Positions 1 to 64,000 of a stretch of DNA of 64,000 nucleotides are shown here, one piece after another. The stretch's first letter is position 1. Each line of letters begins with the position of its first letter. A program made the translations under genes and the position numbers. This stretch comes from Fistulifera solaris (Eukaryota). The stretch lies in assembly GCA_030295235.1 (NCBI GenBank), contig AP026153.1:558001-622000 (forward strand), read 5' to 3'. The notes beneath the pieces are model-generated. The model ran no database searches. It saw only the letters and a program-made list of their open reading frames with translations, and was not told the DNA's origin.

Positions 1-2249
1 CCGGCCTAATAGATCAAGCGGTTTTGAAAGCAACTGGTTATCACAGCACGGCTGAGGCTTCCAACTTCAACCTTTCTGTTGGTTTGCAAGCTGGTATTGA
101 GGGGGCACTTCATGCCGTTCAAAAACGCTTACTTGATTCTTCGATTATTTCGGGCTTCTGATAGTTCAAGCTTGATACTTCCGACTTCTGATTCTTCGTC
201 GGTACTTTCACTACCGTACCCGGGTGTTGGCTATGTTCCGCCCTCTTTATCTCCTTCGGATTCTGACAACAGTTCCACGACATCAATGCTAGATTCTCAG
301 ACCGACCCCGAAGCGGTGGTATTGGTGGATGCCCGTAGCAGCTTTCAACGAACTCAATCGCCTGGTTATGCTGTGGACTGTGCGGCATCTGTATCCAGCA
401 GGGGCCCGACTTATCTTTCATTCTTATCGGCACGCCTATTCTTTTTCTGAAGAGGTGAGGGAAAACCGTGCATCAAACTTCACAGCCAGCGAGGGAATTA
501 CGCAAGGAGATCCCATGAGTATGATTATATACGGTCTTACCCTGGTTCCCTTGGCAAAACGCATTCGTGAAGCCACTAAGGATGTTGTGCAGCCATGGTA
601 TGCGGATGACGTAGCTTTAGCGGGTCCTGCAAGTCAAATAGATATCGCGATGAAGCTGCTTATTAAGTATGGCCCTGACCGTGGTTACTATCCCGAACCC
701 GAGAAAAGCCAGCTTGTTTGCATTGACCCTGAGTCCCGATTGGCTTGTAGTCGGTTGCTAGCTGAATACAAGTTTTCGTGTGTGCCGTCGCCAGATACCT
801 TGGAGGATTTATTGGGGATCGGAGCTATCTTGGGGAGTGGCTGTGTCCCAAAATTGAAGCGTGGATATCCAAAGTTGAAGCGCTTTCCATGGTTGCTCGG
901 ACTGAACCACAAGCAGCGTATGCGGCCTTCACAATCTCGCTACAAAATGAATGGGCTTACATTCAGCGTAGTTCCAGGCTGTGAAGAGTTTCTCAAACCG
1001 CTGGAGGTTGCCTTACGCACTTCTTTACTTCCAGCGATTCTTGGGGAGGGAGTCCGACTGTCGGTGAACTTCGAGAAATTACCACTCGCAACTAAGGCAG
1101 CTGGAATCGCCATTTCACGACCCTAGTGTGACAGCTCCGGTTAACTATGAAATTTCGGTAATGGTGACTAAGCCCCTTACGGATAGTCTAATGCAGAATT
1201 CGGAACTTGATGTGGCGGCTTATCATAAGCATGCCAAAGCAACCCGTACACGCTGCTAAGGGCGCCCGTATAGACAGAGATTTGAAGACCCTGCAAGCAT
1301 CTGTAAAACAGAACGCCCTGTAGAAGTCAGAGCGTCTCGAAAGGGCAAAGGAGACCGGGAATTGGTTGACTGTGCATCCGATGCGCATCAACGGTACCAC
1401 CTTGTCATGTGACGAATTTCGTGACAGCATCCGAATCCGCTTAGGCCTGCCCTTACTTGGACTAAACGAAACCTGTGATGGATGCGGTGACAAATTCTCG
1501 TTTAGCATTCACAAGATTGTCCACATGGTGGACTAGTCTCTATCCGACATGATGACATGAAGAAGGAATTTCTATTTATTTGTCAGCAGGCTATGCCCGG
1601 CGAAACATTCGCGACGAACCTCCCATCTACCCTGGTGGCGGACGCACAGTTGAGACAATGCATGATATTGATGAAACTAGAGGTGATATCTCCGTGTATG
1701 AATTTTGGAAAAGACGTCGTCTCACCATGTTTGATGTATCTATCGTTGACACTGAGGCTGATTCCTATGTTACCACTGACCCTAAAATTCTTTTTAGCAA
1801 GACGGCCGAAAAAGAGAAATTCGACAAACATGGCCCCAAATGTGAAGCCCAACGTATTGATTTCACCCCGTTGGTCTTTTCCGGCAGATGGATTGATTGG
1901 AAAGCAGGCTAATCTTGCGATCAAAAAGCTTGCTGGGAAATTAGCACTAAAATGGGACAAACAGTATTCTGTTGTATGTGGCTATGTCCGCTCGATTGAG
2001 CATTTCCTTAGTCCGTTCGTTTCTATGCTGTTGCGCAGCCCGTAGTGGTTTGCCCCTTAGCTCTCATCCGCTTTGGTTAGATGGTGCTGGTCTGTCTATC
2101 TACTAACCTTATCCTCAATGGTGCTCCTTCGCGATCTACCGTTTCCCTTCTGAGGCGTACCAGATACGTCGTACAACTGATCCTCGTGTTAGACAAGCAT
2201 AGTAGAGAAAGTAATACTATAAAGGACAAGTTTCAAAAAAAAAAAAAAA
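1..2249 (+). mobile_element. 3' part of a CRE-clade-like non-LTR retrotransposon (RT, Zn knuckle, restriction-like endonuclease) ending in poly(A); 5' end lies outside the window
   Basis: RT motifs GLQAGIEG, AFNELNR, EGITQGDPMSMIIY, WYADD, YGPDRGYYPEPEKS and RYLGGFIG. Then GNWLTVHP...EFRDSIRIRLG, a CDGC...C...RHD knuckle, and RGDISV...MFDVSIVD...AEKEKFDK (PD-(D/E)xK-like). Several frameshifts; A15 tail at 2235-2249. Confidence 0.85.
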
Positions 2250-2702
2250 CATACTCCGATACAATCCAAACAATCCTTGGGATTCCAAATAACGAGCCGC
2301 CGCGCATCCAAGGCACCGGCTTGAGCGATCGTTTGGGGCGGTGGCGGCTAAACGATCCCACAGAGGCATGTGCGAAATGGTGACATCCCAGAATTCGTCG
2401 ACATTTTGTAAGATGGGCAAATGAATGCGCGTCAATCTATTGCTGTCTTGCAATTGATCATAGAACCACTGAGATCCTTCCGTTGCCTTGCTTTGACTCT
2501 TCTCCATTTCATCTTGATTCCTTAGATCAAGTACTATTCCCGAACATAGCGACTCGTACAATATTTGCGCTTCGGTTTGTGACAATTGATCGAGCGCTGC
2601 CGATCGAAAGACATTGAAGGCGATGATGGGTCGAAAATTTCGGAGCGTCGTAAACTGCTTGGATGTTAATTCTAGAGCCAGCACAAACAAGAACTGTATC
2701 AT
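2250..2702 (-). pseudogene. N-terminal half of a tyrosine/dual-specificity phosphatase family (Y_phosphatase3/IphP-like) gene, interrupted by the retroelement
   Basis: LRNFR...VFRSAALDQLS...VLDLRNQDE and GLFGLYRSM match the N-terminus of this family. The reading frame runs into the element's poly(T) before any HCxxGxDR motif. Confidence 0.6.
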
Positions 2703-2825
2703 TGTGAGTCGAATAATAATAGTGGAACGTAATATTTGCGAGCGGAGAATTGTATACGGAGTATTGAGAAATGACAAATGACAACATCAGTGACCGACGA
2801 CGAATCATCTCTTTTTATAATGTTT

Positions 2826-3622
2826 GTCCAAAATTTCTAGGCACGTAAAGACACCTCATACAGAGATTCCGTCAGGCGACCTACAACCCATAACGATTTC
2901 CCAGATTATCTGGAAAACCAAAAGCACATCATGCAGAATTTCCGTCTGATGACCCATAAGGCTATTCCAGATTTTCTGGAAAAACAAAGACGGTTCACAC
3001 AGATTTTCCGTCTGATGACTTAGAAGGCTATTCCAGATTTTCTGGAAAAGACACGTCATACAGAATTTCCGTCTGATGTCCCATGAAGCTACCTGGTATT
3101 CCAGATTTTCTAGAGAAAGCAAAACCACATCATACAGAATTCCCGTCGGACTCTCCGTACGTAATTCCAGATTTTGTGGAGAAAAAATGACACGTCAAAC
3201 AGAACATCCGTCTGATGACAACGACGTTTTCCAGATTTTTTGGAAACAACAAACAAATTACCAACGGATTTTCCTTCTGTCTACCCGTAACGCCATTCCA
3301 GATTTTCTGGAAAATCAAAATACGACTTACAGATTATCCATCTGATGTCCCGTAAAGCTATCTGGGATTCCAGATTTTCTGGAAAAACAAAAGCACATCA
3401 TACAGATTATCCGTCAGATGATCCGTAACGCAATTCCAGATTTTCTGGGAAAACAAAGACACTTATTACAGAATTTCCGTCAATTGATAAGCAACGCAAT
3501 CCCAGATTTTCTGGAGGAAAAAACGCACACACACATCTTACAGATTTTCCGTCTGATGACCCGTAACGTCATTCCAGATTTTCTGGAAAATTTTAGACGC
3601 GTATCCAGATTTTCCGGAGACG
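2826..3622. repeat. Degenerate minisatellite with ~66-bp units built on the TTCCAGA-TTT-TCTGGAA palindrome
   Basis: About 12 copies of CCAGATTTTCTGG alternate with CAGAATTTCCGTCTGATG; CAG cores are mostly spaced 32-34 bp apart. Confidence 0.9.
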
Positions 3623-3757
3623 TAATAGTAGAGACCGAAACGCGCGCAACAAACCACAAAACTTGAAAACGAGCCGCACATTTGTAAACACAAGCGAATC
3701 TATCCTACTTCTTATCTTCTTTCCTTCTTTAATACTTCGATAACACACGAAACACAA

Positions 3758-5116
3758 ATGATTCGCACGGCATTCTGGAGAACGGTGATTCCAGCGGGTG
3801 TAGCGGTCGGCGTTTTAGAAGTGACCACGCATTTGCCATCCCAAGGCCGTGCGGCTCCTATTTATCATACCGTCGCCGATGAATGGATTACTCCACTCAT
3901 GAGACGTTTCTTAGATCCGGAAAGTACGTATGTATATATATGTTCAAAATTTAATTGCCCATGACATTCTCAGGCGTTATTTTCTTTTTTTCGCAGCGGC
4001 CCACGAAGTGGCTTTGGAATTGCGCGACGTGGATGGTCACCGAAGCATCGGCCATCGGCTCTAGAACAACAATTGCGTGTTTCTTCTCAATTATTTGGCC
4101 TCACATTTAACAATCCCATCGGTCTCGCGGCTGGATTCGATAAGCATGGGACGGTCGTACAGCCCATGCTGGATTTGGGATTTGGTTTTGTCGAAATTGG
4201 GACCGTCACGCCACAAGCACAACCGGGAAATCCCAAACCACGCATGTTTCGATTGACAGAAGATCGGGCACTCATCAATCGCTACGGATTCAATTCCGTC
4301 GGGGCCGAACAAGTGGCGGAAAATCTCGCACAATCGATACAACCCGGTACGAAGGGCATTGTCGGAGTGAATGTCGGGAAAAACAAGACAACCGAACACG
4401 CGGTCGATGATTATGTACAGGGCATTCGCATCTTGGGACCGCTAGCGGATTATTTAGTCATTAATATTTCCAGTCCCAATACACCCGGATTGCGAGATTT
4501 GCAACACAAGGATGCCTTACAACCACTCTTGGAGGCCTGTTTGGCAGCCCGTGATGCCCTCGCACGGCGTGTGCCATTGTTGGTCAAACTGGCACCCGAT
4601 TTGAGTGATGACGAAATTACACAAGTGGCACAACTCTGTCTCCAACTGCAGGTGGATGGACTCATTGTCAGTAATACTACCAATGTTCGTCCCGACGATT
4701 TATTATCGTACCATCGTGGAGAATTGGGAGGTTTGTCCGGTGCACCTCTCAAAGACAAGAGCACACATTGCATTCGACAAGTGTATGCGGCCACGAATGG
4801 GGAACTACCCATCATTGGAGTCGGTGGCATTGAAAGTGGGAAGGATGTGTACGAGAAACTGTCCGCGGGAGCGTCCTTGGTTCAAGTGTATTCACCGCTC
4901 GTGTACCATGGCCCGGGTCTGGTGTCGCGATTGCGCCATGAACTGGCCGAGCACATGTTACAAAATGGATACCGGGATATATCACAAGTCATTGGTCTCG
5001 ATCACGAGGAATTGCAATGGAAACGTCGGTACGAGCGCTTGAAAGAACGACAAAAGATGACTTGTGGTGATGAAGAAAATGATGCGGTATTAGTAAATGA
5101 ACAACAGCAACAATAA
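3758..5116 (+). CDS. DHODH: Dihydroorotate dehydrogenase (quinone, class 2); intron 3924-3996; probable 1-nt frameshift near 4021
   Basis: Splicing gives DPETAHEVALE. Motifs NPIGLAAGFDK, GNPKPRMFRL, NRYGFNS, NISSPNTPGLR, VKLAPDL, GGLSGAPL. Confidence 0.95.
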
Positions 5117-6606
5117 ACGATCATAGATCAATGAAAATAGATAAATACGAAGTATTCGACTAGTTATTAATTTTGTTCAAGGTCTCCGACTTTTTTCTCC
5201 TCTCTCCTTTTCGAGTTCCACCAAGAAAGTCACGAATTCCATACGATGATTCATTCGAAATTCATTCCCGAGTTTCTCGTCGCGTGTGTTTCAGCTGTTG
5301 AGCAGCTGTTGTTCTACCGACATTGAAGTATGAGAGTGAAGAGTAGTATGACGTTTGTTCTTCTGACAGATACCGGTGCAGTTGTCTGAGAATGTGACAA
5401 TCGCTACACTTGTCTAGATACTCCACGTGTTTGAAGTCGAAGTTCTTTCTCACGCTCATCACGGTGCACGGATGCAGTTCACTCTTGAATTCTTTTGGAT
5501 CTTGAAAAAGCAAGCAACGACGCGAACGCAAAAACAACATAAAAGTGTCAATCGAAAAGGATCGCAACATAATCCGAATTAATTCAATTGAAAGAGCTTT
5601 GAAATCATTCTTGTCAAGAGGGAGGAATAGTTTGAAAGGCAAGTTCGTGAAAGCAACGAAGGAAAAGCCGCGACGACGAAACGAACCGAGTCTCACCGAC
5701 CATTTTTGTTCTTCTCTACAGATGTGGCAGAAAGCAGCAAGTGTAATGGCGAACGGAGCCTTTTGTACGTTCAGTTCGACAATAATATCGTGTGGCCTTG
5801 CCTGTGAAGTTGAAAAATGTGGCCACCGCCTCGTATACTGGTATTCTCCGCAAAAATACGCGACCGTCGAACAAGCGTACGGTTTGACCGAAGAACAATT
5901 ATTGGCGGTTCGTAATCATCGACCATCGATTATGGCCACTTCATCATCATCAAATGTGGATTCCGGAATGCTACCGATGAGTGTCTTGTTTGAAGCTTAA
6001 TTTCGGGGCACGAAGGGTCGCCGTACGAAACAAAAAATGGAAGTGCCGACGAAATTTTGGGCGCTAATGGCTTCTGCTCGCCTGGGAATAGAAGTCACTT
6101 TCCAACGCAATTACCACTCTTGTATCATGTCTAATAGTGAAAACGCCAAATAAATTATAGAGAAAATCAATCACCATTTTATTAAGTGAGATGTGCGGTC
6201 GTCGACGCTAAGAACATGTCTGGAAAGGCGCAAATATATCCGCAACGATACCGTCTGCTTCTAGTTGAAACTCTTCTGCAATCGTCTTTTGAGTTGGGAA
6301 AGCAAGGCAACAAGAAGCGTTTTCTATTTCTTCTGTCGATGAGATGCAACACGGCCATCTTGAAAACGTGGACAAGGCTGGGATTTGATGATGTCAGCAT
6401 ATCTGCGTTCGTCCACCCATCCGTGGAGCGTAATGTGCTCCACTATCGACCCAAAGTGTAGATTACTTTTTTTTGTGCGACTGAATTCCTTTTAACCTTA
6501 GTCACGATTTAATACGCTGCACGTGCTGCACGCGAATAAGGTTTAATAACATCGAGCAAACTGCGAAAACAAAGTAAATAATCTTGTTATAATCCCCAAT
6601 CTCACC

Positions 6607-7245
6607 ATGAACGATGCTTATCTTCAATTAATCATTCTAATTGTCTTGATTGTCGTGTTTCAAGTCGTCGTGGGTCGTGTTGGCCTCGAGAAAGAAGCAC
6701 AGCGACGATGGCAGCACGCATTGACCGGACAAGCACTGGTCGGATGCAGTTACCTGCTGGACGTTTGGTTGTGCGTTGCGGGGTTGCTGTTCGGTTTGTT
6801 TGGTATTGCCTGTATGAAATACATGTATCCGACGGAATATCAAAAACTGTTTGGTCCGTTATTGCGACCGCACGAACGTGATCAGTTGCCGGGGGCTTTT
6901 TATTTCCTGCTGGGCACGTTGCTCGTCTTGTTTCTCGTTCCGTTGGAAACGGCGCGCTACGCGGTTTTATGTCTGTCGTATGCGGATCCGGCGGCGGCGT
7001 GGATCGGTCGAACGATCCCTCTCCGTAAGATTCATGACAGTGCTTCTGTGGGAGGATGCTTGGCTTGTTTTGTCACGGCTTGTGTCGTAGGTTCTGCCGT
7101 TCTCTCTTCGGATCAAGACGAGAATCCTGTTGCAAGAATTTTGATTGGAGCGTTGGTATGTACAATAGCGGAAGCGCTCCCCGTAGGCAACGACAACTTG
7201 ATGATACCTTTGTTGACTGCCCTGTCCGTGGAGTGGCTACTTTGA
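6607..7245 (+). CDS. CTP-dependent lipid kinase family membrane protein (Dgk1/dolichol/phytol kinase-like)
   Basis: Multiple hydrophobic segments; motifs RRWQH, LLRPHE..LPGAFYFLLG, LSYADPAAAWIG, GNDNLMIP. Confidence 0.75.
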   Translation: MNDAYLQLIILIVLIVVFQVVVGRVGLEKEAQRRWQHALTGQALVGCSYLLDVWLCVAGLLFGLFGIACMKYMYPTEYQKLFGPLLRPHERDQLPGAFYFLLGTLLVLFLVPLETARYAVLCLSYADPAAAWIGRTIPLRKIHDSASVGGCLACFVTACVVGSAVLSSDQDENPVARILIGALVCTIAEALPVGNDNLMIPLLTALSVEWLL

Positions 7246-8117
7246 GAAACGAACAAGCAGGAACGTGAATGTATGACGACTCAAATGTAACTCGGTCCAT
7301 GTCGTGGGCCAAAGTGAGCTGGCGGGTGATTTACCTGATGGTTAGCTTCATCTGAGCAGTACACGAATTGCTGAGAAAGATTGCTACAAATGTGATCAGC
7401 GCACCCCGATCCTTACCCCAGCGTTTTCTCCTCAGCATCCCGATCTGGTACAAGAGCTCTTGAATTTCCTTGGTCTTAAACATACAAAGGTACAAGCAGT
7501 AATCCAGGGTGTGGAGCGATCTTCGGTGGAAGAACTGGTTATATTAGGTGGTGGAGAAGTGCTGGTAACGTCGCGACAGGTCTACTGAAAGTCCACTGTG
7601 CGTCAATCAGGCCGATGCCGCTCAACAAAAATATTTCCGTTTAACTTTGGTGTCGGAATCGATTCGCTCCTTGTACGCTGGTGGAGCCCAATTCAAGTCG
7701 ATCGAGGTGGGATTGTCTTTCTGCTCGATGCCAGTTGTCGCGAAAGTCTTTAACGAAGCTGTTGAGTTCATGGGTCGATGTAATTTTTAGAAGCACGAAA
7801 CCCTTTTTAAACATGATCTAAATTATTGCACTCGCGTCATACCGAGTAATCGGACCTATGATTGCAGTTGGCCTACTCGAATCTTTCGGCAACCAATGTC
7901 ACAAGATATTTCTCTCTTGTAATCTTCGGGAAGACCGTCCCATTTGCTGACTGACAGAAGGGTAGCAGATGCATGGCTCCTGTTATTGCGTGACCAGTGA
8001 AAGTCAGCCAAAACATATTGAACACTAAAGTTAAAAGCAATTGTTGTATTTATGCAGTTAGATCCGATTTTAGAAGTGGCTACAGTATAACATCAAAGAC
8101 ACAACGTAGCAACACCA

Positions 8118-9205
8118 TTAAGATAGCGCCTCCGTGGAATTTCCACAAAGCTCCACTTGACCAAGACATGTTCCCGGCTCCCACGCTAAAAACACGAAAC
8201 ACTCGTTGGAAGGCTCGCCCGATATGGTTGTGAGCATGTTTTCTTCGTCGGTAGGACAGTACATTGCCACGGTAAAAGGTTGAACACACGGCAGAACGCG
8301 CCCAAACAAGTAAACAGCAGCTTCTCCTACATAGCCACGTCCATCCGTAGGATACGCAATGAATCCGCCAACCTCTGTGGGAGGGGTGGGAGGTATTTGC
8401 TTACCGCCAAAGATGGTAGACAACCGCCCATTGCAGTTGAGAATTAAACGATCAACGCCCTCGCCGCTGCAATACCCCAGTTCTTGAAATCCAGGACAGA
8501 ACGAATCGTACAGCAACTTGGCGCTCGACGAGGTAACGGTCCCTTCGACATTACAAGCAGCGGTATCGCGAGCGTAAGCACAAAAGTTGCCGCGCATCGG
8601 AGGATCGTTACTATCCATTTGCAATGCACGGCGTTTACTGGCGTCCAACGGCATCATATTTACCACCACATCTTTCGAAGTCGTCCCCAATCGCACACCT
8701 CCCATGGATACCAAGTCATCGCCCGAAACCGTCGTATCTTTCGCCAGTTGCGCAGCCACGAGACTCGTTCCGATGTTAGCAAGACTCAAAAGACAGTCAA
8801 AGCGCACAACATCATCACGCCCATGCGCAAATTCTGGTGCTGTCTCGCTTCCGAGTGTAATTTCCTCAATAGCTCCTGATTCCTCTTCTCATGACTTTGC
8901 AGTGTTTTCACCCACAGATACAATTTTTCTAGCGGATCCGAAGTAGCTTGCGTGGTTTCGTCTTCATCGGAAAAATGGTACGAATTATCCGAATCACCAA
9001 AACGGGGACCGCGCGTCCGTTGAATCAGCAAATCAATGGCGGATGTCGCACCCGAGTTGCTATTCGCAGAGGGCGATTTCGAGGGAAGATAACTGCTCAC
9101 TTGATCTAAATCGTTCTCGCTGTCGGAGCCCTCGAGTGAATTTTCTTCTAAACTTTGCGCATCGAGCATGGCGGCGGGCACTTGTAATTGTTTGTTTTTT
9201 CTCAT
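8118..9205 (-). CDS. Hypothetical single-pass membrane protein; two ORFs probably joined by a frameshift near 8800
   Basis: Ser/acidic N-terminus, then the hydrophobic stretch GVMMLCAL/LLSLANIGTSLVAAQLAKDT, then a Cys-rich C-terminal domain. Confidence 0.55.
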
Positions 9206-10203
9206 TGCTGTAAATGATATGAAACGAGTTGTGATATTTGAGCGCTGGGTAGGCTTATGAAGGAAATGTCGTTTGTGCAGTAGAAGATTGAATCAGTGTG
9301 TAATGATTCGAGCGCAAAGACAGAAAGTGAATCTTGAGAAGTGTATCGGCTAGCAATGAAGTGCAACAAAACGAGGCTTGAAAATAAAATTCCTTTCGCT
9401 GCTGTTTTAGCTGAAATTCTTCTCAACACCTGTTATTATCACTGGCGCTGGTTGTAATGTCAATACACGTTAGACTTGATAGATTGAAAGACAAAACAAT
9501 CAACAAAAGGGAAATGAGAAAAAACAGGAATGGCGTCGTTTGTCAAAATGCCCCGTTGTGTTTGCACCTCTGCGTGGCTGTCGTACGGGCGTGTACGCCA
9601 TCGGTTCTCCGTTTCGCATTCCGTAATCCTCTCAAAAACTATCGAATAAAGTGTGGCGAGGAACAGATGCTATTTTGCAGTTACAGTAGGCTCGGAGTGG
9701 AAACGCGTTCCGAGGATTCCGTTGTTTAGGCGCTTTCACTTCGGATTGTACTAAATAGTTGATGGTGTACATTACAATTAGGCAAATGCGATAACGGATT
9801 TTTCGTTCCAGTCGTACAAAGGGTGCGGACGAGAAAGTGTGATTTCGGGACTGAAAATTGAGTCGGAAAATGTTCTCGAGAATAACAGACTTTTGTTCTT
9901 AAACCCCATGCTAGAGGCTAGAAAATCACAAATACTTGCAGCTTAAGTCAAAACTCAAAGAGCCAAGTGGTATCATTTAAATGCGGCGAAACGTTCGTCG
10001 GAGTTAAATGAAAGACGGGAGAAAAGCCTTATGAAATTCATTGGTTCATGTTTACGAGTAGCCTCTAGAGCAGTCGAATAATAGTAATAGAGATCTTTCG
10101 TTTAGTTTTAATCCTCTCCCAACGTCTCCTACTACGTGTAAATTCTCTTGTTGTATATGATTGTCAACTTTCGTTTGGACTTGCTCAACTCATCAAACTA
10201 TCC

Positions 10204-10824
10204 TTACTTCCCCTGACCTTGAATTGTAATGATGATGTTTCGCGCATGACCACCACCCCAACCACCTTGATCTCGATGTTCATTCAAATAAATCCCCTGC
10301 CAGGTTCCTAACGCGAGACGCCCCTGTCGAATGGGAATGGTGAGCGAAACACCCATCAAACTGCTTTTGACATGACCCGGCATATCATCGTCTCCTTCCA
10401 TCGTATGCCGGAAGGTTCCATCGCGATTCCATTGTGCGGGCACAATCTTATTGAGGGCTGTTTCCATATCGGTCCGCACGTCCGGATCCGCGTTCTCATT
10501 GATGGTCAAACTGGCCGAAGTGTGTTGCACAAAAATGTTGCAGAGACCAATTTGGCATTGTCGAATGGATTCTCCGGCCGCTTTTTGAATGTCGGCGGTA
10601 ATCAAATGACAGCCGCGTTTCGGAGCTGTTACGGTAATCTCATGCTGGAACCATAAAGGTTTCATGGTCGACGTTTCTGTGTCGCTATTTGTTTGAATAG
10701 CAACAGTGGTGGGAGAGATGCAAGTGTCGACCAGTCGCTGTTGCTGTGCGTTAACAAAGCTAGAAACGGTGCAGATAGAAACAGAAAGCGATAATGACAA
10801 AAGATATAGAGAATGCCTCTTCAT
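10204..10824 (-). CDS. yjbQ: UPF0047/YjbQ family protein with N-terminal signal/transit peptide
   Basis: QHTSASLTINENADPDVR, HTMEGDDDMPGHVKSSL, LGTWQGIYLNEHR. Confidence 0.92.
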   Translation of the reverse strand: MKRHSLYLLSLSLSVSICTVSSFVNAQQQRLVDTCISPTTVAIQTNSDTETSTMKPLWFQHEITVTAPKRGCHLITADIQKAAGESIRQCQIGLCNIFVQHTSASLTINENADPDVRTDMETALNKIVPAQWNRDGTFRHTMEGDDDMPGHVKSSLMGVSLTIPIRQGRLALGTWQGIYLNEHRDQGGWGGGHARNIIITIQGQGK

Positions 10825-10894
10825 GTTGCAATGAAATGGAACTCATTGATTTTCGAATTTCGAATGAAAACAGCAGCAATAAACGAAGAATCGT

Positions 10895-10965
10895 ACGTGA
10901 AAACACCAATCAAGCAGATTTTCTGGGTATTTGAAAACATCACACTCCCAGTTTTTCTGGGTTAT
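10895..10965. repeat. Two units of the 34-bp CAGATTTTCTGG minisatellite
   Basis: CGTGAAAACACCAATC..CAGATTTTCTGG is nearly identical to 43572-43602; CAG cores at 10915 and 10949. Confidence 0.7.
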
Positions 10966-10979
10966 TGTTAGCTAACCTT

Positions 10980-11163
10980 AGGGGTTGTCAAAAATAAAAA
11001 ATCCCCCGGGCTCTCCGATTATTTCGCTCCGAAATAAGCCAATCATATCACACCATTTGTAAGCCCCCGAAAAAGGCAGCCAATCAGATAGATAGCGAGA
11101 ATTTTCCGCAACGAAATAAACGTGCGAAAAAATAAGCGGGGAATTTCAATTTTGACAACCTCT
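10980..11163. mobile_element. Candidate MITE (~184 bp) with ~26-bp imperfect TIRs
   Basis: Left end AGGGGTTGTCAAAAATAAAAAATCCCC versus reverse complement of right end AGAGGTTGTCAAAATTGAAATTCCCC; CTT flanks both sides. Confidence 0.6.
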
Positions 11164-11350
11164 CTTACCTGGTACCGCAGGTTCTCTGGTAACGTAAAAA
11201 ACCACAACTCATAACACATTCGACAAAAAAGCGACGATGAAAGATGATGATGATGTGACAAAATTGAAGAAACACATCATCCTGAAAGAAATTATAACTT
11301 TTCGAAGCTCTATTCGTTTCCGTCTTGTCTAAGAGATTCTTTCCGATGGC

Positions 11351-12096
11351 ATGGCGGCTTCACCACAAACAGAGATGCAAGATGCTTTTCAAGCTTTCAT
11401 GCTAGGCGGCAAAAAGACAAAGAAGAAAGCCAGCACTGACAGCAGTCCCAAGAAAAATAATGCTACACCTAAACCACCCACTCCCCCGCGACATACAAAA
11501 GAATCGCCTTCTTCCCGCCCATCCAGCATTGTAAAACAACAACAAGACTACCGCGCATTTCAGAATTTACATCAAGGATGGACTGAAACGGATGAAACGC
11601 TTTATGCTCTGGTGGGATCGGTCGCTGACTTACGTCAACGTCTTTACTATACGGTACAGGAGCAACGACTGTGTACTGAGAAACAAAACAACACGGAGAA
11701 TGCGATGTGGAAATCATGTGGCTTTCGATCGCAGCCTGCAGGGGTTGATCCTTCTTGGTTGCAACCGCACGATTATGATATAGCACTGGATCATATCCTA
11801 TTGCAGCACGAAAAAGCACTTCAAAATATACGAAGGTTGCTAGGAAATCAAAGTCAAACGATTGATTCCATGGCGAGGCGACTGGAATTTTGCTATTGGC
11901 GGGTGGTGACAACAGTTACTCTCAGGAATGCCAATACAGTTTCCGTTTTTTGGCACGTGAGTTGTATCGAAAGCAAATACTGGCGCAATCGTTGTTCAAC
12001 ACCGTACAAGATACGATGTTGACGACACTTGATTCATGGGAGACGGCTCGCGCTTGTCACAAACAGTGGCCGGCTTTGAGTAGGTGGCGATTGTAG
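11351..12096 (+). CDS. Hypothetical helical protein; probable frameshift near 11888
   Basis: Long ORF from ATG 11351; an overlapping ORF continues after a T homopolymer. Confidence 0.55.
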
Positions 12097-12530
12097 TTGA
12101 ACTGATGCTGCAGTCTGGAGCAGGCGGGATGCTTACCCCGTGTGAAAATGATGTAAGGGCATCAGTACAAGAGTATCAGACGTCTCTCTTTAAAGCTGTC
12201 TACTGCAAGCCTGTGGCTTATCGTGTTTGAAGCTAAGTTGCTCACATTGAAACAAGTCAGATTTACCTGAGACGATGACTCAATATGAAAAACATGTCTC
12301 AACTCATGCTATTTCTTTCCATAAGCATAGTTATAGGTTTCAGTTTACTATTATAGCAGTCATACATGCCGTATATTAGTATCGGATTCCCTGGTACCAT
12401 TCGGGTCAAATGAGTTTCTAAGTACTCTTTAGATCTATACTCTTTGCCGTCACGTAAAAGCACGTAGAAAACCATGAAATGCCGATCGCAGCAAGATTAA
12501 ATAAAGCTCTTCAAACCATTCATTTGATTG

Positions 12531-13436
12531 TTACTCGTTGTCATTCTCTTCGTCGCTTGCTTCGTCATTCTCATTTTCGTTGTTGTTCTCTTGATCTTCA
12601 TCGTTTGTGTCGTTGTGGGCGTTCAGCAAATCGTCAATCGTTGGGTCTCTGAAGAGTTTGCCTCGTTCCGACTCGACCAGATTGTTGCCGCCTTTGTCGT
12701 CCACAATCAATTTCAAAACACGCCGCAATCGCTTCCACACGTTTAGAAATGCTTGAGGTGAAAGATGGTGCTCCCATGCCTCTTCAATTGATCGTGCAAG
12801 CGCATCGCAATCGGGTCGTTTTCCGTGATGAACCTTTTCGACCTTGTTTTGAATGCTCATCCAGACTCCGAGATCAAGCATGTTTGTTTCGGGCGACCGA
12901 GGAACTTGCCAGACAATCTCAACGTTGTATTCGCTCTCCAATTTTCGTCTGTATTCTTCTTTGGCTAGCTGTGTTCCGTGTCCTCCTGCGTTATCCATCA
13001 CCAGATAAATTTTCTCGTTCTTGTCCACCCAGTGAAATTTTTCTCGAAGTGCTTGACCGACTTGGTGCATAATGCTCAGCATGAAGGAAGAGTCACAGGA
13101 AATGTCCACCTCGACTTTATGCCCTGCCGGGTAATAGCAACGAACTTCAAGCTCTTTGATGTCGAAGTCACACAGCTGATCATCCTCGTCTAAAGGTCTC
13201 TTTGTGACTGTGTTGCGAAATTGCAGGACTGCAGCCACTTCGTCGCGAAGCTCATAGAAATCGGAAAGTGCATCGAAAAACTCGCCCACTGTCATATCAC
13301 CGCAGATGTCTTTCAAATCATTGTAAAGGGCTCTCCAAGAGCCATTCTTGATCTCGTTGTTGATCGAAATGCTGTCGTGAAACTTGTAACTTGGTGTTGC
13401 TCGGCTGTACTCTTTCTCTTTACTAACCCTTTTCAT
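12531..13436 (-). CDS. C-terminal part of a DD39D mariner-type transposase
   Basis: LVMDNAGGHG...QVPRSPETNMLDLG with exactly 39 residues between the two Asp; first catalytic Asp and HTH not seen. Confidence 0.85.
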   Translation of the reverse strand: MKRVSKEKEYSRATPSYKFHDSISINNEIKNGSWRALYNDLKDICGDMTVGEFFDALSDFYELRDEVAAVLQFRNTVTKRPLDEDDQLCDFDIKELEVRCYYPAGHKVEVDISCDSSFMLSIMHQVGQALREKFHWVDKNEKIYLVMDNAGGHGTQLAKEEYRRKLESEYNVEIVWQVPRSPETNMLDLGVWMSIQNKVEKVHHGKRPDCDALARSIEEAWEHHLSPQAFLNVWKRLRRVLKLIVDDKGGNNLVESERGKLFRDPTIDDLLNAHNDTNDEDQENNNENENDEASDEENDNE

Positions 13437-14331
13437 AAAGACTCTTCCGTCAAAATCTTTCGACTTCCTGGGCCTTGCAACAACGCCAAGGTGATTTTGT
13501 CGTCCGATTGACGAACGTAGCGCGGAACCCTTTCGAATGCAAGCGCCAGTGCATATGTGATGGCGTTTTCGATCTCATCTTCTCTCGATAATGGCACAGC
13601 AAAGATTTCTTGTTCTTGTTCTTGTTCAAGAACAGCGTTAGCTAGTAAGTGCAGATTTTCTTGTTCATTTGCTGGGCGTACATGCTCGATTTGGTGTTCG
13701 AGGAGTACGTCTGAAGCAAGGCGGCATTTTTGCGGAGCTTGTCATCGGTCATCCCGGGAGGTCCCGGAGCTAACTCAGAAGCATCCATACGGGCACATTC
13801 CTTGACCTTAGAATACAAAGGTTGCCCAACACAAAAGTAGAAAGCCTGCTTGCTGTGTGGTGGACGATAGGTGGAAATATGAATTTTCTTTCGTCCCATC
13901 TTGTCCACGAGTGTATCAAGCGCTTCTTTCATCACAAAAAGTTTTTCGACTCCCAAAACCACTTTCTTCTCCAAAATTTTGACATAAATCAATAAAGGAC
14001 ATATGTTCTCCCAATCGACTGAAGTTGCGTAGGAAATATCATCGTTTTTATTGTTTTCTGGCAATAATCGCCACCAGATACCGGGAGTGGCATGACGAAA
14101 CAATGCCACGACAACCGACCAAATATCTTCGCACTCCGGGGCTCTGCTTGTGTTGTTTTGCACCGATCTATCACTCCTTCGTCGCTTGTTTGAATGGTGC
14201 AAAACAACACAAGCTCGCCCAGAATTGATTTCACTGCTGCGTCGTCGAGTCGCCATGTTCGGATGCATTTTTGCGCGATAATGTCGTGAAGAAAAAATGT
14301 GTTCAGTGGGAAAGGCAAGGTGTCGCTTCAA
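13437..14331 (-). pseudogene. Frameshifted upstream ORF inside the mariner TIRs, function unknown
   Basis: 229-aa ORF plus a continuation in another frame (EHQIEHVRPANEQENLHLLANAVLE...) up to the transposase fragment. Confidence 0.45.
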
Positions 14332-14616
14332 ACGGTATACGATTTCTGTCGTAGAAACACACTTATGTATATAGTAATCGTGTCCTATATATTTTATAGT
14401 ACTCAGAAACTCATTTGACCCGAATGGTACGCCGATAAGTTGTTGTGACAGAATATCAGTCGTGATTCGGTGGAACTGGACTATAGTAAGATAGCCATCA
14501 AAGATCCGTCGGAGTATTGCACGAACAAAATATTGTGCAATTGTAAAAGCTGCTTTTCATCGAAACCCGTCAATCGAGATTGTGTGGCAAGCAAAAGAAC
14601 GGAAATCGGATGGCGT

Positions 14617-15345
14617 GTGAGATGAAAACAACTGGTCCAGAATTTCTGGACCAATCAAACAGAATTTCTGTGTGACGTGATCGCTATTTCTAGATTTTTT
14701 GGAAGTCGCACAGAAACGCTGTTTGATGAAAAACGCCGTCTAGTGAACTTCTTAAACATTCCACCGTCTCATGTAATAGTTCATCTGGAAAATATATCTT
14801 CCAGGGTTCATTTGGTTTTGGAATAAAACATGTCACATAGACATTATGTGCAAGCATTTGCTCGCAGAAGGATTGTGGATATTTTCGTCGTAGCGTCTGC
14901 AAACGGGCGTCCCCAAGGCTATACAGCATTTACGCATGATCCGTATCACTGTGTCCAGATTTTCTGGAACCAGCACAGAACCTCTGTGAGATGAAACAAC
15001 TGGTCCAGAATTTCTGGACCGGTCAAAAAGAATTTCTGTGTGACGTCAAACAGAATTTCTGTTTGACGTAATCGCTATTTCCAGATTTTCTGGAATTTCG
15101 CACAGAAACGCTGTTTGATGAAAAACGCCGTCTCCTGAACTTCTTTTAGCCATACAGCATTACTTATGCATGATCTGTATCACTGTGTCCAGATTCTCTG
15201 AAACCAGCACAGAACCTCCGTGAGATGAAAACAACTGGTCCAGGAATCCAACCAAACAGAATTTCTGTTTGACGTGATCGCTATTTCCAGATTTTCTGGA
15301 ATATTCGCACAGAAACGCTGTTTGTTGAAAAACGCCGTCTCTTGA
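14617..15345. repeat. About 2.5 copies of a ~235-bp unit rich in CAGA-WTT-TCTG palindromes
   Basis: GTGAGATGAAA(A)CAACTGGTCCAG recurs at ~14617, ~14986 and ~15220; GCACAGAAACGCTGTTTG occurs three times. Confidence 0.9.
14754..14917 (-). mobile_element. Ty3/gypsy-like pol fragment (region preceding the integrase Zn-binding motif), present only in repeat unit 1
   Basis: Translates to GDARLQTLRRKYPQSF...VTCFIPKPNEPWKIYFPDELLHETV; absent from the equivalent position in unit 2. Confidence 0.55.
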
Positions 15346-15359
15346 TTAAAGCAACTTTG

Positions 15360-15379
15360 AATAAATATTTAGTATAACA

Positions 15380-15417
<38 letters not shown>
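15360..15417 (+). mobile_element. Severely 5'-truncated poly(A) retroposition
   Basis: AATAAA at 15360, A35 at 15383-15417, flanked by the direct repeat AACTTTG (15353-15359 and 15416-15422). Confidence 0.55.
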
Positions 15418-15419
<2 letters not shown>

Positions 15420-15726
15420 TTGTCTGGGGTCTGGGCTTATTTCCGAATTTGGCTTCATGACTGAAACGGTTTATTTATTAAGGTTAAAGTTGAGGCTACA
15501 CGTTTGACCATACCTGGTACTCGGAGTACTTAAGTGCAGTACAATTTCTACGCGTTAGTCGTGTAGGGAGAAGGAAGAAGCACGGAGCGTGTCGGGACAA
15601 ACGGCAAGAACGGGGCGTTTTTGTTTGTTCTTTGCACTTCATCACGACAAACGCCGCTCCCTGCAGATCGAGAAGTATTGTCATTAATCCTTTTCCATTG
15701 CACCAGATAGAACAAGAACAAAGAAG

Positions 15727-17127
15727 ATGATGACCTCCTACGAATCTTCGCAAATGTCGTTACGAGAACAAGCACAAGTACGAGCGCAACAAATGCAATC
15801 TGCCTCACTCGTGTCATCTGCGGATGATGACAGTTTTGACGACACTGTTTACACGAGCTTTCCTCCGTACCCGACTCCTTCTTCACGCCGTTACGCGAGT
15901 ACGCCGGTTGTTGAGCGAAACTCGTCAATAGTGACGCCACAGCAACAAGTTGCGGCGGCTCGACAAGAATGGCAACGGCACGGATGGACGAAGAGTCAAG
16001 CATTGGAGGATTTGCGATCGAAATCGAGTGTGTGGGTGCGTGTTACCGACGCTGTAGAACGTCGGGATCCATCCGGATCGGCGTATACGGCGTATTTGAT
16101 TCAAGTACGACAACGGCAGCAGCCACATCAACAACACTTGATCGAACATCGCTACTCGGATTTTTATAAACTGCATTTGCTATTATCGCAGAACGGTGTC
16201 AAAGTGGCTTTTTCATTTCCAGCAAAACTATGGTGGAAATCGGAGCAAGATAAAATTGCGGAACGTCTTATCGAATTGGATGCCTGGATCGTTCATGTTG
16301 TCGCCGAATATTGGAATGCCATGAATGCAATTGCCTATCATGCGGTACAGGATTTTCTGTTTTCTCCTCCTTCCCGTCCTTGTGACAGCGTGCAGGATGT
16401 ACAGTCGGCTGCCTTTCATCCGTTTAGTCGCACGTTGGGTTCCTCGCTGCGGCAAGCCGTTCACACCCTCGAGTTGTTGACGTCGGCCACGGATCAAAGC
16501 ATTCCTCTCGACTTGTTGCAATCGGCTCAAGGAATTTTGTTTTTGACGATCCTTAAAGCCGGCTTGGTTGTGTCGGGGCAATATGGTACAGGCTTAGTGA
16601 TATCACGGCTGGAAAACGGCTATCAGTGGAGCGCACCCTGTGCTGTAGGTCTCGCTGGTCTGGGCTGGGGTGCCCAGTTAGGAAGTGATGTTACTCATTG
16701 TTTGGTACTGTTTTCTACCGCTCAAGCGGTTCATGATTTAGTCTCCTCACAAACGGTTCAATTGGGAGCGGCAGCGGGAGTTGCCGTAGGCACGGCGGGA
16801 CGAACGGCTCAATCGTCGGTGCAGTTGCAACTCAAATTGCACCGCGCGCACGCGTATGCTCATGCGCATGGGTTATTTGTGGGTGTGAGCTTGGAAGGCT
16901 CTTGGATTACCGTTCGTGATGCAGTCAATGCCAAGTTCTATGGTCAACCTTGTCATGGAGGAGACTTGTTGCACCAAGCCGGACCTCCGGCTGCCGAATC
17001 ATTGTATCGTGCCTTGGATCGAGCATCGCAAATACAGATTGCACCCGACGCATTCCGTCCCAGTGAAATGCTGAATAACCGAAATCGGGCTACGCCAGCC
17101 TCGTCTTGGAAGAATGCTCCTGCCTAA
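15727..17127 (+). CDS. PX-domain + SYLF/Ysc84 domain protein
   Basis: PX: YTAYLIQV...HRYSDFYKLH...FPAK...ER..ELDAW. SYLF: SIPLDLLQSAQG, KAGLVVSGQYGTGLVISRL, WSAP, GLFVGVSLEGS, VNAKFYG. Confidence 0.85.
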   Translation: MMTSYESSQMSLREQAQVRAQQMQSASLVSSADDDSFDDTVYTSFPPYPTPSSRRYASTPVVERNSSIVTPQQQVAAARQEWQRHGWTKSQALEDLRSKSSVWVRVTDAVERRDPSGSAYTAYLIQVRQRQQPHQQHLIEHRYSDFYKLHLLLSQNGVKVAFSFPAKLWWKSEQDKIAERLIELDAWIVHVVAEYWNAMNAIAYHAVQDFLFSPPSRPCDSVQDVQSAAFHPFSRTLGSSLRQAVHTLELLTSATDQSIPLDLLQSAQGILFLTILKAGLVVSGQYGTGLVISRLENGYQWSAPCAVGLAGLGWGAQLGSDVTHCLVLFSTAQAVHDLVSSQTVQLGAAAGVAVGTAGRTAQSSVQLQLKLHRAHAYAHAHGLFVGVSLEGSWITVRDAVNAKFYGQPCHGGDLLHQAGPPAAESLYRALDRASQIQIAPDAFRPSEMLNNRNRATPASSWKNAPA

Positions 17128-17801
17128 ACAAACATGATGGGTATCATCATCTATTGTCGTTGCCGCTGGCTATAGAAAGGAGCTGTTTAGCACTACATGT
17201 TTGGCGCGAATGAATACCCATGTATCTTTTAATAGATTCCCAGCTTGGAAACCTGAAACATGAAACACATTGTCAATAATTGTCTATCTATTATTTGTAA
17301 TTTGTAGGGTATTCGCTCCTCTATTTTGGTTCACGGTTGCGGGGGTTTAGAGTTTAGAGTTTAGAATGGTTTGGCCTCCTTCGAGCGTGACGCAAGTGTG
17401 ACACCTGACACACATGCATTAATTATGCAGCAAACGTCTTGAGTACCGAACTTCTAGGATGAAAGAGTCACACTGTCGGCGTCTCTACTTTACAGACTAT
17501 ACATCTATGGAGACGGCATCCGAATTTAAAATGTCCTCTGGCATAAGACGAACCGCACAATCAGTCACTGCTACACTTCGATAGCATAGTCATCAGTCAC
17601 ACCAGTTTCAAAACGCACTTTATAGCACGCACTCAAAACGGGAAAAACAGAGCGGCTTTCCCCTTATTTTTCCTTGAACCTGTTGCTTTTGTGACAAATG
17701 AAATCAATTGCTCCTTCCGTGCATTCTTCTTCATTCATTATTATTATTATAGTAAGACCCTTATCATAATCACGTGAACGGCAAGTGCGGTAACAGCAAG
17801 C

Positions 17802-20188
17802 ATGGAGACATTGACATCGAAGGAAAAGCTGATCGCGATGGTGCGGACGGAAGACGAGGAAGAGTACCGGGACATGTCCGAGAATGATATGATGGATTGT
17901 GCAAACTTGATGCAGCAATGGGGATTTGATGATGTTCGCTGTCACAATTGCGGTGTGCTGAACAGTCAGTGCAATGGATTGTTGATGCAATGCGCGAAAT
18001 GCAAGAAATGTTACTATTGCTCCGCGGAGTGTTTCAATCAGCACCTTCCGGTGCACCGATTGACGTGCGATGTGGGAAGCATTGCCCATCGTAATCCAAT
18101 TCTAACGACCGCTAGTACAGATAGCAGTGCAGTGCATTCACCGTCTGTGAATCGAAAGAAGAGACGCGAGAGTCGCGAAAAGAAAGCTACCAAGTCAACG
18201 AAGAAACAATCGAAACGCAACGTCAAAAGGAATATCATTACAAACACACGTATCCAGGCAAAGATGCGGATATCGACGAGTCGTTTGAAGAAAAGCTACT
18301 AGTTCTCTATGCAAGTACGACTAGGAGTAAGAAACAACACAAGAATATGAAGAAGGCGTTCGAAATGTTGGACGAAAACGATGTCTTGTACGAGGCGCTA
18401 GACGCTTTAGAACCGGCAAACAAGGAGCGATGCGAACGACTCTATGCCATGGCGAACCAGCCTACCGAGTTTCCTCAGTTCTTCCGCACAACGCCAGAGG
18501 GAGATATGGACTTTATTGGTGGCTGGGAGGATTTTGTAGGCACGGCCGAAGCCGAATTCGAAGACGTTTCGGAGTCAGATCACAGCATGGCGCCGTTCGT
18601 TTTTGCCGATCACAAGCTGCGCCGCAAAGCATCTATTTGGGCTCCACGGAATCATCCAACCATCATCATCGACTCGGATGATGAAATGGATGCGAAACGA
18701 GAAACGCATACGAGCGATGACAAGCGACCCAGTTGTCCGGTTCGTCAACACTCTACTGATTCGGAATCGTTCCTCATTTTGTATTCGAGCGAGCCCGAAG
18801 ACCGGAGCGAGCTTGTGGATCAGCAAATGCTGGCGGGGTTGCTCAATGGGAATGATATACGATACGATCTTCTCGATGGTTTGAATCCGTCCACGGAGGA
18901 AACGCGTGACGCTTTATTCGACTTGTCGGGTACGGCAGAAAGGTACCCTCAGATTTTCAAAGGCGAGTCGGATGGTCGGATCCAATTTTGGGGCGGCTTT
19001 TCGGACATTCAAAGCGTGGCCCGAAAAGGTGGACTCATCCCTCCGGGACGGATGAAAACGCGCCGACGTAGAAAGAGCACCGACAAAACTGTGACACTGC
19101 CACTCGAGACTCTGTTTGAAGAAAGCGACGAAGATCTGCTGGAATTCGATGACACTGAGCTGCTGGCGATGCAGCGACCGACGGATCACGACAATTGTGC
19201 GGACTCGCGACCACGACGACCCATCCGACGCAATAGTGACGCCAATGAAACGCCGGATACGTTAGTGGTTCTTTATACAAAGAAGACAAAGAACGTTGAG
19301 GAAATCGCTACTCAGCAGATGATGACTGGTGTCTTGGAAGGAAACAACCTCAAGTATGAAGCAATCGATGGGTCCAATCCAGACAATTCGGCGAAACGCG
19401 ACGAGTTGTTCGGGATCTCCGGCAGAAAGGATGAGTACCCTCAATTTTACACCGTTGGCGTCGACGGGACAAAGTTTTTGGGCGGGTGGGATAAATTTGA
19501 CGAAGCTTCCCGAGAAGGAGACTTGGATCAGTTTGCGTGGGACGATGAAGACGACGATGATTATGAAGGAACAGAAGGGGAACAACTTGACAAGCAGCGA
19601 GATTACGCACAAATATCCAGCGCCGAAACGCCCCGCAAACCGACCCGTACATGGAGCGACTCGGAAGAACCTTCATCGATGTCAAAAGCTGGGATTTCTT
19701 GCGAAATCAGCATCTTCTCTGATCATTTAAGCGTACCTCTACGAGGATCCGAGATCGTCAAGAAGGAATACACTTGGGAGAAACCCGAATGGGCCAAAAA
19801 TTCTCCTCTGAAACGACGTTCACACCCTGAGCAGGTACACCAGCCTTCTCATCAAAGCGAAATATCCCCTGAATTTGACAGGGGCAAAATCGAGCTTCAT
19901 CATGCGGAGATTCGCAAAAACGAAATCGGATGGGAAGTTCCGGAATGGGCGAAGAGGCGCCCTTTGCGAAAGACCTCAAAAGGCCAATTGATACAATCGG
20001 TAGGTGATTTTGAAGGGTATAAACACATTAAGAGTCCAGAACGACCACCGGAATGGGTGGTGAGGTCTCCTTTGAAAAAAAAGAAAAGTCCCGGTAGCAG
20101 CCCCAGTTCTTTTACAGAAGGCAGTGATGACGGTATTGTGAATGTTCCAAACTTGTCCGGACTTCCGTCAAAGCTCCCCCTGGACTAG
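17802..20188 (+). CDS. MYND zinc finger + three SH3BGR/glutaredoxin-like repeats + WEKPEW motifs; probable frameshift near 18228
   Basis: CHNC...CAKCKKCYYCSAECFNQH..H...C. Three LY...Y..LD...RD.LF..SG....(Y/F)PQ(F/I)(F/Y)...F.GG(W/F) repeats. Restoring one A at AAAAGG joins the two ORFs. Confidence 0.7.
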
Positions 20189-20675
20189 CTTACTTATAAT
20201 TACTTTGTATATGATCTATTTTTGACACTCATTGTCATCTAAGCTATATTAGTTCTGATTGCTTATCGCGCCGTTGTCAATTAAGGAAAAAACAGGACTC
20301 CTTCAGTCACGAATTTACTGTAAACGCTCTGAGACATGCTTCTGCTTTTCCCGGTACTGCGGCGAGAATCTTTCTCTTCTCATTGTGGCGCAAGTAACAA
20401 CGACGGGAGCGAAAGAATCATTACCAGCGTCTTCTTTGTTGCATTCAAACGGGCCTTTCTTTAGTGACAATAGAACTACTGTAAAGAGGAGTCGCATTTA
20501 CTGGCCGCAAACTGCGTTTCGGAAAGTATGCAACACAACGAGAAGAGCAAGCTCCTCGGCAGCTCGTCGGGAGATACCTATGTACGTTCTTCTGCAGTTC
20601 CTCTTCCTTGTCATTTCCCTCGCAAACACCTCACCTTGTCTTTCTTAACTATATAGTACGCCCCGATTGATAAAA

Positions 20676-22619
20676 ATGCCGACTCACTACTTCACAAAGC
20701 GGGTCGCTCAGCGTCGTTCGCGGCTCTCGGGGGCACGCAATCGTTAGGAACCTTTCAATTCAAAGAACCTCCGCAAGTTCACGGTTTACCCAAAAGTTAC
20801 AGTGTCTCCGCGGACGGTAGTCCGTCGTATTTGACTCCCTACACAAATGGGTCGACAGGAACTGTATCAATTGATGCCCTTTACGGCCATATTTGGCCTG
20901 CAATCCAGAGAACGAGCGATCAGTAAAGCCTTTGCGAGTTACGCCGCCGAACTCGACGCGGATCAGGAGGGCTTGTCGGGGGAAGAACGAACCAGTCGTA
21001 TGAGTCGAGCCAGTATGGTCATTCTGGATGAACTCGAATTTGATGCGAACGTTGTCACCATTCCGTTGGTGTGTGCGATCATCGTTGCGGCGACGTCGCA
21101 ATTCCTCGTCGGTTACAATACCGGAGTCATGAATCCACCCGTCAATGTTGTCTTCCCGGGGCATTCGACTTTGTCTTGGAGTATGGCGGTAGCGGCGTTT
21201 GCCGTAGGTGGTCCGTTTGGTGCCATCGTTGGTGGACAAATGGCTGATCAGCGTGGTCGACGTGGGGCGCTCTTGATTGGTACTTGGACCTTTCTGCTGG
21301 GTGGTCTATTGCAAACGTTTGCTCTCGATATGTTTACTATCATATTGGCTCGATTTGTGATTGGTTTTGCCAGTGGATTCAGTAGTGTATTGGTTCCGAT
21401 TTATCTCGGAGAATTGGCTCCACCGACGATGCGTGGACAGTTGGGAACAGGTGAGTCTGCATCTAGTTCTTTCTGCTTGTAGTGAATATTCTCGAAGTGC
21501 ACAGTTTCACTTAACATTACCTTTACACATGCAGTCACCCAGTTCGCCATGGTCATTGGGATTCTCGCTGCAGATTTGATTGCTTTTCCTTTCGCAAAGG
21601 AAGGAAAGTGGCGCATGCTGTTCGGTTTCACTCCTCTTATGGCGCTGTTGCAATTGATTTTGGCACCTTTCTTGCTTGAGTCCCCGCGATGGCTACTCGG
21701 ACGCGATCCAAAGTCTTTAAAAGCACGCTATATTTTGAAACGTCTACGTGGATTACGATATGATCACGAAGTAGAGACCGAGTTGGGACATTTACTGGTC
21801 GGAGGGGCGGCGCAGCAGCAAGAGCAAACGAGTACGATGGGTGTTTTGAAAGACATGATGTCACAACCTCGTGTCCGTACATTGCTTTTGAGTAGTTTTG
21901 CTCTACAAGCGGCTCAGCAATTCTCCGGTATCAATGCGGTCTTTTACTACAGCAACTCCTTTTTCGAAGGCGTCATCGACAATCCTCTTGTGGGAACGTC
22001 GATCGTGGCTGGTGTCAATGTACTTGCAACATACGTCGCTTTATTGGTCATGGATCGTTTTGGGCGTAAAACATTGATTCTCAGCAGTGCAGCTGGTATG
22101 CTTCTTAGCTGTATTTGGATTGTAGCCAGTTTGTTGGGATACTTCAGCAATGTCATGGCGTTGGTAGCTGTCAATGCTTATGTTTCTTTCTTTGAAATCG
22201 GGCTTGGTCCTATTCCGTGGCTTATTGTGGCTGAAATGTTTGAAGGAAAGTACGTGGCTACGGCAATGTCGACTTCTTCGCAACTCAACTGGGCATGCAA
22301 TTTCATTGTTGGGTTTGTTTTTCCGTACATGAACAAATATCTCGGACCCTTTTCCTTTGTCCCATTCGCCATTGTTCTTCTAGCAACTTTGATCTTTGCC
22401 ATTACCATCTTACCCGAGACTGCCGGTTCATCGCCCGAACAAATGGCGAAAGAAATGACCCGAACATTTTCCGAGTCGGTTGTCTACCAAGCCAATCCGG
22501 AGTCGGCTTCGCAAATTGACATTGAATGGCGGAAAGCGATGGAGCAACTGCAGCAGGAAGAGGCGATGGAGCGAAAGCATGGTAACTTTGATTACGGCTT
22601 TACAGCCATCAAAAACTAA
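20676..22619 (+). CDS. MFS sugar porter (GLUT-like hexose transporter); intron 21451-21534; start uncertain (20676 or 20847)
   Basis: [57 protein letters not shown]. Splicing gives [13 protein letters not shown]. Confidence 0.93.
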
Positions 22620-23230
22620 GAACTAATTGCTGATCATTAGCGACTAAATTGTTCAATCTGAGTAACAAGGGGCGAAATAATTACAAAATGTTGGCTTAAA
22701 TTACTTCCGTGAAGTCAAATAGTCGGACTGGGCAGATTTTGTACATATTGTGCGATTCGATAGTTGATAATTGACGTTTATTTATTTTGAAATATAATTA
22801 ATTGTTGCATCAGCATTAAATGAATCAGTTGATTGGCTAGCATTATGAATTGTAAGCATGGACCAATTTGTAGACTTCACATTGGTAAGACTCGGACAAC
22901 ATCATCAACCATAATACAAATAAAGGGAGAATCCAGCAGCTTGTTTGTCTATACTTTCTATATTGCAGGACGCACAACCGGAACGGCTTTTTGAATGGCA
23001 ACCATACGTAGCATGACTCATGACAGAAATTCAGTCGCGGATAAAGTTCTTTTACACTTCGAGTGATAGTGGAGGGCACTTGCTTTTCGCACCGCAAAAA
23101 CGAAAAGCGCTGTGCATTGATGATTTGCAATGAAACCGAACATACTTTGAGAACGACGAAAGCCTCTCATTATCCAGCCTATCACAATAAAAAGAGACAA
23201 ATTCATTCATCTTCTCGATTTCTCGATACA

Positions 23231-24683
23231 ATGAGCGGCAAAAAGCAAGACAACGGCTTTGGTCGCGATGACATGGCGGCCTTGTTGGGTGGCGGTTTAC
23301 CGGAACGATTGATGCGCCCGCAAGTTCCTGTCGCGAAAACCAGCAGCAAGGCAAGGAAAGATGTCGCAGACATGTCGACCCAAGAGACAGCGACGTGGCT
23401 CTTGCAACAGCAACAACCAAAGAAAGGAAAAGAAACAATCATTCAACGACATCGTACTACGAAAGTACGAAAATATCACGAATTGCTTCTCGAAGAACAG
23501 CAGAATATGTCTTTGACAACGACACGTTTATCCAAAGAAGATGATCACTCCGATAGTGATTTAGACGAAAGCAAAAAGAAAGAAAAGGACGCACCAGTGG
23601 TACCGGTGATCACACGTCGCCGTCGACGTCCGAGCACCAGTAGTAGCAGTAGTAGTGAGTCTTCCGCTCCTCCCTCGTCGACAACGACAAGATTCATCCG
23701 AGAGTGACTCGGAGGAAGAAGAAGCACGTCGTCAGCGTGTCCTGCAACAAAGAAGGCAACAGCAGCAGTCACCCGTCGATGACGCATCCAGCATGGAGGC
23801 AGCTACACCACAGCTCACAGCACCACAGAGTCTCCCCGAGGCACCGAACGTGATGCCATCCAAGCCCACTCGGTCGCGAGCGGAAAGCTCGAGCAGTAGT
23901 TCGAGTAGTAGCAGTTCGTCCAGCGAAAGTTCCTCGGACGACAGTTCCTCCTCCTCCGAAGAAGAAGAAGAAGTTCGCGCCAAGCCAATCTTTGTACCTC
24001 GTCACAAACGAGGAGTGATTCAATCGGCGGAGGAATTGGCGGAAGAAGAGAAAGCGAATGAAAATAAGCGCAAACAATTGGAGGAAAAGCGAACCAAAGA
24101 ATCGCGAGCCATGGTGCAGAAAGTATTGCTCGATGCTTCGAAGCAAGTGGGTTCGATCGATGACGCCTTTGAAGGTATTACGGGGGCTCGTAACTCGGTA
24201 CCGGATGATAATGACATGGATGACGACGAGGAATATGACAAATGGGAAGTCCGAGAGCTGGAACGACTTGTCTATGAATTGGATATGGAAACTGCACGTA
24301 TGGAAGAAGCGCGAGAGCGCGAGCGGCGTCGTAACATGACAGATGATGAAATTATGAAAGAAAGGATGGAGTCCGGCAGTGCACGAGACAAGGAAGAGTT
24401 GAAGAGAACAGGGCAGCGCTATTTTCACCGTGGTGCGTTTTATATGGACGAGTCGGAATGGGATGAATCCGATGTGCGCCACAAGGCTGAAGAATATGCG
24501 GCTGCAGCTACAGGAGCGGATAAAATCGACAAGAAGGCACTTCCCAAAGTTATGCAAGTGAAAAATTTCGGTCGAGCGAATCAAAACTTGAAGTATCAGG
24601 GGCTAGCCGCCGAAGACACGACGGACAAGCAAATGAAAGTGCTTCCGATTCTTGGTCGAAAGCGCAAACAGAATCAGTTGTAG
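23231..24683 (+). CDS. MFAP1: Microfibrillar-associated protein 1 / Spp381-like spliceosomal protein; probable frameshift near 23660-23700
   Basis: KPIFVP, EEYDKWEVRELERL, RYFHRGAFY, DKKALPKVMQVKNFGR..KYQGL..EDTT. Confidence 0.85.
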
Positions 24684-24831
24684 AAGGTCCATTGATTTCG
24701 ATTGAATGCTTAGACGCTGAGTCGCTTTTCGCTTTCCTATTTCTATTATGCATGACTACAAGACTACTCGTTACATACAACATGGCTTTATATTTGTCAG
24801 CGCTATAAATACTCTTTTTATGGTGCGTTTC

Positions 24832-27800
24832 TCATGGAGCCCGATCGAATACGCCAACACCACCAGCGCGAGTGATCCGCCCATCATAGTCTGATAACGG
24901 TGCTCCTCCAGCAACGCGCATACCGCTACTATCGAGCGAGACCGATGATCCGTACTCGCGTAGAGGTTGGCCACCTATTTGGCTTCCAATCTGCCCCCAA
25001 GAGCCAAGAGCTTCGTCGAACTCAAACACTCGAATACTGCCACTACCTTCACCGAAGTCATCATTCAACGGGACACCAACCGCGACAACATTGCCATCGC
25101 CTGATAACGCGATGCTTGCCCCGAACCCTTCTCCTTCGGTCTGTCCACGAATGCGGTTTCCTATCTGAACCCAACTCCCACTTTCTTCTTTCAACAAAGT
25201 GACATATCCGGGCGACTCGTAAAAGGTGCCGCGTGCACCTATTGCTAGCACTTTACCATCGCGCGAGAAATCTAGAGATTCGCCATAGCGATTGAGTGTG
25301 CCCTCGCCCTCTAAGCTCTCGCCGACCTGTTTCCAAGAGGTTCCTGTCCACTCCACAACACGAACTCTTCCTGTGAAATCACCAAACACTGGAGATCCAA
25401 TGGCAACTCTGATTCCATCGCTGTTGACGACCGACACGGACCAACCGGAGAACTGATTTTGGTCACCTCCCATGATGGGCTCACCTAGTCGGGCCCAAGC
25501 ACTTTCGTTCTTTTGATAAACGTAAACGGCCCCAGTTTGTTGTAGATTCTTTGAATGCGAACGGGGTGCGCCGATGGCTAAGATGCTGCCGTCCTCGGAA
25601 AGATCAACCGAGTATCCGAACCAAGCGGAGTCTGTCTGATTACTAGCGAGCTGAACATCGAAATCGATTGTGTTGGCCGCATCGTTTTCTTTGTAAAGCA
25701 TGACGACGCCATTCATGTAATCGGGGTAACCAACGGCGATGTACACTGGTTCTGTCGACATGGTAAGCGATGCAAATGTAGACGTTTGCTCCCCAGGTCC
25801 CTTAATGTTCTCGGAAGTTAGGCCCCACTCCGTTCCGTTGAGTCCTGCTTGTTCTGTGAAGAAAAAGAGTGCTCCGACGTTATTGATTAATCCATCGTCT
25901 CGGCCTGGTGCAACTACTGCCATTTTCTTGCCGTCACGAGTTATGTCTATTGCTTTTCCAAACTGAGTACCTGCCTCTTCGCTAGGAATAAACACAGTTG
26001 AACCTGCAGTCACCCACCCCTCGACGGTCGGAATAGGTTTCTCGCCAGTGACATTGGAAAGACGCTCGAGGACGCTGATGGTAACGAGTGCAACCGCGCA
26101 GATGGCGAGCATGCAGATAACATATTGCATCGTTCGTAAGCGACGCAAAGTCTTCTTGTCAAGCTCGTCATCATTTTCGATGACAGCGCCTTCGACTGTT
26201 ACGGCAGCTTCGGCAAGCGTTGCTTCAAAAGGATTGACTTCTCCCATGCCCTCGTCGGGTGCCTGCTCTTCAGGATCTTCTTGCGCGAAATGGTCGTGTT
26301 CCATGTTGTAATCTGTCGTGACGCTTTGGATGTCGGCCGATACATATCCATCGTCGTTTTCGTGATCCATTCCTGTGATAGCGAAAGCACCAGGGAAAAT
26401 AACTGGAAGTCCGACTTGGGCCTCAATTTCTTCATTGGAGTGCACAGAAGCATCTTCGTGGCGTTGTAGATCGTACGCCGAGTCGCATGGATTAGTCGTT
26501 GGCTCGGAGATGATTGCAGAGTAACTGGTGAATGCCTCAGCTGGCGAAGCGTCGAGCGAAGAAGCTTGCTCGGAAACACGTACGGACAATTGCTGTTCGA
26601 GTCCATCTCTCAAATAGGATCGGAAGTTTTTGTCTTGATAAAGGTTGCCTTCATCACTTAAAGCACTTGTTGTGGAGCCTTCCTCTAGTCCATTTCGATT
26701 CATTGCCGACCGACTCGACGTTACGGTGGGAAAACGCCCACAACCATCCGGTGACCACTCGGAACCAGACGTTTCGCTAGCATCTGGATCTTGAGAAGTT
26801 CCTCTCGCCCAATCAAACAGTTGCCCCGCCACTGCTCTCTTTTCTCGCATCATACGGTCGTGATCTTCCGCCGCACTTTGCTGTCTGGCATCTTTCGTTG
26901 GAGGGGCCGCGGTCGATGGTAGAAACGACTCGCGAACTCTCTGCTTGGCCATGCTATCTTCTTCATTGGATCCCACTGAAGTCGCTTTCGAGGAATCCAT
27001 ACTTCGCTGCGAACACAATTGACTATTCTGACTGGGCATCCAAGCAACACCCGGTCGACTGGCGACACCCGCGGCTGCCGCACGATTCAATCTGCCTTGA
27101 CGCTTTTCGTCCACCGTATCCGCCAAACTCGCATCTTCCCGAGCCATTGAACCAGCCACCGATGTCTCAAACGGCAAAGCCTTGTGTGTAGATTTCTTGC
27201 GATTGTCTTGTAGAACCGTGGATTGCGTGCTGTGCACACTCGTCGACCACTGCGACGTGGCACTGGAGGTTCGCGCCACACCCGGTCGACTGGCGAGAGC
27301 CGCAACCCGCCGCGCCTTTTCTTGATTCTTGGCTCGCATCATATCGTCGGTAGTAGTGCTAATGGTAGACAGGCGTTGTTGTCGCAGTCCTCGTGACATT
27401 TCGTTCTTGATGCGTGTTTTTCGAGCATCATGATTTCGTGGGCCGATAGTTTTCCGTCTTCTTGCTGAGACGCGCTGGGTGCTGCTTCTCCCGGTGAAAG
27501 TTGGAGCGACACGTTTTTTGGCAAAGACAAGTTGGTTGGGTTATGCTCTATCATTTGCTGCAAACGATCGTGCAAGACAGCTTGATGATTCGACGCTGCT
27601 TCGGTGGCTGTTAGGAAAGATATTTCATCCATCCTTGCCTGCATGACATTCCTCGATGCGGTCTTTTGATCTGTAGCCTCGATAGGAGGTGATTTCCAGT
27701 TCCGCGGCACGGGTTCTCGTAAGGTAGAAGGATTCCCGCGACTCTGTTGCATTAAACGTTTTTCCTTCATCATGAGCTCATGATCGGTCAGGCGGGCCGT

Positions 27801-27869
27801 TGTTGCGGCGGCTGCGACGCTTTCCTCCGTTTCGTCCTTGATTGTTTCTTCGTTTCGTTTATCGCTCAT
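24832..27869 (-). CDS. Single-pass membrane protein with C-terminal FG-GAP (integrin-alpha-like beta-propeller) repeats; probable frameshift near 27400
   Basis: Long disordered N-terminus with PGA(F/V)A motifs, a TM segment (YVICMLAICAVALVTISVL), and about 7 repeats of FG.S..LS.DG..LAIGAP. Confidence 0.8.
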
Positions 27870-28826
27870 GTTGTATTTCTGTACCTTAAGAAGAAACTGT
27901 TAGTCAAGACAACATCCACAAGGGAGTCAAGGAACAGGCACGATACTTGCTTTTGTAGTTCTTTTCCTTCCCCGCTTACGATTTCTTATCGTTACGCACC
28001 TTTGTATTTTCTTCGGTCTGGTTATTTCAGCAAATGCAAGGCTATCAACTGTCAAGGATAGGACGAACTAAGAAAGGAATGACAATGATGCTGTTGTTGT
28101 GGATGCTTTTTTTCTTTTGTAACGCGTTCGTTTTGCGAGGAGAAAAAAAGAGCGTCTTGTTTTTCTCACTTCATTCGGGAACAGACGTACCGAGAACGGA
28201 CCATTCTTACGAATTCCTCTGTAGACGTAGTACTTAATTCGTGAATACTACTTCGTCGTTCGACCAAGTGCCTCTGCGCGAAAGACGCGCGCCCAAATGC
28301 CGGTCTATAACTATAACCTATAACCCCTACTTAATAACCACGACTTCAATTCAGTCATAAATCCAATTTCGACAAGGACAAGCTTGCATAAAATGCCATT
28401 TCACTATAGTCCAAAGAGTTAGTTCAAGGAAACCACGACTGCATTTCAGTCATGAACAAATTTTGCGAAATTCAAGCATGAGGTCAAACGATCCGATATC
28501 CGTCCTTTCTCCTGATGCCCTACAATCTCAAAATGACAGGTTTGGATTATAAGCAGCATTTATAATGCACAGAATAACTCCATTCGTCGAATATTCCTGC
28601 GGATCAAATCTTTGCATTTTACTATAGTCCAAAGAGTTAATTTATTGCGACTACGAATTAGTCTTTCTGTGTCCGAGCGGTGATGGCTTGATGCGAAAGA
28701 TACGAAAACGCCGAGATCCACAACAAGAACTTCTTTGGAGGCGATGTTCCGAGAACAAACATTAAACAAACTTGTCGTCTCAATCATTCATTGTATTCTA
28801 ATGTAAAGTACACAATAATTATTACC

Positions 28827-30304
28827 ATGACAAGCAGCAACAACACTGACAGAAAAGAGATTGACAGCGACGACTTTCATTTGTGGCAAGAAGCTGGGAA
28901 ACTCGTTCACATTTCTCTGCCTTCGGTGATTACCCAATTCAATCTTTACTTTATTTTTTCGCAATCGGCGTCTACCGTCGGACGGATGTTGGGAACGGCC
29001 GAATTGGCGGCATTTTCGTTGGGAAGTTTGGTCGGAAATTTGACCTGTTTGTCCGTCTTGGTGGGAGCCTTATCGGCTCTCGATACATTGTTGCCGCGCG
29101 CGTACGGTCAACAACACTATCGCGAATTGGGGCGCTTGTCGTTGCGCGCCATTGTGGCGTGTTGTGTGTTACTCGCGCCGGCTCTCATCGCCTTGTCGCA
29201 AACTGATTTCATGGAATTTCTGTTCGTGCAAATTGGAAAACAAGATGCGACCGTCGCCACATTGGCGGCACAGACGTGGATTCCCATTTTCTTATGGGGT
29301 GTGCCGGCCAATTTGCTCTTTCGTGTGGGACAACGATTTTTGGTCGCCCAACATCAACCGTGGCCGCCGACCTACGCGAGTCTCGTACCAACGTTACTGC
29401 TGCATCCCTTCTTTTGAAAGGACTCATTCCACTCTATGGCCTGTCCGGATCGGCGTACGCCATAGTCTTGACGCAATGGAGTACGTTACTGCTTTTAATA
29501 CTTTTCATGACATTGAATCCAACGCATCAACCCGAACCACTGCCAGCACTATTTTCACTGGCGTATTGGCAAGAATCACTCGCACTGGAACCCTTGGGAC
29601 AGTTCTTGCATTTGAGTGTCGGAGGTGTCGTCAGTTTGTCGGAATGGTGGTTTTGGGAGATCATGTGTTTTACCGCGGGTTCCTTTGGTGTGGTGGCCTT
29701 GTGTGCGCACACGATTGCGTACAACCTCATTCCCTTGTCGTTCATGATTGTACTGGGAACGCAGATTGGACTGTCGGTGCGTATGGGGACCTTGTTGGCG
29801 ACGCAACAGATCGATCATGCCAAGAAATTAGCAACTTGGACGATGGGAGTGATTGCGTGTACGGGCGTCGTGGCGGGTTGGGTACTGCACAGTTTGCGCC
29901 GGAACATTGTGTTGGTGTTTTCGAAAGATCCAGAGGTCATGGAAGTTACATTGGCCATTTGGCCCAAAGTGTGCTACTATATCTTTGTCTTGTTTATATT
30001 CGGAATCAATTCCGCAATTTTGCGGACACTGGGAATGCAGTGGCAAATGGCGGTGGTAGTTTTTACCTCCTTGTGGTGCTTCGCGCTGCCTCTCGTGTTA
30101 TACTTTGCCGTTTACCGAGGAGGTGGACTCGACGAACAGTGGGCTATCTTACCCATTGTTTACACGCTCATGCAAGTCTGGTTGGTGTTCACGTACGGCA
30201 CAAAGGATTGGAAACAACAAAGTGCACAGATTCAGCGCGTACGGACAGAAGGTGAATCGGTAACGAACGAACAATCCAAGCTTCTCGCCGGAATCGATTG
30301 CTAG
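28827..30304 (+). CDS. MATE efflux transporter; probable frameshift near 29415
   Basis: VGRMLGTAELAAFSLG, ALDTL...AYG, EWWFWE, SVRMGTLL, multiple TM segments. Confidence 0.9.
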
Positions 30305-30453
30305 TCTGCCTTACTGTTCATTTGGAAGTTTGGCCACTCATCGTCAACGAAAATCGTGTCATGCTCAAGTAAAAAATGATTACAGAAGTGTTTGAAATCT
30401 TGCGAAGAATAACAATTGATTAATAGAATTGATGGATTGAATTGCTACAAACC

Positions 30454-32955
30454 TTACGGAGTAAAATCGATCCCAATCAATACAGGGCTGTGATCCGAGT
30501 TGCGGGCAGCGTTGGATCCGTCAAAGTAAGTTGCGAGGCGTCCAAAGTCCAAGTTATAATCCAAGGCATCCGGTTCATCTTCATTGATGTGCCATTTCTT
30601 GGCATCCACAACCAAAGGGGCAAGTGCGGCATTCACAAAGACGTAATCAAGAGTACCAATCATGCCGTCGAAAACGTAACTGTACTGAATTTCCGGGTTG
30701 ACGAAGATTTCACGGAACTTGGCGTTAGGATTAAACGTCGTGTCAGTCAGATATCGAACGGGATCTTCCTTGGCATAGGAATTCAAGTCACCCACAATGG
30801 CAATGTTCTCACAGGCAGATCCAGTAGGATCCGTATCGAGCCACTGATCCAATGCCTTGGCAGCCAACAACCGACGGTTATTGAAACTAGCAGCACCGTC
30901 GTTTTGATCTGCGTCGGCACCGGTTCCGGTTCCACCTTTGGACTTGAAGTGATTATTGGCAATGGTAATACAATTTGCACTGCCAATAATCGTAAATGTA
31001 GCCGCCAACGATGCGCGATTCGTACTGGGACCGTCAAAGAGTGTACCGCTGGAGTCTTGATTCAAAAGGTTGCCGTCCAACGACTCGACAACGGCGTCAT
31101 TCAAAATTGCCACACCATCTACCATAATGCTCGTCTTCTGAATGAATCCATTGGAGATCGCATCGCTGCTATCGACATATTGTTGACCAGGATCGACCCA
31201 GTCGTAGGTTCCCGATGCTGTGGCACTGTTCAACGCGTCGGTCAAGAATTCTAAAGCGTTGCCGGGGGATCCTGGTAGAAAATCATTCTCGATTTCAATC
31301 AAGGCGAAAATGTCAGCATCCATTTCCAGTAAAGTAGTGACGAGCTTTTCCAGCTGTCGATCAAATTCAGTTTGACTATCGGCTCCGCGGGGGTCGTTTC
31401 CATTTGATGTTTTGGCGGTTCCAATATCTAATGTCGTGAAGAAATTGAGAACGTTCAAAGTGGCAATTTTGAGATCTCCATTCAAAGCCGGGGCAAGAGG
31501 ACGAGGATTCTCCGATACAAATGATACAGTTCCATCCGCTGTACTGATGAGACGATACAGCGAAAAGGAATAGTAAAGAACTCCAGTCAACGACGTAACA
31601 CTGTCTCCCATGCGAATGGGTGTGACGGGCCAGTTCTGGAATCCATCCAAGAGACGAATGTCATTGTTCTGCGTTGCCAAACCATCATCGTACGTGATGG
31701 TGCTGCGGTCAACAAGATCAAGATAATCGGCGTAACCTTGGGTATTGGGTACGTTCTGCTGCGTGTACTGATAGAAGCGTTCACTCGCCAGTTTGATCTC
31801 ATTGAAACGATCGAGTTGGAACATCTCCGTGATCACCAGCTTGTTACTGACTGTCACAAGCATACCTTCGAATGGTTCTAGGTCGGGGTTGTTCCCATTC
31901 GAGGCTGCAAGAGGCAGTGTGATGGTAGCCGCCGTAGGAAGAGGATTCCCGCTCGAGACCACCGTAATACTGCTGACATCGCTAATCTGCGTATTACCAA
32001 AGGCTTCGCCGGCTGTCCCGACCACAATCACTTCATCACCCACGCTGACATCTGTCAACAAAGTCGGATCGTACACAAAGACACCTTCCGAAGTGAGAGG
32101 ATCATTATCCGCGTCCGCGTCTTCTTCTTGTACGAAAAATCCTGCCAAATTTCGCTTAATATCACTATCACCATCTTGAAAATCACCAACAACGATACCT
32201 TGAATCGTCACGACAACGCCATTGAGGGGTGTCGATGCCCCACTTCCTTGTACGGCTGAAATCAGGGTAATGTCGGGATCCGATCCTACATTTGGCGCAC
32301 AACCCTTAAAATCATAGATCGAATTGCACAAGGTGTTGGTAGTGCAACCATCGAGGGCATTCTTGCCACTCACCGTCCATTCCGCCTGGTTAAAAGTGAC
32401 GGACGGTGTCGAAGCCGTGCTCACATTCTTGCGTTTGATCCAGCCATCGAGATATTCCCAAGTTTGGCCCGTACCATCGACGCCGATCTTACCAATTGTA
32501 TCAATCACAACTCCGTTTTTGCGTAGCAAATAAGCATCGTCACCATTTCCGAGAGACGCGGAGGTGAGATAATCCGGCGTGCAACTGAAATAGCTGGAAA
32601 ATCCGGCTTCTCCGTTATTCGCGGTAGCCGCCACGTAGATGTAGGTCCCTTGCGGTACCGAATCGGCTGGAAACGTGTAAACGGCAGTCCCCGTCGAAGC
32701 ACCGTTGTAGCCGACGGCTACGGTGTAACTGCTGAGGTCGGCAACGTTGGTGGTTGCGAACAACTCGACGAATTTAGGATTTCCTCCAAAGAGAGGGCCA
32801 TCCATGGCGCCCGTCAAGATGAGTTCGGCCTTTTGAATGGTAAGGAAAGAAAGCATACATGAGATTCAGGAAAACTGAAAAGAACTCCTCTCTTATCGCT
32901 GGCCTACCTTATTTGAAACGGCCAAGTTAAACAGAAACAGAATGAAAAGCATCAT
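30454..32955 (-). CDS. Secreted ExeM/NucH-like extracellular nuclease (lamin-tail-like + OB-fold + EEP domains); intron 32830-32907
   Basis: Signal-peptide exon MMLFILFLFNLAVSNK splices in frame to AELILTG. Motifs GFFVQEED...TSEGVFVY, LEPFEGMLV, NVLNFF, EIEN, NHFKSKG, GDLNSY, DY, SDHSP. Confidence 0.9.
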
Positions 32956-33348
32956 GGTTCACGTTTTCAACTGATATATTCTTGACAGAAGCGACGGCGA
33001 AAATCAAGGAGGATATCGATGAGATTCTGAAATGAAGCAAGCTGGACATGTTATCTTATATCGATTGCACTTTGCATGAATCCTTATAAAGTCGATGAAT
33101 CTTTGTTGAGATTCGATATTAGCGCTGATTGTTTTTTTTGTCTCCATGATCACGTCTCGTCAGAAACACAACGGTAGTTTGTATAATGTGCGAGTCTTTG
33201 AACTGCACCCTCATACCGGACTGTTCTAATTACAATCGGAGTAGGTTAGATTGCAATTACAAATGATAAACTAGCTAGTCTAGTTCAGGCCTCACAGATT
33301 CATTTGAAGAATGTTGGCTTCGTCACGCCGCACGCCGCAATGGCGGAG

Positions 33349-34242
33349 TAAGGACGTACCTGGTATAAAAATGTAAGGACGCTGGGCGCACGCACAAGCT
33401 CCGTGATAGATCCGTGTCACCCTGCCTGAGCGCTGAATCGCAGTCTGTTATCACACCGTTTTTTTGCCCATGTTATTTTTCGTACATGCGATAATTTCCG
33501 GACCCCAGTGGAGAAAACGAGCCTTCATTTACGTGAAAAAGCGCGCAATTTGGACCACAACAGAAACGATCTCTTTTGATCGAAATATGTATTGTTATTG
33601 TTATCTTTTAATCTACAAAGCTTCTATAGTCACTAGTTGAGGACAATGGAGAGGTCCGGTCGGAAAATACTTCTGTGGTCGACCGAAAAGGTTACAATTG
33701 AACAGTGCCTTCTCAACAATTCTCCAGCCCCGACCATGGGCAAGGTTCACACAACCAGCGGAACCGGTAAATGGCGATGGAGTTGATTAAACTGACAATA
33801 TAGCTTTTAAACTTCATTTTCCTATTAAAATATACAGGAGTTTATCCCCAGACGATTCAATAAGTGCATTTATAAAGGTAGGAGTGCATGCAATAACAGC
33901 CAAATTTCCTTAATGAGCCGCTATTTCATTGATTCCTGGAACAACAAGCATACCACAACATTCCAATATTATTTAAAGTAGATTAAAACAAAAATTAGAT
34001 TCAAAGATAGTTGAGAATCAATATAAAATAGTCGAATACAATATGGTCGGTTGCACGTGTTATTTCACGTAATGAAGATGCGTTTTCTCCTCCTCAGGTC
34101 CGGTAATTATCGCATGTACAAAAAATCAAGACGGGCTGTAGAAATGTACTAAAAAACGGTGTCATGACGGACTGGGATTCAGCGCTCAGGGTGTCAAAAC
34201 CTCCAGAAACGCTCCACGTCCTTACATTTTTATACGTCCTTA
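33349..34242. mobile_element. Non-autonomous DNA transposon, 894 bp, with ~200-bp imperfect TIRs and an 8-bp TSD
   Basis: Ends TAAGGACGTA...TACGTCCTTA; TGGCGGAG at both 33341-33348 and 34243-34250. Inverted similarity between 33349-33550 and 34050-34242; AT-rich core. Confidence 0.85.
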
Positions 34243-34274
34243 TGGCGGAGGAGAATGAAAAAAATGAAAAAGGT

Positions 34275-34995
34275 ATACAGATGCATTGTTACGAGTGTCT
34301 ACGCGAATTACACGTAGGCCCCCGTAGGGAAATTTATCGACAGAGGGGGCACCCGGATATTGTTCAATTCGACATCCTCCATTTTTTGAGTATGCCTGAC
34401 CGCAATGTCATGAAATACCCTGACATAGCATCAACCATTCTCACTGGTGAACAATAATTACAATCAGTTTGAAATCAAAGAGAAGAAAAGAGCGAAGATA
34501 CAATGGCTCGAATGTCTACGACGAATTCACGTAGGCCTCGTAGGAATTTTATCGATGCAGGTAGTAATTGGAACTCACTCATCGAATTCGGTCTCAATTA
34601 AATTCGGGTCCGCCGTCGACAAAGTTCGTTTCAACATACGCTGCATACATGCAAAGATCCCTTTACAAGAATGGACGTTGATTTAAGCAGAAAACATGAA
34701 AAGACAACAGATGCAGTGTTGCGAGTGTCTACGTGAATTTCACGTAGGCCCCCGTAGGGAAATATTTATCGACAGAGGGATACCCGGATTTAATCCAATT
34801 CGACATCATCCAATTTTTCGAGTATGCCTTACGGCAATGTCATGATATACTGACATGAAATCCACCTTTAGCACTAGTAAACGATGATTACAATCAATTA
34901 AATCAAAAGGTAGAAAAGAACGAAAATACAACGCTTCGAATGTCCACGACCAATTCACGTTGGCCACGTAGGAATTTTATCGATGCAGGTAAAAA
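34275..34995. repeat. Dispersed/tandem repeat family: ~430-bp dimer of ~215-bp subunits carrying a GTCTACGTGA-ATT-TCACGTAGGC palindrome
   Basis: GTCTACG...CACGTAGGC variants at ~34297, 34514, 34727 and 34942; 34280-34475 is repeated at 34710-34905. Confidence 0.85.
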
Positions 34996-35531
34996 TTCGA
35001 TATGCGGCCCCATCAATCTATGGAGGCCGGATATGCCAATGACGACTACGAATTGATGATCGATAGTAATTCTATTGCAGTGAAAGTTGAAAGCAACCTC
35101 TCTATTAGACGACGGCGAGCCTCTAGAAGCCGGGCGCCAGACGTCTAGAAATTCCAAAAACGCTACGCCGTATATCCATAGTTTCCGACTGTCGTACGTG
35201 CGTGGATCGTGAAGGATGTTTTTCGTTTCTGTCACAAAATTTGTCCTTCCGAATGTCCAGTGTCCAGTACTGGTACGAATTTATCACGACACTACTAAAA
35301 AGTGTAACCTACATCAATGGCCATAGTCATGGTTCAATGTTCAACTACACTTTACCCCTCACTCGATCCGTCGCTTTCTGCTTCCTTCGCTCTTCGCTGT
35401 TTCCTTTTCCATTCATCCGCAAAAGGCAAAAGACTGTTGCTTTTCATTTTGACGTCCTCGCTGCTTGTTTATTATTCATCGTGTTTGATTGTTTTTGTAT
35501 ATATAATCGTGTTTGTAAATAGTAAAAGGCC

Positions 35532-37017
35532 ATGTTCAAAGTAAAGCGAAGAATACGATCCATTCGAGAAAAGAAGCAATCAAAAACGAGCCAGGAATTA
35601 GTGACAGATCCATCCAACAGTGCCGTGACACCGCAACGCGGCATTTTGAAATCCGATAACTCTTGTCGGAGCAGTCAATCACCCAATTCCTTGTCGATAT
35701 GGGCCAGCAATTCGAGTCCGAGTGCCAGTGCTGCCGAAGAAGCTCCCATTCACACATCCGCGCGGAGCGTCGGTAGCGTCGAACAACGCCAGCTTCCTAT
35801 CGAGAAACCTCGACGAGTCCATTTTGATAGCGTACGGATCCGTGAATACGAACGAACACTCGGTGATAATCCTTCCTGCTCCAGTGGAGCTCCTATTACG
35901 TAAGTGGAGTAAATGCTTTTAGCAGCATGCATATCTTATACTCAATCCGATCATCAATTTCTTTCTCTCTCCCTCCTTCACAGACTGGGATGGTCGCACG
36001 GAAAGGAAAGTAAGGTGAATATCAATGATTACGAATCAGTCCGACAGAGGCGGCGGAATCAAAGAGAACTTACCCTCTCGAGAATGGCGAGGGAGGAATT
36101 ACTGCTGGAATGGGGAGCGACATTTAACGAAATTATTGAGGCAATACGGACGAATGTGAAAATAAAGCACCAGCGAAGACGTACCGTAAATTCCATAGGG
36201 ACATACGACAAATTAGAAGAGGCAATGGAGCGAGCTGGACGAAAATTAAAGAAAACACTGCTGCCGCAGAAAGGATCCGGATCACAACAGAGGAGAAACA
36301 ATTCCGATTCGAAATACGCTCAGTCGTCGGCGTCGGATTCCCCCGTGTCGTCCATATCGTCCGAACCCGTCACAGGTCATACAACCGCCATTGCGAACGC
36401 ATCCGATGATTCGTCACAAACCAGTATCCGTCGGTCGAATCATAAAACAGAACAAATCAGAGAAATAACGGTCGAAGGGTTACATGGTGATGAACCCGCA
36501 TCGAACGCAGTCCCTATTATAGTATCGCGTGAATCGTTCGCGTCGTCACGACCGATTCCTACGATTGAAATACCCGCCGCGGCATCGTGTGCCAGTGCCA
36601 TGTCGGTGTTGGAAGATGATTTTGACGAAGATGGATATGATGATTTTGAAGATTTACTGGATCCGTATATCACGGAGGAGGGTGACCGGATGTATCCATC
36701 GGAAATCCATTTAGGTGGTGACTATGACTTGGAAACACTCACGGACAGTTACGCTGGCTATTCGATGCACACAGCCGAGGGGCTTTGAGACGCTGACGCG
36801 TGACCAATCTCACTGGAGAGTCGAAGCGGGGTCAACAAATTCGGGACCGAAAGTCAAGCCTGTGTTCAATCCCATTACAATTTACGAAGATGGTCCGGAC
36901 GATCCGGGTCAATATCCAGTACCTGTCAATTATCCATCGGTGGAAATGTGGCAACGATCAGGCTTTCAAATGCAACCTCCTCCTCAATCTTCGTCGTTCA
37001 TTTCGCGCTGGGAGTGA
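35532..37017 (+). CDS. 'V.F..V.IREY.R..GDNPSC..G.PI.LGW' family protein, paralog 1; intron 35900-35983; probable frameshift near 36785
   Basis: RVHFDSVRIREYERTLGDNPSCSSGAPIT splices to LGW; followed by R...LLEWG...KIK.QRRRTV. Confidence 0.8.
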
Positions 37018-37737
37018 AATAGAGGCTTGTTTTTGGGTTTTTGACGACTGTCAGGTAGCTGTATCATAGAATGCTAATAGTAGAATGAATTCCTCTAGCT
37101 ATGGTTACCTATGAGTATATGAGAAATTGTTTCTGCACTTTTTTAAATCTAACAACAAATGTCTAGTCTATTTGCTCTTGACCAGCTAAAGCTATGTTGC
37201 TAAGAGACTCGACACGAAACGTCTTCATTTGGTCGTTCAGTCTTTTGCTAGGGAGCTGAGCGAGGTGTCGACTAGCTAGGTGCGTGCAATTTGACCGAAA
37301 CCTTACGACTTACGACGACGCGCGAAAGAATGATGGCCACTCGCGCCAAGCGCCACGCACCACGAAATTTCAAGCCCTTGCGTCAATTGACTATCAAGTC
37401 AATCTGTACACAGAACACGTACGGCCGGACTTTTTCCCACCAATGAATGCCGTGTGAAAGTTCCGAAACGATGACGGAGGATTGAGAATGTCTGAGCAGG
37501 CAGCACTCTGGATAAAAAAAGTAGGGGGTATCCGCCGCGGCACATGCTCGTTGCTTTTGTTGCAAAATGTAAAGCAGAAAGGATCGCTTTTGCTGTATTG
37601 ATTGTATTCACCATTGATTTGTTGTTGAATACAATTCTCATTTGAAGCACACTTGTCATTAGTCATCTCATTTTAGACTAGTTTTACCCGTCATAAGCCA
37701 CAGCAACGGCAAATATTCCACTTCCGCTATCGTTACA

Positions 37738-38418
37738 ATGAATAAGCTTCGTTGCACTGACATTGTAACCACACTCAATCCGCAAAAGGACGACGCTACA
37801 ATCGAGGAAACATCGACTTGCACATCGTTAGACGATTCTTTATCTTCGGGGCAAAGCAACAGCGCGACAAAAAGCATTGATACACCCAGTAGCACAGCAT
37901 TACCCGAAGGACCTCTCATTATGAAACTCGACAACAAGGGCCTCGAACGAAAAGTTTCTTTCAAGCAGGTTCATGTCAAAGAATTTGACCGAATTATTGG
38001 AGATAATCCTTCCTGTTCTTTCGGTGTTCCTATATCGTAAGTATTGGAGAGTGTTGTCAAGCAGAGTGCTTTCTATCGTCGTGTCTCACGCCATTCTCGC
38101 ACGCACACACACAGAATTGGCTGGACCGTCGAAAACGAATCAGAAATTGATATGGAAGAATACGAGTCGTTTCGAGTCCAGCATCGTCGAAGTAAATTAG
38201 AAATGTTGTTGCCGAAAGAAACACGGGAAGTCTTGTTGATGGATTGGGGATGTTCGACGGAAGACATGTCCCAAGCCGTGAAAGAAAAAGTCAAAATCAA
38301 GAATCAACGAAACTTTACCGTCGCGAAACTCGGACCCATTGATTCCTTGGAAGAGTTGATGGAACGAGCCAATCGCAAGATGAAAAAGATGTTTCGAAGG
38401 CGTCAGGTAGTCTCATAG
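37738..38418 (+). CDS. GDNPSC family paralog 2; intron 38037-38114
   Basis: KVSFKQVHVKEFDRIIGDNPSCSFGVPIS splices to IGW. Confidence 0.8.
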
Positions 38419-38857
38419 TTTGCTCCAGAAGACTATATTCGGAGTCGTCGGCTTTTTATCGGAAGGACCTGTTTCCTATTTTTCACTTTTGCATCCTTGA
38501 CATGACAGCTCTGTTCTATGATTGAGTTACTTTTTTACTCCCTGTTTGCCATCACTGGTTGATGGCCCATTTTAATTGAAATTTCTGCATAATACTCTAT
38601 AGTTTCCTTTTTACTGGTTCATCAACAAACAGTTACTGCTTAGGCCCGTTCTTATCTTTTGCGATGGCTTGATTCGAATACATCCTACTGTACATGCTAC
38701 AAAGAACGCTGCTCGTATAATACATCGTAATAACAAAATTCTAAAACTGTTTCATAAATGATGTGCGTTACCCAAAATGGGGCGTCCCGACAAACCATCT
38801 TCCAAAAAAGGGAACCACCCGCGAGGTTTCTGGTTAACCGACCTTTCGTTCGTTCTG

Positions 38858-39733
38858 CTAGTGACTGCTGATATTAATGGACGAAAGTGTTTCCATTTTC
38901 TTCAAATCAACCAATGGTTTGCCGTCTCCCGATTCCGAATCCGTATTTTCACCCGAATGCGACTCTAAATCCAGATCCGAATCCGATACTTCCATTCGTT
39001 CCATCTGATGTTGTGCCCGTATTTTCTTCACTTCTTCCATTTTCTGGTCCAATTCTTCCATTTCCTTGCGTGTACTTTTCTTAAATAACATTTTCCGCAC
39101 GAGCGATCGACCGGCATTTTCCAACAATTCTTCAACTTTGGAATGTTTGTCCAAATTGGTGACCGTCTGTCGCCGTTGATTCTTGATTTTAATATTGGCA
39201 CGAACCGCATTCGCAATTTGGGTTTGCGACACATCCCAATCGTACCGCAACATGCGTTGCCGAATGTCACGCGGTAAGACCATTTCAAAGTGAGCCCGTC
39301 GGGGTGGTCGCATTTCTTCGTATTGATCCAACGATAGGACGGTCGATTCGGGATCGTATTCCCACGCAATGCTGTAGGAGTAGAGAATGAGAAGTGAGAT
39401 GAAGACAAGACAAGACACACTCTATACAATCAATCAGCAAGCACGGGCTTACCCAATCGGCGGACCGGCCGTACAACTCGGATTGTCCGAAAGCGTCCGC
39501 GCATATTCACGGATTTCAATATTTTGAAATTGAATGCCTTTGTTGTCGTCGCGGTGTTTATACGGATTGTGCAAACTATCATCGACCGTCGTTACTTTTA
39601 AAATTCCTTTGATCCGATTGTTGTTGCTGGAATACGTCGGAACGGATTTGCTGCGAGCCCTCACGAGCGTGATGCTCCGTGAACTCTCCATCGTCGCCGA
39701 TGCCGATTGGGCACGGCCTTTGCGACGGAACAT
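38858..39733 (-). CDS. GDNPSC family paralog 3; intron 39372-39452
   Basis: IQFQNIEIREYARTLSDNPSCTAGPPIG splices to IAW. Confidence 0.8.
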
Positions 39734-40523
39734 TGTGTGTTTGTTATGAAATATTATTTAAAAATGGTAATCAAAAATGAAATAAGGGAATAAAAGAAGA
39801 AGAGTTAAATACTGCATAGAAACGCGAACGGAGTTTAATAGAAACACATGAACAGCGTGTCGAGGCAAACGAAGGCAGCCAGCATTTTGGCGCAGCGGAA
39901 TATTTTTTTGATCTTCGCAAAAAGCATGCAACGCCAATGAAAACTCGAACCGAATGACACGCTGCGACGCTCGAGTGTGTCATTGCCTGTACCAACGATT
40001 TCGGTGTTTCCGAAAGGGCAGTAGAATAATTCAAAAACTGTTTAGACCTCCTGCGACCTACACTTCGACGCCGTGTTATTTCCTTGTTCGACGCCACTTT
40101 CGGAGCAAGAGAAAAAAGATCGCGACTTTCTTTTCTTCCCAAAACCATGGCGGAAGTTGTCCGCTCGCGTTGCGTCATCCAGTTATATCCGTCATCAAAA
40201 GCCATTGCCACGGAAAAGAGGATCCTTCCCGACAAGGTTCGACGACCATTCGTTATGCAGTGAATGGCAAATGTCACTCATCATGCATCTTTAAAAGCTT
40301 TCAATGGAAGCCAGAAGTTACGAAAGGACTGACCACGGTATAGCTCGCTCTCTCTCTAGCTCGTGACGAAAGGAGAAAATCCCGTATCCACTCTGGACTA
40401 TTATTTAGACAATGGAAAGGCAGTCGTCCGGCTCGATTTCGAGGTCAATTCTTGGAAGATGCAAAGGCAGCACAAAGACAAGAGAAGAGTTCAAGAACCA
40501 TGGAATATGCGAGAAACATCGCA

Positions 40524-40890
40524 ACGGTTGCACGATCATTGTAGCTCGTGACTGTAAATCCAGTCTTGACGAAAAACGGACAACAGTCTTTGAACGATAG
40601 CCATTTTAACGCAAATGCATCCGACCCGATTTTGGACCTTTTGAATCGAACTACCACTGCAAATGAAACTACAAAAAGCTTTCAAGTGCTTTGTTAATGA
40701 ATGTGCCAAATAAGAATGGCCATGACGTACTCGACACTTTCATAACGGTTGCAAGATCAGTGTAGCTCGTGACTGCAAATTCAGTCTTGACGAAAACGGA
40801 CAACACTTTGAACGATAGTCATTTTAACGCAAATGCATCCGACCCGATTTCGACCTTTTAGATCGAACTACCATTGCAAATGAAATTCAC
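40524..40890. repeat. Direct duplication of ~145 bp with a 221-bp period
   Basis: ACGGTTGCA.GATCA.TGTAGCTCGTGACTG...GCAAATGAAA at 40524 and 40745. Confidence 0.85.
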
Positions 40891-41249
40891 CAATGAATAG
40901 TCTTCGCAATTGGATAAGCAGAACGATAGAAGGATGAGAAAGAGCTTGACCACATGTACCGGTGCGGTGCCTCTGGCCTGTTACAAAGGACGCACGCCGA
41001 CCGTCAAATTACGCTTACTCACTCTTTTTCTTGAGCGAGCTAAAGCCCACAGCATAGATCCCTTTTAATGATATGTTTACACTGTGTTGTCGACAGAACA
41101 GGTTAGCTTCTATTCCTTGGTCATGATAATGCATTATTTATCCTTGCGAGTTCCATTCACTGGATTGTCGGCACAGCAACACATTCTACTGCTCTTCTAA
41201 AAATACTCTAACTCAAATGTTTTAATTGCATAATATATATTATAAAGAG

Positions 41250-41744
41250 CTATATTTCCTTGACTTGGGCATCCTTCGATATCGATGTCGGATCTTCAAT
41301 GCCCAGTGCTTGCAATACATCCGACAAGGACTCGACTTGACGTTGCAACGCCGCCGGCGGCTGCGCGGCCCGAATTTCTCCCGGTCGATCGACATATTCG
41401 AGAACCGCCATGTCGGCATTGTCTCCTTTGCGTCGTTGTGCCAATTTGAGGATGCGCGTGTAACCACCTTCGCGGAATTGGTACCGCGGTCCCAAGACGT
41501 TAAGTAGTTTGGTTTGTGCTTCTGCGGTTGTGACAATTTTGTTGATTTCGCGACGCGCGTGCAACGGATCGTTTCCTTTGGCTTTCGTAATGAGTTTATC
41601 GGCCAAGTAACGTGCTTCCTTGGCTTTGTGTGTGGTGGTGACGATGCGTTCGTGTTCGACGAGCGATGTCACCATGTTTTTCAACATGGCCCATTTGTGT
41701 GCCGGAGTACGACTGAGTTTGCGGAAATTAATGCCCTTGCGCAT
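41250..41744 (-). CDS. MRPL17: Bacterial-type ribosomal protein bL17 (organellar, probably mitochondrial)
   Basis: FRKLSRTPAHKWAMLKNMVTSLVEHERIVTT..KAKE, REGGYTRI, RRKGDNADMA. Confidence 0.93.
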   Translation of the reverse strand: MRKGINFRKLSRTPAHKWAMLKNMVTSLVEHERIVTTTHKAKEARYLADKLITKAKGNDPLHARREINKIVTTAEAQTKLLNVLGPRYQFREGGYTRILKLAQRRKGDNADMAVLEYVDRPGEIRAAQPPAALQRQVESLSDVLQALGIEDPTSISKDAQVKEI

Positions 41745-41928
41745 GATAATAGTATTAAATAATGACAATAGTTAATATTGAAGTGAAACACAAGAAGCTG
41801 TATGACTTGGATCATTGTGAAATGCGTTGATCGGCGGGGATATGGTGCTCTTTTTATTCATCGCGTTATTGCGCGTGACGCTAGATTGACGGGTGACGGT
41901 AGGACTGACAACGACAACTGACAACAGC

Positions 41929-43021
41929 AAATTCACTATAGGATGAAAGTGATGGTTCAAGCAATCCTTGACTGAACTTGAGTCACGATCGACATACGAA
42001 AATCGGCAACAATGAAGTCCACAAATGCTAACATTAAGTGTATGATCGATTGCATTGGTATTGACGGTGATGTTACGAAATATCTTCATTATTCAAAACG
42101 CAATGTATCGTTTCTAGGATCCGAAAAGCTTTCGCATGGATCACAGGAAAATTCACTATAGGATGAAAGTGATGGTTCAAGCAATCCTTGACTGAACTTG
42201 AGTCACGATCGAAATACGAAAATCGGCAACAATGAAGTCCACAAATGCTAACATTAAGTGTATGATCGATTGCATTGATATTGACGGTGATGTTACGAAA
42301 TATCATCATCATTTAAAACGCAATGTATCGCTTCTTGGATACGAAAAGCTTTCGCATCGATCACCGGCAAATTCACTATAGGATGAAAGTGATGGTTCAA
42401 GCAATCCTTGACTGAACTTGAGTCACGATCGAAATACGAAAATCGGCAACAATGAAGTCCACAAATGCTAACATTAAGTGTATGATCGATTGCATTGGTA
42501 TTGACGGTGATGTTACGAAATATCTTCATTATTCAAAACGCAATGTATCGTTTCTTGGATCCGAAAAGCTTTCGCATCGATCACCGGCAAATTCACTATA
42601 GGATGAAAGTGATGGTTCAAGCAATCCTTGACTGAACTTGAGTCACGATCGAAATACGAAAATCGGCAACAATGAAGTCCACAAATGCTAACATTAAGTG
42701 TATGATCGATTGCATTGATATTGACGGTGATGTTACGAAATATCATCATCATTTAAAACGCAATGTATCGCTTCTTGGATACGAAAAGCTTTCGCATCGA
42801 TCACCGGCAAATTCACTATAGGATGAAAGTGATGGTTCAAGCAATCCTTGACTGAACTTGAGTCACGATCGAAATACGAAAATCGGCAACAATGAAGTCC
42901 ACAAATGCTAACATTAAGTGTATGATCGATTGCATTGGTATTGACGGTGATGTTACGAAATATCTTCATTATTCAAAACGCAATGTATCGTTTCTTGGAT
43001 CCGAAAAGCTTTCGCATCGAT
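41929..43021. repeat. Tandem array of 5 x 220 bp with ABABA (440-bp higher-order) structure
   Basis: ATTCACTATAGG at 41931, 42151, 42371, 42591 and 42811; diagnostic variants alternate between units. Confidence 0.97.
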
Positions 43022-43364
43022 TTATCGTCGAAAAGCCTTGCGAAACGTTGTCTTTCCGTATTTAGGTCTACTATACGGATCGAAGTGTCGTCCGTTTTTC
43101 GCCACGACTGCACTTCAGTCATGAATCATTATTCTTTCGAGCTTCGAGCGACAATGTCACCTACAAGTACAATTCATTCGCTCAAGCAGATATTCTTGAG
43201 CCACATTAGCCGCTGTTGCAATGAAAAATCCTTAGCAGCGTATGCGTTACACTTTATATTTTGATAAAAAGTCTTGCGAAACGTTGCCTTCCATTTACTA
43301 TGGACAACGAAATCTCTATAGACCCATGGTAATGGTTCTCGGAGACCACGACTTCATTCAGTAT

Positions 43365-43650
43365 ACCAAGTTTTTCTGGATGCGTGGATACACCACACCA
43401 CCTGATCGCATTCGACAAAAGAGCGGCGCGATGAGAGAGATGTGAAAATACCACTCGCCCCAGATTTTCAGGACACGGACCACTCCCCCAGATTTTCTGG
43501 ATACGTCAAAATACCACTCGCCCAGATTTTCGGGACAATACAAAATACCGATCTCCCAGATTTTCTGGGAACGTGAAAACACCAATCGCTCAGATTTTCT
43601 GGACACGTCAAAATTTTACTCCCCCAGATTTTTTGGATACGTCAAAATAC
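43365..43650. repeat. 34-bp minisatellite with a CCAGATTTTCTGG core
   Basis: CAG cores at 43489, 43523, 43557, 43591 and 43625 (exact 34-bp period), plus one at 43461. Confidence 0.9.
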
Positions 43651-43811
43651 CTTGCAAAATATTGGTACCGCTTAAACACTGTGACATTATAATTGAAAAA
43701 TTCACGTTTTCATTCTTCTCGACTGGATCCGATTGCAACAACCTTCCTTCTTAGCCGACACATTCGTTCCTATTCTTATCTTTTAATAGCTCAACATACC
43801 AATAGAACAGA

Positions 43812-44900
43812 ATGCAATCTGTTTTGCAAATAGCTGATGCGATAGTGCGGTCCATTGCATCACTCGTCGTGATAGGAATCGGAATGAACGCTCAAGCGGT
43901 TTTGACGGTGATACCGTCTCCCATTATGGCCTTGTGTGGAGGTTTTATTGCCTTTGTGTGGATTATTCCCACCTTCTGGACGTGTTTTGTATTTGGTATT
44001 TTCGGGACGCCACATTCTTGGAAACGTATTCTACAGAGTTTTCAAAACCAAAATTCTGTCACACAAAATGGAGTTTCAAGTATTTTCACCATTTTCACAA
44101 CTCTTTGGCAAGCCCTCGTGTTTCGACCCTTCCATTGCCCTAAGAAACTCCGTGCAGTTCTTCCGCAATGGGTCATTCCGCTTCTTTTTCGAGAAAAACC
44201 CATCGTGATTCCTCCCATCATCACTTCGTCCACTACGGTTCGCAATGAATACTGGATTTTGGTGAACGGTTTAGGAACCAATTTAGCAATGGCACAACAA
44301 AGTCAAGAAAGAATACAGCGACTCTTTGGGAGACCCTGTTGGTTGTATTACCATCCCACCAACAGTCTTTGGTTCGATTTGCTTTCGAGGTTTGTCGGGG
44401 ATCGGCTGGGATGGACGACCCCTTCACAACAGCCACTCTTGTTTCAAGCACTGCACAATGCCATTGTTCAAGCGGCAGCGGGACGCTACGAGCGTGTGGT
44501 ACTCATCACACACGCATCGGAAGTGAGTGTCACACTACAAAGTTTACACGACATGGACCCCCATTTTGCGCATCTGTTGCAACGATTTTTGGAAGTTTAT
44601 ACATTCGGTGGACCCACGATTCCCCACGTGGGAGCGTATTTGGAACATTTGGTCAATGAGAGAGATGCGGTGGCGTGGTTGGGAGTGTCGTTTCCGTATC
44701 CGCGGTTTTGGAAGAATGTGCGTGGGACGGCGATACCCGTCCACGGACGAATTTGCAAAGAACCCGAGCAGTGGGGACATATGTTACAAGCACACTATTT
44801 AGAGCCCATGATTGAAAAGGGGGCCTTTCGGTCCAGTCGGTTACATGCGTTCCGAAATGGACAAGCAGGAACGCGGGTCTTTCAACTGAATTCGTCCTAG
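43812..44900 (+). CDS. Membrane-anchored alpha/beta-hydrolase-fold-like protein, possibly catalytically inactive
   Basis: N-terminal TM segments; WILVNG, LFGRP...HPT, VVLITH, LEVYTFG, EHLVNERDAVA, GHMLQAHYL. Confidence 0.6.
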   Translation: MQSVLQIADAIVRSIASLVVIGIGMNAQAVLTVIPSPIMALCGGFIAFVWIIPTFWTCFVFGIFGTPHSWKRILQSFQNQNSVTQNGVSSIFTIFTTLWQALVFRPFHCPKKLRAVLPQWVIPLLFREKPIVIPPIITSSTTVRNEYWILVNGLGTNLAMAQQSQERIQRLFGRPCWLYYHPTNSLWFDLLSRFVGDRLGWTTPSQQPLLFQALHNAIVQAAAGRYERVVLITHASEVSVTLQSLHDMDPHFAHLLQRFLEVYTFGGPTIPHVGAYLEHLVNERDAVAWLGVSFPYPRFWKNVRGTAIPVHGRICKEPEQWGHMLQAHYLEPMIEKGAFRSSRLHAFRNGQAGTRVFQLNSS

Positions 44901-46071
44901 TAGAATAGACATGATAGTATTCCGACGATCATTAATTCAACCATTTGAAACACGCAATGTTTCTTTCTGGGTATTTCAAAAGCGTTAATTGGAGGCAATG
45001 AGCAAGTCCTGTCACCGGACTTGAAACATAGGCTAGAGGAGAACCGGGAATGTGGCTGGCGCTCAAATGAGGCGGAAACGTGGTGAAACGTAACCTTGTT
45101 GTAGTGATGCAATCAGCGGATTGACGTTATTCACAACTAATCGATCCTCAATGTCAAACGATATCATAGAAAATTATTATTTCTAAAAAGTGATATAACA
45201 TCCATGGGTAGGCATCGTCAGTGCCACAATCAATAGTTTCCACTTCCATTTCCGGGACTGAACGTTTAGTTGAGTCGGGTCTCCTGAAGTCCTCTCTTTC
45301 CGCTATAGTAAAAATCGATGAGATTCGATGAAATGATAAAAGAAGCTTATTCCTTGCTACAGCACGTTGAGCATCGACCCAACGATACCTGGTACACAAA
45401 TATATTAATAACATTACTTGATAGCATGCGCTGCTCTATAAAGTGTCTTACTTCGCCGAACATGGTAGCCCAAATACGGGACTGAAGCCAAACTGAGTCG
45501 GGTTTTGGTAGAACCAACACTTTACTTCATAGTAAAAATTGGTTCGAATCTACCTGAAATGAAATGCAATTAATGTCTAATCTTTGACAGACTTTAGTAA
45601 TTGGCAACACCCGACACTTTTGATACGTTCCTCATGCGTAGAGTATCGCCAGTGTCTTTAAACGATACGGTCAAAATTTCTAGAGCTCCGTATTTTTTTA
45701 GTTTCAGATAGGTAATGTCGCAGCAGTACCGATATTTATTGGTTTGTACATACGACTGACATGGAGTATTGCTTAAGAAGTTCATCCTAAATATTTTCCT
45801 CAACGTCAACGAACGGTGATATTTTATATAGTTGTCTCATTGGCTCGTTGTCGGTTGAGACAGGACAAACTTTGAATACGTAGACTGAAGTGTACTCCAA
45901 CATCCGTCGCATTTGTTGGAGGAAACGGTTGAAGAAGATGGAAGGAAAAAATGGCGCACCCGGAACCCAAAAATGGCAGGCGATCGCACCTCGATGGTTC
46001 CATTTCATTCGTCCTGGATTCATTCCACGAGTGTATGCGTTTCCTTCTAACACAACAATTATATCTAAAGC

Positions 46072-48501
46072 ATGACGGAGGAGAATCACATTATCAAGAA
46101 ACCACAAGAAGCTCCCGGCGAATTACCGTCTCGTTCTTGGGAGGAGGAAGAAGAACCGAAAAACGACGCCGAAGAAGAAGATGTCAACGACGATGACGAT
46201 GAAGATTCCTCCTTTGGTCCTCCTCCACCGCCACCGCCTCTCACGCCGCATCCGGAAGATACTTTGAATTATACGATCGCCAGTGATAGCTTATTTTACG
46301 ATGAAGAATCACCTCGAAAGACGGATCCTCCACAAGTGTCTCCCTATTCGAAAGACAGTGAATACAATTACGATAATGATATAGACGACGATAGTGTGCC
46401 TCCCGGCGCACCCGCAATAGATTGGGAAGAAGATCAATCGGTCGAAATCCCTCCGACCAAAGTCGTCCAGCGGTGGGAGAAAAAAGAAAAACGCAGAAAA
46501 AAGTTGTTGCGACAAGATAAAAATTACTTTGCGGCCAAAGCAATTGCTTCGGTGGCGTGTTGTTTAATCGTTTTGGTCATTATTTTGACCGCAGGATTTG
46601 GTTCCGGGGCCTTTCAAAAAGACGACGAACCAAGCAGTGCGGTAATTCCTCCGCCGACGATGACCACAGCACCGACCGTGTCTCCACCGTTCGAAACCCC
46701 GGTGGCGCCTCCCGTGGACAACAATTCGACCGTCAATCGCCCTTCGGCACTGCAAGATCTCTTGGTCTCAGCCAGTTACAACCCCGACGCCTTTGCGGAT
46801 GTTCAGAGCGCCGAATCACTGGCGGCCAACTGGCTCATTGTCTCGGATCCATTGCAATTGGATCCAACGAAAGATCAGTTCCGTATTCAACAACGATACG
46901 CGTTGTTGACGCAGTATTTTGCCGCCGATGGCTCGTGGAGCAATGAAGAAGGCTGGTTGACGGCGGAAGATGAATGTACTTGGTACGGTGTGCAGTGTGA
47001 GGAGGTCGGTGGAGGCACTGCTCGGAATGCCGTCGTCACGGTCAATTTTGCCGCCAACAATGTTGGCAGGATTACACCCGATATCGCCATGCTGACGAAT
47101 GTGACAACATTGAATTTGACGGGTAATCCGTGGGAAGGTGGTTTCCCGACAGCTATCACGAATATGCCACAGCTCCGCAGTCTCGACTTGGAAAACTTGG
47201 GTCTCACGGACGATATATCGTCCATCGACTTTTCCGTCTTTCCCAATATGGAAGTACTTCGCTTGCGAGGAAACTTTTTACAAGGAACATTGAATTCGTT
47301 CTACTCCATGACCAATCTCGTGGAAGTGCAAGCCTCCGGTGGCAACAATCTGACTCTGGCCATTAACTCGAGTATTGTCAATTTGGCGAAATTGCAAACT
47401 TTGAATCTCAATGGATGCCCTATAACTGGCGGATTGGTGTCAGAAATCGGTGCGCTGACGGCCTTGACGACCATTGACCTCGGACGGCCGGCACCATCCA
47501 ACACGGTCGGTTTGACGGGGCCCATTCCTGCCAGTATCAATCAACTGACACAACTCGCCACACTCGACTTGTCCAGTAATCTATTGACGGGAGCGATTCC
47601 GGACATGACGGGTGTCCCGCTGCAGATTTTGCGTTTGAGTAACAATAATTTCGGTCAAGCCGCGATTCCAGATTCGATTTACACGTTGACAGGTCTTGTT
47701 GAATTGAATATGGCCAATTGCAAGCTCATTGGTAGTATCGGCACTGGCATCGGTAGTTTAACGTCACTTCGCATATTGGCGCTCGATGCAAATTTCCTCA
47801 GTGGCGCTCTTCCGGACGCAATGGACCAACTGTTCCAATTGCAAAGCTTGACTTTGCGCTTGAACATGTTCGAAACGGCGATACCCGCTTCTTGGACGAG
47901 TCTTGTCAATCTTCAAATATTCGACCTACAAAACAGCAGAATCATTGGTCCCATTCCCGGCAACATAGGCAGCATGGCAAGTCTGCGCGAACTACGCTTG
48001 TCCGAGAATCGAATCACCGGTGCGATACCTGGTTCGCTCACGCAGCTGGTGTTGCTGGAGGAATTGGAGCTAAATACCAATGCACTGACAGGCGGAATAC
48101 CGTTCGATATCGGGTCTCTCGTCAATCTCCGCATTTTGAGACTGCACGACAACACTCGCGCAGTGATTCCTGGTTCCGGGCTGGTAGGCCAACTCCCTTC
48201 TTCGCTCGGTGGATTGACCAACTTGCTCGAGTTCGAAATCTACGACAACTTCATGAGTGGTCCGCTCCCGTGGGAAATGGGAAGTCTAGTCAATCTTCAG
48301 CTTTTGGATGTTGAATTCAATTTATTCACTGGTTTGGTACCCGATTCTTTTGCGGGCCTGTCGTCTTTGCAAAGTTTTTATCTTTCGGGAAACAACTTTA
48401 CCGCCGGCGCCGTTTTACCCGAGTCTCTATGCTCCATCCCGAATCTGGACTTGGTCTCCGACTGCGACGTGACGAATTCTTGTAGTCGATGTCCCAGCTA
48501 A
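46072..48501 (+). CDS. Single-pass leucine-rich-repeat receptor-like protein
   Basis: Acidic/Pro-rich N-terminus, a TM segment, a QRYAL...ECTWYGVQC cap, and many LxxLxLxxNxLxGxIP repeats. Confidence 0.9.
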   Translation: MTEENHIIKKPQEAPGELPSRSWEEEEEPKNDAEEEDVNDDDDEDSSFGPPPPPPPLTPHPEDTLNYTIASDSLFYDEESPRKTDPPQVSPYSKDSEYNYDNDIDDDSVPPGAPAIDWEEDQSVEIPPTKVVQRWEKKEKRRKKLLRQDKNYFAAKAIASVACCLIVLVIILTAGFGSGAFQKDDEPSSAVIPPPTMTTAPTVSPPFETPVAPPVDNNSTVNRPSALQDLLVSASYNPDAFADVQSAESLAANWLIVSDPLQLDPTKDQFRIQQRYALLTQYFAADGSWSNEEGWLTAEDECTWYGVQCEEVGGGTARNAVVTVNFAANNVGRITPDIAMLTNVTTLNLTGNPWEGGFPTAITNMPQLRSLDLENLGLTDDISSIDFSVFPNMEVLRLRGNFLQGTLNSFYSMTNLVEVQASGGNNLTLAINSSIVNLAKLQTLNLNGCPITGGLVSEIGALTALTTIDLGRPAPSNTVGLTGPIPASINQLTQLATLDLSSNLLTGAIPDMTGVPLQILRLSNNNFGQAAIPDSIYTLTGLVELNMANCKLIGSIGTGIGSLTSLRILALDANFLSGALPDAMDQLFQLQSLTLRLNMFETAIPASWTSLVNLQIFDLQNSRIIGPIPGNIGSMASLRELRLSENRITGAIPGSLTQLVLLEELELNTNALTGGIPFDIGSLVNLRILRLHDNTRAVIPGSGLVGQLPSSLGGLTNLLEFEIYDNFMSGPLPWEMGSLVNLQLLDVEFNLFTGLVPDSFAGLSSLQSFYLSGNNFTAGAVLPESLCSIPNLDLVSDCDVTNSCSRCPS

Positions 48502-49095
48502 TCTTTCGAATTCTGCAAACGTATCTGTATCATCTCTTGTAATGCACCTTGGAAAGCTTCTGATTCCATCACAACTTGTTTTTCCATTCCATTAATAACG
48601 CTAATCATCGTGCGAAGTAAAAGCAAACAATTTATTAAGACGAAGCTCAAATCGACCGTAGAATGAATAATGTCATTTGAAGATCCTAGTTAAATCGCGT
48701 TAAATGTATAATATTTTTCTCTCTCTAGCTAGAGAAAAGACCCGAGTGACGCCGAACGATACTCGTGACTCCACACCTACTCCGCTTTGGAGACTTTTCA
48801 TAATTATTGCTCGGCACGAACACGCAATTACTTTTGGATGGAGTCTCAAATGAGCTGTATGCGTCATAAAGTACTAAATTTTTCATTTGCGTTTGCGCAT
48901 TTTTTGCGCGGCTTGCGACGAGGCGGCATTTTGCCTCGATCTTCGTCCGTTCGGTTTGCCTCACGATGACCTGCGCATTTTTCCATTCACAAACAAACAA
49001 GTATCGAAAGCTACAACAGCAGACTACGGAGTATTAGACTGTGTTGTTACTCTTCCTCTCTTGTTTTGTAATCAATTGGTAGTTCAGAGAAGGAA

Positions 49096-51303
49096 AATGA
49101 ACATTTTTATTCGTCTTTTGACTTTCACAGCTCTGCTGTCGGTCTCCCTTGCCGTCGAGCCGAAAAAGCTTCCGTCCTCGACGATTCTCAAGCAGGCCGG
49201 TTTAAAGGAAAATACTATTAAAAAGATTGAAACTGGCAAGCGATTGAACCGCACGGAACGAAAAGAAATTAAAGATGCCGAGAAAGCCCGCTACATTGAG
49301 CTCCGCAATGCCGGAGCCGATGAAGTCAGCAACACGGAAGAATCGATCGCTTTGCGCAATTACAAATTGAAAAATAAGAAGCGTAAAGGCCTTATTCGTA
49401 AGCGAGAAGCTACTTTGGCCGATATCTTGTTTCCGGGCGTTGCCGCGCAAGATTACGTTATCGGAGAGCCCATTGCCGTCTACACGGACGTTGTCGAATC
49501 TCGAAAACGTCCCGTTCCCTATGACTATTATGACTTGCCCGGATGCTCGCCTCCGATTGAGCCGGAATTCCGCAAAAGGTCCGCATGCGCAAAAATCTTG
49601 GTATGCGTTTGCAAGGCCGTGATCTCAAGGTCGCGCCCTTTGATTTCCGGGTCAAGAAGAACATGGGGTGCACTCCCATGTGCTCGCACGTTTTGGATTC
49701 CAAGAAGATGCGCTGGATGCGTCGGCTCATTGCCGCGCAGTACCGAGTGCAATTGGAGTTGGATCAACTTCCGGTTCTCATGCGCAGTAAGGACTACAAC
49801 TACGCCGTCCGCGGTTACCCTCTCGGTTTCATCGCACCCGAAAACTTTCACGGTTTGCGTCCGGGCGAGTATTATCTCTTCAATCATTTGCGCTTTGTTG
49901 TCACGTACCACGAAGATCCTGCGGAATTCACGGGTGTCCGTATTACGGGATTTGATGTACACCCCGTGTCGGTCAAGCACCAATTTGCGGAAGGCCAAGT
50001 CTCCGAAGTGACGGGTGGGCGGCAAGTGCCACCGTTGACGACTTGCAACGGTCTCGTCGACAACGACCCGGCCATGTACTTGGAATTGAAAACTCAGGGA
50101 GGTGGCTTACGAGTGGTGTATTCCTATGAAGTGGAATGGATCGAGTCCGAGTTGCCCTGGAGTGATCGTTGGGATGTGTACTTGATTGGAACACCGGACG
50201 ACGAGTTGCATTACTTTAGCATCGTCAACTCGTTGATGATTGTTCTTTTCTGACAGGAGCCATCAGTACCATCATGATCCGAACGCTCAAGAAAGACATT
50301 GCAACCTACAGTGAGATGGACGCACTGGAAGATGGCATGGAAGAGACCGGTTGGAAGTTGGTCCATGGAGATGTGTTTCGCCCTCCACAATTCAATCCCA
50401 TGCTTTTGTGTGTGCTGGTGGGAAATGGTGGACAAATTGGCGCCGCATTTGGTCTCAGTATGCTAGCGGGTGTTCTCAAAATGCTCAATCCCATGCAGAA
50501 GGGTCAAACTTTGACGTGTCTTATCATTCTTTACGTCTTGTGCGGAAGCGTGTCGGGATACACCAGTGCTCGCTTGTACAAGTACATGGATGGAAAACGC
50601 TGGAAAATAAACATCATTTTGACGGCCGTCGGATTACCGGGAATTCTTGTGTCGATCTTCATTTTTCTGAATATTTGGTTGAGCTTCGCTGGGGCCGCCA
50701 CTGCTGTCAGTATTTTCACTATCATCAAGCTGTTTCTTCTCTGGGCACTCGTTTCCACACCGCTTGTTTTCCTTGGAGGCTTTATCGGATTCAAGGTCGA
50801 TCGCATCGAAGTCCCTTGCAAGGTCAATCAGATTGCTCGGGTAGTACCTCTGGTACCGTGGCACGTGCAACCACACGCCACTTTTTTCATGGGTGGTATT
50901 TTGCCGTTTGGAAGTGTTTGCATCGAACTGGCTTTCATCATGAGCGCCTTGTGGCTGCACCAAATCTATTACGTCTTGGGCTTCTTGCTGATTGTCTGGC
51001 TCATTCTAGTTGCAACATGCGCTCAAGTTTCTATTGTCCTCACCTATTTGCAGCTATGTGCGGAAGATCACCGCTGGTGGTGGAACTCGTTTTGCAATGT
51101 TCCTCTGCGGGTTTGTACCTGTTCCTTTACAGCTTGTACTTTTGGTCAGCCGTCTGGAAATGGTTGGAGTGTTGCCGGTCGTTATATATTTGACATACAT
51201 GGGCATGATTAGTTTGTGCTTTGCTTTGGTTTGCGGTAGCGTGGGTTTCTTATCCGCATTCTGGTTCACCAAAACGATCTACTCGGCGGTCAAGATTGAT
51301 TAA
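49096..51303 (+). CDS. TM9SF: Nonaspanin/TM9SF (EMP70) family protein; several probable frameshifts (~49578, ~50248, ~51100-51145)
   Basis: FNHLRF, WSDRWDVYL, HYFSIVNS, EETGWKLVHGDVFRPP, GGILPFG, EDHRWWW, C-terminal IYSAVKID. Confidence 0.92.
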
Positions 51304-51483
51304 ATCAGCCATTTAATATCACTATATAGCATTTATTACCAGGCGACGCTATTGAATATCCTAGTCCCTGGACAATCAATTATGTACGAAGAGACTCTCG
51401 AGTAAATGTGTTATGAGGAACTCATCCATTGAAAGCGAGAGCTAAGAGGCGCTGCAATGTGCTGCATGCAGCAATGAATTGAT

Positions 51484-53400
51484 CTACAAAGCGATATTCC
51501 AATCCCCTTCGTGATAATTTTTCTCGTTAATTTCAGCCCATTCCATTCTCCACTGGTAAAGACTCACTTGCATGTCTGTCGGAGACTTCCTCTTGTTCCT
51601 CTGTGTGTGGCTCAACGCGTTCAGGATTTTTCTGCTTCTGTTTGAATAAGGCAATTCGTTGCAAAAGAGAAAGATTTTCATTTCTGGATGATGCTGTAGT
51701 GGTACTACTGCCAGTCGTCGAACTTAGGTCTTCATCACAGATGACATGTGATTCCACCGGTTGCTGCTGTTCCACTTTCAATTGCTCCAACAACTCTTCT
51801 TCTCGGCAAACCTGCTCGTTCTGCTCCAAAATAATTTGTGCGACTTGCTCTTGTGTCCATATTCTTTCTCGCTGATTTACAATAGTCAAATAGCGATGTA
51901 ATTCTTGTCCAAACTTGATGTATCCGGAATACTTTTCTCCTTCGATACAAGTTCCTCATAAATCACACGAAGCTGCTGCGCTTGGTCACAGGGACTTCCG
52001 GATCGAATGGATTGTACAGTATTACTAATATTCTTCACTTCCAATACCATTAAAGCAGCTGACATGGCACCACCCGCGAATCGCATCGCCCGTGCTCCTC
52101 GCATTAGGTTCATCGATGTTCGTGTCATCCACCGAGCTCCTTGACTTCCCGCTTGACTGCCCATTTCAGCACTCACCGCCGTACATCGCCCCAAAGATGT
52201 CAATCCAGCAGCACTGAGCATGACACTTTTCTTTTGGTCGAGTGCTTGCTGGAATTCGGGGTCTGAAAAGTGACTGTGGGCGCTTGGATCGTCCTGATAG
52301 AAATCCGACCGCACATGCTCGCGCATCATGGCATCGCGCAGTATACTTGTAATGTGCAAAATATTCCACAACATGCTGTGCAACGCCAGAATGCGTTTGG
52401 CCAGTTGTTGTGGTTCCGAATAATAATGCATCGCATCCGAACCGGTTTGAACCGCCGTGGATCCTCCTCCAAACAAAAGACTCGCCACGAGCAACGGTGG
52501 ACCGACGGGTGTCAAAATAGTCGCTGCCGCCGCAATCCCCAATGCCCCCGATACCATTCCTACACTGGAACTGCCCAAGCCAATTTTGTTTTGGCGTTGC
52601 TTGGACTGCTCCAATTGCTCCGCAACGGTGGGAATGTACTGTGACGAGTACGTCAGTAACAGGACGACTCGATCATAGACATCCAGTAAATGATCCAACG
52701 ATTGTTTTCGCTTGTCGTGTTGTGGTTCTGTCAAAAGTCAATCACAAATTGCAACCCAAACAAGTGTTGACATTCGAGACAGACGGTTACACCTTCTGCG
52801 GAAAAGTCGGGAGAGGCATGCTGTTTACAGACGAGCGTTCCACAAATGAGACAGGGAGGTGATTTCGGTCGCTTCCGTTCACTGTGAATGAACTTGGAAA
52901 TGCGCGGAAAGCGACTTGTCGTTGTTGCTGTTGATGTATCTGTAGATGGGGCTATTTCCTTTTCGTTGTTATCGTTCGTTTCATAGCCATTTTTCTCTTT
53001 TTTCTTCTCCTGCGGTTGGCGCTATTGACGATGTTTCTTTTGTGTCGACACAGTCGTCGGCTACTATTTCTTGCTGCTGCTGCTGCTGCTGCAATTGCAA
53101 CGCCCATTTCGAAAGACGAGGAAAGCGCGCCACATTCGAAGTACCGAATTTCTCGGAAAGTAAACATGTCGTACAACAGGCATCATCATACAATACGCCA
53201 TTCGCATTGCATTGCAATTCCAAATTCAGTTTGCGCATCGTTTCGAGTGCTTCATAAGCGCTGTTGATGCCCTGCGTCGCGTTGGTACGATGGTCGGTGT
53301 TCATGTGATTCGATGATGATGACGATAAGGAAGCAATACCATCGTCATCATCATGATCATGCTGCTCCTGTCGCTGCTGCTGGGCATCGCTTGTCGTCAT
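51484..53400 (-). CDS. Protein with a FYVE-like Cys/His finger and an apolipoprotein-L-like domain; several probable frameshifts
   Basis: CTTC...PCLICGTLVCKQH...VCLEC (read across frameshifts near 53000 and 52735). Then GLGSSSVGMVSGALGIAAAATILTPVGPPLLVASLLFGG and RFAGGAMSAALMVLEV...IRSGSPCDQAQQLR. Confidence 0.55.
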
Positions 53401-53564
53401 TTTCGACTCTTGACTTTGTAAGGGTAAAAACAAGTGGCTACGTGACGAGATTAAATTGCTTGCCTGCTTTGAAAACGAAGGAATGAATGATCATGCTCTT
53501 ATCTTACTCGTTGGCTCTTGTGGCTTCCGAATGAATGGAAAATAAATATTGCGCTCATCGCTCA

Positions 53565-53875
53565 TCCTGACCATCATGTTTTACTATGATCCAAACAGTT
53601 GGTTATACTAGTCCACGACTGGAGACTGCATCAATCCTTTTGTATGTAGAGCCTGCAGCGCGCATTTTTTGCCTTTTTCGCGTTTGATTATCGTCTCATT
53701 ACAATAAAAGATCTAAAGCTAGATCTAATTATGCTCTCACCTTGGAATTTCGCGCAATTCCGGATGCTGACCTTCATGTTTTTACTATCATCCAAACAGT
53801 TGGTTGTACCAATCCACGGCTGGATTTCAGTCATGAGTCTGCATCAATCCTTTTGTACATGCAGCCTGCAGCGCG
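53565..53875. repeat. Direct duplication (~200-bp period) with a third partial copy at ~55100-55155
   Basis: CATGTTTT(T)ACTAT(G/C)ATCCAAACAGTTGGTT at ~53576, ~53775 and ~55107. Confidence 0.8.
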
Positions 53876-54399
53876 AGAATGTTCCCCGCAGGCGGCTAGT
53901 ACAAAATAATCTGAGCGGTGGACCGGGCCATGCTGTACCTCAAAATGCACTATCGTTCCAAATGTAGGCGGAAGGCGATCTTTGTGACTGAATCTCAGTC
54001 ACGATACTAAGAACGATGTTCGTACGTAAGGTCCGCATAGTGTGTTCCACAACTCTTTTGACATCGCTTTGTTGCTTCACATACTGTGGAAGGCTATTTA
54101 CGTTGCCAATAAGCGTTGTATTCGGACCGATGTCGAAGAAACTTATCCAAGAGCTAGTCGATGAAGATTTACTATGCTGCAACTTGTAGATTACTTTTTG
54201 CACGACTGGATGTCAGTCACGAGACAAAATGAGCCTCAGAGCAGCCGCAGATGCAGCAACAAAAAAAAAAAAAAAAAAAAAAACAACACAAAGTACAGCC
54301 TTTAATTTACTGGATCCATTGAAGCAAGAAATGACCAAACAATCCATTCAAACAGTATCAGTCGAACCATCGGCGCTGTTGTGTATCACGCAACACTCG

Positions 54400-55082
54400 G
54401 CCGAATTTCTGTATAACGCGAAACACCGATTCCAGAATTTCTGGAAATAGCACTTTCTTTCGTTATGATCAAAACACAGTTTTCAGAGAATCTGGAACGT
54501 AAAAGGCTTTCGTCGTCGGGGGGTTGGGAGTTCGAGTCGGGCGAAAGAAACTGATATCGAATCCTCCCTCGCCACCACCATCACACGTGGCAAATGTGGT
54601 GTTCTGCTTTAATTTCCGCCGTTTACACAACGCTTCTACTGGGTTGAGGATCTGCTTTCTGCTGGGAGATGGGCGTTCGGATTCCGTAGTAATGTAGTAT
54701 AATCAATTTAGTAGTAAAGAGGCTAGATGGGTCTATGTTGTCAGATTGCAGACGTCCCCGTCAGGGTTGATATCTCTGGTCTGGCATCGCCCGTTGGAGC
54801 CAGGTTGACACACACTCCGGTAGGATCCCAAACACCGTTTCCGGAATTTTGGAACTTGCACAGCATTTCGGTACAGGTAGAATCGAAACAACGGGTCCAG
54901 AATTTTTGAATCTCCACAGAATTTCTGTAAAGCACAGCATTCCGGTAGGATCCCAAACACCGTCTCCAGAAATTTCGGAACGTGCGCAGCATTTCGGTAG
55001 GATCGAAAGAACTGGTCCAGAATTTCTGGACCACCACAGAATTTCTGCTTTACGCGAAACACCTATTCCAGAATTTCTGCCG
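54400..55082. repeat. CAGAATTTCTG palindrome arrays split by a ~310-bp unrelated segment
   Basis: TTCCAGAATTTCTGGAA, GGTCCAGAATTTCTGGACC and CACAGAATTTCTG; ~125-bp internal duplication at 54815-55050. Confidence 0.8.
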
Positions 55083-55230
55083 AATATGTCTTCGAGCCCT
55101 GACCTTCATGTTTTTACTATGATCCAAACAGTTGGTTGTATAAATCCAAGACATACTTATTTTTTTTTCTTCGTTTTTTCGATACAACCCGCAATCATTC
55201 ATTTCATTTCGTAGTCTAACAATACTTCTT

Positions 55231-56907
55231 ATGATGAAACGTCGCCGTATTCATCAAAGACTTCTCGTCTTCGTTATATTTTGCTGTTGTGCTGTTATGC
55301 ATCATGCCTTTCTTTTGCAGAGGCTATCACAACAAGATCCACAAAGCAGTCTTTTGTGGAGACAAACGCCGATCACAGCGACAGCCGATCAAGGAAACGA
55401 TACTTTGATTATGAACTCGTTTCTTACAGAATTACAAGCCTCAATTCAACAGCAGACGTTCTCTTCCATTACACTCTATGGACCATCCAAGGCGACTTTA
55501 AAAAAGATTGCCGATACCGAGCAAACGCGTGGTTGTTTGATTCGTATCACCGGCCGTCTGATTCAAAGCAAAAACAGTAATAAAAACGGCAACAAAAAGA
55601 CCACTCGTCCTTCGACTCAATTGCAAGTCACTTACAAGTACCATTTGGCGACCGACATTGTCAAGAATTGGTCTTTATCGAGTGTGTCACAGTCAATTCA
55701 ATCGTTATTGCTATGGACGACTTTTACGTCAAAAAGTGACAGCAACAACAATTCTCTTCTTCTCGACTCTAGTGTTGTCATTCCTTCGGAATGGGGGAAT
55801 CCGACACCACAACAATCGCAACTCGGATTACATACCGCCACGTTGGAAACCACAACCGCACGATATCAATTGGATTTGCGATCCAAAACGCTATCGCGTC
55901 ACGAAATAAGCAGCACTGCTACAACTCACACTCCACAACCACACGATCGCTCCAAAGCCGTTCCTGTGTCTTCCGAGGCACCCATGTGGCAAGCTTTGGG
56001 TATATTGAATGAGCAAGGCAAACCTCGTCTCAACATGGCTTCCAAATACAAACAATGTCAAACTTTTGTCCAATTGTTGGCACAGCGGATCCCGTTCGGG
56101 TCCGAAACGCCCTCCGAAAAGCCAAACAAGATTACCGTCACGGATATGGGTTGTGGAAGAGGTTATTTGACATTCGCCTTGCATCATTACTTGTCCGAAC
56201 AGCAACAAAAACACGACAATTCATTTACGGTGCATTCGATCGGAATGGATGTTCGACCCAAGTTAGTACAAGAAATACAAGGCATTGCGGATCGGTTGGG
56301 ACCACCGTTTGATACGTTGCAGTTTATGACGAGTACGATTGAAGAGTACACCTCCACCCTGCGAACACCGGATGAGGACCAGGGTGACGACTATCAGATT
56401 TTGATGGCGTTACACGCGTGTGATACCGCCACCGACGATGCCTTGTTTGCAGGAATCCAACAAGAAATGGATTTATTGGTAGTCGCACCCTGTTGTCATC
56501 GGCAAATTCGACCTCAATTGGACGCCTTTCATGTCCAACAAAAGCAACAACACGCTCTGTCGGATGTGTGGCAATACAATATTTATCGGGAACGACACGC
56601 GGAAAGTGTGACGGATACTTTGCGGGCTTTGTTGTTGGAATGGGCCGGCTATCAAGTACAAGTCTTTGAATTCGTTGGTGGTGAACATACGAGCAAGAAT
56701 GTCATGATTACGGCCGTACGGACTGCTGCGGCTAGAAGAAGGAAGAAGGATGATGATGAGTTGGAGCAACGCATTCAATCTTTGGCCGCGTTTCATGGAA
56801 TTCATCAACACGCACTGGCGCAGCATTTGGGCTTTGCGTTAATACCTGGAAAAGACGTTAGCAAGGAGACGGCGAAGAAACGATCGAAATATGGATTTCC
56901 GCAATGA
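55231..56907 (+). CDS. Class I SAM-dependent methyltransferase (Methyltransf_32-like) with N-terminal signal/transit peptide
   Basis: VTDMGCGRGYLTFAL, ALHACDTATDDAL, APCCH, TDTLRALLLE, EFVGGEHTSKNVMI. Confidence 0.85.
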   Translation: MMKRRRIHQRLLVFVIFCCCAVMHHAFLLQRLSQQDPQSSLLWRQTPITATADQGNDTLIMNSFLTELQASIQQQTFSSITLYGPSKATLKKIADTEQTRGCLIRITGRLIQSKNSNKNGNKKTTRPSTQLQVTYKYHLATDIVKNWSLSSVSQSIQSLLLWTTFTSKSDSNNNSLLLDSSVVIPSEWGNPTPQQSQLGLHTATLETTTARYQLDLRSKTLSRHEISSTATTHTPQPHDRSKAVPVSSEAPMWQALGILNEQGKPRLNMASKYKQCQTFVQLLAQRIPFGSETPSEKPNKITVTDMGCGRGYLTFALHHYLSEQQQKHDNSFTVHSIGMDVRPKLVQEIQGIADRLGPPFDTLQFMTSTIEEYTSTLRTPDEDQGDDYQILMALHACDTATDDALFAGIQQEMDLLVVAPCCHRQIRPQLDAFHVQQKQQHALSDVWQYNIYRERHAESVTDTLRALLLEWAGYQVQVFEFVGGEHTSKNVMITAVRTAAARRRKKDDDELEQRIQSLAAFHGIHQHALAQHLGFALIPGKDVSKETAKKRSKYGFPQ

Positions 56908-57089
56908 AACGCGAGTTGTAGCAAGAATCCTAACGCATCTAATAGTATTGTATTTTCACGAATTCTTGCTCAATATTTATCGATAAGTTACGCACAATAA
57001 GTTGCTTCTCAATCATGACGAAAACAATGTGGTTGACTTTCTTCTCTTCCTCTGTGAAAAGATCTTATTATTGTTGACGCTCTCTTCCT

Positions 57090-57532
57090 CTATTGCTCGA
57101 CAACAACTGGGGCAAAGTACTGCGGAAACTTGGCTTGCACCATCAACATGCGATTGTATGTCTCCAAATCTGTGTCGGTCGATAATTCTCGAGTCACAAA
57201 CAGCTGAAAGTTGAAAGGTAGAATGTAAGAAAGTGAGCGGAAGGAAATGAAAGCACATAGTAGTCGTACTATATTCATTTTATACGCACCGCAACTTCTT
57301 GAGGACTATTGACTTGCCCAATGACTTCAACCACCATTTCCGAAGACAAATCAATCGGCAATTCACCATGTTCCGTCGACAAATGAATCATTCCTCCGTC
57401 CGCGCATTGCATTTGTACTACACTACCGACCGGACTCGCAATCTTCCCGACAACACTCACAATCATGTCAACGTGTTGACCGAGTGTCGCCGCGTTGACG
57501 CGGGGATAATAGCCGTCTGGTTGTGCTGCCAT
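57090..57532 (-). CDS. RPA3: Replication protein A 14-kDa subunit; intron 57204-57289
   Basis: PRVNAATL..HV...VSVVGK, VEVIG; spliced exon 2 LFVTRELSTDTDLETYNRML...FPQYF. Confidence 0.85.
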
Positions 57533-58181
57533 GTTTGCTGTTACTGTGCTGTTGTAACTTATTTAGGATGTAATAAACGCCGTTCAAATCAATTTTGAGA
57601 AGAAGTGAATGAATGCCGCACAGTGAGGTAGGCGCCCGTCATTTATTTTTTTGCCACCAAGAAAGAAAAAGGCGCCAAAGGAGGCGGTGCCGAGGCACTT
57701 AAACATAAACCGTATTTTGTGTTTTCACTAATGCAAATGAAAACCATTTCGCCAGCATGACTCCATTTATTAGTAGGCTTGTGAATGTTGACACAAGAGG
57801 AAGGCTTAGCTCTCTACCCAGTAACCTCAATCGACATATAATAATTGATTAATATGAATAATCAACATCCAATCCCGATGACTGTACTCTAGTGCTTAAA
57901 TGGGCCGGAACAGTATTGCGATACGCTATGTTACTATGGTGCTGGCAAGAGTCACGACTGTAGTAGGGTGATTGGATTCTTCACAAACAATAGTAACCTC
58001 CCACACTGCATCGCACATCGCACCGTTCCGACTCAAGATATTAGCAATGCGTTTTTGTTCCGTCAAAAAAGTCCACGATGATTTTTCAATTTCATGACCA
58101 GCCGATGCATAAGTCGAGTCTTCAGCCCAGCAGTACCTTCTTTACAGTACATCGTAGCTCGACAAATGAGTTTTTTCATCA

Positions 58182-59113
58182 CTAGTTCTCTGTACATGTC
58201 AAATCGACGCGGATTAGGTCAACGGCAATGTCCCGTGATTTATCTTTGTGAAACTTGTACACTTGTGGCAAATCAAATTGCATCTCCGCTACCACATGGA
58301 AGGAATATCCCCACGCCGTCACTTGTTGTTGCAAAAACGCTCTCGTCGATGTCTTGTGAAACGAATATACCGTCCGTCGAGCCAAACGACAAGCCGTACG
58401 TAAAAATCTCAAATCCATACCCGCATTTTGTTTCGTCCCAAAGGGTGGATTGGTTAATACAGTATCGACGCAATTCGAACGGAGAAGGACGCCGTCTTCG
58501 TCCTCAGCAATCAGTTGTCGTGTTTCCAGTGTCGATGCTTGAATCGTATTCGTTTTCGGTGGTGGGCGACGTTTATTGTTGCTTTTGTTGCTAACCTTTG
58601 TTGTTGACGAAGTAACTGACGCCACTTGCGCATGAATCCACTCGACCGCCGTCTCCAATTCCATGTCTTCAAAATTTTCTTTCGCTAATTGCAAGGCATC
58701 GGGATCGCAATCTAACGCCAACACAAGATCCGTCTCGACAAGAGCACAGCCCAGTGTCAACATGCCCGTACCACAGCCCAAATCCAAAGCGGTCGTTCCT
58801 GGACCCAAATCGCCGCGCTCCAAAGCCACCAGTATCACCGACGCCGTCAGCGAAGGACTGGTCGGATATTGTTCGAGTGTTATCTTCAATAATACAGGGA
58901 ACGAACAGCACGCATGAGGAAACACGTTGTACCGTTATCATAAAAAAACGACTTTTCATTAAACGAAACGAATCAAAAGAAGCGTATAAAATGATAATGA
59001 TTATTGCTATCGAACATGGAATACATTTGCGGGTCGCTGCACTTGCTTACCTTGGGATCCGGAAATTCTCGCTGAATGCTTGACAGCGCGGACTCTAAAT
59101 GTTTGCGCTTCAT
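58182..59113 (-). CDS. METTL5: METTL5-like N6-adenine methyltransferase; intron 58884-59050
   Basis: Exon 1 MKRKHLESALSSIQREFPDPK splices to ITLEQYPT; DLGCGTGML, NPPFGTK, YSFHKTSTR, YKFHK..S.DIAVD. Confidence 0.92.
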
Positions 59114-59439
59114 TTGTTATTCAAAATTATACAAATAAATATACTCAACTGTTGCATTTGTTGTTATTATGCTCGTCACTTCTCACAGTCTTCGTTCAGC
59201 TCGGAAAAAAATTCGTTTAAGGATCGATAGCGCGCCTCTTTGTGATTGATTCACCACTATTGGCCCTAATGTAGATTACTTTTCACCACGAGTGCATTTT
59301 GGTCATGAGTCAGAGTTCATCATCCATTTTTTGGGTATAATTGGATCGATATGCCAAGCTACCATAAACCCACATCGCTCCTTGGTCATAATCGATAATA
59401 TTCACAGCCCATCTGCAATCTAAATGTTGAAAATAAGCA

Positions 59440-60030
59440 AAGATACAACGCCTCCAAAGTCTACGTCATTTCAGGTAGACGCCGTAGGAATTTTACCGAT
59501 GTAGGTAGCACCCGGACCTTTTGTAGAGATTCGACCTCATCCATTCAATGGTCCAACAGCGGCGAATATCAGTAGAACACTCATCCATATACCCGCCTTA
59601 ACACCATTAGCGAGAAGCGACATTCGTTGGAACGCCAAAACATGAAAACGACAACCGATGCATTGTTACGAATGTCTACGTGAATACCACGTAGGCCTCC
59701 CTAATGGGAAATTTATCGACAGAGGCAAACCCGGATATTGTTCAATTCGACATCGTCCATTTTTCGAGTATCTTTGACTGCAATGTTATAATACCCTGAC
59801 ATAACATCAACCATTTACACTTAGTAAGCAATGGTTACAATCGGTTTAAACACCAAAGGTAGCAAAATAGCGATTACCTCGCTTTGAATGTCTGCGGCAA
59901 AGTCACGTAGGCCTCGTAGGAATTTTATCGATGCACCAGTCCTCAACAAAGCTTCATTTAGATTGTATGCAAGAACCGACATGAATGAAAGACCTAACAA
60001 GAAAACGACAACAATGCACTGTTGCAAATG
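59440..60030. repeat. Second locus of the 34.3-35.0 kb repeat family
   Basis: GATGCATTGTTACGA.TGTCTACG...CACGTAGGC...GGGAAATTTATCGACAGAGG...CCCGGATATTGTTCAATTCGACATC is shared with 34280-34380. Confidence 0.85.
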
Positions 60031-60183
60031 TGTAATTTTCGATCGTTCTCTAGATTGTGTGCTACATATGTATTTACCTTCTTGCCCCTGTTATAAGCTC
60101 ATTTGCGAGCTTGCCTTAAGGGCAGGAAAATCAATTTTAAATCCGTGACGGTGTGTCAAAAGTTGTTGGCATCCGTAGGAAGA

Positions 60184-63100
60184 CTAAACGTCCTTCACAC
60201 TTACGGTCGAGTAAAATCGTTTCATGGAGTCACTCAACCGACGTAGACTTTCCGAATTCATTTCACGTTCCGATTGCAAGCGATCAATGGCTTCGGCTCG
60301 CTTGATTTCGGACCGTTCCAGCGCGGCAGCCAGCGACACGATTTGCTGACGTAAGGCCTTGACATCATCACTGGTGCTATCTGTGGCATCATTTAAAGTC
60401 TGCGCAATCGATTTGTCTTTCGACAAGGACTCGAGTTGCGTAATTTCCTTTAAAAGGCGATCCACTTCTGCTTCCTTCGCCGCTAAACGGGCACTTGTCG
60501 TTTCCAACGACCGCTCCAAAGACTCAACTTGTTCCCTTAGGTCAGGAACATTCTGGGCAGCTGCCAAGTTACCATTTACGCGTTCCAATTCACGTTCGAT
60601 CATTTCGTATTTTTGCTCCCATTCCGTGACGCGATTGATCGCTTGATTCAAGGCTTGGCGCTTTTGAGACATTTCGTTCTCTAGCTGTTGGTGTGCAGTC
60701 GAATCGACCATTCCCTCTAGCTTCTTTTTCGTCGCCATCAATTCCTGGTGCTTGTATGCCAGAAGGCGTTCTTTTTCCATCAGCGCGGACTCCAATTCTA
60801 GTAGGCGATGTTCAATGTCGCCCGTATTCGAATCTTGTGCTATAGTACTACGTAACCGCTCTTGAAGTAGTTGCGTCTCCCCTTCCAAATGGTTGCGCGC
60901 CTCGGTCGCTTGTTCACACTGGGCATGTAGATCTTCAATTTGACCGAGCAATTGCAAGTTTTCAAGTCGCAGCTGTTCATCGATACCAGCATTCGACTGC
61001 AGGACGGTCAGTTGTTCCGAGAGCGAATCTCTCTCTTTAGCAGCGCATTCCAACTGAAAGATCAAAGATTCCTTTTCTCTCACAAGGTCATTAAATGATA
61101 CTGACGCCGCTTGAAGTTCCCGATGCAAGTGTTCAATTCCTTCCGCCTCTTCGTTATCCACGGCAGTGTTTGAACTTGAACCTCGAATGGACTCCATCTC
61201 AGATTGAAGCGTAAAAGCTGATCTTCGGTTCCGTCCAATTGCTCTTTGATCAAGGCAAATTGTACCAGCAACTCTTCATTTTCTTCGGTGAGAGCATCTC
61301 TGTCATGGATAGCTTGTGTTAAACGACGTTGGCATTCATCGAGCGTAGCATCAGTCTCCACAATTCGCTTAGCTAATTCATCACGCTCGGATTTGAAAGC
61401 GTCTCTTTCGCTAGAAGCGACTGACAATCGATTCCGTGTTTCGCCAAGTTCTGTCTGTAGCGCATCTAAACGATTTTGCTGTTCATGTTTGGCGTGATCC
61501 ATTTTCTTCAGCGTCTTTCCGAGTTCGGCTAAATGGTGTGTAGTCGTGTCTTTTTGTTTCTGTAAATTCTCTTTCTCATCAGAAATACGCTTGATATCTC
61601 TGCTTAACAATTCAATCTGATTTTCAAGGTTATCACACTTGACTTTCTCCTGTGCGGAAATCATTCTGAGCGACTCAACCTCGGCTTGCAGTGCTTTATT
61701 TTCCGTTTGTAGTTGCAGCAGGCTGTCATGCAGCTCTGAGCTTTGTAGAGTTGCGACTTCCAAGGCATTGTTCAAATCTATAATCTCGTTGTCCTTTTTC
61801 ATGATTTTTTCTTTCAGAAGCAATATTTCATTTCTGAGCGATTCGAGCTCCTCTTTTGCTTCGATTTCCGCGGCCTTCGAGTGTTCTCCATTCGTTTCAA
61901 CAAAATCTTGCAGAGATCTCAGAGCTATATTGTTAGAAGCCAGTGTTTCCTGCAAGCGGTCGCGTTCCTCGGATAAGGTAGTGAGCTCTTTAGCGAGGAA
62001 CTCGGCCTTTTCTTCGTACTGCTTCAGTTCAGCAACTTGTTCTAAAAGCGCGAATCTTTCCTCGTCTCTGGCAGCGACTACATTCTCAAGTGCACGACAC
62101 TCTGCGGTTCTCTGTTCCACAAAAATTCTTTGTTGTTGCAGCTCGTGTTCATGAAGTCTCTGTTGCTCGTTCAACTGCATTGATAATTCATCTCGTATAT
62201 GGCGTAGTTCTTGAAATTCGGCATCGCGAGCTTGTTCCCTACGTCGTGATTCAGCTTTGAATTCTTCCATCATCAGTGCAGATGTTCTAGCTTCTTCTTG
62301 CTGCGCCTCTTGCACGTTTCGAAGATCCTTTTGTAATGTTTCGCATTCTGCTTCTTTCACCGTCAACCGATCTAAGACAATAGCATCGTGTCTCATCTGT
62401 TCATTGGCCGTTTCTAGTTCTGTCTGCAGCCCAAGGTTCTGTTCAGATAAGTTTGAGCACATCCCCTCGAGCTCTGTGATACGATTTTGGAGCCTTCGGA
62501 TTTCACTCTCTAAATGTATTGTCGTGTCAGAACCAATGGAAAGAAATGCACGGTCATCCGTCCCATGATTGGAATCATTTGGCGATGAACCATTTTGTAC
62601 TGTTATTGAAGGAAAGATAGGACCAGGTCTTTGTGGTAACGACATTTCAAAGCCCCCCCTTCTATGAGGCGTCGACGGTGGAGTATCAGCATCAGCAAAC
62701 GACTTGCTCGTCCCGTCATGTTCTCCGTGTAGATTCAAATTATCCGATGGCTCTTCATTCACGACAGGAGTGGAATATGTGTCGTTCGTAATGGATGCAT
62801 CAAATCGGACCGACATGCGCTCCTGGTCGGAAGCTATGGATTGACTAGAACTGCGTAAAGCTCCTCGAAGGAATGCATTCGATGCAAGAGCAGCTTTATC
62901 AGACATACAAGCCTCCGACCCGTCGAAATCAATTTCATCTTCCCAACCGTCTCCGTCGTCACAGCTTCCATTCTCCGATACAGTGGCTAGCGCGTCAACT
63001 GTCGAACCTCCTCGAGAAGGTGCGGAGGAAACCCCCGATGTTGGAAGATGATCAACTACTGGACCGTACTTGCTATCGTCCTCCTCATCATCCTCTGATA

Positions 63101-64000
63101 ATTGTGACCGGGCAACAGTGCCAACCGAGTCACTTTTAAGAAGTTCCTTCTGATCGGGTAGCTGGTCAACAACAACCTTAGTCTCCAAAGCGGGTTCTGA
63201 AGGCGCTTCAGAAGCATCTTCTTTACTCATCGCTCGGCACTCGGAAGCTGTGACCTGAGTAGCAATAGAAGCATGAGACAAACCTGGCGAAAGGACAGTC
63301 GGGGTAGCATCCACGACAGGACCAAACTCGTCTTCCCTCGGATCAACTTGGAGTTGCGACTGGGCACCAATAGTCAATTCGGATGCAGCATCCCGTGCAT
63401 TTTGCGCAACAACCGAATCCGGAGCAGGAATAAAATCTACAAGTTGCTCCTCCTCAGTCTGGTCAACGGGCTCGTCTATTCCCGACTGGGGATTGGGGGC
63501 CGCTTCTGTCGAGGTTCCAGCATCGTGTTGTCCCCAGCTATCATCATCACCTTCCGTACCGTCTGCATCGTCTAAATCTTCTGCCACCATGGACGGTGCG
63601 AAAACGATAGTTGAAGCGGCACCAGAGGGGTGCTCAGGAGTCCCAGGAAGTGGTTGAATTGGGGTAACATCGACCACTAGGCCAAAATGAGATACTCCTT
63701 CTTGAGTAGTATCATCGACAACAGATAATATTTCTGACGGATCCGCAGCCACACCAGTCGACGCATCTCCGTACCTGGACGCATCTCCGTAACGCGAATC
63801 TGATCGAGGAGGTACATGATCAACCAGCTGATCTTCTTCTGATCGTAACGGTCCCGGCATTTCCTCATCAACAATTGTTTCGTCACCGACTAGCGAGCCC
63901 TCAATAACAGTGTCCTCACCCTCCAAAGTAGCCTCATCCTCTTCGCCAAGCTGGACTAAAACTGAATCCGAGCGAAGATTCATTGGAGCAGGAGTCAGCG
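60184..64000 (-). CDS. Large protein with an acidic disordered region and a long coiled coil; 5' end probably outside the window; probable frameshift near 61200
   Basis: Overlapping 967-aa and 337-aa ORFs with an E/Q/L/K heptad-rich C-terminal half. Confidence 0.75.

Follow-up and report, generated by a model that had tools for sequence, protein, structure and literature searches.

Short-array satellites in euchromatin are represented by the 1.688 family of Drosophila and by TCAST1 of Tribolium. The Tc1/mariner superfamily has several kinds of non-autonomous derivatives: Stowaway-type MITEs; IR/DR elements, in which each long terminal repeat offers the transposase two binding sites in direct orientation; and foldback elements, with terminal repeats from which satellites such as Tetris/TIR-220 arose. 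According to PMC9860276, DNA transposons show a preference for nucleosome-free or linker DNA. For Fistulifera solaris, the available portions of two sources describe MEME-derived "centromere/ARS" motifs of 41-50 nt that recur along chromosomes (10.1101/2021.11.10.468027) and TABASTA, a degenerate 7-mer promoter motif present in thousands of promoters (PMC5935921).

The motif analysed here makes up the conserved head, 56 bases long, of a ~220-base non-coding repeat family that is undescribed and lies between diatom genes. Most likely the family consists of satellite-like or transposon-derived DNA and is not an RNA gene. A full-text literature search found no paper describing the 56-bp module.

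The two-box module and its genomic setting

We built an nhmmer profile from 10 seed copies and ran it against the window, the whole 64-kb stretch of DNA analysed. About 25 copies were found; they occupy 12 of the 29 intergenic intervals, and ORF spans hold none, though ORFs make up 61% of the window. Twenty matches scored at least 10 bits, and six of these belong neither to the seed set nor to the satellite. When the window was dinucleotide-shuffled 30 times, the top score was 10.6 bits, and a match of at least 10 bits occurred in one shuffle. Profile hits are thus well above the shuffled background with which the preliminary description had proposed to compare them, and the dispersed motif it reported is real.

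The module spans ~56 bp with sharp edges (TTACTAT..CAAAG.GT, ~15 nt, CACGACTG-N5-CAGTCAYGA) and contains two boxes: box A, TTACTAT..CAAAG.GT, and box B, the imperfect palindrome CACGACTG-N5-CAGTCAYG. The conserved stretch runs from -3 of ACTAT to 8 nt past CAGTC; outside these limits (before -3 of ACTAT, after CAGTCAYGA) pairwise identity equals the background of 0.2-0.35. GACTG-N5-CAGTC occurs four times in the window vs. 0.10 expected. In 9 of 14 copies ACTAT and CAGTC are offset by 44-47 bp, and the spacer sequence between varies by subfamily. CTAT is invariant in 17/17 copies and GTC in 14/14, an invariance that is partly ascertainment because the same boxes were used to find the copies. 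TA precedes CTAT in 9 of the 17, including both arms around the transposase relic discussed below. Many copies are partial, with box A only, box B only, or internal indels. Copies and associated features are as follows (position in the window, strand, description):

6438..6508, plus: core copy with a longer box-B loop, spacer subfamily TGTAGATTAC (nhmmer 11.8 bits, non-seed)
9844..9866, minus: box-B-only copy of the CCGACTCA...TTCAGTCCCG type (box-B profile 14.5 bits)
12345..12426, plus: degenerate core and 33 bp of inner flank, forming the left arm of the inverted repeat that encloses the transposase relic
12609..13493, minus: 5'-truncated Tc1/mariner-superfamily transposase gene (DDE_3, homologues, tblastn)
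14398..14503, minus: core copy that has a short spacer and, with its inner flank, forms the right arm of that inverted repeat (nhmmer)
23013..23073, minus: full core copy in opposite orientation to an MFAP1-like gene, whose ATG it precedes by 47-107 bp (nhmmer 23.8 bits, non-seed)
28336..28361, plus: box-B-only copy (box-B profile 10.0 bits)
28398..28463, plus: full core copy (nhmmer 50.0 bits)
28616..28655, plus: box A and degenerate box B, 218 bp after the preceding copy (nhmmer 14.5 bits, non-seed)
34259..35000, plus: second array of the ~216-bp related family, heads at 34297, 34514, 34727 and 34942, spaced 213-217 bp
40538..40607, minus: full core copy within a 146-bp direct repeat whose identity to 40744-40885 is 91%, the intervening 75 bp being unrelated (nhmmer)
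40760..40825, minus: full core copy, partner of the preceding copy (nhmmer)
41927..43021, plus: satellite of five 220-bp units, one core each (TRF)
43065..43132, plus: full core copy, edge unit of the satellite array, spacer subfamily GTCGTCCGTTTTTCG; upstream, -40..-15 resembles the satellite unit end (nhmmer 40.8 bits)
43297..43362, plus: degenerate copy interrupted by an insertion, at 227 bp from the preceding copy (nhmmer 8.6 bits, E 0.11)
45250..45315, minus: core copy of the CCCGACTCA...TTCAGTCCCG type (nhmmer 32.0 bits)
45473..45540, minus: core copy, 224 bp from the preceding copy (nhmmer 41.1 bits)
53577..53633, plus: core copy without the right half-site, spacer subfamily AGTTGGTT (nhmmer 37.9 bits)
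53779..53843, plus: full core copy (nhmmer 50.3 bits)
53948..54004, plus: core copy (nhmmer 16.7 bits, non-seed)
54165..54227, plus: core copy, spacer subfamily TGTAGATTAC (nhmmer 20.9 bits, non-seed)
55111..55152, plus: box-A-only copy, followed by TATAAA and, at 115 bp, by the ATG at 55231 (nhmmer 24.5 bits, non-seed)
59252..59316, plus: core copy joined to a ~216-bp family array, with which it is in phase (nhmmer 40.1 bits)
59417..59935, plus: ~216/432-bp related repeat array, heads GTCTACGTGAAT.CACGTAGGC

All but one of the copies first listed proved real, the one at 57933 being unsupported (nhmmer 3.1 bits); that at 43297 is degenerate, and those at 28621 and 55116 retain mainly box A. 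The motif had been placed within 28300-59315, a confinement that does not hold: the full or near-full copies added here include three outside it, at 6438-6508 (+), 14443-14503 (-) and 23013-23073 (-), together with those at 53948-54004 (+) and 54165-54227 (+), and further additions are the box-B-only copies at 9844-9866 (-) and 28336-28361 (+) and the degenerate copy at 12345-12426 (+). Its presence in "most large intergenic regions" comes to 9 of the 17 intervals of at least 600 bp (6 of 10 in the original range).

The setting of the copies bears on whether the module is a host cis-regulatory or architectural element, a reading that we hold to be unlikely. The two boxes would then form a putative composite site for host factors, and arrays phased at ~21 helical turns would give order to the chromatin of promoters, whether as an enhancer, a boundary or an origin or by phasing nucleosomes; the module may have been repeat-derived and then co-opted. 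All copies are non-coding, 10 of the 12 copy-bearing intervals are divergent or tandem and hence contain a gene start, and at five loci the nearest copy lies 47-230 bp before the ATG; the box spacing, fixed over an unconserved spacer, and the constancy of CTAT and GTC, discounted for ascertainment, point the same way. Relative to genes, however, the copies are randomly oriented (in tandem intervals, 2 point the same way as the genes and 3 the opposite way), no function unites the neighbouring genes, one copy sits in a 3'-3' interval, and many copies have lost one box.

A small non-coding RNA gene, or an snRNA-type promoter (upstream element plus TATA-like) driving variable small RNAs, is very unlikely. 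The conserved head, variable downstream sequence and small tandem arrays do recall snoRNA/piRNA-type loci, and a T-run was seen by eye within 30 nt past the core in ~4 of 14 copies. Against this, there was no Rfam match at gathering score in the whole window, no related Rfam family in either 40300-45800 or 53400-55300 with E allowed up to 10, and no tRNA found in the search. The sole consensus helix is a 5-bp hairpin with no compensatory pairs and six broken cells, ten copies fold at z from -2.72 to +0.72 into differing structures, and neither a conserved terminator nor a downstream gene at a fixed distance accompanies the copies.

Spacing, satellite array and the ~220-bp phase

Distances between neighbouring copies are 218, 218, 220 (four times), 255, 227, 224, 201, 165, 222 and 945 bp, and most copy pairs are direct rather than inverted. 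With satellite-internal distances left out, 5 of 9 fall within 215-230 bp vs. 0.27 expected, a range picked post hoc with the data already seen; none of 20,000 random placements reached five. The pairing at ~220 bp noted earlier is thus confirmed. This phase is kept where only 28-146 bp of the paired units are alike, so simple tandem duplication followed by neutral decay is inadequate to explain it. The persistence of the phase across unalignable DNA would also suit a host element.

The satellite at 41927..43021 has a period of 220 bp, 5.0 copies and 96% matches by TRF, with cores at 41930, 42149, 42370, 42590 and 42810 (+). It contains a 440-bp higher-order repeat (identity 99% at 440 bp vs. 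96% at 220 bp), and its edge units are degenerate. Variable columns number 0/56 in the core vs. 11/164 in the body (P = 0.07), which hints at constraint and possibly at a host function. The family is kin to a second one of ~216 bp: copy 59256 aligns to the heads of that family, at a phase of 433 = 2 x 216.5 bp.

Could the copies be only the scattered, decaying remains of an old ~220-bp satellite whose head no protein reads? Core conservation would then come from ascertainment, the first copies having been chosen by eye for ACTAT and GACTG..CAGTC, from short gene-conversion tracts between neighbouring units and from recent shared ancestry. The degenerate edges of the live array, the kinship with a second satellite of similar period and the equal divergence of core and flank in the 40.6-kb pair agree with such a history, and the many partial copies fit decaying repeats. 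We nevertheless consider it quite unlikely: the spacer is saturated across subfamilies, yet the boxes and their 44-47 bp distance (9/14) persist; conservation stops sharply at both ends; the profile recovered six non-seed copies; and the phase holds within ~10 bp despite unalignable bodies, whereas neutral indels should blur it.

The arrays and box B have also to be weighed against a site-specific recombinase, with box B (inverted arms, a ~7-bp central spacer, G-AATTT-C) as the attachment or crossover site where small circular units integrate. Integration would yield head-body-head loci and arrays of n bodies with n+1 heads, and both layouts resemble what is seen: box B is laid out arm-spacer-arm, head-body-head loci exist, and the five bodies of the array are succeeded by one more head, which belongs to another subfamily. 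GAATTTC-centred palindromes number 11 vs. 0.36 expected, and occur in two other repeat families here as well. This is still the least probable of the readings, and a very improbable one: no recombinase gene lies near any copy, the central spacer differs by copy (CATTT, CACTT, GATGT, AATCT and others), which would be intolerable between recombining partners, and the duplicated pair segments of 28-146 bp extend to both sides of box B, which homologous exchange fits better.

Spread by copying and the transposase relic

Spacer subfamilies are common to loci up to 53 kb apart. The spacer TGTAGATTAC(T)TTT is found at copies 6442, 54171 and 59256, GTYGTCCGTTTTTCG at 43070, 40601 and 40819, and the CCCGACTCA..TTCAGTCCCG type at 45309, 45533 and 9844; such common non-consensus spacers at separate loci show descent by copying, not convergence. 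Bodies are co-dispersed as well: 14504-14628, the 125 bp upstream of the copy at 14398..14503, is homologous to 28488-28605 (73% over 152 bp, E 3e-9). Upstream flanks are common to copies 53583, 53784 and 55116 (19 bp), 40601 and 40819 (67 bp), and 14495 and 28621 (125 bp), so the copied unit does not in every case have the core as its outer end. The claim that flanks differ while the core persists holds at the family level but not for subfamilies sharing longer flanks. In the DNA-like run X1, depth was several-fold higher over 43030-43662 and 53158-54423, and contigs from elsewhere join box B copies.

In the youngest local pair, 40601/40819, the 56-bp core has 5 changes, the 64 bp upstream of it likewise 5 and the 25 bp downstream 2, the core being no less diverged than its flanks. 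Absence of extra core conservation in this pair, and spread by copying as seen in the subfamilies and co-dispersed flanks, both weigh against a host element. The protein-binding cis-element (chromatin organiser, origin or boundary) first suggested is compatible with the box spacing, the ~220-bp phase and the absence from ORFs, but at odds with this pair, the random gene orientation and the many partial copies. Of the two original readings the other, an old ~220-bp satellite/MITE remnant, is better supported. A classical MITE is rejected, since neither terminal inverted repeats nor consistent target-site duplications were seen by eye around single 56-bp modules.

Inverted copies at 12345-12426 and 14398-14503 bracket the gene at 12609-13493, and positions 12394-12426 are 97% complementary to 14398-14430 in inverted orientation. 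The gene encodes the C-terminal 300 aa of a transposase (motifs DNAGGH and SPETNMLD), keeping only residues ~229-540 of ~570-aa relatives; the DDE_3 match of its product (E 0.0029) is under the Pfam cut-off. There are 174 homologues, mostly on 1-4 kb contigs, and among 10 full-length relatives HTH_Tnp_Tc3_2 was found in 7 and DDE_3 in 2. Of the two arms, the left is degenerate; what is best preserved in them is the inner 33 bp rather than the terminus, and no inner site was detected in them. This is the only transposase-flanked pair seen in the window, and its gene has no N-terminal half.

The explanation we favour, and to which we would give about an even chance, is that the repeat family resembles a satellite, probably derives from a transposon and carries a head that serves as a protein-recognition module. 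The ~56-bp head would belong to ~216-220-bp non-coding units, probably descended from a DNA transposon and spread by copying as DNA, and would not act as a structured RNA. Local exchange between direct-oriented heads would produce the head-body-head pairs, and the same exchange could have homogenised the five-unit array at 41927-43021; copies reaching new intergenic sites would account for spacer subfamilies common to distant loci. Both boxes would be the part recognised by a putative DNA-binding protein, most likely the transposase of a Tc1/mariner-type element, as suggested by the inverted pair, which forms ~105-bp repeats around a truncated gene of that type. On the whole, the interpretation offered in the preliminary description is partly supported.

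Comparison with described systems

TABASTA touches the module in one place: its reverse complement, TA[CG]T[ACG]TA, includes TACTATA and overlaps box A in TTACTATA copies. As far as its available description goes, it matches some copies only and does not describe the 56-bp two-box module, the phase or the arrays. One of the "centromere/ARS" motifs of F. solaris in the available text contains CGACTGAATTT, as does box B. When the three published consensus motifs in that text were aligned locally, in both orientations, to 17 copies, mean scores were 13.5-17.9, and random window segments gave means of 14.5-15.3 (sd ~3); the second published motif and a 15-nt piece of the first had no meaningful match in the window. 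Identity with these motifs, in the form available, is rejected, the scores being at random-segment level; they are not the same element.

The locus differs from Tc1/mariner derivatives in that the window holds one instance only, with a 5'-truncated gene, single copies show neither a second inverted end nor a clear target-site duplication, DNA beyond the supposed terminus is common to some copies, and no inner site was detected in the arms. Like such derivatives, it has a truncated transposase between ~105-bp inverted copies with the core at their outer ends, and TA before CTAT in both arms and 9/17 copies; its direct pairs, at ~220 bp, are reminiscent of the inner and outer sites found in IR/DR ends.

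From the euchromatic short-array satellites the family departs in that mostly only ~56 bp of the ~220-bp unit can be aligned between loci, and in that its pairs are head-body-head rather than full dimers. It resembles them in having a fixed-period unit present as one homogenised array and many scattered arrays of 1-4 units, in the degenerate array edges, and in a conserved box inside a fast-changing unit.

A conserved module of about 56 bp

In motif-anchored profiles, pairwise identity between copies leaves background (0.2-0.35) at position -3 of ACTAT and returns to it 8 nt past CAGTC. These sharp edges at both ends define a family-level module of ~56 bp (the core, or head, of a longer unit), close to the ~55 bp estimated in the preliminary description. 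Its 5' part reads TT(T/C)ACTAT, N5, CAAAG, N, GT(T/A)G(G/A)TT, followed by ~12-15 variable nucleotides and then a 3' part, C(C/A)CGACTG-N5-CAGTCA(T/C)GA; we call the ACTAT end box A and the palindrome GACTG-N5-CAGTC box B. CTAT is invariant (17/17 aligned copies), as is GTC (14/14), and in 9 of 14 copies ACTAT and CAGTC are offset by 44-47 bp. By eye, the internal box B is the sole inverted repeat inside the module.

An nhmmer profile seeded with ten of the copies first proposed was searched against the 64-kb window and found all but one of those listed. The copy claimed at 57933 did not hold up, scoring 3.1 bits; that at 43297 stands in degenerate form, and those at 28621 and 55116 are reduced mainly to box A. 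Further copies from this search lie at 53948(+), 54165(+), 6438(+), 23013-23073(-), and 14443-14503(-), all missing from the preliminary list, as were three partial or degenerate ones.

Partial and degenerate copies missing from the preliminary list
9844-9866, minus strand: copy with box B only
28336-28361, plus strand: copy with box B only
12345-12426, plus strand: degenerate copy

Background frequency of profile hits had been proposed as evidence against the motif, and the hits lie well above it: the window holds 20 hits of at least 10 bits, and such hits occurred in 1 of 30 dinucleotide shuffles (top score 10.6 bits). Six of the 20 are neither seeds nor units of the satellite, the five-unit 220-bp array at 41927-43021(+). 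A metagenome scan for CCACGACTG-N5-CAGTCATGA returned unrelated sequence at all 10 loci listed (GC 0.45-0.69, without box A), and a viral scan gave two matches, identical to each other and unrelated to the module.

The module is a feature of the DNA rather than a structured RNA, since covariation and Rfam or ARAGORN matches are absent and the folds are weak and unlike one another. RNAalifold gave a single 5-bp helix with compensatory double changes at 0 of 5 pairs and six broken cells, and the folding z-scores of ten copies (-2.72 to +0.72) were on average no better than those of shuffles, with differing shapes. Rfam at gathering score found no snRNA, snoRNA, or ribozyme in the whole window, where ARAGORN found no tRNA gene; at E up to 10, neither tRNA, 5S, or 7SL nor hammerhead, twister, pistol, hatchet, or HDV-like ribozymes appeared in 40300-45800 and 53400-55300. 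A small-RNA gene or snRNA-type promoter is very improbable: snRNA and snoRNA matches at gathering score are lacking and identity on both sides of the core is at background. A tRNA-derived SINE was rejected for want of a tRNA-like head in either ARAGORN or the Rfam scan of the two regions, and a ribozyme-bearing satellite or retrozyme for want of a self-cleaving motif in those regions and, at gathering score, in the window. The AAAG|GT after ACTAT had prompted a spliced-leader RNA gene as a candidate, but the would-be exon varies and there is no common Sm-type site; nor is the AG after ACTAT kept, as a micro-exon or splice site would require. An upstream ORF starting at the ATG in CAGTCATGA was rejected because half of the copies have ACG there. 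The satellite unit also contains TCACTATAGG, which resembles a phage T7 promoter and which we take to be a chance likeness.

Copying, spacing, and arrays

Most loci are alike in the ~56-bp core alone. Two sets depart from this: 14504-14628 and 28488-28605 resemble each other, as do the satellite and its edge units 43070 and 43297 over ~25 bp upstream. In the first of these, the 125 bp upstream of the copy at 14495 resemble the body (the rest of the ~220-bp unit) between 28403 and 28621 (73% over 152 bp, nhmmer E = 3e-9). Nonconsensus spacers are also common to loci far apart: TGTAGATTAC(T)TTT is shared by 6442, 54171, and 59256, and GTYGTCCGTTTTTCG by 43070, 40601, and 40819; the box B variant CCCGACTCA/TTCAGTCCCG recurs at 45309, 45533, and 9844. 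Common spacers and co-travelling flanks point to descent by copying.

Distances between neighboring copies are 218, 218, 220 (four times), 255, 227, 224, 201, 165, 222, and 945 bp. With satellite-internal distances excluded, 5 of 9 fall within 215-230 bp (expected 0.27), a range picked post hoc, and none of 20,000 random placements reached that number. The array at 41927-43021 is a tandem satellite, head to tail with constant period (TRF: period 220, 5.0 copies, 96% matches), and is homogenized with a 440-bp higher-order repeat; its two edge units have degenerated and are members of other subfamilies. The locus at 40.5-40.9 kb consists of two 146-bp segments (91% identical) with 75 bp of unrelated DNA between them, a structure that lacks the TG..CA ends of an LTR. 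The other pairs share stretches of just 28-112 bp. Shared stretches so short, with unrelated DNA between them, imply that the pairs are head-body-head structures rather than simple 220-bp duplications. Body-against-body identity of pairs, scored leniently with a null of ~0.59, is little informative, each such locus having one body.

The copy at 59256 heads an array of a second family (34259-35000 and 59417-59935), whose heads, GTCTACGTGAAT.CACGTAGGC, lie 213-217 bp apart. This family forms a ~432-bp tandem repeat of two ~216-bp half-units, each headed by the palindrome CTACGTGAATTTCACGTAG and then GGCC.CGTAGG.AAT.TTTATCGA. The ACTAT of 59256 sits 433 bp (2 x 216.5) ahead of the ACGTAGG in the 59689 head, and the heads align; the two families appear to be diverged relatives of equal period. 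The DNA-like sequencing run X1 shows a several-fold excess depth over motif-rich bins, and box B copies are linked by contigs of this run that derive from other parts of the genome.

Several other repeats share the intergenic DNA. Arrays of the palindrome CCAGA(A/T)TTTCTGG lie at 2901-3617, 10914-10960, 14637-15299, 43460-43636, and 54432-55080, with periods of 34, 66, and ~120 bp (TRF) and 32 matches vs. 0.23 expected; the T-rich center is always on the plus strand, except that four near-symmetric sites are also hit on the second strand. Over 54424-55056, X1 depth reaches ~845 vs. ~20 elsewhere, so this family is high-copy. The arrays often adjoin ACTAT copies, and the two are linked in contigs from other loci. 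The palindrome resembles a heat-shock element, with different spacing; a heat-shock-element reading of the CCAGAWTTTCTGG arrays was set aside, their spacing being one base off the canonical form. GAATTTC-centered palindromes with arms of 3-10 bp number 11 window-wide vs. 0.36 expected (e.g., 8137, 10855, 14640, 15053, 34735, 54435, and 55020), and on the plus strand the center is GAATTTC in 11 of 11 and GAAATTC in none. A foldback or MITE-like element of ~870 bp occupies 33363-34235, its inverted arms of ~180 bp consisting of several blocks that are 85-93% complementary. Near-pure or pure A runs of ~35 nt (15383-15417 and 54258-54292) are intergenic and lie alongside repeat families.

A transposase relic and the class of element

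The closest pair of copies between loci lies in inverted orientation, with 97% complementarity between 12394-12426 and 14398-14430. These two stretches form the inner 33 nt of two arms (12345-12426 and 14398-14503), whose outer part is degenerate; there a looser likeness runs through the core as far as TTACTAT in each arm. Both outer ends have TA before CTAT, and the 2,159 bp from end to end would suit a full-length element of Tc1/mariner type. The arms enclose 12609-13493(-), which codes for 300 C-terminal residues of a transposase, with the motifs LVMDNAGGH and SPETNMLD; the N-terminal half is absent. DDE_3 matches this relic at E = 0.0029 (17.9 bits, under the Pfam cut-off of 28.6), and among ten full-length relatives (480-605 aa) HTH_Tnp_Tc3_2 was found in seven and DDE_3 in two. 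Its 174 homologues are mostly on contigs of 1-4 kb. In public annotation the relic is a hypothetical protein of 328 aa (P0004, 99% identical), and relatives in its family are numerous on short environmental contigs, mostly without Pfam assignment.

Inverted arms around the relic and TA at their ends make a Tc1/mariner-type origin of the head plausible, judged from this one decayed instance. Before CTAT, the 17 copies have TA in nine, CA in six, and G(A/G) in two; no repeated dinucleotide was seen at the other module boundary when a target-site duplication was sought by eye. Counting against a terminus, some copies share DNA beyond the supposed end. ORF 13645-14268 was considered as a substitute N-terminal domain and rejected as an orphan, without a profile match and with a single homologue (95% identical and presumably from the same species), which shares its public contig with the annotated form of the relic. 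A long arm of IR/DR type left of the relic was likewise rejected, 12100-12345 being unlike the bodies at 28.4 and 14.5 kb. At 43806-44897, paired copies converge on an ORF from both sides, and this encodes a membrane-type protein unlike the transposase. No further transposon proteins adjoin copies in the window; ORF 293-1123(+), with an RVT_1 match under the cut-off (E = 2.5e-5), is probably a retroelement relic.

Other element classes fit poorly. The ends of the module, TTACTAT and CAGTCAYGA, are by eye not complementary, so it is not a MITE by terminal inverted repeats. As to filled and empty sites, none of the joints listed for the sequencing-run contigs removes a copy. Helitrons and Helentrons have 5'-TC, 3'-CTRR, and a hairpin 10-12 nt from the end; here, by eye, a hairpin exists but is followed by AYGA(G) instead of CTRR, and on the opposite strand the ends are TC...ATAG, and the hairpin is not at the end that requires one. 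An introner-type element is contradicted by the absence of all ~25 copies from ORF spans. A recombinase attachment site, for which the palindromic box B might speak, is scarcely probable.

Position among genes, constraint, and known systems

The window is gene-dense eukaryotic DNA, and on an ORF-based gene map confined to it the ~25 copies occupy 12 of 29 intergenic intervals; ORF spans, 61% of the window, contain none. Copies are found in 5 of 8 divergent, 5 of 12 tandem, and 1 of 9 convergent intervals, and in the occupied convergent interval one flanking "gene" is the transposase relic. Within tandem intervals, orientation agrees with the genes at two loci and opposes them at three, which argues that the module is not a directional core-promoter part of the adjoining gene. 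The neighboring genes have no obvious common function.

Sequencing runs X3-X5 resemble RNA, since they cover exons only and show a minus-strand GT-AG joint at 58883/59051. None of their contigs falls on 43030-43662, 44929-45561, or 53791-54423, a blank uninformative on expression. One X3 contig links 53759 with 55086 and is probably a homoeologous or repeat-confused piece. Elsewhere, the methyltransferase gene at 58185-59150 has a GT-AG intron of 167 nt (58884-59050, minus strand), spanned by one contig each of X3, X4, and X5. Over the EMP70 gene (49963-50800), contigs of X1 and partly of X3-X5 differ at ~24 of 638 nt, many third-codon-like, consistent with a homoeologous gene copy of an allopolyploid.

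Evidence on constraint is mixed. In its favor, the boxes and the distance between them survive while the spacer is saturated between subfamilies, and variable columns of the satellite number 0 of 56 in the head vs. 11 of 164 in the body (Fisher P = 0.07). Against it, changes in the young 40.6-kb pair are as many in the head as in the flanks, and a box is lost in many copies; moreover, it was through the boxes that the copies were identified. A cis-regulatory or chromatin element of the host, which may have been co-opted from the repeat, would draw on the former observations and on the occupied divergent intervals, and with the mixed orientation in view we think it unlikely. A purely neutral relic would account for the latter and leave the surviving box distance aside; we find it improbable.

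We give about an even chance to a satellite-like, probably transposon-derived repeat family in which the head is a protein-recognition module and arrays are seeded by head exchange: direct heads ~220 bp apart would undergo unequal exchange and so generate arrays. The ~220-bp phase without conserved DNA between copies is the sole feature that ordinary satellite decay leaves unexplained. An unlikely further reading is a domesticated, phased DNA-binding platform, with two boxes 44-47 bp apart and ~21 helical turns (216-227 bp) between copies. The DNA between copies would then change freely while spacing is held, and arrays in the promoter-side DNA of this compact genome might fix the phase of nucleosomes, form boundaries, or serve as replication-initiation sites; a GAATTTC-centered palindrome at a ~216-bp period would be common to at least one other repeat family.

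F. solaris is an oil-producing allopolyploid diatom used in biotechnology. If the repeat-family reading is true, a family of whose motif full-text literature searches gave no description seeds 220-bp arrays in promoter-holding DNA at about one locus per 5-6 kb of the 64-kb window. Such elements can shift transcription-factor sites, change the expression of adjoining genes and homoeologous gene copies, mislead motif discovery in promoters, and mark subgenome history.

Two known systems of this species invite comparison. The three centromere/ARS motifs of F. solaris (10.1101/2021.11.10.468027) align to module copies at null level and have no matches, or no more than expected by chance, in the window; they are not the same element. 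The TABASTA promoter 7-mer of F. solaris (PMC5935921) overlaps part of box A only.
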